The notes below the pieces were generated by a model, which saw only the letters and a program-made list of their open reading frames with translations, was not told the origin of the DNA and made no database searches. A stretch of DNA of 64,000 nucleotides, taken from NCBI GenBank assembly GCA_965203275.1, contig OZ241865.1, positions 2,144,001 through 2,208,000 on the forward strand, read 5' to 3'. The stretch comes from Bdellovibrionales bacterium (GTDB taxonomy: Bacteria; Bdellovibrionota; Bdellovibrionia; Bdellovibrionales; JAUICD01). The position numbers and the translations under genes are program-made. Every line of letters begins with the position of its first letter. Positions within the stretch are counted from its first letter, which is position 1. Of the stretch, positions 1 through 64,000 are shown one piece after another.

Positions 1-124
1 GTCGAATGATCAGATAGGTGTTCAGTTTAAACAAGAAGCTACCTGGATTAAAGAACTTTTTGCAGTGTGGCACCTTGAAGTAGCCAAAGAAAACTCAAAG
101 TCAAATCACCGCCCGACTTTGTAA
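1..124 (+). CDS. 3' end of a CDS entering the window, possibly a PilZ-domain C-terminus
   Basis: Frame 2 is open: SNDQIGVQFKQEATWIKELF...RPTL* with TAA at 122-124. IGVQF resembles the last PilZ strand. Confidence 0.35.
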   Translation, partial: SNDQIGVQFKQEATWIKELFAVWHLEVAKENSKSNHRPTL

Positions 125-204
125 GGTCATAGAGTTATATCTTGTCGATATTCTTGTTGATATTGATTTTGATATAACTCTGTCATTTGACGGAAATAAT
201 CTTA

Positions 205-294
205 TGGCGGAGAGGGTGAGATTCGAACTCACGGTGCCTTTGACAGCACACACGCATTCCAAACGTGCGGATTAGACCACTCTCCCACCTCTCC
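205..294 (-). tRNA. tRNA-Ser(GGA)
   Basis: Reverse complement GGAGAGG...CACGT-TTGGAAT-GCGTG...GTTCGAATC...CTCTCCGCCA. Anticodon GGA, long variable arm, encoded CCA. Confidence 0.96.
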
Positions 295-359
295 CTAAGT
301 ATTTATCATAACATTATATGCCTTTAAAATGGCTATATTTTTTATTTTAAAAAAAAAGC

Positions 360-386
360 TAAAGCTTTAACCATTTTCTCCGATAA
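360..386 (+). promoter_or_regulatory. putative sigma28 (FliA) promoter
   Basis: TAAA-N15-TCCGATAA upstream of the PilZ gene; consensus is TAAA-N15-GCCGATAA. Confidence 0.6.
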
Positions 387-486
387 GAATATAAAGACAC
401 TAAGAAAGGCTAATAAGTGATTCTGAAGTGAAACTGTATTTAGATAACAGTGAAAACAATTTATACAACATACCCTAGAGGGGAAA

Positions 487-1077
487 ATGGTCAAAAAAAG
501 AACTCTTAATCATCAAAAGAAGGCTACAAATGTTGTTTGGGTGGATTTTCAAAAGCAAGCCATAAAAAAAAATATGTCGGCTGATCTCATACCTAAAGAG
601 AAAAAGTCAACATCAAAGACATGGCCTATAACAGAAAATCACAATACACAAGAAATGCCTAATATCATTAATCTTTCTCCTAAAATTAATGAGGGTAGGC
701 GAAAAAAACGCCGTATTGTCATATCTGGACTAATGCATGCTGCCATTGTTGTTCCAGGAAAAGGCCTCATCAATCAAATAGAGCTTCATGATATTTCAGA
801 ATCAGGGGTTAGCTTTGATCTACCCTATAGTAGGAGTTTTAATGGACAAAAGCTGGCTATGAGAGTTTACTTAAATCCAGAAGATTTCTTCCATTTTAAT
901 ATTTTGATCACAGAAAATATTAGATATATACAAGAAGAAGGTGTGTATCGATATGGTGCAAAGCTTTTGCCCAATCATCGCAATAAAAAAGCCATCCAGA
1001 ATCTTGTTGATTTTATAGAATCTGTCAGTGGCATTCTCCATAAAGACCATGGTGAAATTCTTTTATATAAACAATAA
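487..1077 (+). CDS. PilZ domain protein (c-di-GMP receptor-like)
   Basis: RRKKRR followed by HDISESG (RxxxR...DxSxxG). Confidence 0.8.
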   Translation: MVKKRTLNHQKKATNVVWVDFQKQAIKKNMSADLIPKEKKSTSKTWPITENHNTQEMPNIINLSPKINEGRRKKRRIVISGLMHAAIVVPGKGLINQIELHDISESGVSFDLPYSRSFNGQKLAMRVYLNPEDFFHFNILITENIRYIQEEGVYRYGAKLLPNHRNKKAIQNLVDFIESVSGILHKDHGEILLYKQ

Positions 1078-1088
1078 AAGGTTCTTAC

Positions 1089-1808
1089 TTAAAGGGTATG
1101 GATCCATTCCTTATAGCTGTCATAGAGTTCTTCAGGTGAGTCAAAGGTCCACACAGGTCCTATATAAATAGTCAACTTTCCTCCAGGAGGTAAAAACCTT
1201 ACTCCTTTGGGCCACAGATCAAAAGATCCCTTTAAAAATAAAAATAACACAGGGGTTTGTGTCTTTTTGGCAATTAGATTGACCCCCCTTTTAAAAGGCT
1301 GCACTTTGCCATCTAAAGATCGAGTCCCTTCTGGAAAAATTAAAAGCCAAATTTTGTTTAATCTGCTTATCAAATCAATACACAATTTCAAAGATTGTCT
1401 TATATAACCAGACCTTTCAACAGGTACAGCTTGAATGCAATGTTTAGAAAAAAAAGTCATCCAAATATCTGAAAAAAAATAATCCTTTGCAACTGAGGTA
1501 TAAAAATATATCCAACCAGACAAAGGAATGACAGATGCAATAGCAATAGCATCTAAATGACTGGCATGGTTAGATACGATCAATAATTTTGGATATTTAG
1601 CAGTGAGAGTCTTTAAATCTTCACCTTTTACATCTAACCGAAGATAAAATTTAAAAAATATTTTCAAAATTTGCAACCATACAATTCTCAATAAAAAACT
1701 TGAAAGATCAAAATAATTTGTCACTAAGGGTAAATGACGTGTATATTTTGAAAGCCCCACCCATTGCTTGTTTTGATAAGACCATGCTCGAAAAGACTTT
1801 GCTTGCAT
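1089..1808 (-). CDS. lysophospholipid/1-acyl-sn-glycerol-3-phosphate acyltransferase (PlsC family)
   Basis: NHASHLD (NHxxxxD) and FPEGTRS motifs. Confidence 0.9.
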   Translation of the reverse strand: MQAKSFRAWSYQNKQWVGLSKYTRHLPLVTNYFDLSSFLLRIVWLQILKIFFKFYLRLDVKGEDLKTLTAKYPKLLIVSNHASHLDAIAIASVIPLSGWIYFYTSVAKDYFFSDIWMTFFSKHCIQAVPVERSGYIRQSLKLCIDLISRLNKIWLLIFPEGTRSLDGKVQPFKRGVNLIAKKTQTPVLFLFLKGSFDLWPKGVRFLPPGGKLTIYIGPVWTFDSPEELYDSYKEWIHTL

Positions 1809-1831
1809 TTTCTACACCCTGCACCAAAAGA

Positions 1832-2605
1832 TTATATTTTATTTTGATTTAAACTTAAAAACAAACCCTTTAATACTAAGTCAGGGTCAATACTGTGAAA
1901 AACATCTTGATTATAAAATAAACTAGAAAAGCCTCCTGTCCCTATGACAAAGGGAGACTCATTATCAAAGGCCTCTCTTGTAATAGCTTTAACAATCTCT
2001 TTAACTATGCCTAATGTGCCATAATAAAGTCCTGATTGAATACTTTCTACAGTAGATCGTCCAATCACTGTTTGAGGACGGATAATTTCTACCTTTGGCA
2101 ATTTTGCTGTGTTTTCTTCTAAGGCTTTCATAGAAATTTTTAGACCAGGTGAGATCACCCCTCCTAAATATTCTTGCTTTTTAGATAAGATACAAAAAGT
2201 AATGGCTGTACCAAAATCAATCACAATAATATTTTTGTGAGGATGAAGGTGCATTGCTGCAATGCTGTTGGCAATTCTGTCAGAACCTACCTCAATGGGA
2301 TTATGGTATTTGATTTTGATACCACTTTTAACTCCTGGTTGCAGAATAAAGGCTGGTTTTGTAAAATATTTTTTACAGCAGTTGTTGAGAGAATGCAACA
2401 AATCTGGTACAACACAACAAAAAGCAACATCTTGAATATGATCAGGGTTTATGTCATTTTCCCTTAAAACACCCTTTAAAAATAAACCCATATCATCAGA
2501 AGAGCTATTATTTAAAGTGTTTTTACGAAATCTCAATTTAAGATTTCCATCTTGAAAAACCCCACCAAAAATTTGAGAATTTCCTACATCAAGACATAAA
2601 ATCAT
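1832..2605 (-). CDS. coaX: type III pantothenate kinase
   Basis: LDVGNS, GSDR, DFGTA, GGVISPG and TGG motifs. Confidence 0.95.
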   Translation of the reverse strand: MILCLDVGNSQIFGGVFQDGNLKLRFRKNTLNNSSSDDMGLFLKGVLRENDINPDHIQDVAFCCVVPDLLHSLNNCCKKYFTKPAFILQPGVKSGIKIKYHNPIEVGSDRIANSIAAMHLHPHKNIIVIDFGTAITFCILSKKQEYLGGVISPGLKISMKALEENTAKLPKVEIIRPQTVIGRSTVESIQSGLYYGTLGIVKEIVKAITREAFDNESPFVIGTGGFSSLFYNQDVFHSIDPDLVLKGLFLSLNQNKI

Positions 2606-2841
2606 TTGTGACCTTCCACATTTCGTTTTTTTATATCAAAATCATATAGATTTAACAAACAATATTTGTAACGAAGAATATTATCTTTAAATACTGCTCT
2701 GTACCTGAAGTGATAAAAAATATAAATGTTTTTTAAATCTTTGGTAGGCTATTCTCAGTGAAAGATGATTTTTTATTGACAGGTAGGGAGTATTTTGGTA
2801 CATTCCTTACAAGTTTTTATAGTTTATAGGGAATAAAATTT

Positions 2842-3315
2842 ATGAAAGACTTACAAGTTTTTGAACTTTTAAAAAAGCATCAGCAAACTGTGGGCTTTGC
2901 CGAAAGCTGTACAGGTGGGATGCTGTCTTCTGCGTTCACTGAGGTGGAAGGCATATCGGCTGTTTTTAAGGGATCTGTAATAGCTTATTGTGATGAAGTT
3001 AAAACAAAACTTCTTAAAGTAGATGCAACACATCTTAAAAAGCAAGGTCCTTACAATCAAGAAACTGCAAAACAAATGGCAGAAGGTCTTAAAAAGCAAA
3101 TACAATCTGATTGGTCTGTAGCGACTACAGGTATTGCAAGTCCTATCCCTGGCCAAGAACAAAATACAGGTCTTGTGTATTTTGCTGTGGTGGGACCTAA
3201 AAACTTTATCGAAACATCACAAAAATATTTTAATGGCACAAGAGATCAGGTGATCTCGCAAGCTGTTTTAGAGTCCATGACATTGTTAAAAAAAAGCATG
3301 GAAGGGAACAGCTAG
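2842..3315 (+). CDS. pncC: CinA C-terminal domain / NMN amidohydrolase PncC
   Basis: AESCTGG, KTKLL, TTGIASP and GLVYFAV motifs. Confidence 0.85.
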   Translation: MKDLQVFELLKKHQQTVGFAESCTGGMLSSAFTEVEGISAVFKGSVIAYCDEVKTKLLKVDATHLKKQGPYNQETAKQMAEGLKKQIQSDWSVATTGIASPIPGQEQNTGLVYFAVVGPKNFIETSQKYFNGTRDQVISQAVLESMTLLKKSMEGNS

Positions 3316-3392
3316 TGTGTTTTTAAAAGAGATTTGTCAGAGTAGCCGAAGGTGGTCAATGAAGCGATGAGAAACGAGAGTACTCTCTTCTA

Positions 3393-3465
3393 GGATCCGG
3401 GATCTGGGATCTGGCAACCCGGCATCCCGGGTTCTAGGACCTGATGCCGGGTTGCTGGATCCCGG
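3393..3465. repeat. GC-rich GGATCCG/GGATCTG heptamer repeats with a hairpin (CAACCCGGCATC...GATGCCGGGTTG)
   Basis: Read directly. Related motifs at 51283-51312 and 51525-51562. Confidence 0.7.
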
Positions 3466-3480
3466 AGGAAGTATTTTTTT

Positions 3481-3699
3481 TTTTTTATTCTCTTTTAGAT
3501 TCTGCTTAACTCTCAAACAAAAAGTAATTAGGTAGAGGATGGGGCAACGGGAGACTGAAGATCTTCCGCAAATTGAGCTTGCTCCTTAAAAGCAAGCTCA
3601 ATTGAGGACTTCGGAAGGCTCCCGTTGCCCCATCCTCAAGTAAAAATAAAATGGAAAAGCAGAATCGAAGGGCGGTGGGTGGGGTTAGGGAGTTGTTTC
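3481..3699 (+). repeat. structured intergenic element family B, copy 1
   Basis: Nested inverted repeats GATTCTGC/GCAGAATC, GAGGATGGGGCAACGGGAG/CTCCCGTTGCCCCATCCTC, CTTCCG/CGGAAG and AATTGAGCTTGCT/AGCAAGCTCAATT, then a G-rich tail. Homologue at 51006-51225. Confidence 0.8.
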
Positions 3700-4700
3700 A
3701 CTCAAAGTGAACGGACTTTTTAGGTAGCCAGCCTTGATGAAGGAACTTTTTCCTTAACATTTCACTCAAAATGAACCACACCTCTGGTGTGTTTTTTGGT
3801 GTTGCCTGCAAAGGCTTACGCCTTTGACAAAATAGGCAACACCTAAAAAATCTGTTCATTTTGAGTAGGGAGGATCCACTCGTCTCTTTACACGATGTTA
3901 AGGAAAAAGAGTTTCATTTGTAAAGTCGCTTGCTCCTGAGGTAATAAAAGAAATTTTCCCTAACATGGTGTAAAGGAATAAAAGGATCCTCTTTTACTCA
4001 AAATAAATGAATTTTCTAGGCAGTTAGCCTTTGATCGACGGCGAAAGCCGTCGGGCTAACCATTAGAAGGATGTTTTCCTTAACATGTAGTCAAAAAACG
4101 AAGAGATCCTCCCTACTCAAAGTGAACAGGCTTTTGAGACAATGACCATTTTGTCAAAGGCGAAAGCCTTTGCGGTCATTGTCCAAAAGTGGCCAGAGGC
4201 CAGTTCACTTTGAGTGAAAAAGAGGCTGGTTTATTTTTAGTGAACCTTGATGAAGGAACTTTTTCCTTAACATGGTGTTAAGAAACGAAGAGATCCTCCC
4301 TACTCAAAGTGAACAGGCTTTTGAGACAATGACCATTTTGTCCTTAACATGGTGTTAAGAAACGAAAGATCCTCCCTACTCAAAGTGAACAGGCTTTTGA
4401 GACAATGACCATTTTGTCAAAGGCGAAAGCCTTTGCGGTCATTGTCCAAAAGTGGCCAGAGGCCAGTTCACTTTGAGTGAAAAAGAGGCTGGTTTATTTT
4501 TAGTGAACCTTGATGAAGGAACTTTTTCCTTAACATGGTGTTAAGAAACGAAGAGATCCTCCCTACTCAAAGTGAACAGGCTTTTGAGACAATGACCATT
4601 TTGTCAAAGGCGAAAGCCTTTGCGGTCATTGTCCAAAAGTGGCCAGAGGCCAGTTCACTTTGAGTGAAAAAGAGGCATGATGCATTTTGAGTGAAAAAGA
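3693..4700. repeat. cluster of structured element family A (full and partial copies, both orientations)
   Basis: Reverse copy ~3760-3905; forward copies ~3958-4070, 4078-4220, 4265-4341 (truncated), 4342-4480 and 4528-4670. Confidence 0.9.
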
Positions 4701-4780
4701 TAAGCAGGCTTGACTCTTTTAAGGAAACATGAGATTAATCTTTGCATTCAAGGAAAAAAGCTTATATATTAAAGCATCAA

Positions 4781-4825
4781 TAAAATAAAACCATGTAAAA
4801 TAAAACCATGTAAACTAAAACCATG
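4781..4825 (+). repeat. 15-bp tandem repeat x3 (TAAAATAAAACCATG-like) upstream of tatA
   Basis: Read directly. Confidence 0.75.
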
Positions 4826-4843
4826 AAAACCAGGAGGCTATTT

Positions 4844-5038
4844 ATGAGTCCAAGCTTACCTCAAATTCTCATTATATTAGCAATTGTGTTATTGATTTTT
4901 GGTCCTAAAAGGATCCCCGGTATAGGCCGTTCCTTAGGGCAAGCCCTGAGAGGTTTTAAAAAAGGAGTGACGGGGGAAGATGAAGGAGACAAAGCCTATC
5001 AAAATCAAAATGACAACTCGGGCAACAAAAATGAGTAA
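4844..5038 (+). CDS. tatA: twin-arginine translocase TatA/E subunit
   Basis: TM helix plus LIFGPKRIPGIGRSLGQALRGFK; GGAGG RBS before ATG 4844. Confidence 0.93.
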   Translation: MSPSLPQILIILAIVLLIFGPKRIPGIGRSLGQALRGFKKGVTGEDEGDKAYQNQNDNSGNKNE

Positions 5039-5654
5039 ATTTATTTTAAAAGATCGCAATGAAATTCATATTGCTAGAAAATTACTTCATATTATAGGTG
5101 TGGGTATTATTCTAGGTTTTTATCTCTATCTATCCAGAAATGACTCTTTATTTTTTTTAATGCTGACGACAGTATTTCTCTTTACTGTTGAACTGTTAAG
5201 AAAAAAAGTGCCTTTTATTCAAAATATGGTTTTACATGCTTTTAGTCACGTTATGCGAAAAGAAGAAATCAATGGATTTTCAGGCATTTCTTGGCTTTTT
5301 ATTGGTATTTTTATTATTGTTTATCTTTTCCCTATAGAAGTGGTCACCCTATCTCTTTTGATGTTAGGTATAGGAGACCCCGTATGCAATATCATAGGCA
5401 TTAAATATGGTACAGATAAACTAATAGGAAATAAAAGCTTGCAAGGCACCTTAGCTGGTTTTGTAGCTTGCACTATTGTCTCTGCCGTTTATTTTATGCT
5501 GATGGATATTATGTTAGATAGATGGGTGTTGGTAAGCTTACTGTCTGGTTCTATTGGAGCTTTTGCTGAAGCTGTCCCCTTATATTTAGACGATAATTTT
5601 GTTATTCCTGTCATTAATGGCTTGTTATTATGGGGATTATTTATGCTTTTTTGA
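5031..5654 (+). CDS. dolichol/phytol kinase-like polytopic membrane protein (CTP_transf_1 clan)
   Basis: RKLLH, GIGDP, KSLQGTLAG and DDNF motifs. Start set at ATG 5031, overlapping the tatA stop. Confidence 0.85.
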   Translation: MSKFILKDRNEIHIARKLLHIIGVGIILGFYLYLSRNDSLFFLMLTTVFLFTVELLRKKVPFIQNMVLHAFSHVMRKEEINGFSGISWLFIGIFIIVYLFPIEVVTLSLLMLGIGDPVCNIIGIKYGTDKLIGNKSLQGTLAGFVACTIVSAVYFMLMDIMLDRWVLVSLLSGSIGAFAEAVPLYLDDNFVIPVINGLLLWGLFMLF

Positions 5655-5884
5655 TAAAATTTGAATAAATTTTAGATAAGCTTTGAATAAAATATATTTT
5701 ATAAAAGATACCTATTACTTTCTATTGCTACAGCTATTACATATTGTCAATGATGGCAAAAAAAGAGCATGAAACAGAGAGCATGAATCCAATAAACAAA
5801 GCTTGTAAAAAACTTAAATAATAGGTTTAATGAAAGGAATTTAAAACCAAATAAATAAAAAGAGAGAACAGAAAGGGAAAATAC

Positions 5885-6343
5885 ATGAAAAAAGTCAAAA
5901 AAGCTTTTGGTTTATTTTTTTTAGTTATTATTGGTCTTTTGGTGTGGGATATATGGTTCGTGCCGAGCCAATCAGATTTATTTTTTAAACTTTGGGCAGA
6001 AGATCTTAGACAATTGCAACAGGAAGGAAAACTACCTGATACTTTGCAAAATGTGCGTGAGGTTTCTATACAAACTATCAATCAAGAGGCTACAGATTTG
6101 ATGAATAAAGGAAATTCTCCTTTTGTAGATCGACCTGATGGCAGTATGATCTTAGAAATCCTTGTTGATGTTTGGCAGGATGAAGAAGCTGAACATCCAC
6201 AAAGAGGTGTCTTTCTTCAGTATGATCTCATTGCCGAGGATGGCAACACTATTTGGGAGTTATCTAGGACAATCATGTTACCAGATACTCCATCTCTCAT
6301 TCTATCTTGGCTTCCTGAGCTTTTCCCTGAGGTTTCAGAATAA
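5885..6343 (+). CDS. hypothetical protein with N-terminal TM anchor
   Basis: 152 aa ORF with an RBS-like GGGA and a hydrophobic N-terminus. Confidence 0.7.
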   Translation: MKKVKKAFGLFFLVIIGLLVWDIWFVPSQSDLFFKLWAEDLRQLQQEGKLPDTLQNVREVSIQTINQEATDLMNKGNSPFVDRPDGSMILEILVDVWQDEEAEHPQRGVFLQYDLIAEDGNTIWELSRTIMLPDTPSLILSWLPELFPEVSE

Positions 6344-6360
6344 ATTCAGAGAAAAGCTTA

Positions 6361-6612
6361 CTAATCGCGTCTGAGATTTATAGCTAAGTCATCTGTTGCT
6401 ACTGTCATAGAAAAATTCTCAAAAACAGGCTGAGCTTCTTCTGTGGTTATAGCTAAAGGGACCTGCATTAAAGAGGCTTGCATAGAAGAGTCTACAGTGT
6501 TTTGAGGTAACTCTGAAGAAACATAAGCAACAGCTAAACTAAAAACTGCACCAACAAAAATCAAAGAAATAGACCTAAAAATCTTTTCTGTAATATATAC
6601 ATTCTTATTCAT
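6361..6612 (-). CDS. small hypothetical membrane/secreted protein
   Basis: AGGAG RBS and one TM segment. Confidence 0.6.
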   Translation of the reverse strand: MNKNVYITEKIFRSISLIFVGAVFSLAVAYVSSELPQNTVDSSMQASLMQVPLAITTEEAQPVFENFSMTVATDDLAINLRRD

Positions 6613-6873
6613 AATTAATACTCCTTATACGTTCTGTAAATCACTTTATAAATTCTACTATTTAAGTAGCAAATTTCTTGCCAACAAAAAATACTCGATT
6701 TAACACCATCAAAGTATGATCATTTGCATATCATCCCACAAAGAAGTATAAATTAGAGACATTTTTTGTCAAAGACTGACATATTTTGTCCATCAAAAGC
6801 ACTTTAAGTGACAAATGATCACCTTCTAAATAATCAAAACTCCAGTGATGGAGCTAAAATTCTATATAGATGT

Positions 6874-7058
6874 CCTGAGTTTGACAGTTGATTTGCAGAT
6901 GTGGATATCTTTTTTTTAAAGAATACTTTATTTATAGGTGTTAGAGGGATTTATAAGCTTGAATTTTTGGGATTTTGTAAAAAATCCTAGTGACACAAAA
7001 TCTCTTTCGACTCATAACCTACTGCTCAACTTTATTTTTGCAGGCTATCAAACTCAGG
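6874..7058. mobile_element. MITE (non-autonomous IS derivative), copy 1, 185 bp
   Basis: Terminal inverted repeats CCTGAGTTTGACAG...CTATCAAACTCAGG. Near-identical copy at 49531-49721. No transposase. Confidence 0.85.
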
Positions 7059-7079
7059 AAGACCAATTCTATTTATCCT

Positions 7080-7106
7080 TAAGTAAATCCAAAGACCTGC
7101 CGATAA
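7080..7106 (+). promoter_or_regulatory. putative sigma28 promoter of ankyrin gene 1
   Basis: TAAG-N15-GCCGATAA. Confidence 0.7.
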
Positions 7107-7149
7107 AGTATTTAGATAGCAATTTAATCTTTATAAAGGTAGGTATAAA

Positions 7150-7953
7150 ATGCATAGAAAAAAGAAAGTTTATTTATCGTTAGTATTATTTGGTTTGTCT
7201 TGTGTGGCCTTCGGGTTTAACAACTGTAAGAAAAGTAAAGTAGCAAATCAGACATCAAGCTCCACAATGACACACACAAGCCCATCACCAACTCCAACAC
7301 CAGCCTCGGATCCAATACCATTATTTCCAGCTCCAACATACGCTTGCAATCAAGATTATGGTATGAGTTTATATAGAGCTGTTTCAAATGGTGATATAGA
7401 GACTGTAAAGGATTTGCTAGAGACCGGAGCCGATCCTAACAAAGGACATGATCAGGTTTTAACGGCCTCTATTAAACATATAAATATTTTCAAGTTATTG
7501 CTAAAAACTTGTATTGATGTTGATAAAAAAGATCATCAAGGCAGTACGGCTTTAATATGGGCTAGTGGACTAAAGGCAAACATTGAAGCTGTAAAGTTAT
7601 TGCTAGCGGCCGGAGCGGACGTCGATGTTCAAGATACCTTTGGCTATACGGCTTTAATAATGGCTAGTGATAAAGAAAAGCTTGAAATTGTCAGGCTGTT
7701 GCTAGAGGCCGATGCCAATACAGACTTTAAATCGGCTAACGTAGGCTATACGGCCTTAATGTATGCTATTCAAAGAGGTGATATAGAGATTGTAGAGCTA
7801 TTGCTAGAGGCCGGTGCCGATCTCCATATTCAAAATAACTCTGGCCGGACAGCTTTATCAATGGCTAAATCGAGAGTTAGTTTAGGTGGAGATTATACCG
7901 GTATTGTAAGGCTATTAAAGTACAAAATAAACCCGCCGAGGCTTACAGATTAA
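7150..7953 (+). CDS. ankyrin-repeat secreted protein/lipoprotein
   Basis: Signal ending AFGFNNC, a P/T linker and repeated GxTALxxA...IVxLLLxAGAD. Confidence 0.92.
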   Translation: MHRKKKVYLSLVLFGLSCVAFGFNNCKKSKVANQTSSSTMTHTSPSPTPTPASDPIPLFPAPTYACNQDYGMSLYRAVSNGDIETVKDLLETGADPNKGHDQVLTASIKHINIFKLLLKTCIDVDKKDHQGSTALIWASGLKANIEAVKLLLAAGADVDVQDTFGYTALIMASDKEKLEIVRLLLEADANTDFKSANVGYTALMYAIQRGDIEIVELLLEAGADLHIQNNSGRTALSMAKSRVSLGGDYTGIVRLLKYKINPPRLTD

Positions 7954-7972
7954 GACCAATTATATTTATCCT

Positions 7973-7999
7973 TAAGTAAGTCAAAAGCCCTGCCGATAG
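7973..7999 (+). promoter_or_regulatory. putative sigma28 promoter of ankyrin gene 2
   Basis: TAAG-N15-GCCGATAG inside a duplicated upstream block. Confidence 0.65.
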
Positions 8000-8040
8000 A
8001 GTATTTAGATAGCCATTTACTATCTAAAGGTCGGTACAAA

Positions 8041-8733
8041 ATTCCTAGAAAACAGAAAGCTTATTTATCGTTATTATTGTTTGTTTTATCTTGTTTGGCA
8101 TTCGGGTTTAACAATTGTTATAAAGATAAGTTAGACAAGGTCGAAAGCCAGACATCTAGCTCTAAGATGACACACACAAACCCATCACCAATTCAAAGTT
8201 CAACACCGACCATAAACCCATCACCAAATCCCGAAGCAAATCAATCGCTAATCGAAGCCGTATGGGAAGGGAATATCAGTAAAGTAAGAGATGCCTTAAA
8301 TAATGGAGCGAACATTAATTTTCGTTGCAATGATGGCTATGCCAGTACGGCTTTAATGGTTGCTGTTAGAATGGGTGATATAGAGATTGTAGAGCTATTG
8401 CTAGAGGCCGGAGCCAACGTCAATGCTCAAGACATTAATGGCAAGACGGCTTTAATGTGGACATCTTCAATAGCCTTTACTTATTATTTAACATATTGGC
8501 CAGCTATAACGAAAATGAATCTTTGTACTGGTCTTCCTTGCAATGATACTCAGGGACCAATAAGAGAAAATGAACAAAACGTGGAACGTCTTAATATTGC
8601 AAAGTTATTGCTAGAGGCCGGAGCGGATGTCAATCTTCAAGACAACACTGGCAAGACGGCTTTATATTATGCTAGATCAGAAGATCAAGAGGATATTGTA
8701 AGGCTATTAAAAGAGTCCGGAGCTACAGAATAA
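8041..8733 (+). CDS. ankyrin-repeat lipoprotein paralogue (ATG replaced by ATT at 8041; alternative TTG start at 8077)
   Basis: Ankyrin repeats. The leader is homologous to the 7150 gene, but AAAATGCATAGA has become AAAATTCCTAGA. Confidence 0.85.
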   Translation: MPRKQKAYLSLLLFVLSCLAFGFNNCYKDKLDKVESQTSSSKMTHTNPSPIQSSTPTINPSPNPEANQSLIEAVWEGNISKVRDALNNGANINFRCNDGYASTALMVAVRMGDIEIVELLLEAGANVNAQDINGKTALMWTSSIAFTYYLTYWPAITKMNLCTGLPCNDTQGPIRENEQNVERLNIAKLLLEAGADVNLQDNTGKTALYYARSEDQEDIVRLLKESGATE

Positions 8734-8816
8734 TACCAATTCTATAAAGCCATGTATCTTTTGACTTTCTTAAAGCTGTGTTGCACTTTAAAGTAAGCTA
8801 GAGTGGGAGACACAGC

Positions 8817-9506
8817 TTGAATATCAAACAATATGTAGCTTATTATAGAGTATCAACATCAAGGCAAACTATTGGCTTGCAAGCTCAAGAGACAATGGTC
8901 AAAGCCTATCTTAAAGATCAATGGCCCCCTATCAAGTCATTCACAGAAAAGGAAAGTGGCAAGTGTGATAAGAATCGACCGCAATTGCAATTGGCTTTGG
9001 AGTATTGCCAACAGCACAAGGCTACTTTGATAGTGGCTACATTGAGTCGATTAAGTCGGGATTTGCATTTTATAACGTCTCTATCCAAATCTAAGATAGA
9101 TTTTGTATGTTGTGATATGCCGGATGCAACACCATTGACAATAAACTTGATGGGAGCAATAGCTCAATATGAAAGAGAAACTATATCTAAGAGGACAAAG
9201 CGGGCTTTGGAAGAGTTAAAAAGTCGTGGGGTAGAACTTGGAGCAAATAATCCTAAGGTAAGGGCAGGTCTTGAGAAATATCGTGAAAGACAAAAAAAAG
9301 AACAAGATAACAAGGTAAAGCCTCAAAAAGTTAAAGCAAACTCTCAAATAAATGAACCATCAAAGATCGAGCAAGCTGATCAAAAACATATTCAAGCATT
9401 ACAAATATTGAGACGAAACAAACATTCATGGAAAAGGATTGCCTACGAATTTAACCTGCACGGGTTTCAAACACGTTTAGAGGCAAGTGGCATCGAACAT
9501 CAATGA
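8817..9506 (+). CDS. serine recombinase (resolvase/invertase family); C-terminal tip probably frameshifted
   Basis: YYRVST catalytic Ser, ESG..RPQL, LSRLSR and ERETISKRTK. A GKWHRTS motif lies in an adjacent frame at ~9482-9503. Confidence 0.9.
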   Translation: MNIKQYVAYYRVSTSRQTIGLQAQETMVKAYLKDQWPPIKSFTEKESGKCDKNRPQLQLALEYCQQHKATLIVATLSRLSRDLHFITSLSKSKIDFVCCDMPDATPLTINLMGAIAQYERETISKRTKRALEELKSRGVELGANNPKVRAGLEKYRERQKKEQDNKVKPQKVKANSQINEPSKIEQADQKHIQALQILRRNKHSWKRIAYEFNLHGFQTRLEASGIEHQ

Positions 9507-9533
9507 CGTAACGTATAAGAGAAAGGACTTTTA

Positions 9534-10409
9534 ATGATGCGGGTGATCTTTATTGTAGGACCTACAGGGGTAGGCAAATCAGATTTTGCGACTCATTGGG
9601 CTAAGTCTGTCAATGGTCACATCTTAAATGCTGATAGTGTTCAATGCTTTAAATCTCTTAATATTGGTGCTAATAAACCTTCAAGCTTATTGCAAGCAGA
9701 AGTTCCACATCATTTATTTGATATTGTAGAAGAAGGGCAGTCTTTTACTGCCGGAGATTTCAGAAGGACTGCACTTAAACAGCTAAAAAAACTTACAATA
9801 CAAAAAGTTTCTCATGTGTTTGTTGTAGGAGGTAGTGGTTTTTATTTACAAGCCTTACTTAAAGGCATGCCACAATTCCCTAAAGCCTCAACTCAAGAAA
9901 GGCAAAATATTATGAAGGACTTAAAAACTTATGGTTTAAATTTTCTCTATCAGGAGCTACAAAGCAAAGATCCTCTTTATGCTAAAAAAGTGCATCCACA
10001 AGATCATTACAGGATTGTAAGAGGGGTAGAAATCTTACGTATACAACCTAAGACGATCACTCAAATAGAAAGTGCATTTCAACCTGATGTTTTTCCATAC
10101 CCTAAAACTCTCATTGGTTTGAAATGTGAAAGAAAGCAACTAAAGAAAAACCTTCAAATACGCACAAATCAAATGTTGCAAGCAGGTCTCATAGAGGAAG
10201 TGGAAGCTTTATTGAAAAAAGGTTTAAGAGATTGGCCTGTTTTGCAAAGTGTAGGCTATAAACAGGTGATAGAACTTTTAGAAGGACGTATGAAACAAGA
10301 GGAGTTAATAGAAGGTATTCTCCGAGCAAGTATGAAACTTGCTAAAAAACAAATGACATGGTTCCGTAATAAATATTCTGATATTCATTGGATTAGTTTA
10401 TTTCCCTAA
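9534..10409 (+). CDS. miaA: tRNA dimethylallyltransferase
   Basis: GPTGVGKS, ADSVQ, VPHHL, VGGSGFY and AKKQMTWF motifs. Confidence 0.96.
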   Translation: MMRVIFIVGPTGVGKSDFATHWAKSVNGHILNADSVQCFKSLNIGANKPSSLLQAEVPHHLFDIVEEGQSFTAGDFRRTALKQLKKLTIQKVSHVFVVGGSGFYLQALLKGMPQFPKASTQERQNIMKDLKTYGLNFLYQELQSKDPLYAKKVHPQDHYRIVRGVEILRIQPKTITQIESAFQPDVFPYPKTLIGLKCERKQLKKNLQIRTNQMLQAGLIEEVEALLKKGLRDWPVLQSVGYKQVIELLEGRMKQEELIEGILRASMKLAKKQMTWFRNKYSDIHWISLFP

Positions 10410-10604
10410 AAATAAAAAGGCTTTTAAATCCATCATCTGTCTACAAGGGTGTAGGGTTGCCTATCTAACAATCTTTAAAAGTATAATGCATTTTGAATGA
10501 TTTTTTTTATCAATAAATTTGTTGAAAGTGATCTAAGTCAAGAAGTCTAGTCTGTATAAAATAGTCCAAAAAGTATAGTTATTCAATACAGCAGTTAAAA
10601 TAAG

Positions 10605-12260
10605 ATGATCAAAATATTCTGCCATAAGATAATATTTCAAGAAACAATAAAAAATCATAAGGGAAATATGCCTATAATTAAAATTTTTATTTTAATAGTT
10701 AGCTTTTTATTTTGCATTGGTTGTATGCAAGATCCTTTTGGTTCATACCCTGAAAGCATAAGAAATGCTACACCACATGAAGAAATCAACCCACCTCTTG
10801 TAATCCCTCATCGCATGGTATCAGAAGATTTTGCTCAAATAACAGCAAGTCATAATGATCTATGGAGAGCTTCTGTTGGTAATGAATTTTCTATGGTGAT
10901 CACTAGCCGTATCTTTTTAGATGAAGAAGATTTTGATGATTTTATTGTAGAGATAGTCTCACCTCCTCTCATCGGTGAGGTTTATTCTTTTAGAGAAATA
11001 CAACAAGTCAGTTCAAAAGAAAAAAGATATCTTTTTAAATGGACGCCTAGCAGATCATTTACAGGAGATCATTTAAAAAAAGCCATCAATTTAAGATTTC
11101 AAGTCAGAACCGCCGGTCGCCTTAACCTCAACAAGCTTGAAAACTTCCCTGTCATTGTCTATAGGACATCCTTATTGGTCCGACCAGAAGTGACTTCTAT
11201 CACCATGCCATCAATACTGGAAGACGGGGAGGGATGTGTTATTCAAGTTCAAGTTTTTGATATTAATTCCAATGAAAATCATCCTCCTATCATTGAGTTT
11301 ATTAATATGGACGAAGATTATGACTTAACTGATTTGATTGCCTTTGTAGATAAAAAAATGATAAGCCAATATCTTTGGGAATTTGAGTTTCATTTTAAGA
11401 CAGAAATGCTAGACGAAATAAACAGAGATTCAATTCATTATAAATTAGGTGTACAAGCAAGGTCACACTTTAATGTACCTTCTCTTGTCAAAGCATCCCA
11501 CTTCACTATCATAAAAGACCAAAACAATATTCCTCAAATAACAGGGCCAACAAATATAACAGTTTATACAGGAACTCAATCTCATTTTCAATTACATGTA
11601 GAAGATCAGCTAAGAGAGTCCTTATCTATACAGATTATAGTCCCTCAAGACCAACACAATATACCAGGTTCTTTTGAATACTATACTCAAGAAAAAGATG
11701 AAGGTTTTGATATCACTGTGATTTGGAAAATATCAGAACAATCACTTTTACCTCATCTTGATACTGATACTGATATTGAAAGTAATGAATCCAATCAGTA
11801 CAACTTAAAGATAGAAATCACAAACAGCGATAATGGAGAACCGCTCCTTCATATCATTACAGCTCATGTCAATCCTGATATGCCTGAGTCATCGGTAAAC
11901 CTTTTCCCATTAATAGAACAGAATGAACAAGTAGACAATCATTCAGATCAAGTAGATACAGCAGATGTAGACAATCCTTCAGATCATGTAAACACAGAAG
12001 AAGATGTAGACAATCCTTCAGATCAGGTAGATATAACAGATGTAGACAATCCTTCAGATGATGCAACTACAGAAGATGTAGAAGATCCTACATTAGAAGA
12101 TAATCCAAAAAATTCTCCTGTAGAGGATAGTTCAACAGGTACACAACCTTCTGCTGACATAGAAGCAATAGATCATTCGCCATCTTCTCTAACAGATCCA
12201 CAAGTAGATCCTCTTTCAGATTCGGAAAAAACAAATGATGAAGCAGTAGATGAATCTTAA
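10605..12260 (+). CDS. hypothetical lipoprotein with beta-rich domains and an acidic D-V-D-N-P-S-D repeat tail (start probably ATG 10668)
   Basis: Signal ending CIGC; tandem acidic repeats at ~11930-12090. Confidence 0.75.
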   Translation: MIKIFCHKIIFQETIKNHKGNMPIIKIFILIVSFLFCIGCMQDPFGSYPESIRNATPHEEINPPLVIPHRMVSEDFAQITASHNDLWRASVGNEFSMVITSRIFLDEEDFDDFIVEIVSPPLIGEVYSFREIQQVSSKEKRYLFKWTPSRSFTGDHLKKAINLRFQVRTAGRLNLNKLENFPVIVYRTSLLVRPEVTSITMPSILEDGEGCVIQVQVFDINSNENHPPIIEFINMDEDYDLTDLIAFVDKKMISQYLWEFEFHFKTEMLDEINRDSIHYKLGVQARSHFNVPSLVKASHFTIIKDQNNIPQITGPTNITVYTGTQSHFQLHVEDQLRESLSIQIIVPQDQHNIPGSFEYYTQEKDEGFDITVIWKISEQSLLPHLDTDTDIESNESNQYNLKIEITNSDNGEPLLHIITAHVNPDMPESSVNLFPLIEQNEQVDNHSDQVDTADVDNPSDHVNTEEDVDNPSDQVDITDVDNPSDDATTEDVEDPTLEDNPKNSPVEDSSTGTQPSADIEAIDHSPSSLTDPQVDPLSDSEKTNDEAVDES

Positions 12261-12314
12261 TCAAGATAGTGGGTCGCAACAAGGAGTATAACAAAAAGAA
12301 AAAAGGATAGATCC

Positions 12315-13028
12315 ATGAGGTTTTATTATTTTTTTATTTTGATTATTTTTTATGCTTCTTTTGTACAAGCTGATATTTTTAAAGATTTACGAGCTTTAGG
12401 TGGAAATAATGTTTTGTTTAAAAAAGCAAAGCTCTTAGCTCCAGAAAAAAAAATCACTATTGTACAGAAAAGATTAGTAGATAGAAAACTCAGACATGAG
12501 TTTAATTTTGAAATGGCTTATCTTTTAGGTGGGGATGCTTTTTTAAATACTTCAAGGTTTGGAATAAATTATTTATTTCATATCACACCCCATTTGTCTT
12601 TTGGACTTAAAGGGACAATGGCTTTTAATCAAATTTCAAAAGAAGGTGAAGTTTTTATTGATAGGGCCATGAATTTATATAATGAATTTAAAAGTTTAAA
12701 ACCTCTAGTGCCTGATATAGATTATGAAAAATATGCCGCTTATTTAACCTTTGTTTGGTATCCTCTCTATGGAAAATTCAATCTTTATGAAATAGGTATT
12801 GGCCATTATGATCTTTACTTTCTTATAGGAGGAGGAAGACTATGGCTAAGGAGAGGGACGGCATTGGGTTTAACGGGTGGTGGTGGTTTAGCCTTTTGGT
12901 TAGCCAATCATTTTTCTTTAAGACTTGAGCTAAGATACGAAACATACAAAGCAAAAAGATTAAGTATCACATCTGGGCAAAGATTGCATTTAACAACATT
13001 AAATGTGGCATTAGGTTATATTTTGTGA
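12315..13028 (+). CDS. outer-membrane beta-barrel protein (GltA/GltB-like, myxobacterial/Bdellovibrio type)
   Basis: Signal peptide, IVQKR..RHE, WYPLYGKF and a terminal aromatic strand. Confidence 0.75.
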   Translation: MRFYYFFILIIFYASFVQADIFKDLRALGGNNVLFKKAKLLAPEKKITIVQKRLVDRKLRHEFNFEMAYLLGGDAFLNTSRFGINYLFHITPHLSFGLKGTMAFNQISKEGEVFIDRAMNLYNEFKSLKPLVPDIDYEKYAAYLTFVWYPLYGKFNLYEIGIGHYDLYFLIGGGRLWLRRGTALGLTGGGGLAFWLANHFSLRLELRYETYKAKRLSITSGQRLHLTTLNVALGYIL

Positions 13029-13105
13029 TCTTCAACAAAAATAAATTAACACCAAGGTCCGGAGTTTTTAGAGTGCAGAAAGTATAATATATTTTAAGGT
13101 GATCT

Positions 13106-14788
13106 ATGAAGAATATCATTTATACTTTATTACTTTGTTTTTTTTATTTCTCTGATGCTCAAGCAACACCTTCAAAAAAAGAAGTCCGTGAAACAGAAAA
13201 AAAGCTCTTAAATATTTTAAATAAAGCTTTATGGACACAGTCAAATGATGAAGACTTAAATCATTTTTTAACTGCTTTTAGAAAACATAAATGGCAAGAA
13301 GCTTTTTATATATGGGATAGCAGTTTCAATAAAAGTTCTTCATTTCTTCGATCTGAAACAGGCCAAGCTCTTTATGCTTATTTGCTGTTTAAAAATAATA
13401 TTAAAATTATGGGGCTTGAAACTCTTTTTACTATCCGCAATCCTATGAAAATATTAAATGAGTTAAGAGTTCTACTGCGTTCAGCTCTGCCTCACAATCA
13501 TAAAGTTTGGCATTTTGTGGAGGTCAAATGGAGTAGCCAATGGACAAAAGTGCTTGGTACTCAAACACAGAAGACCTTCGCATTAAGTCAAGCATTGTCT
13601 TTTAAAGACGCAATAAATATACAAGAAGCACTTGAAAATCTTCCAGAAGCTTCTATATCTCATAAACTACGATGGTATGCTACACTTATGTTTGCTGTGC
13701 GTGGCAATTCTCAAAGAGCAATAAAACAGCTTCAAATACTTATGAAACTTAAAAAACCACCTGTTAGTCGCCAGTTAATGTACTTAACAGCAGGTCGTAT
13801 TTTTATCCAACTTGGAAATTTAGATCAAGCTTTATCTTATTATGAGAGAATTTCTAAACGTTCTGATTATTGGTTATTGGCCCATGAAGAAATGGCATGG
13901 ATATCTATGTTGAAAAATGATCCTCAAAGGGCATTAGGTTATACTCATACTCTTATGTATCCTGTTTTGGCCAATCAAGTGGGTCCTGAACCTAGTTATC
14001 TCCATGCATTAGCTTCTGTAAAAGTCTGCGATTATTGGGAAGCTTTGGAAACTCTTAGAAAGTTTAAGATTCAATTTGCACCTAGAATTAAATCATTACA
14101 ATTTTTAGCAAAGCATGGCCACACAAAATCCTCAAGGCATTTAAGACAACGTTTTTTGTTAAAAGGTAAAAAAATGCCTTTAAGTATATTTCACTTAGGA
14201 TGGCGAGCTAAGAACTTACCTACTTTAGCTCATCGAGATCAAAAGCTATTTCACTTTACACGTACACAATATTTTTTAATCAAAGAAGCTAAGGTCATAC
14301 ATGATCTATCTAAAGAACTCAATGCCAAAGCAAAAGACAAAAATCTTGCGAAGCTGAGTCGCTATAAAAGGAGCTACTCTCAAAAAATTCTTGCAGGTTT
14401 AAAGCAAAAAATAGATCAAAAAATTAAGAAATACAATAAGCAGTTTTATAGAAGGCTTCAAAAACTAGCTAGCAAAGACTTGGTAAATATTCATAATGTC
14501 ATAAAAAAATTACATGTTGTAGAAGCAGAAGTTCTTCAACTTATGACCAATAGAACTCCTGCAACTGCTGATCAAATGAATATAAGGAGGCAAAATAAAA
14601 TTACCTTAAGTGCAGAAAATATTTATAAACATGATTCGTCTTATTCAAGGATATTTACAGATAAAGAAAGAGAATTATGGTTTGATGAACTAGGTTCTTA
14701 TCGTGTGCATGTTAATGTTGCAGATTGTGAAGATGGGAAAATTATTCCTATTCCAAACATTAAAGAAACAACAGAAACAGCAATATAA
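13106..14788 (+). CDS. TPR protein, GltC-like gliding-associated
   Basis: Signal peptide, TPR (ALSYYERI..SDYW..AHEEMAW), VCDY and a C-terminal ELWFDELGSYR..C; follows the OM barrel. Confidence 0.65.
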   Translation: MKNIIYTLLLCFFYFSDAQATPSKKEVRETEKKLLNILNKALWTQSNDEDLNHFLTAFRKHKWQEAFYIWDSSFNKSSSFLRSETGQALYAYLLFKNNIKIMGLETLFTIRNPMKILNELRVLLRSALPHNHKVWHFVEVKWSSQWTKVLGTQTQKTFALSQALSFKDAINIQEALENLPEASISHKLRWYATLMFAVRGNSQRAIKQLQILMKLKKPPVSRQLMYLTAGRIFIQLGNLDQALSYYERISKRSDYWLLAHEEMAWISMLKNDPQRALGYTHTLMYPVLANQVGPEPSYLHALASVKVCDYWEALETLRKFKIQFAPRIKSLQFLAKHGHTKSSRHLRQRFLLKGKKMPLSIFHLGWRAKNLPTLAHRDQKLFHFTRTQYFLIKEAKVIHDLSKELNAKAKDKNLAKLSRYKRSYSQKILAGLKQKIDQKIKKYNKQFYRRLQKLASKDLVNIHNVIKKLHVVEAEVLQLMTNRTPATADQMNIRRQNKITLSAENIYKHDSSYSRIFTDKERELWFDELGSYRVHVNVADCEDGKIIPIPNIKETTETAI

Positions 14789-14824
14789 TAATAAAAAAAT
14801 TAAGTAAAATAAGATAGTTAAGGA

Positions 14825-15172
14825 GAACTTTTTCCTTAACATGATGTAAAGAAACGAAGGGATCCTCCATACTCAAAGTGGTCAGGCTTTTGAGGAGATG
14901 AGCATTTTATCGACGGCGAGAAAATAAACATCTTGTTTCCTTAACATGGTGTTAAGAAATGAGGACATCCTTCTTCCTAAAATTGAACAGGCTTTTGAGG
15001 GCATCAGGCAGAAAAGGCATTTTGTTTCCTTAACATGGTGTTAAGAGACGAGAGGATCCTCCCCTACTAAAAGTAAACGGACTTTTGAGGTAGCCAGCCT
15101 TTGATCGACGGCGGTAGCCGTCGGGCTGGCTACCCAAAAGTGACCAGAGGTCAGTTTACTTTTAGTGAAACA
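14825..15172 (+). repeat. family A element cluster (two partial, one full copy ~15028-15170)
   Basis: CCTTAACATGGTGTTAAG...GGATCCTCCCCTACTAAAAGTAAAC...GTTTACTTTTAGTGAAAC. Confidence 0.9.
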
Positions 15173-15191
15173 GAACGAATGAAAGGAACAA

Positions 15192-16280
15192 ATGTACAAT
15201 AGAATATTAAAAACTTTCTTTTTTTTAAATATTGTGGTGATAGGAGCATGCACTCAAGATTCTCATCTTTTGATGCTTAAACCCTCTAGCTCCCACTCTT
15301 TAGATTTATCTATTCATCAACAGCATCCTAAGTTCCCTTTAAAAATTTGGTTTGTAGTTGAAAGTTCCAGAGATATGACTTCTCATAAAGAGCTTTGGAC
15401 TTGGTATATAGAGTATTTTTTAAAATCTTTGCTCTTACAAAAACAGGTGATTGATTTTCATATCCAATGGACACTTGCTTCCTCTGATCCAGAAGTCGCT
15501 TCTGATGTTGTAGGCTCAAATGTTTTCACCCATGAAAACCTAGATAATATGTTTCAAGAAAATCAACTACAACTCGAAAGCCTTCAAAATATTTTAAGTT
15601 TAGAGTCTTTGAATAATGACTTTTTAGGGGCGACTGTAAGACTTCTTGATAGCAATCAACAGAAAGATCAAAGCCATTTGTTGATTGTTTTTGTTGGAGG
15701 AGACAGCTTAAATAATTTATCTCTTATGGATAATTTTTCTGAAAAACTTTTAGCATTTCAATCCAATCAAAAAAATAAAATTACCCTTTTATCTCTTCAA
15801 CCACTTCTGACTAATTGCTCTACTTTTAGAAGGTCTAATGAAAACAGCCTCAGTGAGTTTATAGGTGTGTTAGATGGTGCTACAATCTTCCTTTGTGATT
15901 CTGGCACAGAGAGTTTATTGCAAGCAGCTCAATTTGTTTATCAACGTGTTGCTTTGATTCCTTTCACAAGATTACCTGTAATAGAGACAGCTCAATTATG
16001 CTATGGCCCTGACTTGATTTCTCAACATGCTCTTGAAGGTTGGTCTTATGTCCCTGAAGGCAATCAGGTGGCTTTAGCCTGGAATGTGAAGTTATCTTCT
16101 ACAGATGAGGAATCTTCTACAGATGAAGAATCTTCTCAAAAATCTCAAGCTGAAGAAAATAAAGAAGACCCATTAAAAACTTCTTACTGCAAGGAAAACA
16201 ATCCTCAAAAAAATGCATTTTATTTAAATTACATGCCTGTGATTCCAGATCAGACTGTCGAAACATTTGACAATCGTTGA
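15192..16280 (+). CDS. hypothetical lipoprotein, degenerate vWA-like
   Basis: Lipobox IGAC; IWFVVESSRDM resembles a degenerate MIDAS strand. Confidence 0.6.
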   Translation: MYNRILKTFFFLNIVVIGACTQDSHLLMLKPSSSHSLDLSIHQQHPKFPLKIWFVVESSRDMTSHKELWTWYIEYFLKSLLLQKQVIDFHIQWTLASSDPEVASDVVGSNVFTHENLDNMFQENQLQLESLQNILSLESLNNDFLGATVRLLDSNQQKDQSHLLIVFVGGDSLNNLSLMDNFSEKLLAFQSNQKNKITLLSLQPLLTNCSTFRRSNENSLSEFIGVLDGATIFLCDSGTESLLQAAQFVYQRVALIPFTRLPVIETAQLCYGPDLISQHALEGWSYVPEGNQVALAWNVKLSSTDEESSTDEESSQKSQAEENKEDPLKTSYCKENNPQKNAFYLNYMPVIPDQTVETFDNR

Positions 16281-16350
16281 TGACATCTTGCATTCGATAA
16301 AAAAATTATTTAAAATAAAAGATATAGGTATTTTATTTAGGGAGCAAAGT

Positions 16351-16899
16351 ATGAGAAGGTGCATAGTGTTTAATAAAAAAGGTTTTTCTATCATAGAGAT
16401 TATGGTTGTGGCTTCTATTTTAGGTTTGTTATCTTTAATGTTGATGCCTAGCTATCAGGAGTTTAAAAAGAACGGACATCGACAAGCTGCTAGGGTGCAT
16501 TTATCAACTTATCAGCGTTCTGCAAAAATGATGATTGGAGAGTTTGGATATAATCCAGGGAATTTTGTAGCATTGGGATTTCAACCAGAAGGAAATATTT
16601 ATTATAGGATTATAGCAGCTGATAGTAACAGAAACCCACCTGATTATTACCCAAATAACGATTGTTGTTTTTCAACTGGGCATGATTCTAATCATACTCA
16701 TACTAATTGTACTGGCACTAATGATTGTGTGGATTGTGGTGCAGGTTATCGTGATGCCTGGCAAGAAACATTATCTAATTATAGTAATAAAACTGCAACA
16801 GTTAATGGGAGGAGCTTTAAAGTGTATGCTGTTTCTGACAAGAGCGATGACTTTCTTTGTACCAATGAGGCTGATGTTTTTACTGGCGATTGTGGATAA
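16351..16899 (+). CDS. type IV pilin-like protein
   Basis: KKG/FSIIEIMVV class III signal; GGAG RBS before ATG 16351; Cys-rich C-terminus. Confidence 0.9.
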   Translation: MRRCIVFNKKGFSIIEIMVVASILGLLSLMLMPSYQEFKKNGHRQAARVHLSTYQRSAKMMIGEFGYNPGNFVALGFQPEGNIYYRIIAADSNRNPPDYYPNNDCCFSTGHDSNHTHTNCTGTNDCVDCGAGYRDAWQETLSNYSNKTATVNGRSFKVYAVSDKSDDFLCTNEADVFTGDCG

Positions 16900-17483
16900 T
16901 GCCTAATATAGTTTTAGTTTTTCTTGGATTATTTGGAGGGTTAGCTTTTCTTTTGATATCTAATCCTCTACACACAGCTTGTCGTTCTCAAATGACAGAG
17001 TTGACCCATCAACATACCCCTTTTTTTATTTTAGATAAATCGTTGAAGTTTCAAGAGAAAACAGAGCATCAACAAGCTTTAGAAGCCTGTCGAAAAACCA
17101 ATACTCCAGGGGGTTGTCTTCGGCTATTTAATGGAATCAGAGAATTAACTGGTAGTTTAGAATCTTTGCCTAGTGATTGCATCACGTCTCTTTGTACTCG
17201 TAAGGAGTTTAATCAACCGTTATGGGATGCAGTAGATATTTTAGTACGCATTGGGTGGGGAGATGTGCCACCTCAGGATATTTATGAGCAAACCCGTTGG
17301 TTAGATCGCTCTCACTTTTTGCTATTTTGTCGTATGAAAAAAATTTTAAATACATGCCATGGAGAGGATCGATGGAATCAAGAACAAGAAAAGATCCTTT
17401 ATAGTCTACCGGGGAGTGAAGATATGACAAGAAAGGATATATGGAGAAAGGCTCTTTTTGCTATTAGTTGTCGAAACCTATAG
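16890..17483 (+). CDS. Cys-rich membrane-anchored hypothetical protein
   Basis: N-terminal TM and multiple cysteines. Confidence 0.7.
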   Translation: MWIMPNIVLVFLGLFGGLAFLLISNPLHTACRSQMTELTHQHTPFFILDKSLKFQEKTEHQQALEACRKTNTPGGCLRLFNGIRELTGSLESLPSDCITSLCTRKEFNQPLWDAVDILVRIGWGDVPPQDIYEQTRWLDRSHFLLFCRMKKILNTCHGEDRWNQEQEKILYSLPGSEDMTRKDIWRKALFAISCRNL

Positions 17484-17491
17484 AAGGCATT

Positions 17492-18379
17492 TTAATCTCT
17501 TTGTCCAAAGCGTAGTTTCTCTCGCAGAGTATCAAAATAATGACTGGATGGAGGCATAAGCATTTTAAGTTTTTGCTGAGCTTTTGTGATAGCAATAGAA
17601 TCTTGAGATGTAAAATCCGTTTCTTTATGGCCGTCTACCAAGAACACAGCTTTTTGAGTTCGGTTGGTGAGTTTTAGTTCAATGGACTGCTCATTGGAAA
17701 TAGTGATTGGCTTATTGGTTAAACTATGAGAACAAATAGGAGAGATCACTGTTGCAGGCACTTCTGGTTCTGGACATACAATAGGTCCACCAGATGCTAG
17801 ATTATATGCTGTAGAACCTGTAGGTGTTGCTACAATCAAACCATCTGCTTTGAGGTGAGTGACTAAGTGACCATCTACAACAATGGATATATAGATCAAT
17901 CGACCTATCCGACCTCTCTCTAAAACAACATCATTTAAAGCTAAAAAAGTATGTGTTTTTTGTTTTGCTTTTGGTAATCCAATATTTTGTGTAAAAGTGA
18001 CATTTAAAAGGGAGCGGTAAGAAACTTGCAATTGTCCTTTTAATGCTCTTTTAATATTTATTTTGATTTCTTCCTCTGGAGTTTGTGTGAGAAAACCTAG
18101 AGATCCTAAATTGACACCAAGTATAGGGATCAGAGATTTATGAAATAACTTTACTGTTTTAAGATATGTCCCATCACCACCTAACACAATGGCAAAGTTT
18201 AAGTGATTGATGTTCGATGAGGTTATTTTTTCTGTACCAGGGATTGGCTCTTGATCAGGATGGCTATAGCATTGACAACCTTGGGAGTTAAGCCAATCGG
18301 TTGTTTTAACAGCTATGTCCCAAGCTTGCTTTTTTGTTGGCCGATAAATCACAGCAATTTTATGTTTATGCACTGACAT
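17492..18379 (-). CDS. nadK: NAD(+) kinase
   Basis: LGGDGT, GSLGFL, ALND and DGLIVATPTGSTAY motifs. Confidence 0.96.
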   Translation of the reverse strand: MSVHKHKIAVIYRPTKKQAWDIAVKTTDWLNSQGCQCYSHPDQEPIPGTEKITSSNINHLNFAIVLGGDGTYLKTVKLFHKSLIPILGVNLGSLGFLTQTPEEEIKINIKRALKGQLQVSYRSLLNVTFTQNIGLPKAKQKTHTFLALNDVVLERGRIGRLIYISIVVDGHLVTHLKADGLIVATPTGSTAYNLASGGPIVCPEPEVPATVISPICSHSLTNKPITISNEQSIELKLTNRTQKAVFLVDGHKETDFTSQDSIAITKAQQKLKMLMPPSSHYFDTLREKLRFGQRD

Positions 18380-18469
18380 ATTGTCATCTCACATTGTTAT
18401 TTTACTTGTGTTATTAAGAGATAAGTCTATTTATCAGTCATACTTTAGTCAAGGCTTTTGTTTCCTCTG

Positions 18470-19362
18470 TTTCACTAAAAGTGGTCTGTTTCCCTAAAAG
18501 TAAACTGACCTCTGTTTCACTAAAAGTAAACTGACCTCTGGTCACTTTTGGGCGATGACCACGACGACTGTCGTCGTCGATAAAATGGTCATCACCTCAA
18601 AAGTCCGTTTACTTTTAGTAGGGGAGGATCCTCTCGTCTCTTAACACAATGTTAAGGGTTTGTCTCACTAAAAGTAAACTGACCTCTGGTCACTTTTGGG
18701 CGATGACCACGACGACTGTCGTCGTCGATAAAATGGTCATCACCTCAAAAGTCCGTTTACTTTTAGTAGGGGAGGATCCTCTCGTCTCTTAACACAATGT
18801 TAAGGGTTTGTCTCACTAAAAGTAAACTGACCTCTGGTCACTTTTGGGCGATGACCACGACGACTGTCGTCGTCGATAAAATGGTCATCACCTCAAAAGT
18901 CCGTTTACTTTTAGTAGGGGAGGATCCTCTCGTCTCTTAACACGATGTTAAGGGTTTGTCTCACTAAAAGTAAACTGACCTCTGGTCACTTTTGGTCATC
19001 ACCTCAAAAGTCCGTTTACTTTTAGTAGGGGAGGATCCTCTCGTCTCTTAACACGATGTTAAGGGTTTGTCTCACTAAAAGTAAACTGACCTCTGGTCAC
19101 TTTTGGGCGATCGATAAAATGGTCATCACCTCAAAAGTCCGTTTACTTTTAGTAGGGGAGGATCCTCTCGTCTCTTAACACGATGTTAAGGGTTTGTCTC
19201 ACTAAAAGTAAACTGACCTCTGGTCACTTTTGGGCGATGACCACGACGACTGTCGTCGTCGATAAAATGGTCATCACCTCAAAAGTCCGTTTACTTTTAG
19301 TAGGGAGGATCCCTTCGTTTCTTTACTCCATGTTAAGGAAAAAGTTCCTTCATCAAGGCTGG
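18470..19362 (-). repeat. tandem array of six family A elements (148-bp period; units 4 and 5 internally deleted)
   Basis: CACTAAAAGTAAACTGACC recurs at 18518, 18666, 18814, 18962, 19073 and 19200. Confidence 0.95.
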
Positions 19363-19582
19363 CAACCTCATAAAACTTCAAATAAAAAAAGAGACCACAA
19401 GGCCCCCTTTTGTCTAAATACATAGAAAAGATTTAGTTTTCATATCTACAAAGATAGACATTGTCTTTAAGTGTGTCTAAAAGAGACAATAAAAAATATA
19501 AAAATTTTATAAAACCCACAATAACCCCACTTTTAAAGGTTAAACTTTGATAGCTCGCATCATTTATTGACCCACACACCAC

Positions 19583-19675
19583 AATCTTCAAAACCAATAT
19601 GGCTGGACGGCTTTAACGCATGCTAAGGACACTGATATTGTAAGACTATTAAAAGAGGCCGGGGTTACAAAATAA
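19583..19675 (+). pseudogene. 3' remnant of an ankyrin gene
   Basis: NLQNQYGWTALTHAKDTDIVRLLKEAGVTK* followed by GACCAATT, like the ends of the 7150 and 8041 genes. Confidence 0.8.
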
Positions 19676-19736
19676 GACCAATTCTATATTTGTCTCAAAA
19701 TAAGAATTTTTTTTTATCTTTTATCAAATAAATCAT

Positions 19737-19763
19737 TTAGTAAGTCAAAAGTCCTGCCGATAC
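19737..19763 (+). promoter_or_regulatory. putative sigma28 promoter of the pilin gene
   Basis: TTAG-N15-GCCGATAC; the spacer TAAGTCAAAAGTCCT is nearly identical to that at 7977-7991. Confidence 0.6.
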
Positions 19764-19799
19764 TTTCTTTAGGTATACTTTTAAGAAAGGAAACAAAAT

Positions 19800-20432
19800 A
19801 TGAAACAATCAGGCTTTTCTTTGTTAGAGTTATTAATAGTCGTAAGCATAATTGGTCTTTTAAGTGTTGTGGCAATCCCACAATATCAAAAGTATAAAAG
19901 AAAAGCTATGCAAACAGAGGCTAAAACTACTCTAGCTATTCTTTACACAATGCAATCATCTTTTATAATAAATCACGGATACGGGACTCCAAACTTTTCT
20001 CAAATTGGATTTTATCCTAAAGGTACTTATTGGTATAACACCGGCTGGAATGGTAACGATCGATATAGAGGACAAAACAATATCAATAAAACATCCGAGT
20101 CTAATCTACCCAATTTGTCACCAGAATACGAAGGCCCGTTAGCAAAGACTTGTCAGCCAACCTGGACTTGCAATTCGGTAAACATAAGAGGGGCGTGCGA
20201 TCGTGTCAATAGACAGCAAGGCAAGCCTTGTTTTCTTAGAACACCATCTAATGGTAGAATTGTGGCATTAAGAACAGTTGATAAATCACAGATCGGAGAG
20301 GGAACAGGAACTAGGGACGTGGTCGTAGATAATAATGGCTATAAGGATGTGGAGTTTATAATTGGAGCTATAAATATGTATGACGATAAGTGGATTATAA
20401 CCGAAAATCAAAAGCTGGTTAATATTCCTTAA
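19800..20432 (+). CDS. type IV pilin-like protein
   Basis: QSG/FSLLELLIVVSIIGLLSVVAIPQY and EAKTTL. Confidence 0.93.
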   Translation: MKQSGFSLLELLIVVSIIGLLSVVAIPQYQKYKRKAMQTEAKTTLAILYTMQSSFIINHGYGTPNFSQIGFYPKGTYWYNTGWNGNDRYRGQNNINKTSESNLPNLSPEYEGPLAKTCQPTWTCNSVNIRGACDRVNRQQGKPCFLRTPSNGRIVALRTVDKSQIGEGTGTRDVVVDNNGYKDVEFIIGAINMYDDKWIITENQKLVNIP

Positions 20433-20462
20433 TCCCTTTTGTCTTTATTGCCTTTTTTCAAA

Positions 20463-20494
20463 CAACTTTATTTTTGCAGGCTATCAAACTCAGG
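20463..20494. mobile_element. solo right end of the MITE/IS family
   Basis: CAACTTTATTTTTGCAGGCTATCAAACTCAGG is identical to 7027-7058. Confidence 0.85.
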
Positions 20495-20750
20495 TTTCAT
20501 CATGCGATTATAATGTCTTTCATATCCACTCTCTTTAAAAACCAACTGAAATGCTTCTTTGAAATTTTCATAATCAAGCTCTTTTGTATCAGATATATTT
20601 TGACTGTCAGAATGAGACTCTCTATTTATGTAGCGATGAAAGGCTTGGTATTTTGATTCTTTAAATTTTTCAAAAACTTCATTTAAGTCTTCTTTTTCAA
20701 TAAAATTCAATAAAACCAAAAAAAATATTCAAGACGCATGCCATTTGCCA
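20495..20750 (-). pseudogene. C-terminal HEPN remnant of an RloC/AAA_13-like anticodon nuclease
   Basis: Degraded NGMR-LEYFF, then RYINRESHSD and FKESGYERHY; abuts the MITE end. Confidence 0.6.
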
Positions 20751-20823
20751 TTAAGGCTCGTGGTTGCTGGCGGTCTTTTACAATACTCCAGTAAGAATGT
20801 CAAGTTATTTTTCAATTGGTTAA

Positions 20824-22530
20824 ATGATTGCAATAAAAAAACAATTAAGGCAAACTGCAAAATTGATGAATAAAATTTTGACCTACCTCCTCCAAAGCCA
20901 TAGATTTTTGAGACATTGTTTGTTTCGCCAAGACCTTAAACATTCAAAAGAAACTCATACAGATGTATTTCATTCTGCTACTATTATGGCAGCAGGAACA
21001 TTAACAAGTCGATCTGTAGCTCTTATCAGAGAAATGGTTCTGGCTGCTTATTTCCCTCGCTTTGTCACTGATATATGGATTGTAGCACTACGTATTCCCA
21101 ATCTCTGTCGTCGCCTCTTTGGCGAAGGAGCTTTATCCGTAGCCTTTATTCCTATCTTTGTAGAACTTTTGGAAAATAATTCTAAAGATCAAGCTAAAAA
21201 ACTTGTTGATGCCGTTTTTAGCATCATGCTCATTTCTCTCTTAACCATTTTTATGCTAGGTCTCATATTTGCTCCTCAAATTGTCCATTGGCTGACTGCT
21301 GGAGAGGGCTTTGCACAAATAGAAAACAAAGTAGCTCTGACTATTTACTTTACTCGCATTATGATGGTCTTTTTGATTTTGGTTTGTCTCTATGCCTTTT
21401 TTATGTCCATTCAAAACAGCTTCAAACAATTTGCTATACCTGCCCTTGCCCCTGTATTTTTTAATTTGTCTATTGTAGTCGCAGCTCTTTTACCTTCTAA
21501 TTTATTTGATGTGTCAGGTGAAGTTTTAGCTTGGGCTGTAGTTATAGGTGGCATTTTGCAGTTAGCCGTTATGATCCCAGGTGTATACCATCTAGGCTAC
21601 TTACCACGCTTCCGTTTGAAACAAAGTTTAACCTTTAAGCCTGTCAGAAAAGTCTTTCAAAAACTTTTACCTAGTGTCATAGGTGTTGGAGTCTTACAGC
21701 TAACTGTTTTAGTTAATACAAGATTTGCAAGTTATTTACAAGAAGGTGCAAATTCTTGGATATTTTGGGCAGATCGCTTATTAGAACTCCCATTATCCTT
21801 AATAGCTGTCAGTATGGGGACAGCTCTCTTGCCTACATTATCAAAATACTCTGCTCAAAAACAAATGAATGAAATATCTGACTTAATCCATCAAAGTCTT
21901 AGATATGTATTGTTTTTAGGGATACCTGCAAGTATAGCCTTTTTTATACTCTCAGAGCTTTTAGTGCAGGTCATATTTCAAAGAGGGCATTTCAAACTTG
22001 AAGATGTCATGTACACATCTGCTGTGTTGCGTATTTATGGGATAGGTATTGTAGCTTATGGAAGCATCCGTGTATTACAACCAGCTTTTTATGCTATTCA
22101 AAACACATGGATTCCTGCATTGATATCCGCTATCTGTTTAGCTTTTCATATTCTACTAGCATCTTATCTGTTAGAAAGTTATAAAATTGAAGGACTTGCT
22201 TTTTCATCTATAGTTAGTGCTATGCTCAATATGTTTTTTTTACTTTTAATGTATAAGTTTTTCATTGGTCCTTTAGAATACTTAAAAATGTTTCTTTATT
22301 TGATACGTATATTACTGGCTGCTTTTGTTATGGCCGTAGGATTAAAAATAACTGTGTTTTATTTTTCTCCTGAGAGTATAGGTTTGCGTTTTTTGCTTTT
22401 GTGTGTGACTTGTTTGATAGGCTTGATATGTTATTTTAAAACAGCACTGTACCTTCAATGTCCAGAAGCTACAAATATTTTAAATAGAATAAAAAATATC
22501 CAATGGCTTAAATTTTTTAATAAAAAGTGA
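20824..22530 (+). CDS. murJ: lipid II flippase MurJ
   Basis: GTLTSR, RIPNLCRRLFGEGAL and ADRLLELP motifs; start uncertain. Confidence 0.95.
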   Translation: MIAIKKQLRQTAKLMNKILTYLLQSHRFLRHCLFRQDLKHSKETHTDVFHSATIMAAGTLTSRSVALIREMVLAAYFPRFVTDIWIVALRIPNLCRRLFGEGALSVAFIPIFVELLENNSKDQAKKLVDAVFSIMLISLLTIFMLGLIFAPQIVHWLTAGEGFAQIENKVALTIYFTRIMMVFLILVCLYAFFMSIQNSFKQFAIPALAPVFFNLSIVVAALLPSNLFDVSGEVLAWAVVIGGILQLAVMIPGVYHLGYLPRFRLKQSLTFKPVRKVFQKLLPSVIGVGVLQLTVLVNTRFASYLQEGANSWIFWADRLLELPLSLIAVSMGTALLPTLSKYSAQKQMNEISDLIHQSLRYVLFLGIPASIAFFILSELLVQVIFQRGHFKLEDVMYTSAVLRIYGIGIVAYGSIRVLQPAFYAIQNTWIPALISAICLAFHILLASYLLESYKIEGLAFSSIVSAMLNMFFLLLMYKFFIGPLEYLKMFLYLIRILLAAFVMAVGLKITVFYFSPESIGLRFLLLCVTCLIGLICYFKTALYLQCPEATNILNRIKNIQWLKFFNKK

Positions 22531-22537
22531 GTCTTAG

Positions 22538-23434
22538 ATGATAAAAATTTATATATTTTTTTTCTCTATAATATTTTTTAAGGGTTTGGTTTTTGCAGAA
22601 GATAGCTTGCTACCCCCTCCAAGCTCCTTAAGTTTATATGAGATTTTTAAACACAATCAGACTTTAGATAACATCATAGCAAGACAAAAAACACAGCAAC
22701 CATCTTCAAGCAATAAAGAGCAGATGTCTTTGGAAGCAAAGATACAAGATCAAGAGTTTAACATTCAAAAATCTGAACGTGATTTTTTTGAAAGACTGTT
22801 AGCAAAATATCCTGATCAGATCGTTTTACATTATAATTTTGCTTGGTTTTTTATAAATAAGCAGAAAACCATAAGCCAGTTTAACTTTGTTTTAAAATCA
22901 AAAACATTTGATGAGCTGAGGTTTATGTCTGCTTTTAATATAGGGACTTTATATGGATTTGACAAAAAATTGCATACTGAAGATGAAAGCCGACTTGATC
23001 GAGCCCTTCAATATTATCAGATGGCTTTAGATATAAAACCAGACTCTCAAGAAACAAAACAAAATATTGAGATGCTCTTTCTACAACAAGCTAGACAACA
23101 ACAAACTGAATCTTCACAACAAGACAGCTCCCAAGAAAATAATAAACAGCAACAACAAGATAAATCTCAAAAGCAAGGTCAAAAAAATGAAACCTCTCAT
23201 CAAAAAAAGTCCGATAAAAATGGTCAAAAAGAAGAGCCAAAACAAGAATTTCAAAGCCAAAAATTAAGCAAAAGAGATGTACAAGATATTTTAGAAGAAC
23301 TCAAACAACAAGAGCAGAAGATTTGGCAAGAACTTATTCGCAAGCAAAGTCAAAATAATCAAGCCCGACCTTTGCCCAACAAGATGTTTAAAGAACAACA
23401 GTCTCAAGACAAAGCTTTAGAAAAGGATTGGTAA
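22538..23434 (+). CDS. TPR protein with Q-rich linker (BatC-like)
   Basis: Signal peptide, TPR (FNIG...ALQYYQMAL..KPD..ETKQNIE), Q-rich tail ending EKDW. Confidence 0.7.
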   Translation: MIKIYIFFFSIIFFKGLVFAEDSLLPPPSSLSLYEIFKHNQTLDNIIARQKTQQPSSSNKEQMSLEAKIQDQEFNIQKSERDFFERLLAKYPDQIVLHYNFAWFFINKQKTISQFNFVLKSKTFDELRFMSAFNIGTLYGFDKKLHTEDESRLDRALQYYQMALDIKPDSQETKQNIEMLFLQQARQQQTESSQQDSSQENNKQQQQDKSQKQGQKNETSHQKKSDKNGQKEEPKQEFQSQKLSKRDVQDILEELKQQEQKIWQELIRKQSQNNQARPLPNKMFKEQQSQDKALEKDW

Positions 23435-23548
23435 ATATGCAGGACTTATGTAGGGTGCATATTTAACAAAAATTAAAGTTATCTGAAGTTTTTACCGAAC
23501 AATTAAATGTACCTTTACAAGTAGTATGAAATAAGAGGGGAAATTATA

Positions 23549-25096
23549 ATGACTAAAATAATGACTAAAAAACCAAAAAGTAAAAGCATGTCACATCAAC
23601 AAAGGACATACTTGCTACTTATTTGTCTTACATTTTTGTTTATTGGATTCCAAAATTGTGGTCGAGATAACGCTCTAGAGAGTGATTCAGAGAATCCATC
23701 CACTCCTACAGCGTCGCCTTCACCCACACCGGCAAAAATTAAAAAAATATATACAGGTATTCAACATAACTGTTCTTTAGATGATGCAGGGCAGGTAAAA
23801 TGCTGGGGACTCAATGATAGTGGTCAGTTAGGTCAAGGTCATATAACAGATATTGGTACTTCAAGCGATCACATAACAGATTTAGATGATATCAATTTAG
23901 ATTCCAAACATAAAAGTGTGTCTCTTGCTCTGGGGGATAAATATAGCTGTAGCCTTTTAGATAACGATCATGTTAAGTGCTGGGGGCTTAATAATAAAGG
24001 TCAGTTAGGTTATAACAACACAGAAGATTTAGGTGATGAACCTAATGAAATGGGATCTCACCTGGCCATTGTAGGTGGTACGAATTTCAAAGTTAGATCG
24101 ATTGCATCAGGATATAGCCATACCTGTGTGATTATGAAAAAGTCTGGCCAAACCAATGCAGGACCAGTCAAATGCTGGGGAGAAAATAACTATGGTCAGT
24201 TGGGTCAAGGCAATACTAACAATATTAAGACTCCAAGTGACCATGAAAATATCGATCTTGGACATGATAGTATAGCTCTTGCTACTGGTCATAAACACAC
24301 TTGTGCTTTGCTCGATAATGACTGTGTGAAATGCTGGGGAGGCAATGATTTTGGTCAGTTAGGTTACGAAGACCTTGATAGTCGGGGTGATGCATCAAAT
24401 GAAATGGGGTCTAACTTAGACCCTGTAGGAGGTCAAGAGTTTAAAGTTAAGGCTATTGTAGCAGGACATAGCCATACCTGTGTGATCAGAAAGAACTTTG
24501 GTTCAGTGACTGATGTAGAAGGTAAAGTGCAATGTTGGGGGAATAACAACAAGGGGCAATTAGGTCAAGGTAATATAGACACTCTAGGTGATGATGCCGA
24601 TGAAATTACAGATTTACAGTTTGTTGATTTAGGTTCAAATCGTAAAGCTAAGTCTATTTTTGCAGGGGAAAATCATACCTGTGCAAGGTTAGATAATGAT
24701 CATTTAAAATGCTGGGGAGAAAATAAATTTGGTCAGCTAGGTCAAGGTTCTACCAATGACATTGGTAACGAAGCTAATGAAATGGGTGATGAATTGATGA
24801 GCGTCCCTATTGCTGCTAGTCGTACTCTTGCTAGTGTACCATCTGATCAAGTAGATCATACAATATCTGTTGGTGGTCATAATACTTGTTTTATCTTAGA
24901 TGATTTCAAAGCAAGATGCTGGGGTGATAATTTTTCTGGTCAGTTAGGTCAAAATCATGCATGTTCTCTAGGCAACGGCAAAGGCTATTTTGCAGAAGGG
25001 GCAGATGCTCAAGCTCAATGTGACCCTCCTAGCAATACTCCAGAAGATAAAGTGGTTGGACACACTGTCGACAAAATCAATCCTATAGATCTCTAA
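23549..25096 (+). CDS. RCC1-repeat lipoprotein
   Basis: IGFQNC lipobox-like motif and repeated HTC...VKCWGxNxxGQLG. Confidence 0.92.
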   Translation: MTKIMTKKPKSKSMSHQQRTYLLLICLTFLFIGFQNCGRDNALESDSENPSTPTASPSPTPAKIKKIYTGIQHNCSLDDAGQVKCWGLNDSGQLGQGHITDIGTSSDHITDLDDINLDSKHKSVSLALGDKYSCSLLDNDHVKCWGLNNKGQLGYNNTEDLGDEPNEMGSHLAIVGGTNFKVRSIASGYSHTCVIMKKSGQTNAGPVKCWGENNYGQLGQGNTNNIKTPSDHENIDLGHDSIALATGHKHTCALLDNDCVKCWGGNDFGQLGYEDLDSRGDASNEMGSNLDPVGGQEFKVKAIVAGHSHTCVIRKNFGSVTDVEGKVQCWGNNNKGQLGQGNIDTLGDDADEITDLQFVDLGSNRKAKSIFAGENHTCARLDNDHLKCWGENKFGQLGQGSTNDIGNEANEMGDELMSVPIAASRTLASVPSDQVDHTISVGGHNTCFILDDFKARCWGDNFSGQLGQNHACSLGNGKGYFAEGADAQAQCDPPSNTPEDKVVGHTVDKINPIDL

Positions 25097-25312
25097 TTTT
25101 GGTGACTTTTAATTTTGAATAAGATAGCAAATTAAAAATTGCTTGGAATTAAAGTGGATTTTTTAATTTGGTATGCTATTTTTAACTTGATAAGCTATGC
25201 TATAGATGTTAGTTTGTGAAAATTAAAATAAACAGAATTACAGAATTGAATTACAGAATTTAAGATGAAGATATCAAAGCCTAAGAAACCCTAGGAAACT
25301 CAGAGAAACATT

Positions 25313-26572
25313 ATGCCATCTTTAGATTTTAAAGGCAAATCTGAAATTTATTCTCATCATTTGACAGTACCTTGTTATCCTTTAAAAATAGATAGCAAAA
25401 AGTCTTTTGGTTTTCAAAATGGTACATCACAGTGGACCCCTTCCCTCAACGACAATTTGATCATTCATGGTGATAATCTTTATGCTCTTAAGTCTCTTTT
25501 GCCTCAATATGCAGGTCGGATCAAATGCATTTACATTGACCCACCTTATAATACAGGGAATGAAAAATGGAAATACAATGACAATGTCAACTCTCCTTTA
25601 ATGAAGACATGGCTTGGTCAAGTTGTGGATTTAGACGATCTTGAAAAGCATGATAAATGGCTTTGCATGATGTGGCCTCGGTTGCAGTTGCTCAAAGAAC
25701 TTCTTGCTGAAAATGGTGTTATTTTTGTTTCTATTGATGATCATGAGCAATGCCGGTTACAAATGATGATGAATGAAATTTTTGGAGAAAAAAATTGCAT
25801 CACAACCCTTATCAAGCCTACAAAGATTGGCGGAGGGAATAACTCAAAACACATAGTAAAGAGTCACGAATATATTTTGGTTTATGCTCAAAGCAAGTCA
25901 CAATTAATGCCTCTGTTTGTCAAACATCAAAAAGATTATCTTAAAAGATATAGAGAAAGAGATAAAAAAGGTAGGTTCTTTTGGGATACACTTAATCGTC
26001 CTGGCTTGAGAAATGCTCATTATAGTATCACAGCTCCTGATGGCACTGCTATTGAAGGGTCTTGGATATGGTCCAAAAAGCGAGTAGAAAAAGCTATCCA
26101 ATTAGGTGAAATTAGAATAGAAAAGATCAATCGTAAATGGAGTGTGCATTTTAAACAAAGACTTAATATAAAGGGTAAAAAATTAACTAGCCTGTTAAGT
26201 CGAGAATTAGTTGGAGGGACAATAGAAGGAAGCCGTGAAATGAAAGATATATTTCATAATGCATATATATTTCCTTACCCTAAATCATCTCATTTAATTA
26301 AGTTTCTTTTAGAGAGTTTAAACTGTCAAGATGCCATTGTTTTAGACTCTTTTGCTGGCACAGGTACAACAGCTCATGCTGTTTTGCAGTTGAATCAAGA
26401 AGACGGAGGCCAGCGTAAATTTATTCTTGTTGAATGTGAAGATTATGCTCATACAATCACAGCTGAACGGGTACGTAAAGTGATCAAAGGTATTCCTCAA
26501 TCTCAAAATAAGAAGCTTCAAAAAAAAATGAAAGGTTCTTTTACTTATTGTCAATTAGATTTTAATACTTAA
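25313..26572 (+). CDS. type III R-M Mod-family adenine MTase (mod1), lacking the C-terminal extension of mod2/mod3
   Basis: HGDNL, IYIDPPY, HDKWLCMM and LDSFAGTGTT motifs. Confidence 0.9.
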   Translation: MPSLDFKGKSEIYSHHLTVPCYPLKIDSKKSFGFQNGTSQWTPSLNDNLIIHGDNLYALKSLLPQYAGRIKCIYIDPPYNTGNEKWKYNDNVNSPLMKTWLGQVVDLDDLEKHDKWLCMMWPRLQLLKELLAENGVIFVSIDDHEQCRLQMMMNEIFGEKNCITTLIKPTKIGGGNNSKHIVKSHEYILVYAQSKSQLMPLFVKHQKDYLKRYRERDKKGRFFWDTLNRPGLRNAHYSITAPDGTAIEGSWIWSKKRVEKAIQLGEIRIEKINRKWSVHFKQRLNIKGKKLTSLLSRELVGGTIEGSREMKDIFHNAYIFPYPKSSHLIKFLLESLNCQDAIVLDSFAGTGTTAHAVLQLNQEDGGQRKFILVECEDYAHTITAERVRKVIKGIPQSQNKKLQKKMKGSFTYCQLDFNT

Positions 26573-26621
26573 ACACAATGTTTATACCGACAATCAAGCA
26601 AGCTACCCTAGGTTTAGAAGG

Positions 26622-26712
26622 AGCTTTTTCTTTAACATTTCACTCAAAATGCATCATGCCTCTGGCATGTTTTTGGACAATGACCGCGTTTGTTTCACTA
26701 AAAATAAACAAA
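26622..26712. repeat. partial family A element between convergent mod1 and res
   Basis: TTAACATTTCACTCAAAATGCATCATGCCTCTGGCATGTTTTTGG is shared with ~51331-51375. Confidence 0.8.
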
Positions 26713-26750
26713 TTTTTGAGACATTTTAAGAAGCTTTACTTGTAATGATT

Positions 26751-29378
26751 TTAAAGTTCTTTTTGTAGGTTTTGTTGCCATGATTTTTCCATAAGAATTT
26801 TAAATATCATTTTTTGATCTTGTTGATTAGCTACTTCAAAGCTCCCTACATCCATGGATTGATCTTTATGATATTGTTCTAGTAGTTTGAATAATTTTTC
26901 TTTGTACAGTGTATCATCATTGCCTTTCAGGTGGTCTCCTTTGGTTTCTAAAACAACATACTTTTTTTCTTTAGCATTTGAACCTTCTTTAATTGCATAA
27001 GCTAAAAAATCTGGCCAGATTTTTCTTTTCTGCCAGCCTTGCAGATGATAATCAGTAGAGCTTTGTCTTGCAACCATTCGATGCCACCATTTGATAGCTT
27101 GATGTTCGTCTAAGTACCAAGCTACTTGCTTTTCAAGTGTATTGTAATGTTTTTCATAAGTCCTATCAAATAAGCTTAATTGTAAAGGACTTCCATCTCT
27201 CTGGCTCAAGACTCGATTTTGATCAGATATATTGTGAAAACTCATTTCTTGGTCCATTGTCCAGTTCAGATCAATATTATCTTTAAATATCTTAAAACAA
27301 ATCAAGCCTTCTTTTAACTTGCTAATAAATAATTGCTCTGATAATTGACTGACTTGATCTTTAATGTCATTTTCTATTTTATTGAGCAGAAAATTTCTAT
27401 TCAGATAAATATCTTGATGGGATATACCTTGAGATTGAAGGGTTTGGATCACTTCATCAAGTATGCGACTTGCTTCTATAGGGTTAGGGATAAAATGACA
27501 CAGTCTTTTAGACATGAGTGAAAAATCCATCGACATCAATGAGGCTATGTGGGATTGCCTTTGGCTTTCTAACATTTCAAGTTGCCCTTGTGGTTCTTCT
27601 ATATCTACTTTGATGATGTCTGTTTTAAGTTTAAGAGATTGAATATAATCCGGTGTGATAGTTTCTTTTTGAGAATAGGAAATTTGACTGTAGTTTATAT
27701 TTTGTAAAATATCAGATTCATAAATAATATTTCGCCATTTATTATCTTGTTTATACAGCACACGAGGCAAGAATATTGTGGTTTTTTGAAATGCTTTTCT
27801 ACGTGGAATGATTTTTCTTTCCACTTGATGGTCTTTATATTTGATTTGATCAATCACATCGTCCATGCCTTCTTTTTGCAGGCCCTTTTTAATATCCTCT
27901 ACTACGTCTTTAACGATTCGGTTATAACAGAACACATAACTTTCATTCAGATCAGGAAACTCTTTAATGGTTCTTGTGTGGGGTTGTCTTAAGATTCTAC
28001 CAATCAATTGAGTAAGAGCCTGTTTGGATTCAGACTTTCCAAGTATGGCAAGTACATAAGCAAAGGGGCAGTCCCATCCTTCTTGAAGGGCCCTATTGGT
28101 GATGATGTACTCTACTGGAGAAGCATCACTGAGGAGGTCTTCGTCTTTAAGTTCATTACGGCCAGATGTTTTAATACGGACAGATGCAGGATTGATACCT
28201 AAGTGATTTATTAGATATTGCTGGGTGTCTTCTGCGTGGATAAATTTACTGCCTTTTTGTTCTTTGCCTGTTCTTTCTACTTGAATGAGCATGATAGGAC
28301 GTATGTAGCGACGAGAATGATAATGAAATTCCTTAGCTTGAGTTTTAAGTTCTTTGAGTTTTTCGTATGCTTGATGTAGTGTTTTTTTCCAATCACTCTT
28401 TTCAGAATTACTAATATTGATAGGGATTTTGATCATGTTTTCTTCTTTGAGCCTTACACCTGAAACACTTACCAGTACATTACTTTTATGTTCTTTCATG
28501 TTAGGGGTTGCTGATAATTCTAAAATAAAGCGAGGGTTTAATGTGGATATGGTTTTTCTTGCAAGTTGGGAATAAGCTCTATGGCCTTCATCTAATATAA
28601 CAATGGGTCTGACAATACGGAGAGCATTACCCAGGCTATGTTTGATGGATATATTTTTTACACCTCCAAAATTTTGTTTCAGGTCACCCTCATAATCTAA
28701 ATTAGATATTTGATCTAGTAATTGGTTATTGGCTTTATGATGGTCAGATGGAGGGAAGAAATCAACAAATTGACCTGAGTTTTTAAAGACTTTTAAAGAT
28801 TCTTTTGTGTCTCTATTTGCAGATGGCAACATAAGAAGCATCACACAAAGGTGGTCTTGAACATCTTGTAGAGAAAGGGCAGAAGTTTTTTCTAGGATTT
28901 TAACGTTTCCTCTACCGCCAGCAGCCATAGCTAATACATCCTTGTAAGGATGATCTATGTTCTTGAACGCTTGTAACGTTTGTCTATAGATAGCTTCTGT
29001 GGGGACAATCCATAAAATAAATCCTGTATTTCTTTTAAAATAATCAATATTGATTTCGTAAAGAGCATGGAGGGCAATAAGGGTCTTGCCTCCACCTGTA
29101 GGTACTTTAAGACAAACATTCGGCACAGTATTTCCAATTCCATCTTTTACATTTATATATGGAAATGGATGCCCATGTTTATCTTTAGCAATAGGAATTT
29201 TATTTTCTTCTATAAGTTGTTCCCAAGCTTTTTTGCAAAAGTCTTGGAAGTGTCTTGCCTTACCTTCTTTTTTGTGGTGTTGCACAAGAATATTTTCATC
29301 TTTATATGTTTTTTCAAGAGCTTCTACGTATTGTTTTAATTTGTTTAAGATGGCTATTTGAAATTCTTTAAGTTGCAT
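26751..29378 (-). CDS. res: type III restriction enzyme Res subunit
   Basis: VPTGGGKT, DEGH, SAT and EGWDCP helicase motifs; C-terminal PDF...ETKG nuclease motif. Confidence 0.9.
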   Translation of the reverse strand: MQLKEFQIAILNKLKQYVEALEKTYKDENILVQHHKKEGKARHFQDFCKKAWEQLIEENKIPIAKDKHGHPFPYINVKDGIGNTVPNVCLKVPTGGGKTLIALHALYEINIDYFKRNTGFILWIVPTEAIYRQTLQAFKNIDHPYKDVLAMAAGGRGNVKILEKTSALSLQDVQDHLCVMLLMLPSANRDTKESLKVFKNSGQFVDFFPPSDHHKANNQLLDQISNLDYEGDLKQNFGGVKNISIKHSLGNALRIVRPIVILDEGHRAYSQLARKTISTLNPRFILELSATPNMKEHKSNVLVSVSGVRLKEENMIKIPINISNSEKSDWKKTLHQAYEKLKELKTQAKEFHYHSRRYIRPIMLIQVERTGKEQKGSKFIHAEDTQQYLINHLGINPASVRIKTSGRNELKDEDLLSDASPVEYIITNRALQEGWDCPFAYVLAILGKSESKQALTQLIGRILRQPHTRTIKEFPDLNESYVFCYNRIVKDVVEDIKKGLQKEGMDDVIDQIKYKDHQVERKIIPRRKAFQKTTIFLPRVLYKQDNKWRNIIYESDILQNINYSQISYSQKETITPDYIQSLKLKTDIIKVDIEEPQGQLEMLESQRQSHIASLMSMDFSLMSKRLCHFIPNPIEASRILDEVIQTLQSQGISHQDIYLNRNFLLNKIENDIKDQVSQLSEQLFISKLKEGLICFKIFKDNIDLNWTMDQEMSFHNISDQNRVLSQRDGSPLQLSLFDRTYEKHYNTLEKQVAWYLDEHQAIKWWHRMVARQSSTDYHLQGWQKRKIWPDFLAYAIKEGSNAKEKKYVVLETKGDHLKGNDDTLYKEKLFKLLEQYHKDQSMDVGSFEVANQQDQKMIFKILMEKSWQQNLQKEL

Positions 29379-29773
29379 TTGTTTTCTCTTTTTTTAGGTT
29401 GTTGTTATTTTATTCCTTCATTTGTTGGTTATGTGAGCATTCTTATAAGCATTTTGTGGATTTGAAATGGCATTTGGCAAAACACAAGACCTTTTTGTGG
29501 TAGATCCTCTGGTGGGACAAAACAAGCCATTGCAAACACATAAGCCTTTATATGCTTTTTCAAGAGCTTCTACGTATTGTTTTAATTTGTTTAAGATGGC
29601 TATTTGAAATTCTTTAAGTTGCATTTGTTTCCTCTTTTTTTTAGGTTGTTTGTTGGTTATGTGAGCATTCTTATAAGCATTTTGTGGATTTGAAATGGCA
29701 TTTGGCAAAACACAAGACCTTTTTGTGGTAGATCCTCTGGTGGGACAAAACAAGCCATTGCAAACACATAAGC
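29300..29773. repeat. tandem duplication of the mod2 3' end / res 5' start junction (~246 bp + ~228 bp)
   Basis: 29300-29545 is repeated at 29546-29773; the second copy lacks ~19 bp. Confidence 0.92.
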
Positions 29774-31381
29774 CCTTTTGCACTTTTCTACCTTCATCGT
29801 TTGCAATATTAAAGCCTCTCTTTTAGCATGCAAGGCTGAAGCATCGCTTCTTAAAAACTCCTTATCTGGTTGATACACTACAAAAATAGCAACGTCGTTT
29901 TTGGTCTTACCTACATAATAATCACCACGCTTTTTAAATTTTTGAAGTGCTTGGCCTGTTGCTGTGTAGAAAATATACGGAGCTAGCACATTGTATGTAG
30001 GTAGAGATTTGCATTTTAAAAAGTTTTCTTCATTGAACTCTTGACCTAAGGTGCAGTAAGCAAATGAACCACCTAAGCCTTTTTTTAATCTGTCGTCTTT
30101 AGCCGTGGGGATACCTTTAATAACCCGTCGGATACGTTCAGCAGTGATGTTATTGGCATAGTCCTCGCATTCTATAAGGATAAATTTGCGATTCCCTCCA
30201 TCTTCCTTGTTGAGGTCAAGGACTGCATGGGCTGTCGTACCACTGCCCGCAAAAGAATCTAAAATAATAGCGTTTTTATCAGCAATTAATGAAATACATC
30301 TTTTAATCAATTCTGGTGATTTTGGAAAATCAAAAGAATCTTCTCCTTGAAATATTTCTTTTAATATCTCCTTGCCAATTTCATGGTTAAAGCTTTTTTC
30401 TATCCATAAGGATTTTGCTTTAGTTGTCCCACCATTTTTGGGTAAATAATCCTTACGATAAATACGCCAACCTTTGTCACTATGGCCATTTGTTTGTACC
30501 CCCACAATCAAATCAGGATTTTGTTTGATTTTTTGTTTGCTCCATGTCCAACACCCTTCTTTCCCTTTTGAATCTTTAGGTAAAACCTTCAGATTATATT
30601 CTTTGTTATGGGTTAAAGATATTTTTCCATTTGTTGGATGAACAAAAATAGGAAAAAATAAATTAGGCCTGGTTTCTTTATTGAAAAATTGGATCCCTGA
30701 ATTTCTAAGGCGTAGTAAACGAAACTTTCCTTTTTTATCTTCTTTATTATATTCATCAATTGTTTTTTGAGGTTTAGGTATTTCTTGAATGACATCTTTA
30801 GAAGGGCTTTTAGTGAAAATTAAAATATGCTCATGAGTTTGTGCAATACCTTTTCTAAGGGATCTTCCTCTTGGATTTGTTTGAACTATAATATCAGCTA
30901 AAAAGTTTCCTTCTCCAAAAATTTCTTCACTGATGCTCTTTAGATTATAACATTCATGATCATCTATACTGATAAAAATCACACCATCTTCAGCAAGTAG
31001 CACTTTGAGTAACTCTAACCGAGGCCACATCATGCAAAGCCATTTATCATGCCTTTCCATATCGTCTTTGCCGATGCCATTTTCTGTAAACCATCTGCAC
31101 ATCACAGGATTGTTGACTTTATCATTGTATTTCCAGTTTTCGTTCCCTGTGTTATAAGGTGGGTCAATATAAATGCATTTGATCTTTCCTCCATAATGAG
31201 GGATAAGGGCTTTAAGAGCATGAAGGTTGTCCCCATGGATCATCAAATGATCATCTAAAGATGGCTTACTAGTCTGGCTTGAAACATAAGATTTTTTGGC
31301 ATTGATCTCAAGAGGATAAAAAGGCACTGTCAAATGATGGGTACGGACAATTGATTTGCCCTTAAAATTCAACACTGGCAT
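29657..31381 (-). CDS. mod: type III R-M Mod subunit (mod2)
   Basis: DPPY and FAGSGTT motifs; ATG MPVLNF at 31381 after a GAGG RBS; lies upstream of res. Confidence 0.92.
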   Translation of the reverse strand: MPVLNFKGKSIVRTHHLTVPFYPLEINAKKSYVSSQTSKPSLDDHLMIHGDNLHALKALIPHYGGKIKCIYIDPPYNTGNENWKYNDKVNNPVMCRWFTENGIGKDDMERHDKWLCMMWPRLELLKVLLAEDGVIFISIDDHECYNLKSISEEIFGEGNFLADIIVQTNPRGRSLRKGIAQTHEHILIFTKSPSKDVIQEIPKPQKTIDEYNKEDKKGKFRLLRLRNSGIQFFNKETRPNLFFPIFVHPTNGKISLTHNKEYNLKVLPKDSKGKEGCWTWSKQKIKQNPDLIVGVQTNGHSDKGWRIYRKDYLPKNGGTTKAKSLWIEKSFNHEIGKEILKEIFQGEDSFDFPKSPELIKRCISLIADKNAIILDSFAGSGTTAHAVLDLNKEDGGNRKFILIECEDYANNITAERIRRVIKGIPTAKDDRLKKGLGGSFAYCTLGQEFNEENFLKCKSLPTYNVLAPYIFYTATGQALQKFKKRGDYYVGKTKNDVAIFVVYQPDKEFLRSDASALHAKREALILQTMKVEKCKRAYVFAMACFVPPEDLPQKGLVFCQMPFQIHKMLIRMLT

Positions 31382-31474
31382 AGCACACCTCTTTTTTGCC
31401 ACACTCTTACACTTTATAGCTTCTTAGTCAACAAGTAAAATAAGCATTTATTAAACCCTTGAATGGCTATAGAG

Positions 31475-34456
31475 TCAAGGTTTTTCTAAGTCTAAAAACT
31501 CCAGATGACCTGCCTTAAGCAATCGATCTAAGGCATGTTTGCTATGACTAAGGATTTTTGTATTTTGACTTGCAAGCCCTACTTTAAGAATAGCTCTTAT
31601 TTCTTCTTCAGGAATAAACACCATTTGATCTCCTAGTAGCATTATTTCAGTCAGTTTAGCAAAGCACTCTAAAACCTGTTCTTTGTAATTCTCTAAAAAG
31701 GTATACAATACTCTTATTTGCTTATAGACATAGGTATCTTCTATAGTATTGGTCTTTTTGTTTTCTCTACAAATATCTAAAATTTCAGAATATTTACCAA
31801 GCCTCCATTTCACGTCATAAAAGCAATCTGCATTTAAAAAAGCAGTGAATAATTGAAGTTCAATAGGCTCTTTTTCTTCCAATCGCCAAGCTAACCATTC
31901 CTTGATCTTCTTTTTAGAGTGATCATCAAAAACTTTACCATTATCTCTTAATTGATAGCCAACAAATCTAAATAAAAGCATCCAATATTTTTTATCTTGC
32001 TTTGTATTTTGATAATATTTTTTTAGTAGACTATTTTCCCCTTTAAGAGAATATTCACCGTAGAGATAATAGATAAATAAATGTTGGCCAAAAACTTCAG
32101 CAAGGTCTTCACTATTTATTGACTTCATTACAAATCGGTTTAAATTTTTTAAGGCAAAAATAAAATCCTTATGGAAAATTTCAAATATCTTTTTGGATAT
32201 TTTATGTCGACGTAGCAAGCTAGCAAATGCAACTAACCACTTGTTAAACTCATTTTGTGGGAAAAGTTTTAAGTGATTATCAATAGTCCATTTTTTATCT
32301 GTATTGTAAATGATTCCATAATGAAATCCTAAAATAGTATATTCTGGCAATGTAAGTGGATATTGAGCTTTAGGGCTAAAACGTTGATCTAAAATAGCAG
32401 TCACTCTTGAAACATCTGCTTTAGGATTGTCTGTTTTTAACCGGCAACCGAAATTAATTAGATGTTTTAAAGCAAGACTTCTTGTATTATTAAAAGCCTC
32501 AAAGAGATAATCTGCTTTTGATGAATATTCTAATGGTTGAAATTTACTATTATGAGGAGCTTTATCAGTTTGATTATTTTGATCTAATCCTTGATCAAAT
32601 TGAGTACATAATATATCTAAAAGATCAAATACCCTATCAGTATCTTCTTGCTTATTATTTGTTTTTTCGATATACACTTCAATAAAGTCACTTACTGCTC
32701 TTTTTGAACTTTGCCAGTTGGGATTGTCTTTTGATTTTTCATAAGACCATCCATTTTGCTTATTATTTATTTGATCTGACTGAGAGAGAACCCACTTTAA
32801 AAAAGCAACCCATTTTTCATTTAATAGAGTATCAAAATCTTTTTCAATTATTTTTTGTTTAATTTCGATGATCATTTTGATATAGATAGGCCGTTTGATT
32901 TTATGGTAGTTTTCAAGCCAAAATTCAAGTCTTCTGGGATTTTTAAGAATATAATTTTCAAAAACATCTTGAAAATTTTTAGCTAACCCCTCAATATTTA
33001 TTATTTTTATACCTTTATCCAAGTCGATACTCTCATCTTCCCAATTATTGATATAATCGAGTAACTTTTGATCTGTCATTTCAGTGAGGTCTTGTTCTAA
33101 CTTTGGACTGCGATCATCTATAACACCCATTTGAAAACGAAATGGTTTATAATCTTCATCAGAAATTTTCTGCTCACTGTTAGATTCTAATTTTTGAAAA
33201 TACTTTAAATATTTATCAAAAAGAACGACCTTAAAAGGTTGTAACCGCTTTCTATGGAAATCAGATTGATATTCCTTAAAAATATTTTCAGTAAATTTTT
33301 TGCCACACCATTGTTTATAATTTTCTTTTGAAGGACCACTTAAAATTTGCTCAAAAATTTGCTGAAGTTTTTCTTTTGTCAGTAGTTCCTTACCAAAATG
33401 TTCACAAGCTTTTTTGATCATCTTTTGCATTTCATAGCCATATCGAAATTGAGAATAATCTTTATATTTTAAAATTTCTTCTTGTATCCAAGGTTTTGTT
33501 TGTTCATTAGGATGTAAAGCATATAAATGTTGTCTGATTCTTTCAAATACCTTCCAATTTTGCTTTTTTAAAATATTATCTAATTGTGCAATAGTCAATT
33601 GGGGCGATTTTTCATACACTATTTCACAAACAGAAGTAAGGGTGAGAACAAGTGCCTTATCGTACTGCACATTGCTATTGCGAGGGCAAGTTAAGTCTTC
33701 ACACCATATTTGAGAAGCATCCTCATTTTCACTAGCAATATCTTGATGAGTTTGAAATTGAATTATTTGATTTGTTGTTTCGATCAATATACAAGCTACT
33801 TGATATGGCTCTTGTTCTGCTAATGGTTCAATGCCTTTTTTCAATATTTCAAAAAAAATCCATGATGGGCAATCTAATATATGGCGAGATCTTAAATAGG
33901 TTGTGAATGATTCTTTTTTATCTTTTATTTTGTTATAACTTTCTCTTTTTTCTCTATCTTGAGGATCTGGTTTAAATTGAATCATTCGTTTTGCTAATTT
34001 TAATGCTGGGTTTATTTGATTTTCTTCTCTCCATAAAGTTAAAAGTTTAAGCATGAATATATCTTGATTTTTCATATTTTTACAAAATTCTAATATTTTT
34101 GGTAAAAGTTTTATAGATTGTTTTCCTGGCAGTTTTAATGCAATATTTAAAATACCACTATATATGGTAGGGTTATCTATCTTTGGAAAACTTAATATTA
34201 AATTAATGACATCTTCTGGTACTTCTGTAGATATATTTTTTAAATACGACATTTGAGGCCAAAATGGAGATTGAATATAGCTATTTGGTAAATCCTTAAC
34301 TTTAGGAGGTGATTTAAAATAATCCTTTTCAATCAAATATTTAAGCCAAAGAGGATTTTTAAGTCGGGAGAAAAAGTACTGGCGTTCAGTATCTTTTTTC
34401 AGGGATTCTAAAGCTTTATTCATTGTTTCAATTGTTGGTTGCTTCCAAGATTTCAT
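31475..34456 (-). CDS. large helical hypothetical protein (~993 aa), candidate defence component
   Basis: GGAGGA RBS before ATG 34456 (MKSWKQP); N-terminal YFFxxLxNPxWL...F..PP...WP..YL motif. Confidence 0.75.
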   Translation of the reverse strand: MKSWKQPTIETMNKALESLKKDTERQYFFSRLKNPLWLKYLIEKDYFKSPPKVKDLPNSYIQSPFWPQMSYLKNISTEVPEDVINLILSFPKIDNPTIYSGILNIALKLPGKQSIKLLPKILEFCKNMKNQDIFMLKLLTLWREENQINPALKLAKRMIQFKPDPQDREKRESYNKIKDKKESFTTYLRSRHILDCPSWIFFEILKKGIEPLAEQEPYQVACILIETTNQIIQFQTHQDIASENEDASQIWCEDLTCPRNSNVQYDKALVLTLTSVCEIVYEKSPQLTIAQLDNILKKQNWKVFERIRQHLYALHPNEQTKPWIQEEILKYKDYSQFRYGYEMQKMIKKACEHFGKELLTKEKLQQIFEQILSGPSKENYKQWCGKKFTENIFKEYQSDFHRKRLQPFKVVLFDKYLKYFQKLESNSEQKISDEDYKPFRFQMGVIDDRSPKLEQDLTEMTDQKLLDYINNWEDESIDLDKGIKIINIEGLAKNFQDVFENYILKNPRRLEFWLENYHKIKRPIYIKMIIEIKQKIIEKDFDTLLNEKWVAFLKWVLSQSDQINNKQNGWSYEKSKDNPNWQSSKRAVSDFIEVYIEKTNNKQEDTDRVFDLLDILCTQFDQGLDQNNQTDKAPHNSKFQPLEYSSKADYLFEAFNNTRSLALKHLINFGCRLKTDNPKADVSRVTAILDQRFSPKAQYPLTLPEYTILGFHYGIIYNTDKKWTIDNHLKLFPQNEFNKWLVAFASLLRRHKISKKIFEIFHKDFIFALKNLNRFVMKSINSEDLAEVFGQHLFIYYLYGEYSLKGENSLLKKYYQNTKQDKKYWMLLFRFVGYQLRDNGKVFDDHSKKKIKEWLAWRLEEKEPIELQLFTAFLNADCFYDVKWRLGKYSEILDICRENKKTNTIEDTYVYKQIRVLYTFLENYKEQVLECFAKLTEIMLLGDQMVFIPEEEIRAILKVGLASQNTKILSHSKHALDRLLKAGHLEFLDLEKP

Positions 34457-35099
34457 TAATTTCCTCCATTTTTCTTTTATATTCACCATTTGCTGCAATA
34501 TATAAGAATTCATTAAGTATTTCAAAGTGTTTTTTAATTTCAAATGATACACTTTTATCAAAAGCTTTTTCTCTAAGATGCGTACGTTTCAAAAAATATT
34601 TCTTTGTCTTGTTCCATTCTTCAAGAAATTCTTTTGAAATATTCTTTTTATCTTTGTAATCTAAAAAAGTAGTAAAGAAAAGCTCATCAGATTCTTTACT
34701 TCTCGTACAGCCTTCTTTATGTTCCTCAACGAGCTTGTTTATTTTAATACAGAGATCAAAAGGAATAAGATGACCATCGGCTTCATTTTTTATTTTTTTA
34801 TCCTTATTAAGTAAATCATACTTTATTTTTTCTGATCTTTTTCCCCAATCATTTTTCCATTGCTTTTCTATCTTATCTAAATGGTTTTTATATTGAACTT
34901 GTTGTCTTTTAATACCTTTTACAGTTTGAGGAAGACTATTCATTAATTCTCTACCTGCATGAGCTACAAAATTGATATAACCAGGTCTTTCATTATTTAA
35001 GAGATCAACTGCTCCTTTATATATTTCTGCATATATTGGCAATTGAAGGCCATCTTGTAACCAATTAAAAATAGAATCTTCTTTCCCTTTTTCTTTCAT
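34428..35099 (-). CDS. hypothetical protein with AHxxRELxxxL motif (possible HEPN-like nuclease)
   Basis: FVAHAGRELMNSLP and YFLKRTH; overlaps the downstream large ORF. Confidence 0.7.
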   Translation of the reverse strand: MKEKGKEDSIFNWLQDGLQLPIYAEIYKGAVDLLNNERPGYINFVAHAGRELMNSLPQTVKGIKRQQVQYKNHLDKIEKQWKNDWGKRSEKIKYDLLNKDKKIKNEADGHLIPFDLCIKINKLVEEHKEGCTRSKESDELFFTTFLDYKDKKNISKEFLEEWNKTKKYFLKRTHLREKAFDKSVSFEIKKHFEILNEFLYIAANGEYKRKMEEINEILEATNN

Positions 35100-35170
35100 A
35101 TTAGGGTAATCATATCATTACTAAATCTAAAAAGCATTAGTGGAGGTTCTTTAGAGGACACTTTATATCC

Positions 35171-35244
35171 TTTTTTAGGTTGTTGTTATTTTATTCCTTC
35201 GGTTGTTGGTTATGTGAGCATTCTTATAAGGATTTTGTGGATTT
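35171..35244. repeat. displaced copy of the mod 3' tail / pre-res intergenic sequence
   Basis: Matches ~29390-29463 with few differences. Confidence 0.88.
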
Positions 35245-35461
35245 AAATTGTAATATTTTTGTTTTTTAATTTAGCATTTACAATATCTTTAAAGAATTCA
35301 ATAGCAAATTGTAAAAATTGTACGTTAATAAGATGAATGACTTCAATGCGATAATCTTCACCCTTAAGTAGTTTTGTAATAATATTTTTAATAACCTGTG
35401 CTTTCATATTTACCTGTGCTTTCATATTTACTTGTGCTTTCATATTTACTTGTGCTTTCAT
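35243..35461 (-). pseudogene. truncated type II restriction endonuclease, CfrBI-family-like N-terminus, with 18-bp MKAQVN tandem repeats
   Basis: QVIKNIITKLLKGEDYRIEVIHLIN..FLQFAIEFFK..VNAKLKNK recalled as the CfrBI-family start. ATGA overlap with the MTase; ends at the mod-tail repeat. Confidence 0.7.
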
Positions 35462-36846
35462 GCTTTCTCTTGAAGTAATGTTTTAAAATCTTGGATATTT
35501 ATAAACTTTGTGCAAAGCTTATTTTGACTAAATAAGGAAGCATTTTGCTTGAGATTTTCTTTTATGCGATTGATATACTTTGCATCCTTCTCAGTTAAGA
35601 AAAAGTACCTATCTAAATCTACGGCTGAACGTCCTAAAGTGCCACTACCCGCAAAAGGATCAAAAATCAAATCTTCCACAAAAGAGTAATACTTAATAAT
35701 CCGATTGCATAATTCTAAGGGGAATACAGCACTATGCACTTTATCAAAAGTAGGATCAATATGCCAAACATTTGTGGTCTCATACCCATCTAAAACTTTA
35801 CTTCTATTAACTCTTTCTAAGTTGTATTGGTGCATATTCCAATCAATCAATTGATTGGTTTTTTTCCTATAAACCATTAGCATTTCTGAAATAGCATTGG
35901 GTTTATATCCTAAAGGTTTACGATGCTGTAGAAATCCTGCATTTCTGTTTTTGACACTTGCTTCTGGTTTAACCCATACAATATCATCAATAAACTCCCA
36001 ACCCATTTTAACTAACAAAGGATGAAGATCATAAGGAATAGGATACCTCTTACTTGCGTGGGCCCGGCTCATCCTAGGAATAATAATCGGTGAGGTGTTC
36101 AGGATAAAAAACCGACCTTCTTTAGTCACTCGATGTATGGCTTTAAAAGCTTCTTCTAAAAATTTTAAATATGCCTCATAACTTTGATAAATGGAATAAT
36201 CCCTAGCGTTGTAATAAGGTGGTGATGTAAAGGTCAGATGAATAGATTCGTCAGGCATGTATTTTAATACTTCTATAACATCACCTTGTACAACTGTGTT
36301 TTTAAGACAGTCTAAACATTGATCTTGTTTATTAGTATTTTTTAAATGATCTCTGCCGTTTATTTTTTGATGGATGACTTCTCTGATTAATTCATTAGGG
36401 TGACTAAGTAATTTTGAAAGTTGTTTTTTAACTTGGATATCTTTTGAAAAAACAAACAAGCCTCTCATAGCCTGCATAACAACTTTTGGATCTTGATCAG
36501 ATAACATTTGTATCAAAATAGGAATAGCTTTTTTATCTTTTAGCCTTCCAATGGCAGAAACAGATTCACGTCGCACTTGAGTATTTTGATCTTTTTTGGC
36601 AAAGTGAGCAAATGTATCTAATAAAGAAATATCACTCATCTTAGCAAGGTTTTTTATAACAAGGATTCTGATAGCTACATTGTGATGATTTAATAACTTG
36701 AGTAGTGGCTTCTTACTGTATTCACTCTTAAGTTGCTTAAGACGTTCTAAACCATAGATAATAGCATTCTTATTATTTTGGTTCTGTAAAAAAGCTAGAA
36801 GTGCTTTTTGGTTGTCTTTTAAACTGTCAATATGTTTTTCATACAT
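35458..36846 (-). CDS. N4-cytosine/N6-adenine DNA methyltransferase with N-terminal HEAT repeats
   Basis: HEAT-like VRRESVSAIGRL...DPKVVMQA; TSPPY, HSAVFP and DPFAGSGT motifs. Start set at ATG 36846. Confidence 0.88.
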   Translation of the reverse strand: MYEKHIDSLKDNQKALLAFLQNQNNKNAIIYGLERLKQLKSEYSKKPLLKLLNHHNVAIRILVIKNLAKMSDISLLDTFAHFAKKDQNTQVRRESVSAIGRLKDKKAIPILIQMLSDQDPKVVMQAMRGLFVFSKDIQVKKQLSKLLSHPNELIREVIHQKINGRDHLKNTNKQDQCLDCLKNTVVQGDVIEVLKYMPDESIHLTFTSPPYYNARDYSIYQSYEAYLKFLEEAFKAIHRVTKEGRFFILNTSPIIIPRMSRAHASKRYPIPYDLHPLLVKMGWEFIDDIVWVKPEASVKNRNAGFLQHRKPLGYKPNAISEMLMVYRKKTNQLIDWNMHQYNLERVNRSKVLDGYETTNVWHIDPTFDKVHSAVFPLELCNRIIKYYSFVEDLIFDPFAGSGTLGRSAVDLDRYFFLTEKDAKYINRIKENLKQNASLFSQNKLCTKFINIQDFKTLLQEKA

Positions 36847-37040
36847 TGTAGAAACTCTCTTATAATTTTCTATGTAAGATTTGTTAATGCCATAAAAATC
36901 AAACATGAGCAAAATGGCCAATAAGAGTCCTTATAATAAGTAACAAGTCAACAGAGGTCAAACAGCTTTTTCAGGATATATCTATTACTTAAGAGTTAAT
37001 TTCAAAATTTTTAACTATGAATATTCTCAATTCCTTTCCT

Positions 37041-38705
37041 TCAATAGAGCATTTTGTGGATTTGAAATGGCATTTGGCAAAACACAAGACCTTTCTGTGG
37101 TAGATCCTCTGGTGGGACAAAACAAGCCATTGCAAACACGTAAGCCTTTTTGCACTTTTCTACTTTCATCGTTTGCAATATTAAAGCCTCTCTTTTAGCA
37201 TGCAAGGCTGAAGCATCACTCCTTAAAAACTCCTTATCTGGTTGATACACTACAAAAATAGCAACGTCGTTTTTGGTCTTACCTACATAATAATCACCAC
37301 GCTTTTTAAATTTTTGAAGTGCCTCACCTGTTGCTGTGTAGAAAATATACGGAGCTAGCACGTTGTATGTAGGTAGAGACTTGCATTTTAAAAAGTTTTC
37401 TTCATTGAATTCTTGACCTAAGGTGCAGTAAGCAAATGAACCACCTAAGCCTTTTTTAAATCTGTCGTCTTTAGCTGTAGGGATACCTTTAATAACTCGT
37501 CGGATACGTTCAGCAGTGATGTTATTGGCATAGTCCTCGCATTCTATAAGGATAAATTTGCGATTCCCTCCATCTTCCTTGTTAAGGTCAAGGACTGCAT
37601 GGGCAGTCGTACCACTGCCTGCAAAAGAATCTAAAATAATATAATTATTATTATCTTTTTGCTGTTGTGATTTTATTAAAAATTTTATCAAATCACTTGG
37701 TTTTGGATGTGAAAATTTTTGATCTGAAAATATATTACCAAATTCTTCAGACCCTTTTTCATTATAGAACCTAGGGTCATCAATAAGATCATGTATAGCT
37801 TTTATTTTATCTCTTTCTTCTGGTAATACATAACGACGTAGTCCAAAATTTTTAGTAATATAAATTGTTTGGTTTATAATATCTTGATTAACTCTAAATT
37901 TTCCTTTAATTCTTACTTCTCGAAATACTTTATGATCTTTAATTTCAAGATCATCTAAAAGTAAAAACACCATTGATGAGACCTTGTACTCTCCTTTTTT
38001 ATAAAGTCCATCTTGACAGTTAGCATCTGCACCTTTTGGTATATTTCTTATACATAATGAATTATTAGCATTAAATACAGGACGAGTTTCTGCACTTAGC
38101 GAATGAACACCTAGTGGTGCTGAAAGCTCATTTTTGCAATATGCTATAATGTAATCACACATATCGGACATTTTCTTAGAAAGATGGGCTGTTTTTCTTG
38201 AAGCTCTTCTTTTCATAACTCCTACAAAATTTTCTTCTCCAAAAATTTCATCTAAAATCATCCTTAAACGATGCTGTTCATTATCGTCTATACTGATAAA
38301 AATCACACCATCTTCAGCAAGTAGCACTTTGAGTAACTCTAACCGAGGCCACATCATGCAAAGCCATTTATCATGCCTTTCCATATCATCTTTGTTGATG
38401 CCACTTTCTGTAAGCCATGTTTGTATCATAGGATTGTTGACGTTATCATTGTACTTCCAGTTTTCGTTCCCTGTGTTATAAGGTGGGTCAATATAAATGC
38501 ATTTGATCTTTCCTCCATAATGAGGGATAAGGGCTTTAAGAGCATGAAGGTTGTCTCCATGGATCATTAAATTGCCTTCTAAGGATGGCTTACTAGTTTG
38601 GCTTGCAACAAAAGATTTTTTAGCATTGATCTCAAGAGGATAAAAAGGCACTGTCAGATGATGGGTACGGACAATTGATTTGCCTTTAAAATTCAACACT
38701 GGCAT
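37041..38705 (-). CDS. mod: type III R-M Mod subunit (mod3)
   Basis: N- and C-termini near-identical to mod2; unrelated central region. Confidence 0.92.
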   Translation of the reverse strand: MPVLNFKGKSIVRTHHLTVPFYPLEINAKKSFVASQTSKPSLEGNLMIHGDNLHALKALIPHYGGKIKCIYIDPPYNTGNENWKYNDNVNNPMIQTWLTESGINKDDMERHDKWLCMMWPRLELLKVLLAEDGVIFISIDDNEQHRLRMILDEIFGEENFVGVMKRRASRKTAHLSKKMSDMCDYIIAYCKNELSAPLGVHSLSAETRPVFNANNSLCIRNIPKGADANCQDGLYKKGEYKVSSMVFLLLDDLEIKDHKVFREVRIKGKFRVNQDIINQTIYITKNFGLRRYVLPEERDKIKAIHDLIDDPRFYNEKGSEEFGNIFSDQKFSHPKPSDLIKFLIKSQQQKDNNNYIILDSFAGSGTTAHAVLDLNKEDGGNRKFILIECEDYANNITAERIRRVIKGIPTAKDDRFKKGLGGSFAYCTLGQEFNEENFLKCKSLPTYNVLAPYIFYTATGEALQKFKKRGDYYVGKTKNDVAIFVVYQPDKEFLRSDASALHAKREALILQTMKVEKCKKAYVFAMACFVPPEDLPQKGLVFCQMPFQIHKMLY

Positions 38706-38974
38706 AGCACGCCTCTTTTTTGCCACAATCTTACATTTTATAGCATCTTGGTCAACAGAAAAATATATAAAAAGCCAATAAATTTGTTGTCAAATGTGGC
38801 AAATAGTGATTATAATATGAGTATAGTAGTTAGTGGTTTGTATAAAAATAAAGGGATTGACAATAGATGTAAATACTGAGAAAGAAATTTCATTTTAAAA
38901 GGTATTTTTAAGTATCTTTAAAAACAAAACAGACCAAGTATTTTTACAAAATAAACCTAAAAAAAGAGGTTAAA

Positions 38975-40066
38975 ATGTTAAAAGATATAACTATTAAAAA
39001 TTACAAGCTTTTTAAATCTTTTTCTGTCAAAGATTTGCCTCGTATTTTACTGGTTGGAGGTAAGAACAATTGCGGAAAGACCAGCTTTTTAGAAGCTATA
39101 TTTTTTGTCTTTGATTCTCAAAATCCAGATATGTTTATAAAGTCTCTTGCATGGAGAGGGTTAAATACCATCCCTAATGATCCTCAATCCATCCTTGCAC
39201 CTTCCTTTCATAATTTTCTTTTAGATCAATTAATGACTTTTGATTACGTTCTTACTCCTTCACTTAAACGAAAGCTATCTTACAAGTTTATACCATCTCA
39301 TGGGCAGGTTTCTGCTCAATATAAAAATGGAAAAAGCACTATTGAAATACCTAAGCCTCAATCACCTCAAACAAATCAACCAACTCATTTAGGTTCAATA
39401 GAAATTTCCTATCATTTAGAAAAAAATACTATTAAAAATTTTTTAACTCTTGATCAAAAAGGAATGTCTATTGAAAGGAAAGCTCAAGCATTTCAGTACA
39501 ATCAAGAAATAAATGCAACTTTTATATCTTCTGTTGTTCCTATGCTACCTATTGTAAAAAGTCAAATATATGGTGAACTTGATAAAGTCAATAATACAGA
39601 AAAACTTTTAAAAGCACTGCAAATTATAGAGCCAAAATTAAAATCTTTAAGTGTGATCACAATAGCTGATCAACCAACTCTTCATGGTGATATTGGCATG
39701 GGTATAAAGATACCTCTGGCTCTTATGGGGCAGGGTATGGATCGCTTTTTATCTATTTTATTAAGTATTTCAGTTATTAAAAATGGCATTGTGTTAATTG
39801 ATGAGATTGAAAATGGATTTCATCACTCTGTTTTGCCATCTGTATGGAAAACTATAGCCACCCATGCAAAAGCTAACAATGTGCAAGTTATTGCCACTAC
39901 CCATAGTCGGGAAATGATTATGGAGGCTGCCGATGAGATACCAAAAGATATGATCGATGACTTTAGATACATGAGAATAGACAGAGATGGTGATCAATTT
40001 GATCCTAAAATTTACGATGCTGAAATGTTGGAATCAGCTTCAAGAATGCGTTTGGCTGTACGCTGA
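38975..40066 (+). CDS. AAA_15/AAA_21 ABC-type ATPase
   Basis: GKNNCGKT, MGQG signature, LIDEIENGFH and TTHS motifs. Confidence 0.9.
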   Translation: MLKDITIKNYKLFKSFSVKDLPRILLVGGKNNCGKTSFLEAIFFVFDSQNPDMFIKSLAWRGLNTIPNDPQSILAPSFHNFLLDQLMTFDYVLTPSLKRKLSYKFIPSHGQVSAQYKNGKSTIEIPKPQSPQTNQPTHLGSIEISYHLEKNTIKNFLTLDQKGMSIERKAQAFQYNQEINATFISSVVPMLPIVKSQIYGELDKVNNTEKLLKALQIIEPKLKSLSVITIADQPTLHGDIGMGIKIPLALMGQGMDRFLSILLSISVIKNGIVLIDEIENGFHHSVLPSVWKTIATHAKANNVQVIATTHSREMIMEAADEIPKDMIDDFRYMRIDRDGDQFDPKIYDAEMLESASRMRLAVR

Positions 40067-40077
40067 AATTTTTAAAA

Positions 40078-40704
40078 ATGACTCAAATCAATGAACCAAA
40101 ATTTATCATAAAAAAGCAAAAAATTCTTCTTGTAGAAGGTAAAGATGAAGTTCGATTTTTTGAAGCTCTTTTCAAAGCAAAAGACATTCAGAATGTTCAA
40201 ATTATAGATTGTGGTGGTATATACAAATTTAAAAAAGATTTTCCCACTTTAAAGAACACTTCTGAATTTAATAAAGTCACCTCATTGGCTATTATACAAG
40301 ATGCCAATAATGAAGGTCCTCAAAGGAGATTTGAGAGCATTTGCTCCACACTTAAAAAGTGCGATTTAAGCACTCCCACTCAAATAGGATCATTTACTTC
40401 AACAAACCCCAAAATAGGTGTGTTTATTTTACCAGATGGTAAAAACAAAGGTATGCTAGAAACCCTTTGTTTATCCATAGTGGAATCAAAAGATATTAAC
40501 AAGTGCATTGATGACTTTATGGATTGTATGGGTAAAAACTTAAAATCAAAGCCTCCTAAAAACTCAGATAAAGCCAAACTCCATGCTTATTTAGCAACAA
40601 TGGAAGAAGACACTCCTTCCTTAGGAGTAGCTACTCAAAAAGGTTATTGGAATCTTAATTCAGACAAGCTCAAACCTTTATTAGATTTTTTACAGAAGCT
40701 GTAG
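40078..40704 (+). CDS. TOPRIM-like DUF3226-family protein
   Basis: LLVEGKDE, IQDAN, PDG..GMLETLC and KAKLHAYL motifs. Confidence 0.75.
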   Translation: MTQINEPKFIIKKQKILLVEGKDEVRFFEALFKAKDIQNVQIIDCGGIYKFKKDFPTLKNTSEFNKVTSLAIIQDANNEGPQRRFESICSTLKKCDLSTPTQIGSFTSTNPKIGVFILPDGKNKGMLETLCLSIVESKDINKCIDDFMDCMGKNLKSKPPKNSDKAKLHAYLATMEEDTPSLGVATQKGYWNLNSDKLKPLLDFLQKL

Positions 40705-40871
40705 CAATAAGTATATTAGGTGCTTTTAGATGTTGTAGTAAAGAATTAACTGGAGTTTATGGTAGTGTCTATTTTTTGTTTGAAACATAATAGACCTCAA
40801 TTATTTCTCTTTCTTTGAATACTTTTTAACACATAGCATAAGTGGGCTTGCCTGTTTTGATATGACAAAGA

Positions 40872-40940
40872 AATATTTTTTTGTAGTGATGAGCTTATAT
40901 TGTTGATAGTAGCTACTTCTTGCCTTAAAAATTTATTTTT
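40872..40940. repeat. ~70-bp direct repeat, copy 1
   Basis: AATATTTTTTTGTAGTGATGAGCTTATATTGTTGATAGTAGCTA..., repeated at 43676-43744. Confidence 0.88.
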
Positions 40941-41082
40941 CTGTCTATCCTCTTGACTTTTTAGATTATTTAGGCGAAGATTATGAAAATACACGGGTCT
41001 CTGTTCCTTATTCCCTAATGAACTTCAAGACCCTTCTAGACCATTAAAAATTATTATTAAAATTTAAAGGAGGATATGTTTT

Positions 41083-41493
41083 ATGCGTGATTATCATATA
41101 TTTATTAGTCATTCTTGGAGCCATGAAGATCAATATGAAAAGCTTATTGAACTTTTAGAGGATGCTTTATATTTTTCATTTAAAGATTATTCTGTACCAA
41201 GAGACGACCCCATTCACGATGCACCTACAAGTCAAAAACTTTATGAAGCTATAAAAGGGCAAATGACTTCTGCTAGTGTAGTGTTAATTTTAGCTGGAGT
41301 TTATGCTTCCTATAGTAAGTGGATTAATAAAGAAATTGAGATTGCAAAAAATGAATTTGAAACTCCTAAGAAAATCTTAGCTATTAAGCCATGGGGCAGT
41401 CAGAGGACTTCTGAATTTGTTAGAAAGAATGCCGATCAGATTGTAGGATGGAACGGCAATAGTATAGCTGACGCTGTTAAGGAGTTAGCATGA
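41083..41493 (+). CDS. TIR domain protein (MTH538/DUF1863, ThsB-like)
   Basis: IFISHSW, DYSVP and SKWINKEI (catalytic Glu position); GGAGG RBS. Confidence 0.88.
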   Translation: MRDYHIFISHSWSHEDQYEKLIELLEDALYFSFKDYSVPRDDPIHDAPTSQKLYEAIKGQMTSASVVLILAGVYASYSKWINKEIEIAKNEFETPKKILAIKPWGSQRTSEFVRKNADQIVGWNGNSIADAVKELA

Positions 41494-41945
41494 ATGAAAC
41501 AAAAAAACATGATCCAAAAATTTTATTAGAACAATATAAGCTTTGCGTTGAAATGGCAGACAGAATCAGTCAAAGAAGACAATCGGCTAATAATTATTGT
41601 TTAAGTGTGAATACGTTTTTATTGTCTTTTTTAGCTTATTTGACTTCTATGGAAGTAAATATTGTTGTAATGATTGTTATTTCTGTGGTTGGTATTTTAC
41701 TTTCTATTCTTTGGTTTTCTTTAATTAAGTCTTATAAAAATCTTAATACTGGTAAGTTTAAGGTGATCATTGAGATGGAAAAGCTACTTGGTGATTATCA
41801 TCCTTACGATAGAGAGTGGGATTTATTAGGACGTGGTGAAGACTCAAAGCTTTATTCTTTATTAACTTACGTTGAATCTAACATACCTTTGCTCTTTGGA
41901 TTTCTCTATATCTTCTTTATTATTTTTAATATTTGTTGCTCTTAA
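41490..41945 (+). CDS. small membrane protein, RipA-family-like (3 predicted TM)
   Basis: LEQYKL.VEMADRISQRRQ.AN, LNTGKF.VI.EME and EW motifs; ATGA overlap with the TIR gene. Confidence 0.7.
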   Translation: MNETKKHDPKILLEQYKLCVEMADRISQRRQSANNYCLSVNTFLLSFLAYLTSMEVNIVVMIVISVVGILLSILWFSLIKSYKNLNTGKFKVIIEMEKLLGDYHPYDREWDLLGRGEDSKLYSLLTYVESNIPLLFGFLYIFFIIFNICCS

Positions 41946-42023
41946 TTTGATGGGTTGTAAATACATCAACATAATAATTTTGAGAAAATATAAAATGAAT
42001 TTTTCTATCCTTGTAGATGATCC

Positions 42024-42194
42024 TTAAAAAGATGAGTATGTGTAAAACTGAACATTGCTATTATCGATTTGTTCCATTAAGTCTTCAACCTCATCATGCA
42101 CTTGTCTTAATCTGCTACACTCTTGTAAAAATGCTTGATTGGGATCCTGCTCTACTATTTTAAAAATATTCTCTTCTAATTTTGATTTGTCCAT
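42024..42194 (-). CDS. small hypothetical protein (56 aa)
   Basis: AAGGA RBS before ATG 42194. Confidence 0.45.
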   Translation of the reverse strand: MDKSKLEENIFKIVEQDPNQAFLQECSRLRQVHDEVEDLMEQIDNSNVQFYTYSSF

Positions 42195-42288
42195 CTGATA
42201 TATCCTTTTTCTAGTTATACTTAGATTATAACACACATATTATATTTTCTCTTAATTAATTTAAAATGCTACAAGTGTTTCATGTCTA

Positions 42289-42573
42289 TTAAGAAGCAGA
42301 TTTTTGTTGAATAGAATCAACACAATGACAAATCTGATCAATGTGAACTTCAAACCTTGAAGGCCATATAAGTCCTCTACCGTAAGAGTCCACAGAAACT
42401 TGATCCCATTCATTTGGATTGGGAAAACAATAAACACTTTCAAATCGAGTTAAATCAGCTATAAAAGTTGTTTGATTAGTTAGTGTTACTTTAATTTTTT
42501 TATATTCAAGTCCTTTAACTTTATCAATATACTTAGAAGTGCTATCTATAATTATTTTATTGGTGCTATCCAT
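42289..42573 (-). CDS. DUF2442-family protein (putative antitoxin)
   Basis: VSVDSYGRGLIWP..FEVHID; overlaps the DUF4160 gene. Confidence 0.75.
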   Translation of the reverse strand: MDSTNKIIIDSTSKYIDKVKGLEYKKIKVTLTNQTTFIADLTRFESVYCFPNPNEWDQVSVDSYGRGLIWPSRFEVHIDQICHCVDSIQQKSAS

Positions 42574-42818
42574 GGGATCTCTTTTCCTATAAAGGCTTGA
42601 GACCAAGCATATTTTAATTCTATTTGTCTTTCTACAGCCCATTCTTTTACAAGTTTTTCTGTTCTTATACTTAATCGGCCAGAGATCAAGTCTCTTTCTA
42701 AAGTAAATGTAGCTTCTTGTCCACTATATCTTGCATGAAAGTGAGGCATATCATGCTTTTGAGTATCCATAAAATACATATAGATAATAATACCAAAAAA
42801 CTCTGATATCCTGAGCAT
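42552..42818 (-). CDS. DUF4160-family protein (putative toxin)
   Basis: ISEFFGIIIYMYF..HDMPHFHARY...LVKEWA...IAPIK. Confidence 0.88.
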   Translation of the reverse strand: MLRISEFFGIIIYMYFMDTQKHDMPHFHARYSGQEATFTLERDLISGRLSIRTEKLVKEWAVERQIELKYAWSQAFIGKEIPWIAPIK

Positions 42819-43056
42819 TTTGCAGTTCCTTATACACTCTTATTAAGTGCAATAATATATTTTATTATGATGATCAATTAAGAGATTGTCCATTTAATTT
42901 TTTATCTTATTACTTCGCCTTTGTAGAAATATTTAGCAGTTTGTGTAATGTGTAGAAGTGGTGCTTTTTCTTATTTTCTAAATCTACTGACTATTGTGTG
43001 AAACTCTGTATTGCTTATTTTGTTTGGCAGAATTATTTCTTTGAAGAAACTGTAAA

Positions 43057-43410
43057 TTAGCCCACCTTGACCTTAACTTTATTCTTAAATGCTTGCCAAA
43101 GATTTGTAGCTTCTTTTGGATGTACTGCTATGAGAATTTCTTTTTTTGATTTTTTGACTTGCTCTTCAAATATCCAATAGAAAGTAGCTAAATCATAACC
43201 AAGTATTTTTGCTGCTTTGTTGATAAAAGTTAAAGAAGGGATAAATTTGTTTTGTTCAATGTCTTTTAATTGCTGTGGTGTCACATTAAGTCGATCTGCC
43301 ATATCTTTTAAGCTTATTTTATCACCACATCTAGCAGCATTTATAGTGCCTCCTATAGTGTGAGGTCCTATTTGTTTTTTTAACCATTTAATCCTTTGTT
43401 CTGTATTCAT
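43057..43410 (-). CDS. XRE HTH antitoxin (HigA-like)
   Basis: SLKDMADRLNVTPQQLKDIEQ HTH; overlaps the toxin gene. Confidence 0.8.
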   Translation of the reverse strand: MNTEQRIKWLKKQIGPHTIGGTINAARCGDKISLKDMADRLNVTPQQLKDIEQNKFIPSLTFINKAAKILGYDLATFYWIFEEQVKKSKKEILIAVHPKEATNLWQAFKNKVKVKVG

Positions 43411-43672
43411 GTTTTGATATCCTTATAATTTTTATTATACCATTATTATAATAATAAATCACTCTGTGTGAATAGTCAAGTGATAGAGATCGGTAATCCT
43501 TCCAACGACCTTTTAATTTATGATCTTTATATCTAGGCATATTTCTGACAGCTTCATATCCTCTTTTTTCAACATCTTCGACAAAAATTAAGAATAACCT
43601 CAAAACTCTTTTTGAAAGTCTTTCTATTTCTTTATTTGCATTATTTGAAAATTCTACAATTGTTTTTTCCAT
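43388..43672 (-). CDS. RelE/HigB-family mRNA interferase toxin
   Basis: DHKLKGRWKDYRSLSLDYSHRVIY and ISKHEY motifs. Confidence 0.85.
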   Translation of the reverse strand: MEKTIVEFSNNANKEIERLSKRVLRLFLIFVEDVEKRGYEAVRNMPRYKDHKLKGRWKDYRSLSLDYSHRVIYYYNNGIIKIIRISKHEYRTKD

Positions 43673-43675
43673 AAC

Positions 43676-43744
43676 AATATTTTTTTGTAGTGATGAGCTT
43701 ATATTGTTGATAGTAGCTATTTCTTACCTTAAAAATTTATTTTT
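43676..43744. repeat. ~70-bp direct repeat, copy 2 (immediately upstream of the toxin gene)
   Basis: Near-identical to 40872-40940. Confidence 0.88.
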
Positions 43745-43825
43745 TACAAAAACTTCACTGATGTTTAAATTCAGAAATCAATAGATGTTATTTTAAATAT
43801 AAAACCTCTGATCAACAAAACAGCT

Positions 43826-44821
43826 TTACTTTTTAGGAGTACTCAACAAAGATTTTGATACTTCTATAACCTGAGATTGTGAAGGGTTTTTTGAATTTTT
43901 CATAAATCCTGTATCTTGTGGGCTAAACATAGCCTTAGTTAATTCTAGCAGGATGGCATTTGCTATTTCCTTCTCAGATTCATTTTCTGTTTCTTTTATC
44001 GCATTTAAAATTTCCTTATGAGAATCTAAAGCATTATGTCTATGTTGATTGAGTATGTATTGATGCCTTTGTGCTAGGTATTCATTTTTCAATACAGATA
44101 TTATTATAAAAATAACAGAAAAGATAAAAATCTTATTTATGAGGTTCCCTTTTATAATTAATTCAGGAATATTATTTACAACCATTTCAGGATCAAACAA
44201 CAAGAAATTCCAAGCTATCAAGCAAACAACGATGGAAAAAATCACTAGAGCTATTCCAAACCGCCGAGAGAGTATTTTATTGCACTTTGCCTCATTTTTA
44301 AAGAACTCCCCATAACGTTTTGCCTCTGCTCTAACTGTTCTTTCTGATAATTCACTTTGTGCTTTTTTTAGTTTCTCTACTTCTTCTTCTATTTCCTTTG
44401 TAGCTTTTTTATATTGCTGAACAACTTCTTTAGATTGCTGAATATCTCTATCAGATATTTCTGATTTTTTATCAGAGCTATATTTTTTTTGAAATTCCAA
44501 TGCTAAAAATATGTGACGATACATTTCGAAAAGAATATTTTTAAACTGAATAATTTGGCTTATTATATTTTCATTTTGACTTGTATCTCTATGGTCTTCA
44601 ATAATTTGCTTGTGATTATTAAAATCGTTAAGTATTTGTTCAAGCTGATGTATTAGTTCATTAGGAATCTCATCCTTGTTTTTGATCACATCGTCAATAG
44701 CATTTTTAATAACGTCTAAGTGAGGTTTTAGCTCTCCTAAATGGTATTCTCCTAGGTCTGGTCTTAAAAGCTTTTCCCATTTTGTTTTTTTGTATTCGTC
44801 AATGTATGTGTCAATGCTCAT
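43826..44821 (-). CDS. coiled-coil protein with two C-terminal TM helices
   Basis: Heptad-rich N-terminus, two hydrophobic segments, NQHRHNAL and DTGF motifs. Confidence 0.75.
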   Translation of the reverse strand: MSIDTYIDEYKKTKWEKLLRPDLGEYHLGELKPHLDVIKNAIDDVIKNKDEIPNELIHQLEQILNDFNNHKQIIEDHRDTSQNENIISQIIQFKNILFEMYRHIFLALEFQKKYSSDKKSEISDRDIQQSKEVVQQYKKATKEIEEEVEKLKKAQSELSERTVRAEAKRYGEFFKNEAKCNKILSRRFGIALVIFSIVVCLIAWNFLLFDPEMVVNNIPELIIKGNLINKIFIFSVIFIIISVLKNEYLAQRHQYILNQHRHNALDSHKEILNAIKETENESEKEIANAILLELTKAMFSPQDTGFMKNSKNPSQSQVIEVSKSLLSTPKK

Positions 44822-44835
44822 TTTGTTTTACCTTG

Positions 44836-45570
44836 CTACTTTTTATAGTTAGAAAATTGCCTATTAATATGTGTATTGCCTAACCAGACATCAGAGATAA
44901 TGCGAGCATCTTGACTACGGCTATGTGGAATCACTTTTACGATATAATCTTTTTTTAGCCATTTTTCAAGCTCTTCTTTTTTTGAGGTTTTTTCATCAAC
45001 GCCTTTAAGACGAATAAACCAAGTGCCTTCCACTTCTAAAACATTTGAACCTATTAATTTTGTAATCTTATAATACCCTGGTTTGAAATTTAATAATGAA
45101 TTCATGTCTTTTTCTCTCTTATATTCCGGACTCAAATTTTCAAAAATTTCTTTAAGACCTGTTTTTGATGCATTTTCAAAATATGTACGAATATTCTCTG
45201 CGTCTTTTATCAAGTATTTTATAGAAAGGTCCTCAATTTCTCCAAAGTCTTTAGTTTCTTGAATTTGATGTATGCATAAGAAAAGGCTTTTAAATAAATT
45301 TCTTGTCTCTAGTATAAAGTCATTAAGCCTTACATGATCTTTTTTGTGCAAATAATAGTTAAACCCATAAGGTTCTTTTAGTAGCATCTTTAAATTATGA
45401 TAGTCTTTTACATTCTTTTTTTCACACACATCTAAAAATTGAGATATTGTCATTTGATTTATATCATTTAATGTTTCTCTAACAGTTGTCGCAGGTCTTT
45501 TTTTCTCTGTGCCATCAGGAACAAATTGTCCTGTCCTAGCATCTCTTGTTCTTTTTGATTGCTTTGCCAT
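44836..45570 (-). CDS. hypothetical protein with C-terminal thermonuclease(SNase)-like domain
   Basis: GGAGG RBS; KITKLIGSNVLEV..IRLKGVD...RIISDVWLG..IN. Confidence 0.6.
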   Translation of the reverse strand: MAKQSKRTRDARTGQFVPDGTEKKRPATTVRETLNDINQMTISQFLDVCEKKNVKDYHNLKMLLKEPYGFNYYLHKKDHVRLNDFILETRNLFKSLFLCIHQIQETKDFGEIEDLSIKYLIKDAENIRTYFENASKTGLKEIFENLSPEYKREKDMNSLLNFKPGYYKITKLIGSNVLEVEGTWFIRLKGVDEKTSKKEELEKWLKKDYIVKVIPHSRSQDARIISDVWLGNTHINRQFSNYKK

Positions 45571-45698
45571 AACAACCTCCTTAAATATATTTTAAATAAT
45601 CTAAATAAATTTTAATTATTAAATAATTATAGTAATAAATTAAGCTTTGTCAAATATTTGTTTAAAAAATTGATAAGTAATCATGTAATTCAAAAGCT

Positions 45699-45915
45699 TC
45701 ATCTATGTTTAAAATCCTTAAGTTTTTGTAGTGGTGGGGAGTAGATGGAGGTGATGGTTGTGTTTATTTTTTGTTTGAAGCATTCAATGAGCTTTTTGTT
45801 GGCCTCGACAAATTGCCTTTCCTCCTCAATCTTACTCACAATCTTTCTTTGGACCTCCAATGGTGGTAATGGAATTTTAATTTTTGAAACATTAGTTTTT
45901 GAAACCTCCTTAAAT
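45699..45915 (-). pseudogene. 3' remnant of an HsdS / fused M-S type I-like gene
   Basis: FKEVSK...KIPLPPLEVQRKIV..IEEERQFVEANKKLIECFKQKI; cut off by the MITE end. Confidence 0.8.
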
Positions 45916-45943
45916 CCTGAGTTTGATAGCCAGCAAAAATAAA
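45916..45943. mobile_element. solo MITE/IS end (inverted)
   Basis: CCTGAGTTTGATAGCCAGCAAAAATAAA matches the reverse complement of the MITE right end with one mismatch. Confidence 0.8.
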
Positions 45944-46031
45944 TTTGAGAGATTTCAATAGGTTATAAGCGGAATAAGATTTTGTGCCACTACAATGTGA
46001 ACTTCAAACTTTTACCAATGGAATTGAAATT

Positions 46032-46673
46032 TTATTTTTCAAGAAAATATTTGTTAAATAAGTCATTAAAAACTTGCTTATGTACTTTTTTAAGTTCCTT
46101 ATCTTTCTCTATTTCAATGGAATATAACTTAATAAAATCATCTGGTTTAGCGACCAATCTTAAATAATATCTCATAGTTTTTATTAATCCATTGCAAATC
46201 AATTGACATCCTGTTTCTCTTTCTATTTGTTTTTTGATTCTGTTGATTTTTCCTTTGTAATCTAGTGTATAGGGATAAGGTTGCTCTAAAGACCTTGTCA
46301 GCCAGCCACTTTCAGCCATTGAAGGCAAGTCTATTTTTTTCAAAACAGGAGTTATGAATTGAGTATCTACAGTTCTGCCTGAAAATCCACCTGCCATACG
46401 AGATTGATGCTTTCTTATATCTTGAGATGAATCATAAATTTTTTGAACAAGCAATGTTATAAGAACACTAAATATCCCTTTTTGATTAAAACTTTCTTTT
46501 GCAATTGTATCTAAATAAGCTTTTTCCTTTTTAGAAAGGTTATTGCAATGTGAGTTGTTTTTCTCTTGATAACACTTTAGAAGTATTTTGTCTTGCGACA
46601 GTTGCTTTTTCATTGTATTTATCCAAAATTTGTAATTTGATCTGTCTTGCCAGTTCATAAACCATTGGTACAC
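46032..46673 (-). pseudogene. putative type II restriction endonuclease, probably internally deleted (true start uncertain)
   Basis: DIRKHQ..GGFSGRTVDT..AESGWLTRSLEQPYPY; coupled to the C5 MTase; no PD-(D/E)xK core visible. Confidence 0.5.
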
Positions 46674-47604
46674 AAACAGAATTTCCTATTTGTTTATAAG
46701 CTTCTGTATTTGATTTATGAATTTTAAAACTATCTGGAAACCCCATAATTCTATAACATTCTCGAAGTGTCAACTTTCTTACTCTATCTTTATCAGGTAG
46801 ACAAATAAAAAACCTTCCTGATATTTCTTGAGAAGGTATTGTAGGATGAACCCCATAGACAGAATATATCCGATTAGGTTGCTTGTGTACTCTTGATAAA
46901 TGTATTGTATTTGGTCGTACGCCTTTTTTGCGAATAGTTTTGTTTCTATAACCTACAAAATAAAGATGAGATTTGGTTTGCTTGATAGGCTTCTTAATAA
47001 GCGTGTAGTCTTTTTTTTCAAGATATTTCATTCTATTATTTTCTTCTTCTAAAAAATATAAAAGAGGTTTGATATGATGTGAGGTTTTGAGTTTTGAAAA
47101 ATTAAAACGATGTTTTCTAGTACCAATAATAATGACTCTTTCTCTATTTTGTGGAACACCATAATTAACAGCATTTTGTAAAGAAAAAGCAACATGATAT
47201 CCTAAATTTTCTAAGGATTCTAAAATAACTTTAAATGTTTGTCCTTTGTTGTGATAGAGTAAGTATTTAACGTTTTCTAATAACACTATTTTGGGTTTCT
47301 TTTTTGCAATAATCTTGCAAATATAGAAAAACATTGTACCTCTTGTATCATTAAACCCATCTCTTCTGCCACAAATACTAAATGGTTGACAAGGGAAGCC
47401 TGCTGTTAAAACGTCATGGTCTGGGATTAAATAAGGATCAATGTTTGCTATATCCCCTTGAGGCCATTCCCCATAATTTTCGAGGTATGATTCCTGACAA
47501 TATTTATTGATTTCACAAGACATAACACATTTGTAACCGCATCTTGTAAAACCTATTCTAAAACCACCAATACCAGCAAATAAATCTATAAATTTATAAT
47601 CCAT
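46540..47604 (-). CDS. DNA (cytosine-5) methyltransferase
   Basis: FAGIGG, GFPCQPFS, ENV, QNRER and QIGNSV motifs. Confidence 0.95.
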   Translation of the reverse strand: MDYKFIDLFAGIGGFRIGFTRCGYKCVMSCEINKYCQESYLENYGEWPQGDIANIDPYLIPDHDVLTAGFPCQPFSICGRRDGFNDTRGTMFFYICKIIAKKKPKIVLLENVKYLLYHNKGQTFKVILESLENLGYHVAFSLQNAVNYGVPQNRERVIIIGTRKHRFNFSKLKTSHHIKPLLYFLEEENNRMKYLEKKDYTLIKKPIKQTKSHLYFVGYRNKTIRKKGVRPNTIHLSRVHKQPNRIYSVYGVHPTIPSQEISGRFFICLPDKDRVRKLTLRECYRIMGFPDSFKIHKSNTEAYKQIGNSVCVPMVYELARQIKLQILDKYNEKATVARQNTSKVLSREKQLTLQ

Positions 47605-47801
47605 TAAACTCTCTCTCCTAAGAGAAAATTATTATTAATAATTACCAAATAACAACATATTTATATTTCATATAGGGTATGTTCTGTTTATTTCAAAATG
47701 AATCTCTATTTAGTTGTTTTTGTTGAATATCCCATTTGTTTTCTAAATATTCATTATAAATCCCCATAAAGAAGCTTGTTTTTGAAATTGAAAAATATTC
47801 T

Positions 47802-48020
47802 TTATTTTCTTCTTGTGTAATTGTGGGAATAGCCAGTAATTGGACCTTTGGTTTTTGGACCTCCGGCATGTTGATTTTTCTTTGTGTTTTCCCACTTTTG
47901 AGCAGCTTTTTGATTTGAAAACGTTTGTTCAATTTTAAAATTTTTCATCCCTGAAAATTCATTTTTTAACTCTTTTTCACGTCTTTCAGGATTATTTGTA
48001 ATTCCATATCTTTTAGGCAC
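47802..48020 (-). CDS. small GIY-YIG-like protein
   Basis: GGAGGTG RBS with GTG start; YGITNNPERRE...AAQKWE. Confidence 0.55.
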   Translation of the reverse strand: MPKRYGITNNPERREKELKNEFSGMKNFKIEQTFSNQKAAQKWENTKKNQHAGGPKTKGPITGYSHNYTRRK

Positions 48021-48117
48021 TTTACACCTCCTTTAAAATTTTAAAATATAGTTTAATAATTTAATTTTGATTAAAAATATAATGTTAGATCCAATTTTGT
48101 CAAGATATTTGAGGTTT

Positions 48118-48232
48118 TTATGCTTCTACAATGGGGGAGTAGATGGAGGTGATGCTTGTGTTTATTTTTTGTTTGAAGCATTCAATGAGCTTTTTGTTGG
48201 ACTCAACAAATTGCCTTTCCTTCTCAATCTTA
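48118..48232 (-). pseudogene. second copy of the HsdS/M-S 3' tail
   Basis: KIEKERQFVESNKKLIECFKQKINTSITSIYSP, near-identical to ~45735-45833. Confidence 0.75.
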
Positions 48233-48394
48233 ACTCTTTTTAATCTCATCAATAATTTAATCTTATAGTCTTGTATGTTACGCAATTTCAAATTGCAATT
48301 TTCATTTGATTTATTTAAGTTTAAATTAAATAAAAGGCTTAACTTTTTTCTAAGCATATTATATTGTAAGAAATAATAATAAAATTAAAGTTTA

Positions 48395-48613
48395 TTGTAC
48401 AAGTTATTTCACATTGATCAAAAAGATCTTTTTGATCCTTCTGTAAATATTGTTGCTGGCATAAGGTGGCTGTTTCGTAAGAAGGAGATTGCAGATGCAA
48501 AATTAGGAGAAGCTTCTTGGATAGAGACTATTATGTTCTATAAAGGCTATCCTACAATGAATGGCAACGGAGTTAGGAATTTTATCCGAGAGTATGAAAA
48601 ATTAAAAAATTAG
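48395..48613 (+). pseudogene. C-terminal fragment of an SLT/lytic transglycosylase-like protein
   Basis: DLFDPSVNIVAGIRWL motif; no convincing start. Confidence 0.55.
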
Positions 48614-48624
48614 GAAGATTAAAA

Positions 48625-49041
48625 ATGCAAAATAAGTTATTGGTTTTTATGTTCGTTTTCTTTTGTTCATTTAATGTCAATGCATTGATTATATCTCATT
48701 GTTTTAATAATCGTTCCATTAAGGTAGAATGTGTAAATTATGATAATGGCAATGCCTCCTTAGGAGGTGAATTTGTGATTAAATCTCAAGGTAAAGACAT
48801 AAAATATGGATTTGGATCCAGAAGAGCCTGGGGGCCGGATTGGTGTCCTTCTGCTTTAAAACAAATCAAGCATGTTATGTCTGCTCCTAGATTTTGTATA
48901 GAAGCCGAAATGGGTGCTATGGCTGATGGTATAGATGATATAGAATTCAGAGACCTACTAATGATAGAAGGTGTTTTTAGTTCAAAAGGTCAGTGGACTT
49001 ATTTCGACGAATATAAACGTCAAGGTGTACAACCTTTATAA
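48625..49041 (+). CDS. secreted Cys-containing hypothetical protein
   Basis: Signal peptide ending VNA; AGGA RBS. Confidence 0.7.
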   Translation: MQNKLLVFMFVFFCSFNVNALIISHCFNNRSIKVECVNYDNGNASLGGEFVIKSQGKDIKYGFGSRRAWGPDWCPSALKQIKHVMSAPRFCIEAEMGAMADGIDDIEFRDLLMIEGVFSSKGQWTYFDEYKRQGVQPL

Positions 49042-49139
49042 TCTTCATTCTGAATGAAGTGATATGCTTTTATTAAAGCGATGATTCAATTAAGATATTG
49101 TTCATTTTTAAGATATAAGATATTTGACTTCTTATAAGG

Positions 49140-49517
49140 TTATAGGAAAATTCTATAATCTGTATTAAAAATTTCTGCTAACTTTTTCGCAAAAGACTTG
49201 TTAATCTTTTTTTCACCTTTTTCAATTTGAGTGATAAAAGAAGGATCAACCTTTAAAATTTTTGCCAACTTTTTTTGAGATAGATTTTTTTCACGTCTTG
49301 AAGCTCTCAAAACGATAGCTTGTTGACTGGTTTCACTGATCAAATCAGTCAAAGCATCTCTCCAGGGAATACTTTCTTCACTTTTATATTCTTCTAACAT
49401 ATCAGACAAGGCTTTTGCCTTTTTCTTTGGAATAAGATATAATTTAGCCTTTTTATTTCCAATCCAAATAGACACTCTTTCGTCTTTAGTAGGGTGCTTT
49501 TTCATGGCTTCCGACAT
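49140..49517 (-). CDS. XRE HTH protein (orphaned antitoxin)
   Basis: GAGG RBS before ATG 49517; LRASRREKNLSQKKLAKIL...ITQIEKG HTH. Confidence 0.85.
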   Translation of the reverse strand: MSEAMKKHPTKDERVSIWIGNKKAKLYLIPKKKAKALSDMLEEYKSEESIPWRDALTDLISETSQQAIVLRASRREKNLSQKKLAKILKVDPSFITQIEKGEKKINKSFAKKLAEIFNTDYRIFL

Positions 49518-49530
49518 AATAAACCTCATT
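49486..49530 (-). pseudogene. C-terminal remnant of a RelE-like toxin
   Basis: An overlapping frame reads NEVYYVGSHEKAPY*, truncated by the MITE. Confidence 0.6.
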
Positions 49531-49721
49531 CCTGAGTTTGACAGTTGATTTGCAAATTTGGGCATTTTCTTTTTTAAGAATGCTTTATTTATAGGCATTA
49601 GAGGGATTTGCAAGCTTGAATTTTTGGGATTTTGTAAAAAATCCTAGTGGCACAAAATCTCTTTCGACTCATAACCTACTGATTTTACTCAACTTTATTT
49701 TTGCAGGCTGTCAAACTCAGG
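49531..49721. mobile_element. MITE copy 2, 191 bp
   Basis: Perfect 14-bp TIR CCTGAGTTTGACAG/CTGTCAAACTCAGG. Confidence 0.88.
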
Positions 49722-49988
49722 ATATATTTTAAGAAAACACAAGATGTTTTTTCAAGATGGCAATTAAAGAAGCTCTAAAAGGCTTAAAATGTAGTGTAAA
49801 TTTTACAAAAAATAATTTATTTGACTCTTTGATGTTTTGATTGTTCTCTCAATATATAAAAAACAAACTATGGACTATCAATAATTTCCACAGAAGAATA
49901 GACTTTTCTTAACTTAATTTTATCAATGCAGAAATAAAACGGACATATTATAAAAATCATAGTAGAAAATAATAAAAGGTATTAATAA

Positions 49989-50972
49989 ATGAAATGCTTA
50001 GTCACAGGTGCTACAGGGTTTGTAGGTCGATACTTAACTAAACTTCTTGTGCAGAAAGGTTATCAAGTTAGGGTTTTTTGCCGGGATACTTCAAAAGCTC
50101 CTCCTCAAACAGAAGCTTATTCAGGAGATATTTGTCAGGTAGACACTCTGATGAAAGCTACCTCTGGTGTAGATATAGTTTATCATCTAGCAGGTTTTAT
50201 AGGCTACTGCCAACACCACCACAAAATTATGCAACAGGTCAATGTGCAAGGCACACAAAATGTGATTGAGGCTTGTACACATCATCGTATTCAAAGACTT
50301 GTTCATATAAGCTCTACGTCGGCAATTGGTGCTTCAATTACTCCAGTCACTCTTAATGAAGATTCTCCTTTTACTATAGCTCACCTGAATATGGGTTACT
50401 TTCAAACTAAAAAACAAGCTGAAGAACTTGTCACAAAACAAGTCAAAAAAGGCAAAATAGATGCTGTCATTCTTAATCCCTCTGCCATTTACGGAGCAGG
50501 AGATATGATCAAAGGAAGTCGTAAAATACAACAACTAGTTGCAAAAGGTTACTGTCCTTTTTACCCTCCAGGAGGTGTGAATGTAGTAGATGTGGAAAGT
50601 GTGGTTAAAGCTATCCACACTGCTACCACTAAAGGTCGTAAAGGTGAAAGATATATTTTATCCGGTGAAAATATGTTCATTAAAGATTTATTTTGTATTA
50701 TTGCAGAGGAATCTGGTTGCACTCCGCCATGGATCCCTCTTTCTAAAAAACTTTTAAAAGCACTTGGAATGCTAGGCAATCAATTAGAAAAAATAAATGA
50801 AAACTTCCCCATCACATCTTCAAATATCTTAATATCTGTGCTTTACCATTGGTTTGATGCAAGTAAGGCAAAGTCAGAATTGAATTTTAAACCTCAAGTT
50901 GCAAGGACAGCTATTCAAAAAAGTATTAAATGGGCTAAAAATAATCTTAAGTTTAATAACTCAAAAATATAA
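49989..50972 (+). CDS. NAD-dependent epimerase/dehydratase (extended SDR, dihydroflavonol-reductase-like)
   Basis: TGATGFVG, HLAG and YFQTK motifs. Confidence 0.9.
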   Translation: MKCLVTGATGFVGRYLTKLLVQKGYQVRVFCRDTSKAPPQTEAYSGDICQVDTLMKATSGVDIVYHLAGFIGYCQHHHKIMQQVNVQGTQNVIEACTHHRIQRLVHISSTSAIGASITPVTLNEDSPFTIAHLNMGYFQTKKQAEELVTKQVKKGKIDAVILNPSAIYGAGDMIKGSRKIQQLVAKGYCPFYPPGGVNVVDVESVVKAIHTATTKGRKGERYILSGENMFIKDLFCIIAEESGCTPPWIPLSKKLLKALGMLGNQLEKINENFPITSSNILISVLYHWFDASKAKSELNFKPQVARTAIQKSIKWAKNNLKFNNSKI

Positions 50973-51005
50973 ACCTCACAAGAGAGTGGGAATGGTATAT
51001 ACAAA

Positions 51006-51225
51006 GAAACTATCCCTAACCCCACCCCCCGCCCTTCGATTCTGCTTTTCCATTTGTATGTTTTTTATGAGTGGAATGCGGAGGCAGGCTTCCGAAGTCC
51101 TCAACCTTCGCTTGCTTTTGGAGAGCAAGCGGGTCTGCGGAAGATCTCCAGCCTGCCTCCGCCTCCCACTCATAATACTCATGCTTTTTTGAAAATTACG
51201 CAGAATCTAAAAAGAATAAAAAAAC
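51006..51225 (-). repeat. structured element family B, copy 2
   Basis: Reverse complement is colinear with 3481-3699 and has substituted but still paired stems. Confidence 0.8.
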
Positions 51226-51242
51226 AAAAAAACGAATGCTTT

Positions 51243-51812
51243 GTTTCCTTAACATGGTATAAAGAAATGAAGGGATCCTTTTTCTGGGATCCGGCAGTCG
51301 GGCAAACCGGCAACAGAAGGAACTTTTTCCTTAACATTTCACTCAAAATGCATCATGCCTCTGGCATGTTTTTGGGCAATGACCGCAAAGGCTTTCGCCT
51401 TTGACAAAATGGTCATTGCCTCAAAAATCTATGCATTTTGAGTAGAGGAGGATCTCCTTGCTTCTGACACCATGTTAGGGAAAATTTCTTTTATTATCTC
51501 AGGAGCAAGCAGGCTACTTGTCAATCTGGGATCTGGGATCCGGGATCCGGCAGACAGGCATCAGAAAGAACTCTTTTTCCCTAACATGTAGTTAAGAGAC
51601 AAAGAGATTCTTCCTACTCAAAGTGAACAGGCTTTTGAGGGCATCAGGCAGAAAAGGCATTTTGTTTCCTTAACATGGTGTTAAGAGATGAGGAGATCCT
51701 CCCTACTAAAAGTAAACGGACTTTTGAGGTGATGACCATTTTATCGACGACGACAGTCGTCGTGGTCATCGCCCAAAAGCAACCAGAGGTTGGTTTACTT
51801 TTAGGGAAACAA
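51243..51812. repeat. family A element cluster with GGATCCG heptamers
   Basis: Reverse full copy ~51340-51480, forward full copy ~51668-51810, plus partials. Confidence 0.9.
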
Positions 51813-51890
51813 CGCACGTATCTCTGAAAGAGGTACGTACGGGTAGATGAGGATCAACGAAGTTAGACAATAAAAGGCCCAAACGTCCAA

Positions 51891-52838
51891 ATGAAAAAAA
51901 TTATTATTACAACAGGTGACTGTGATGGCATTGGCAGTGAAATCACTGCTAAAGCCCTCAGCGAGTTAAAGGTACGAAATGATGTTCAGTTTTTTGTATG
52001 GCGATCTCCGCATTGTCCTTTGCCAGATATTCAACGTTTATCTCAATCAGCTTGGACTTATAAAAAAGTTTCTTGTTGGCAAGAAGCTTTAAAGGCATCC
52101 CCTCAATATACATTAATTGATATTGAAAGCCGGCTTTCACCAGTTGAATGGATTGAACAGTCTGCCTTAGAAGCTCAAAAAGGACTTGTGGATGCTTTAG
52201 TGACAGCCCCTCTATCTAAAGAAGTCATTCATTTACACAACCCATTAGATAAAGGCCATACAGATATTTTAAAAAGAGTTTGTCAAAATAAAAATCTTTT
52301 TATGTCCTTTATAGGTGAATACTTTGCTGTCTTGCTTTTAACAGATCATATTGCACTTTCTCAAGTATCCCAAAAACTCAATCAAAAGTGCATTGTTCAA
52401 GGATTGCTTTTTGCTAACCACTTGCAAAAAGCTTTTTTTAAAGACATAAAGCCTATAGGACTCTTAGGATTAAACCCACATGCTGGAGAAAATAACATTC
52501 TAGGGTGTGAAGAACAAAGTATATTTATACCTGCTTTAAAAGAAGCCCAAAAACAAATCAATGTAGAAGGACCTTTGGTCTCAGATGTGGTCTTTCAAGA
52601 AAAACATAGAGAAAGGTATAACGTATTTGTAGCAAGTTATCATGATCAAGGGCTAATCCCTTTCAAAAGCCTACATAAAAGCTACACAGGAACACAGGTC
52701 ACAATGGGATTGAACTTTATCAGGACAAGTGTAGATCATGGAACAGCTAAAGATATTTTTTCAAAAGACAAAGCTCAACATCAATCTATGATCAATGCCA
52801 TAAACAACACTCTTCGCCTATTAAAATCAGACGTTTGA
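51891..52838 (+). CDS. pdxA: 4-hydroxythreonine-4-phosphate dehydrogenase (PdxA family)
   Basis: GDCDGIGSE, GHTD, LNPHAGE, YHDQG and RTSVDHGTA motifs. Confidence 0.93.
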   Translation: MKKIIITTGDCDGIGSEITAKALSELKVRNDVQFFVWRSPHCPLPDIQRLSQSAWTYKKVSCWQEALKASPQYTLIDIESRLSPVEWIEQSALEAQKGLVDALVTAPLSKEVIHLHNPLDKGHTDILKRVCQNKNLFMSFIGEYFAVLLLTDHIALSQVSQKLNQKCIVQGLLFANHLQKAFFKDIKPIGLLGLNPHAGENNILGCEEQSIFIPALKEAQKQINVEGPLVSDVVFQEKHRERYNVFVASYHDQGLIPFKSLHKSYTGTQVTMGLNFIRTSVDHGTAKDIFSKDKAQHQSMINAINNTLRLLKSDV

Positions 52839-52850
52839 GTTAATCTTTGC

Positions 52851-53096
52851 CTAATTAACAACCTTTACCTTGATAGCACAAGGACCTTTGCGACCTTGGC
52901 CTACTTCAAACTCTACCTGATCCCCATCTTTAGGTTCGGCTCCATTGGTTTCAGAAACATGAAAGAATAAATCTTGACCAGATTCTTGCTTAATGAAACC
53001 AAAACCCTTTGAAGTATTAAAAAACTTCACTGTACCTTTTTGAAAGGCTTTTTCTTCTTTTTGTACTTCTTCTGCTTGCATCATAATCTTTATCAA
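52851..53096 (-). CDS. cold-shock protein (start may be 53084/53081)
   Basis: KGTVKFFN..KGFGFI and LFFHVS (RNP1/RNP2). Confidence 0.93.
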   Translation of the reverse strand: MIKIMMQAEEVQKEEKAFQKGTVKFFNTSKGFGFIKQESGQDLFFHVSETNGAEPKDGDQVEFEVGQGRKGPCAIKVKVVN

Positions 53097-53388
53097 TCCT
53101 TATATTAATAAGTTAAAATAAACACACATTAGCTTTATATAATAGTCACATTTAACATTTATATAGTTATAAAGTGACATTTATACAAAGCCCCTTAATT
53201 GAATGTGTATTGCATACTAAAATTAAAATATTGTCAATACTATTTATTAAATTCTTAAAATAAATATAACACAGTGTGTTAGGCTAAGCTTTATAAAGCC
53301 ATTGCCTTTATGGGTTGGGGGGAGGATATAGAGGTTCAAGACTTTGATCTCTTAAGTTTAAGTGAAATTTAAAACTGATTAAGTGAAA

Positions 53389-55794
53389 TTAAAACTGATG
53401 GGAAAAAACAGAAATCCATTGAGGGTCAGAAATGAGTGTTTTGACAGCAACTCTTTTTTGAGGCTCTCCTTGTAAGCTTTGAGCTTCTAAAATTAAAGAA
53501 TTAAGCCCTGGATCTACATTGAATAAAATAAATCCATCAGCAGGCATGTTTAATGAACTTTCATCATAAGAACTTTCAAATGCATTAAAATAAATAATCT
53601 CTGTAGAAGTATTAACATCTTCCATATAAACTCTAAAAGGTAAAGAATTGGCAATATACCCCACAATCGTTGACAAATTAGGATTTTGAGTCATTTTATG
53701 TTGAGCTTTTATTTGATGAAGCCATGATCGCTGAATCACTGGGAATGAAATGGCTTTTTTATTACGGTGAGAAGTTAAAATCATCTGATGATATTTTTTT
53801 AAATCGTCAGGTTTTAACTCAAAATACAAAGGGTCTGCATTTTGGAAAAAATTAAGCTTGAAGTGTCCTGAGGATGTGATCACACTCTTTGTATCTTCTG
53901 ATCCTAAATAATTAACTTGTGCAGCTAAAAAATCCCCTGTTTGACTGTCAAAAACACAGGCATCAGCTTCTTGCTTGGGTGTTATTTCCATCTGTATACT
54001 AGAAATATAAGCCCTATCTACCCATAGAACTTTTGAAGGGATAAAATATCCAGCTCCCTGTCCTCTCAATAAATGAATTCCTGGTGGCACGTTCACATAA
54101 ACAAAATAACCTGCATTCGTAGTCGCTCTATCTTTTACAAATTGACCATTTTCTGTTAAATAATAAATATCTCCTACATCAGCTAGCTCTAAGGATACAC
54201 CTTCAAGACCTTGACCATCTTTGATGACTCTACCCCAAATCATACCCAAATCTAAACTCAAGTTGGGTATGCTGTCTTGAAGAGATATGAGAAGCTTTTT
54301 ATTGGGTATTTGCCAATCTTGAGCTTGATCATTTGTTGACCAAACAAGGGCATTCCACAAACCTTGTGTATACATCCTAGTAATAAAACTAGAATCAGAG
54401 AATATTTCAGGGATAGAAAATAAACCATTTTTATCAAGTTTTGTGATTTTTCCAATATTTTCTATTTCTGCGAGGATAGAAGTATCTGGAATATTATTTC
54501 CTTGCCCATCAATGCTGACAACTCTTATAGCGGGTACTTGATTTGAAGGTTCTACCTCTAAATTAATCTGTGTAGTATCTTCTAATTGAGATGGTAAATC
54601 TTCTTTTGCATTCTTTTTAAAAAAATCTCTTAATAATACTTGCGAAGATCCTCTTAAAATACCATCTCTACTTCTTAACTGTGCCAATAATAATCCAAAA
54701 GAAGGATCTTCTATATCAATGGTAAAATGACCTTTACCTAAATCAATATCTGCTGTTTGAACAATGGAGCAACCTTTGACATAAGCTACATTTAAATCAT
54801 CATCTTCTAATAATCCAAGTCCATTAGATAACGTAATATGTCCTGAAACTTTTATTGGAGTGGAAGAAATAAATGCATCGGGAGCAGAGTCTAAAGAAGT
54901 AGCCATAGTTGTCATACCAGCCATAGTCGTCATACTAGCCATAGCAGTTAAGTTTTTTGATGTTTTGTTCTGAAAATTATCATTGTTTAATTGTTTTGTA
55001 TCTTGATCTTGATTTAGAGGATTGATACGAGTGTTTTGAGAGATCAGCGAGGGTGAAGGTTGAGGGATAGGTTTTTGATCAGGAAGACCAACCCACACAT
55101 TACCAACCCATTTTTGTGGAGGCATAGCGACCTGTGTATTTTGATCATTGAGGAGATTTCTTTGATGGTTTATAGAAGTATCAACGTGAGAGGCCAATGC
55201 TTCCTCTGAAGATGTTGTATCTATAGCTTGTGTGTAAGCAAACCACCTTTTTTCAAAATTAGAAAGTGGCTTTGTTGAGATATTTGTTGATGGCAAAGAT
55301 TGTGCTTTATTTAAAGCGACTATGTTTTTTTGTATCTTTTGATAAATAGGTCTTTCTTCTGAAGAATAAGATAAATTAATGCCTTTAAGATATAAAGTCC
55401 TGAGAGGTTTTGATTGTAGAGAATTTTCTTTACTTTCTTGCAGGTTAATTAAAAGAGGTTTTTGAATATGTAAAATATGTTCTGGAAAGTCTAATTTTTG
55501 GGATGCTAAACGCAATACTGATAAAGGCTTTGGAGCGACTGGAGCAATTGGAGTGACTGGAGCGGAATGAGAAGGGATTTTTTGAACTTCAAAAGAGGGA
55601 TTGATCATTTCATCTTCTAGGGCTATAAAAGGCGGAGTGTTACGATTGATTTGAACCTTTATGCTATTTTTAATATGTTTTGTATTTTGGTCATCTAATA
55701 AATAAGATGGGGAAAACCAAAAAACAAAAAATGGCATAAAAAGAAAAAATATCTCATGCACATAAGCTTTTAAAAAATACTGAACGTGGTTCAT
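53389..55794 (-). CDS. large hypothetical protein with C-terminal beta-sandwich (carboxypeptidase-regulatory-like) domains
   Basis: N-terminal TM, low-complexity linker, GMIWGRV...GYFVYVNVPPG. Confidence 0.7.
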   Translation of the reverse strand: MNHVQYFLKAYVHEIFFLFMPFFVFWFSPSYLLDDQNTKHIKNSIKVQINRNTPPFIALEDEMINPSFEVQKIPSHSAPVTPIAPVAPKPLSVLRLASQKLDFPEHILHIQKPLLINLQESKENSLQSKPLRTLYLKGINLSYSSEERPIYQKIQKNIVALNKAQSLPSTNISTKPLSNFEKRWFAYTQAIDTTSSEEALASHVDTSINHQRNLLNDQNTQVAMPPQKWVGNVWVGLPDQKPIPQPSPSLISQNTRINPLNQDQDTKQLNNDNFQNKTSKNLTAMASMTTMAGMTTMATSLDSAPDAFISSTPIKVSGHITLSNGLGLLEDDDLNVAYVKGCSIVQTADIDLGKGHFTIDIEDPSFGLLLAQLRSRDGILRGSSQVLLRDFFKKNAKEDLPSQLEDTTQINLEVEPSNQVPAIRVVSIDGQGNNIPDTSILAEIENIGKITKLDKNGLFSIPEIFSDSSFITRMYTQGLWNALVWSTNDQAQDWQIPNKKLLISLQDSIPNLSLDLGMIWGRVIKDGQGLEGVSLELADVGDIYYLTENGQFVKDRATTNAGYFVYVNVPPGIHLLRGQGAGYFIPSKVLWVDRAYISSIQMEITPKQEADACVFDSQTGDFLAAQVNYLGSEDTKSVITSSGHFKLNFFQNADPLYFELKPDDLKKYHQMILTSHRNKKAISFPVIQRSWLHQIKAQHKMTQNPNLSTIVGYIANSLPFRVYMEDVNTSTEIIYFNAFESSYDESSLNMPADGFILFNVDPGLNSLILEAQSLQGEPQKRVAVKTLISDPQWISVFSHQF

Positions 55795-55845
55795 GCCTTA
55801 CCTTTTATGTTGATATTTTGTTTGAAGTATATTCTTTAAAAGTAT

Positions 55846-56331
55846 TTAAAAAGCACGGAAGTTGTCAATAATATCCCAGTTTTCATTTGCCTTTTCTATG
55901 TAATCATAAATCATCTGCCCTAGCCTTTTAGCTATTTCACCACTTCGGCCCATAGACATCCATTTTCCAGCAGTTAAGTCTCTTTGTGAATAAAATCCTT
56001 TGGAATCTTTAGATGCACGGGGACGAATTTCTATATATACCTTGAGGATTAAGTGATAAGGACGGCGATCTCCTAAAATCCAAGCACGGGCGTAAGCTCT
56101 ATAAACTCTATATTTAGATGATTTGTATTCGGGCTTATAATCACCTGGGCGAAAGTATTGGGATTGTATTTCACGATGGTTTTTGCTAACCCATTTTACA
56201 CCTTCAGGCATATTCCTCTTTACAGCAGATTGAATAAAATTTAAAGAACGATTAAGATCTCTTTTAGAATAATAAGAAACACAACCAGTCAATAATAAAC
56301 AACAGAAAAGACAAAAAACACTTTTATACAT
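55846..56331 (-). CDS. hypothetical lipoprotein
   Basis: LTGC lipobox. Confidence 0.75.
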   Translation of the reverse strand: MYKSVFCLFCCLLLTGCVSYYSKRDLNRSLNFIQSAVKRNMPEGVKWVSKNHREIQSQYFRPGDYKPEYKSSKYRVYRAYARAWILGDRRPYHLILKVYIEIRPRASKDSKGFYSQRDLTAGKWMSMGRSGEIAKRLGQMIYDYIEKANENWDIIDNFRAF

Positions 56332-56492
56332 AAATTGATTGTATCGTTATAATAGTTATTGATACAAATAATCAAAGCTTGTGAAAAAGAAAAACCTTTT
56401 GTAAAGTAGACCTTAGTCTACTTGCTTTACAATAATGAGCATTTAGAAATTTAAAAAATATCATTAGAGTACAAAAAACAAGAGGATCTAAA

Positions 56493-57257
56493 ATGAACGA
56501 GATATTAAAAGATAAAACATTACAACACAACAAAGTATTAGATGATCAAAAAGTGCTTTCTATCTTAGAGAGCATTTTGTTTTTTTCTGATCGTCCTGTG
56601 ACTTTAGAATCTATACAATATGCTTTTGAGGGAACAAATGTAGATCTTAAAAAAATTAAAGCAAGTCTTAAGGAATATAGCAACTTGTTACTAGAATCAA
56701 ATAGAGGTATTTATTTAGAGCAAATTGCTAGTGGTTATCAACTAAGAACAAAAAAAGATAATGTAGAATTTTTGAAAAAGCTTAAAAAGACAAAAGCCTT
56801 TCGATTGACAGCTTCGTCTTTAGAAGTGTTAGCTATTATTGCTTATGAACAACCTTGTATTAAAGCAAGGATTGATGAAGTTCGCTCTGTGGATTCAGGG
56901 CATTTACTCAGAGGTTTGATGGATAAAGGGCTTGTGGCTTTCTATGGCAAAAGTGATCTACCTGGAAAACCTATGCTTTATAAAACCACAAAGAAATTTT
57001 TAGAAGTTTTTGGATTAAAAAACCTCAAACAACTACCAGCTATGAACGAAATTGACAGCTTATTACCTGAAGGCATGCTGGAGGAACAAGACCAACAAGC
57101 AGATCAATTACCTCCCCTTGCTGATTTGTCTCAGGATTTAAAGAAAAAAACAAATAGCTTTGATAAAAATAAAGAAGATTATAAAGAGACAGAACAAAAG
57201 CTTAAAAAAGTGACACAAGAGTTATTAAAAGTGCAGGTCCCTCCATTGACTCCTTAA
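56493..57257 (+). CDS. scpB: SMC-Scp complex subunit ScpB
   Basis: GYQLRT, LEVLAIIAYEQP and PGKPMLYKTTKKFLEVFGL motifs. Confidence 0.95.
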   Translation: MNEILKDKTLQHNKVLDDQKVLSILESILFFSDRPVTLESIQYAFEGTNVDLKKIKASLKEYSNLLLESNRGIYLEQIASGYQLRTKKDNVEFLKKLKKTKAFRLTASSLEVLAIIAYEQPCIKARIDEVRSVDSGHLLRGLMDKGLVAFYGKSDLPGKPMLYKTTKKFLEVFGLKNLKQLPAMNEIDSLLPEGMLEEQDQQADQLPPLADLSQDLKKKTNSFDKNKEDYKETEQKLKKVTQELLKVQVPPLTP

Positions 57258-57311
57258 AGAGTGTTAAGACCTTATCGCATTTTGTTAAGAGGCTTATGGA
57301 TTAAAAAGAGA

Positions 57312-57668
57312 TTATTTATTGGATAGATGAGTTAATAACTCAAATATCTTATCAAGACGTTGATTGACGAGATCAAATCTTTGATTGGTTTGTTTTGCAT
57401 TGTCATCAATCTTTTGATTAAGTTCTTTTGCATTGTCATCAATTTTCTGATTAAGTGCCTTCATGTTGTCTTCTAGTCTTTTAATTTTATCTTCTAGTCC
57501 TCTAATTTTATCATCTAGCCCTCTAATTTGTGAAGGTAGATGATTATACAGCTGTAACTTAACACCTCCAGCTAAATAACATAAATAAAAAGCTGAAAAA
57601 AGAAGGAAAAGATGGATACTCTCTTTTGAAATAGTGAATAAAGACTCAAACCATTCTGGAAAACTCAT
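57312..57668 (-). CDS. TM + coiled-coil repeat protein (Bdr-like), paralogue 1
   Basis: NHLPSQIRGL plus 11-aa KIDDNAKELNQ repeats. Confidence 0.75.
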   Translation of the reverse strand: MSFPEWFESLFTISKESIHLFLLFSAFYLCYLAGGVKLQLYNHLPSQIRGLDDKIRGLEDKIKRLEDNMKALNQKIDDNAKELNQKIDDNAKQTNQRFDLVNQRLDKIFELLTHLSNK

Positions 57669-58033
57669 ATTTTAAAATCTCCTGTTTTTGTAAAGTGAAG
57701 AAAAGTTCATCCGTATTTATATGACTTTTATTTTATTATACCTTATTTAAGGGAAAAATCAACAGGTAGTGATAAATTATGATGCATTGTCGCAAATTGC
57801 CATAAAATCCATTAGATTGCTATTGTTCAGGACAGGAAAAGTATCTGAAATTGGCAAAAAGCACATTCTAAGGCTCATTTACCAACCAGGGCGATCACCA
57901 CCCACTTACACGAGCTCTTTAATCCAGAGAAGCTCCCACCATAAAGCAAATTAAAGTTGTGAAACGGATTAAGTTATTATAAAGCGTAATACCTTATCGC
58001 ATTTTGTTAAAAGTCTTATGGTTTAAAAAGAGA

Positions 58034-58465
58034 TTATTTATTTGGAAGATTAGTTAATAACTCAAATATCTTATCAAGACGTTGATTGACATGATCAAAT
58101 TTTTGATTGGTTTGTTTTGCATTGTCGTCAATTTTTTGATTGAGTTCCTTTGCATTGTTATCAATTTTTTGATTGAGCTCCTTTGCATTGTCGTCAACTT
58201 TCTTATCTAATGCCTGAATTTTATCTTCTAGTCTTTTAATGTTGTCATCAACTTTCTGATCCAGTGCCTTAATGTTGTCTTCTAGTCTTCTAATTTTATC
58301 TTCTAGTCCTCTAATTTGTGAGGGTAGATGATTGGTGACTTGTTCTTTAATCTCATTTTTAAAATCCTCGATCCTTTGTTCAATAGGTCTGATATAAAAT
58401 CTCACAATTCCAACTAAGCTACCAAAAAAAACCATGATAGTTACAAGTATTTGTAAAAGCTCCAT
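58034..58465 (-). CDS. TM + coiled-coil repeat protein (Bdr-like), paralogue 2
   Basis: Same C-terminus as paralogue 1 with more repeats and a different N-terminus; GGAGG RBS. Confidence 0.8.
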   Translation of the reverse strand: MELLQILVTIMVFFGSLVGIVRFYIRPIEQRIEDFKNEIKEQVTNHLPSQIRGLEDKIRRLEDNIKALDQKVDDNIKRLEDKIQALDKKVDDNAKELNQKIDNNAKELNQKIDDNAKQTNQKFDHVNQRLDKIFELLTNLPNK

Positions 58466-59072
58466 TTAAAACCTCCTGTTTTTGTAAAGTGAAGAAAAGT
58501 TCAAACTATTCGTAATTTATATGACTTTTATTTTATTATACCTTATTTAAGGGAAAAATCAACAGGTAGTGATAAATTATGATGCATTGCCACAAATTGC
58601 CATAAAATCCAGTAGATTGTTATTGTTCAGGACAGGGAAAGTATCTGAAATTGGCAAAAAGCAAACAAAGCACACTCTAAAGCCAACCAGAGCCATCACC
58701 ACCCACTTACACGAGTTCTTTAATTCAGAGAAGCTCCACACAATTGAAAGCCTCTTTTGTCTCAAAATAAGAATGATCATCCAACGCATCCATCCAATGC
58801 CCCAATGCCAATCCAACGCCAACGCATCCAGTCCATTAACTTAAGCCAAAAGCCCTGGTAATAAATATTTTTATCAATAGTCTATTAACAAAGTTAAAAA
58901 CCCTTTAACTTCCTTAGTTTTTTTAATATCCTTTCATATCTTCTGCTATCCTCTAATATCAAAACATGGACTTTTAACCTAAAGCCCAACACAGACTGAA
59001 AGTATAGTAATCATTCAAAAAGTTTACACATAAAAGAATCTTTGAGAAAATATCATAAAAGGTGGTGAATCC

Positions 59073-62000
59073 ATGACAAATCAAAAAATTTTATCACAAT
59101 TACATTCAATCAGTGTTTTAATTTTATCTTTTGTATTCATATCCTGCGGAAGCGATAAGAATAACAATAATAATAATTTTAATAATAATATAGAGATCAA
59201 CGTAACAGGCTTATCAAATGATACCAAAGCTTTGAGAAATAAAGAGTGGCGATGGGGTTGTGAGGAATATAATAAAACAGACAAAAAGAAAAAAGCAAGT
59301 GATTGCACTTATCGACATGCTATCAATCAAAAGACCACTCATAAATTTGCTAGCAACGTAAAATATGACGATACAAGAAAAGCCACAAGAAAAGGTGAAT
59401 CTAAAGATGATCGCACAAAATATTATATTCATGTTCAGGCAAAAGCTAAAAGCAATATAGTATCAAAAATCAAAAGTGTTTATACTCTATTAGATACAAC
59501 CCCACCACAAGCTCTCAAGTCTTCTAATGTAAAAGCTCCAACTGGCAGAAGCACCGGGAAGACTTTTAGAGTGACTGTGAATGGTCTTAAAACGGGCGAC
59601 ACAGTGACTATTTATGCACCCCCCCCCCCCCCCCCCCCCCCTCAAATTTCCTAGGATTACGCTTTCTAGCCTCTCTCTTAGGTCGTAGGAATACAGAAGG
59701 TTCGAATTGTGTATCTGGTAATGCAGTAGGTAAAGCGACAGTATCTAGTGGCACTTCTGTTGTAGTAACGGTCACAGCAAGGGAAGGGACAAGTAGCTAT
59801 CACGCTCAAGTCGTGGATGAAGCAGGTAATAGAGGCCCATGTAGCCAGGTCTTTGAACATACAAATACTGGCGGAATTTTAGAGGTGACAGGGCTTACAA
59901 CTGACAAAAACCCCCGTAGGTTTAAAAGCTGGGAGTGGGGTTGCACTACAGAAAAGACCTTGCCTTGTGAATATCGTCATACAATTAATAATAAAGCGAC
60001 TCATTTATTTGATAGTAAGGCGACTTACTCTGCTAATAATAGAGCCAACACAACAGGCAAGAGCAACAACCTGTGGTATTTACATGTTCAAGCTAAAAAT
60101 ACAAAGAGAGAATCAAACGTCAAATCAGTTTCTGTGAGAATTGACAGAACAAAACCGGCAACTCCAAATTCAGGTTCGGTCACTTATAGAGTCATCGATA
60201 GTAGGCTCCATTCTTTGGAAGTGACATTTGAAGACCTTCTCTTAAATGATCGTGTTGAACTATATAATAGATCAAATTGTCAGGGTAATGCTTTAGGTAA
60301 AAGAACTGTTGGCAGTGATAATCGAGCCGTCATCACATTTAAAGCAACAGGCAATCGTCAAAAATACTATGCTAAAGTTATAGATAAAGCAAACAATAGC
60401 AGTGGGTGCGGTGCGGTGTTCACTTATCCTGATAATGTGTTGCCTGTTCTGCCTGCTGTGACAGGTCTGACAAATGATGACGTCCCACGACAGATAAAAA
60501 GATGGACGTGGGGATGTACTACAGAAGCCACCCATCCATGTGACTATAGATATGAAATAAACGACGACGCTATTTTAGACAGCGATGCCATTCGGGAATT
60601 TAATAAGAGGACTTACTCTAATGGAAACAGTGCGAGTACTAATGAAGAGGGAGATTGGTATTTACATGTTCAGGCTAGAAATAGGGCAGGTGAATCAAGC
60701 ATAAAGTCTGTCTCCGCTGAAGTGGATAGAACGCCACCTAAAACTCCAACTTCAAATTCTATGAGTTTTGTGTCTTCAGATAATCATAGGCTAACAGTGA
60801 CCTTTAGTGATAGTGGAATTCTACAAGGGGAACGTATTTCTATTTATAATGTGTCGGACTGTCGGGGACGTACTTTAGGAAGTGAACCAATGGCCAATAA
60901 CAATAGGGCCGTGATCACGTTTACAGCAACGAGCAGTCGTCAAAAATACTATGCTCAGGTTGTAGATGTAGCAGGCAATAAGGGCGGATGTGGGTTTATA
61001 TTTTCTTATCCTTCCGTGCCTGCTGTTGTGCCGGTAGTCACAGGTCTAACAAATGATGACGTCCCTCGACAGACAAAAAGATGGACGTGGGGTTGTAGTG
61101 GTTGCACTTATCGACATGCAATTAATCGAAATAGAACCCATACTTTTGAAAGTGGAGATGCTTATAGCACAACCCATGAGGCGACTAAAGGTGCAAGTCG
61201 TAGTGATGATGGCAGATGGTATATCCATGTACAGGCCAAAACAACCGAGGGTGGAGAATCAAGGGTAAGAACTGTTTATGCAAGGATAGATAGAACTCCA
61301 CCGGCTACACCGACTAAAAATTCAATAGTGTATGATGTGCTAAGGGAAGATGGAGTTGATAAACTTATGATTCAATTTTCAGACCTGGACATGGGTGATA
61401 CAGTAAAGGTTTATACAATAAGAAATGGCGGACCAAGTTCTCTCAAGGGTACGGCAACGGTTGACAGTGATGAGACCTTTATAAAATTTCGAGCACCAAT
61501 AGGTGCTACCAATTATACTGATTATTGTGTACAGGTGATTGATCAAGCTAAGAATGCAAGTACCTGTAATCTTATTTTGACGTACCCTGCCCGACCCCCT
61601 CAAATTGTTTTAACAACTCCAGTGCTAAATGAATCAAAAAACTATTTACATGATAGACCAACGTTTACAGTGGAAAAGGCAAGTGGCCATAAAATTGAAC
61701 TTTATGCTGATAGTGGTACCGGTGATGATGCTTGCGAAAATGCCAACTGCTGTAATGCTAGAGGTCATGTAGAAAAAGTTGCTGATAAAACCTGTCCTAC
61801 TACGGAGCCATGTACAATCAAGGTAGATGCAGATGAACTTTCTTATCCCGAAGGTGTAGATTATGAAACTTATAAATTCTATGTGAAAAAAGAATATGAC
61901 GGGCCTGATAGAGTTAAAGCATTTAAATGTTCCACAGAGGCAACAGAAAAAGCAAATGTAGTTTATAACCTGTGGCCTTATAATCCATTAGACTTAGGTG

Positions 62001-63280
62001 GTGATCGAGGGGGTTGTTTTTTATCTAAATTAGGTGAAATCAGTTGTTGGAAAGGAGAGACTGTGGGGCTATATGATAATTCATGGGAATTTAATCAGTG
62101 CTTACCACCAGATGGGGATTTTGAAGGAGAAAAAGAATGGATTGCCTCTTTTGATCCTATGAAATTTACTAGCTCTGTCAATTTAGGTTGTAGAAGTGGG
62201 AGCGGTTCAAATTGTCCAAAATATACAGCACTTGCTGTTTCTTTTAACTTTTACTATGACGGAGATGATCATTATATTTGTGCCATCTTAGACGATCAAA
62301 AAGTCAAATGCTGGGGAAAAAATGAGAAAGGCCAATTGGGGCTAGGCCATAAAGATGCTAAGTATGATCCTTCAGAATTCGAACCTATATTAAAGACTAA
62401 AAAGGTCAAGGCTATTTCTGCAGGGTTTGGGCATGCCTGTGTAATTCTTGATGGACCAGATGATGATAAAGATAAAGTTGGATGTTGGGGACATAATAAT
62501 AAAGGCCAATTAGGGCTAAATAGTAGTACTGATAGTAATGATAATGACAAAACTGACGTTAGGACAAATATCGATTTGGTTATTCTTGGAGGAGATAATA
62601 AAGTTAAGGCTATTTCTGCAGGTCATCTTCATACCTGTTCAATCCTGAAAGATGGTGATGATGATGGAAGGGTTAAGTGTTGGGGAGATAATGCTAATCA
62701 TCAATTAGGTACTGGAACAACTACCAATTATGGTGGTGGTACTCCTCATGTATCACATGCAAACAATATTTTTGATAAAGAAGCTACTAATCGTCCAAAT
62801 GGTACAAAAGCCAAACAAGCAGTTGCTGGGACTGGTGTTACGTGTATTATTAACGAGACTGAGACAGAGGTTATTTGTTTATCAAGCAACGGTGATTTTG
62901 ATATAAATACTACGAATTTAGGTTCAAGTACTATAGCCGTAGACGATTCTGGAGCACCTAGAAGGGTTTTCACTTTTAAAAGCGACACTACTAAAAAATT
63001 TAAAGCACTTTCTCTTACTTATCGTAGTATATGTATTTTATCAAATAGCGATGAGGTTGATTGTTTCGGGAAAAAATCACCCCCTCATAAGCATCAGTTT
63101 TCTGGTTTATTTTCTGAACAACTAGATAATAATAAAGTTAAATTTATAGCAACAGGAAGTGAAAATCAGTGTGCTTATTTAGACAATGATCAAGTGAACT
63201 GCTGGGGATTCCACGATGGCAACACCCTAAAAGAAAGACCTTTTATTTGTCCTAACGATGCTTCACAAACCAGTCTTTAA
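59073..63280 (+). CDS. giant surface lipoprotein (repeated W-x-W-G-C and Ig-like domains plus RCC1 C-terminus), frameshifted at a C23 tract
   Basis: ISCG lipobox. ORF 59073-59654 joins the frame open from 59642 to 63280 if the tract has 21 or 24 C. Confidence 0.85.
59619..59641 (+). repeat. poly-C homopolymer (23 C)
   Basis: Counted directly. Confidence 0.95.
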
Positions 63281-63310
63281 ACTTCAAAATATATTAAGTC
63301 ATAATACCTA

Positions 63311-63352
63311 GGGGGCCATGTTTTTTAAAGAGATTTCGTGGCCCCCTTTTTT
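63311..63352 (+). terminator. putative rho-independent terminator
   Basis: GGGGGCCA...TGGCCCCC stem followed by T6. Confidence 0.6.
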
Positions 63353-63635
63353 CAAACTGCAATACTTTCAGATCATCTTAACAATCATTAATCCTTCTTG
63401 ACTTTTTTAAAAGGTATTATAAAATAGATGACCCATCAAAATAGTATAAGGTAAGCCTGACAGCACATCACAAAGACCAAAAAAGCTGATACCATATAAA
63501 AGACTTGACCTTAATGTTGTTTTATGCTAAAATTATTACGTAGCCAGCTTTATCGACATTCAAGTAAAAAATTGTGTTAAAGTCAGACTAAAATCCTGAC
63601 GATATATAAAGGCATAACCAACCAAGGATGACATT

Positions 63636-64000
63636 ATGGAAGCTTTCATTGAAATACTTAATCAGCTAGATGCAATGACCATCTTAGCTATGTTTGGTAT
63701 AGGATATTTTTTTTATACTAAAATCACAAATGCTTTTAATGAACGAATCAACCAATCAGAGAATAACTTAAAGGAACAGATAAATAATTTAAGGGAATTG
63801 GTGAACAAATCAGAAAATAACTTAAGGGAATTGGTAAACCAATCAGAAAAGCACTTAAAGGAATATATAGATGCTAAAATGGAACCTATTCAAGAGCAGG
63901 TATACAATCATATACCTACACAGATGAAAGCCATGGAAGATAAGTTTGATCGAAGATTCGAAATTATGGAAGATAAGTTCGATCGAAAGTTCGATACATT
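63636..64000 (+). CDS. TM + coiled-coil repeat protein, third family member (runs off the window)
   Basis: MEAFIEIL...EQVYNHIPTQMKAMEDKFDRRFEIMEDKFDRKF shares the NH(L/I)P(S/T)Q motif; AAGGA RBS. Confidence 0.75.
   Translation, partial: MEAFIEILNQLDAMTILAMFGIGYFFYTKITNAFNERINQSENNLKEQINNLRELVNKSENNLRELVNQSEKHLKEYIDAKMEPIQEQVYNHIPTQMKAMEDKFDRRFEIMEDKFDRKFDT

What the first reader, a model, noticed from the sequence alone, without database searches (positions are those of the whole stretch)
3693..51812. Multicopy ~140-bp branched-hairpin element (family A) with compensatory changes in four stems
Seen: clusters at 3.7-4.7, 14.8-15.2, 18.5-19.4, 26.6 and 51.2-51.8 kb share one architecture. It runs CTTAACA-TGG-TGTTAAG hairpin, GATCCTC linker, outer stem, middle stem, apical hairpin and a small xxCC-AGA-GGxx hairpin. 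Sequence changes while pairing is kept. Outer stem: CTCAAAGTGAAC/GTTCACTTTGAG, CTAAAAGTAAAC/GTTTACTTTTAG, CTCAAAATGCAT/ATGCATTTTGAG. Middle stem: GACAATGACC/GGTCATTGTC, TAGCCAGCC/GGCTGGCTA, GGTGTTGCCT/AGGCAACACC, GTGATGACCA/TGGTCATCGC (G-T wobble). Apical stem: CAAAGGC/GCCTTTG, CGACGGC/GCCGTCG, CGACGAC/GTCGTCG, always closing a C-GNNA-G loop (GAAA, GTAA, GGTA, GACA). Small stem: TGGCC/GGCCA, TGACC/GGTCA, CAACC/GGTTG, CACACC/GGTGTG, CATGCC/GGCATG. Inference: the fold is maintained in a single strand with fixed polarity. It may be a novel ncRNA class or a REP/REPIN-like ssDNA mobile unit recognised by an HUH enzyme. No partner gene is in the window.
Basis: partly seen in the sequence, partly recalled or inferred. 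Interest (0 to 1): 0.88.

Follow-up and report, generated by a model that had tools for sequence, protein, structure and literature searches.

The report
Self-pasting folded DNA repeat family
A 145-base non-coding DNA unit that keeps a three-armed fold while its letters change has pasted itself about 1,300 times into this bacterial genome, usually replacing a few bases of the landing site, and no known copying enzyme was found, so it may spread by a route not yet described.

Summary
The element is real: 21 matches in the window, 1,319 (744 full-length, 5.9% of the genome) in G000, an uncultured Bdellovibrionales relative; otherwise only in its genus. New here: insertions leave no fixed target duplication but mostly delete 4-20 target bases (up to ~330), with microhomology and a sloppy joint, and repeatedly hit older copies and other selfish DNA. 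No RAYT/IS200, reverse transcriptase, IS110 or Ku was found in G000. The four-helix-bundle gene is a target, not a partner: the relative that seemed to share both carries the element only on contaminant contigs. Relatives lacking it carry their own look-alike structured families. Best reading: a non-autonomous selfish repeat moved as a folded single strand (DNA slightly favoured over RNA) and pasted by microhomology-bounded replacement; enzyme unknown. The scan noted this family before in at least five other windows of this genome. New variant of a known kind; interest 0.6.

The parts
3396..3417 (.). Heptamer run (CCGGGAT/CTGGGAT type), same family as the arms of the four-helix-bundle cassettes; frequent neighbour of family A
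   Evidence: 234 of 290 heptamer arrays have an A copy within 80 nt, against 20% of random intergenic sites
3526..3696 (-). Family B: second structured repeat (~170-190 nt, long bulged hairpin, head TCCCTAAC like A's); target of A
3697..3735 (+). Chimeric A piece: reverse-complement tail running into outer-stem 5' arm (model 37-75), one of 44 double-tailed-type junctions in the genome
3760..3905 (-). Full family A copy, left member of a head-to-head pair
3906..3955 (.). Head-to-head spacer: two leaders joined over a remnant of family B's apex (GCTTGCTC)
3956..4063 (+). 5' piece of an older A copy (model 1-107), cut by the next copy
4076..4219 (+). Full A copy
4263..4342 (+). 5' piece of A (model 1-80)
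4341..4482 (+). Full A copy
4526..4669 (+). Full A copy used as reference: head motif 4528-4536; outer stem 4565-4577/4653-4665; middle stem 4588-4597/4624-4633 on a 6-7 bp base helix with a bulged A; apical stem 4605-4611/4616-4622 with GAAA loop; small hairpin 4640-4652 with AGA loop; tail 4667-4674
   Evidence: RNA -63.1, z -9.4; DNA -41.5, z -9.8 kcal/mol
14832..14920 (+). 5' piece of A (model 1-89)
14937..15006 (+). 5' piece of A (model 1-70)
15026..15170 (+). Full A copy (GGTA loop allele)
18515..18953 (-). Three tandem full A copies (18515-18657, 18664-18805, 18812-18953), 148-nt period, tail joined directly to head
18961..19191 (-). Two tandem A copies with internal deletions (18961-19064, 19071-19191)
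19199..19340 (-). Full A copy heading the tandem array
26638..26688 (-). 3' piece of A (model 96-144) whose tail is joined into the head of an opposite-strand copy (one of 112 such joints in the genome)
51011..51180 (+). Family B copy
51245..51281 (+). A head only (model 1-37)
51337..51482 (-). Full A copy
51525..51546 (.). Heptamer run between A copies
51577..51646 (+). 5' piece of A (model 1-70)
51666..51809 (+). Full A copy (GACA loop, CAACC/GGTTG small stem)

Best explanation
Family A is a non-autonomous, copy-and-paste selfish repeat. SHOWN: it is a polarised unit (variable leader, invariant CC(T/C)TAACAT head, purine-rich linker, three-way junction with four covarying stems, about 8-nt tail); it lands in older copies, in family B, in heptamer/four-helix-bundle cassettes, in Rpn genes and in unique DNA; landing leaves no fixed duplication, usually deletes 4-20 target bases and sometimes hundreds, often uses a few bases of identity at either end, and the 5' joint is hypervariable. 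INFERRED: the unit travels as a folded single strand whose fold and head are read by a protein that releases or protects it with a defined 3' end and a ragged 5' end; its unpaired ends anneal to a nicked, broken or replicating target by short imperfect homology and the host's repair or replication polymerase fixes it in place of the target bases between the two joints (SPDIR-like or target-primed). Copies then swap stem modules by recombination, and only fold-keeping mosaics go on spreading. Single-stranded DNA is favoured about 60:40 over RNA because no reverse transcriptase was found in G000, G003 or G004. The releasing protein is unknown; Rpn nucleases are a possible source of breaks but are not a linked partner.
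For: Copy number, clustering, extragenic location. Covariation and module shuffling: arms of one stem share 0.74-0.93 normalised information, apical versus outer or small stem 0.18-0.34. Polarity. 217 of 283 3'-cut pieces are followed by the head of a same-strand copy and 112 of 221 5'-cut pieces follow a tail. Of 100 distinct single insertions with both joints on a known target (90 old A, 8 B, 2 four-helix-bundle): 49 delete 4-20 nt, 25 more than 20, 5 lose 0-3, 21 show overlaps that are mostly tandem or duplication artefacts. 19 clusters had an empty paralogous site; the clear cases show no duplication and losses of about 8-330 bp. At four hot spots 19 of 42, 7 of 31, 16 of 31 and 24 of 41 copies carry distinct joints, while 51 near-invariant element columns depart by 0.55%. 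No Y1 transposase, RT, IS110 or Ku in G000. SPDIR: ssDNA anneals at simple or mismatched microhomologies and is integrated as replacements of variable size, more so without RecJ/ExoX (bioRxiv 10.1101/2024.07.02.601687, passages). G000 has DprA and ComF homologues.
Against: No new insertion was caught in a strain comparison, so footprints come from paralogues and nested copies, where later recombination between two same-strand copies could also delete the DNA between them and inflate large deletions. Many nested cases may descend from few events moved as composites. G001 loops are mostly GNRA with T-A closure (40 and 35 of 61), which reads as RNA-like. G000 is 90% complete, so an enzyme may be missing; 854 G000 proteins without a G003 homologue and 622 of 866 shared ones were not scanned. 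SPDIR is described as rare and needs no fixed head motif. Strand bias to replication could not be tested (no skew).
Confidence: 0.6

Rival explanations
1. REPIN/IS200-like element moved by an HUH (Y1) transposase that is divergent, lost or unassembled in G000; deletions arise afterwards by recombination between copies.
For: Folded-strand polarity, C-GNNA-G loops in G000 (their stability in DNA is recalled, not found), invariant head motif, extragenic spread; G001 has one Y1 gene.
Against: 0 PF01797 matches in G000, G003, G004 even at E 0.5; G001's gene is IS200-type, has no A copy in its locus and no homologue in G000 or G003; unit is not an inverted doublet (732 tandem versus 150 inverted neighbours); small deletions and sloppy joints also at unique sites.
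Confidence: 0.14
2. SINE-like retroelement: a stable structured RNA (trimmed to about 8 nt past the stem) is reverse-transcribed from its 3' end at target breaks, with template jumps making the ragged 5' joint.
For: Fixed 3' tail and variable 5' leader, G-T bias on one strand and GNRA-rich loops in G001, leaders that echo the target, head-to-head pairs 102 versus tail-to-tail 14 in G000; G001 holds group II intron-type and retron-type RTs.
Against: No RT in G000, G003, G004, G001's RTs have no G000 match; 199 of about 570 G000 loops are GNYA; few true 5'-truncated new copies; the head-to-head excess is confined to G000's family-B hot spot (2:1 in 500 kb of G001) and 112 opposite-strand joints into heads offset it.
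Confidence: 0.14
3. A host-serving structured ncRNA or mRNA-stabilising element amplified for function.
For: Strong fold and polarity conserved across two species; heads often lie just after a co-oriented gene (107 versus 32 within 150 nt).
Against: Copies cut each other and break genes; no orientation preference to local genes overall (147 of 311); no Rfam match; relatives use unrelated sequences.
Confidence: 0.05
4. Neutral repeat whose paired changes come only from quasi-palindrome template switching or arm-to-arm gene conversion.
For: Double-tailed chimeras (44) show switching across the outer stem; transversion-type paired changes are common.
Against: Bulges, asymmetric internal loop and both apical loops are never erased or inverted (2 of 631, 0 of 715); G-T bias; the one palindrome at the head is not perfected; does not explain spread.
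Confidence: 0.04
5. Integron-like attC/attI site moved by a tyrosine recombinase (head resembles YYYAAC-5 nt-GTT; recalled consensus).
For: AAC and GT are the most conserved head letters with 5-nt spacing; G000 and G001 each have two tyrosine recombinases.
Against: The element's 3' end is not complementary to its head; joints are not at a fixed position; no A copy beside the four recombinase genes; G003 and G004, which have look-alike families, have no tyrosine recombinase.
Confidence: 0.03

Closest known systems
bcr1 repeat of the Bacillus cereus group (as reviewed in PMC3184786, passages)
   Same: About 155 bp, intergenic, multicopy, branched fold with two stem-loops kept by compensatory changes, non-conserved positions, no transposase named in the passages seen.
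   Different: bcr1 is flanked by 5-bp direct repeats and is transcribed; family A shows no fixed duplication, deletes target bases, nests in itself, has a separate invariant head and about 1,300 copies. Sequence homology not tested.
REP/REPIN with RAYT transposases (PMC3116915, passages; PMC3733652 listing only)
   Same: Non-autonomous, extragenic, folds as single strand, tandem clusters.
   Different: Not an inverted REP doublet; no RAYT in the genome or beside the copies; deletion and microhomology footprint.
MITEs such as ERIC, RUP, Correia, Nezha, RPE (PMC3184786, passages)
   Same: 100-200 bp structured non-coding mobile repeats.
   Different: No terminal inverted repeats, no target-site duplication, polar ends.
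SPDIR microindels of Acinetobacter baylyi (bioRxiv 10.1101/2024.07.02.601687, passages; 10.1101/2023.11.22.568220, listing)
   Same: Single strands integrated at simple or mismatched microhomologies as replacements, recurrent hot spots, no dedicated recombinase.
   Different: SPDIR is a rare mutation process from arbitrary DNA; no self-propagating structured element is described in the passages seen.
Rpn/YhgA-like nucleases (PMC5350276, abstract start and passages)
   Same: Multicopy in G000, G001, G003; cut non-specifically leaving 3'-OH ends proposed to prime template switching; heavily hit by A in G000.
   Different: No fixed link: 16 of 18 intact Rpn genes have A nearby in G000 but 1 of 10 have family C nearby in G003.

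Membership tests
REP/REPIN-RAYT | RAYT (Y1 HUH) gene in the genome with the repeats beside it | tested here: not met
   0 in G000 (90% complete); G001's Y1 gene has no copy in its locus
REP/REPIN-RAYT | Unit is a doublet of short inverted palindromes forming one hairpin | tested here: not met
   144-nt three-way junction; 732 tandem versus 150 inverted neighbours
REP/REPIN-RAYT | Multicopy, extragenic, single-strand fold | tested here: met
MITE | Terminal inverted repeats | tested here: not met
   head and tail unrelated; only head-to-head pairs have inverted outer ends
MITE | Target-site duplication | tested here: not met
bcr1 | About 150 nt branched fold kept by compensatory changes | tested here: met
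bcr1 | 5-bp direct repeats flanking each copy | tested here: not met
bcr1 | Transcribed | not testable with these tools
   no RNA run listed
bcr1 | Sequence homology to bcr1 | not tested
   no bcr1 sequence was fetched
Retron / group II intron / SINE-like | Reverse transcriptase available in the genome | tested here: not met
   PF00078 0 in G000; G001 and G002 RTs have no G000 match
Integron attC | Complementary core sites at the two ends and a fixed crossover point (recalled) | tested here: not met
Integron attC | Linked IntI recombinase | tested here: inconclusive
   two tyrosine recombinases in G000, none with a copy within 1.5 kb; not typed as IntI
IS110 / IS91 / IS605 ends | Cognate transposase or TnpB | tested here: not met
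   IS110 0; TnpB zinc finger only inside a 1,365-aa Cas12-sized ORF; IS91 0 but the control was silent, so that part is inconclusive
Any Rfam family | Score above gathering threshold | tested here: not met
Four-helix-bundle (23S IVP) heptamer cassette | Element travels with the gene | tested here: not met
   0 copies in 280 kb around 17 such genes of G004 proper; orientation mixed in G001; in G000 A interrupts the gene
SPDIR-type integration | Replacement bounded by short, possibly mismatched homologies | tested here: met
   (qualitative; not every joint shows microhomology)
SPDIR-type integration | Lagging-strand annealing; dependence on ssDNA exonuclease loss | tested here: inconclusive
   no usable replication skew; RecJ/ExoX status not examined

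The most novel reading that the evidence does not exclude
This family of Bdellovibrionales hosts a class of selfish structured single strands (A and B in G000, C in G003, D and E in G004) that share a design (pyrimidine-AAC head, unpaired linker, long covarying fold, short tail) but not sequence, and that spread with no transposase or reverse transcriptase of a known family, by surviving as folded strands and being patched into the chromosome at microhomologies by host repair or competence machinery.
Probability: 0.3. Interest if true: 0.85.

Novelty: new variant of a known kind. Interest (0 to 1): 0.6.

Why it matters
How small structured bacterial repeats without a cognate transposase (bcr1, ERIC-like and others) move is a long-open question. 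This family gives an unusually rich natural record: 629 distinct alleles, recurrent hits at the same sites, empty paralogous sites and parallel unrelated families in sister genomes. The footprint (polar ends, deletion, microhomology, sloppy joint) makes a testable prediction of a repair-type route, and if no dedicated enzyme is needed it would be a new way for non-coding DNA to be selfish and a possible basis for short single-strand insertion tools. It also occupies 6% of a small genome and breaks Rpn, four-helix-bundle and resolvase genes.

Tried and rejected
Partner search in five family genomes or subsets: Y1 transposase, RT, tyrosine recombinase, IS110 (65), IS91 (66, control silent), TnpB, Ku, GxxExxY (80), GIY-YIG (55, one UvrC-sized hit each), DUF559 (tail of a broken long gene, no copies beside it), a narrow HUH motif scan: no candidate. 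Four-helix-bundle gene: seemed to co-occur 3 of 3 versus 0 of 2, rejected because G004's element contigs C1, C4, C11 look like contaminants (second rplB copy 96% identical to G001's; median protein identity to G000 69% versus 51%; shown directly for C11 only). Rpn as linked partner: rejected. Conserved gene linkage between A in G000 and C in G003: 29 of 796 one-to-one homologues, about 25 expected. Pfam scan of 244 of 866 proteins shared by G000 and G003 (filtered for size, no membrane helix, no P-loop or Rossmann motif, under 62% identity, basic; 11 lost at block edges, 9 from a ribosomal operon left out; E 1e-14): only Rpn, a small resolvase, Cas1/2/4, Fic and housekeeping or competence genes; resolvase copies are not flanked by A except where A cuts them. 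Test that the tail's next bases steer target choice: confounded by site clustering, inconclusive. Two-ended break repair as general model: weakened. Replication-strand bias: not testable (p 0.09). Runs: no RNA holder listed; four contig sets laid on L037 gave no clean empty allele; the one replacement joint (3396-3671) has raised depth and 7-9 differences and may be a paralogue. Promoter and terminator scan uninformative. Paper searches with no hit; one irrelevant hit; one search listed no paper on these repeats. Only about 600 kb of G001 (2.94 Mb) and 280 kb of G004 proper were read, which leaves their gene content largely open.

Full report
Setting. The window is G000:C1:2144001-2208000, a 2.57-Mb single contig, 35% G+C, 90% complete. 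The same-genus genome G001 is titled a Bdellovibrionales MAG. A run recorded as sponge metagenome holds near-identical pieces of G000 (X7). Window genes around the clusters are ordinary (CinA, TatA-like, pilin-like, NAD kinase, methylases, PdxA, TatA read by eye); no mobility gene but a small resolvase at 8817-9506.

Observation. An iterated nhmmer profile gives 1,319 non-overlapping matches in G000, 744 full-length, in 437 clusters, 5.9% of the genome, 681 plus and 638 minus, 10 inside ORFs, 0 in the reversed genome. In 629 distinct full copies the outer, base, middle, apical and small stems covary (Watson-Crick 0.87-0.99 at variable pairs, 0.36-0.91 expected); the head palindrome does not (each pair equals expectation; perfect in 115 of 629). 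On 63 copies from G000, G001 and G004 contigs RNAalifold finds 42 pairs, 31 with two-sided changes, and leaves the head unpaired; shuffles and slid partners are far below, though relatedness is not modelled. Stem alleles reassort: apical alleles share only 0.18-0.34 normalised information with outer or small stems, against 0.74-0.93 between arms of one stem.

Polarity and molecule. The interior is inverted against the head in 2 of 631 cases and the AGA loop in 0 of 715; the apical loop is G-N-N-A or a 5-nt variant in nearly all. Mismatches favour G-T on that strand: 275 versus 141 cells, 22:7 and 12:5 among distinct alleles. Bulges and the T-rich internal loop persist, so arm-to-arm perfection alone is not the cause. 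Loops do not settle DNA or RNA: G000 has C-G closure with 339 GNRA and 199 GNYA, a pattern I recall as stable in DNA (no paper found); G001 has 40 of 61 GNRA and 35 of 61 T-A closures. No Rfam family reaches threshold. No RNA run was listed.

Distribution. DNA search of 31 genomes and a covariance model over 151 genomes of the order hit only G000, G001 and G004 (stricter filters, 21 candidates scored per genome). G004's hits lie on contigs C1, C4 and C11; C11 carries a second rplB 96% identical to G001's and these contigs are closer to G000 than the rest of G004, so I treat them as contamination from the same genus. In 500 kb of G001 there are 109 matches, 61 full.

How it lands. Partial copies are mostly older copies cut by newer ones. 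The 3' side has a tail of about 8 nt, consensus AAACA(A/G)AC, followed by diverse targets, or a shorter visible tail where the target shares bases (CAGAGG in the small loop, ATGTTAAG in an opposite head). The 5' side has a 12-13 nt leader core plus a variable part that often echoes the target. Of 100 distinct single insertions with both joints mapped, 74 delete 4 nt or more (mode 13-15), 5 lose 0-3 and 21 show overlaps, mostly from tandem arrangement; none defines a fixed duplication. Nineteen of 437 clusters have an empty paralogous site; clear cases lose about 8, 10 and 30 bp at single or tandem insertions and 130-330 bp where head-to-head pairs sit in Rpn genes. At four hot spots the joint varies over a few bases in many ways while the element's fixed columns depart by 0.55%, which points to repeated sloppy events rather than one ancestor. 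Of 957 tails, 586 abut another A, 46 family B, 16 a heptamer run and 309 other DNA. The 86 head-to-head spacers examined mostly carry a remnant of B's apex; this excess is special to G000 and I do not build on it.

Partner search. Nothing in the HUH, RT, IS110, TnpB, Ku, GxxExxY, GIY-YIG or DUF559 classes fits (see Tried and rejected). In G000 the tie is real: all 32 tblastn hits have copies nearby, nearly always co-oriented, and many genes are cut. But G004 proper has at least 17 such genes with heptamer arms and no copy in 280 kb around them, and G001 shows mixed orientation, so the gene is a target. Rpn genes are enriched neighbours in G000 (16 of 18 versus 137 of 481) but not of the analogous family in G003 (1 of 10 versus 60 of 380). 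Rpn nucleases leave 3'-OH ends proposed to prime template switching (PMC5350276, passages), so they remain a possible source of breaks.

Sister families. G003, read nearly whole, has no A, B or heptamers but has family C: 124 nt, 217 matches, 145 full, 1.4% of the genome, tandem, head CCTTGAAC, linker, long bulged hairpin with visibly paired allele changes, short tail; it cuts 3 of 6 truncated Rpn genes. G004 proper has further families, one inserted in four-helix-bundle genes. G000's family B shares the head TCCCTAAC. G003 and G004 have no RT, Y1 transposase or tyrosine recombinase. A Pfam scan of 244 of the 866 proteins shared by G000 and G003 found no dedicated mobility enzyme, only Rpn, a resolvase, Cas1/2/4 and DprA. 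That these families share one mechanism is inference from design; only A's footprint was measured.

Mechanism. Shown: polar folded unit, repeated pasting, deletion and microhomology at joints, absence of the usual enzymes within the limits above. Inferred: a folded single strand with a defined 3' end anneals by its free ends and is fixed by host synthesis in place of target bases, as in SPDIR (bioRxiv 10.1101/2024.07.02.601687, passages) or target-primed copying; a protein reads the head and loops. I give 0.6 to this, 0.14 each to a hidden HUH transposase and to a retro route, and small shares to a host ncRNA, pure gene conversion and an attC-like site.

Known relatives and novelty. It works like bcr1 (size, branched fold, compensatory changes; PMC3184786, passages) and like REPINs (PMC3116915, passages) but fails their membership tests on direct repeats, doublet form and RAYT. 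I found no paper on these repeats in searches of an open-access library that lacks most subscription papers; no supplements were read. The scan reported this family from at least five other windows of G000; this report adds the insertion footprint, the contamination check, the non-covarying head and the sister families. Verdict: new variant of a known kind, interest 0.6; most novel reading 0.3 likely, 0.85 if true.

Noticed in passing
window 3526-3696 (-) and 51011-51180 (+); genome-wide: Family B: second structured repeat, 107 segments, 46 of at least 140 nt, long bulged hairpin with paired allele changes and a head like A's; 82 of 107 have A within 60 nt.
   Followed up: partly
G003 (L096-L175), e.g. 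C1:1232700-1233300: Family C: 124-nt tandem structured repeat, 217 matches, same design as A but no profile match to it.
   Followed up: partly
G004 proper, L038-L051: Further repeats: one beginning AAGGTCTTCCGAACG and a ~66-nt unit inserted within four-helix-bundle genes.
   Followed up: no
G004:C1, C4, C11 (L011-L013): Probable contaminant contigs from a G001-like organism; C11 has a second ribosomal protein operon.
   Followed up: partly
G000:C1:242285 and G001:C1:2592483 (L095, L094): ORFs of 1,365 and 1,343 aa with a TnpB/Cas12-type zinc finger, absent from G003 and G004; matches earlier notes on a Cas12a3-type gene.
   Followed up: no
window 8817-9506; about 13 copies or fragments in G000: Stand-alone small serine resolvase with a shared upstream segment, often just after ankyrin genes; several fragments are cut by A near codon 36-38.
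   Followed up: partly
window 25313-47604: Defence-like island: five N6/N4 methylases, a type III restriction helicase, AAA_15 plus DUF3226 TOPRIM pair, TIR domain next to an 8xMP protein, a C5 methylase; 300-bp duplications between methylase genes.
   Followed up: no
G000 whole contig: No coherent replication skew (gene-to-gene autocorrelation near 0), consistent with heavy rearrangement; G003 and G004 show no tyrosine recombinase at all, including XerC/D.
   Followed up: no
G003:C1:470200-471600 (L119): CRISPR array with a 36-nt repeat near cas1/cas2; a second 36-nt repeat array elsewhere.
   Followed up: no
G001 L016: 603-aa RT with a long N-terminal extension, retron-like by eye, with an A copy 450 nt downstream.
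   Followed up: no
window 57265-58663: Repeated small coiled-coil genes with internal 21/33-nt repeats and shared flanks, members of large paralogous families.
   Followed up: no
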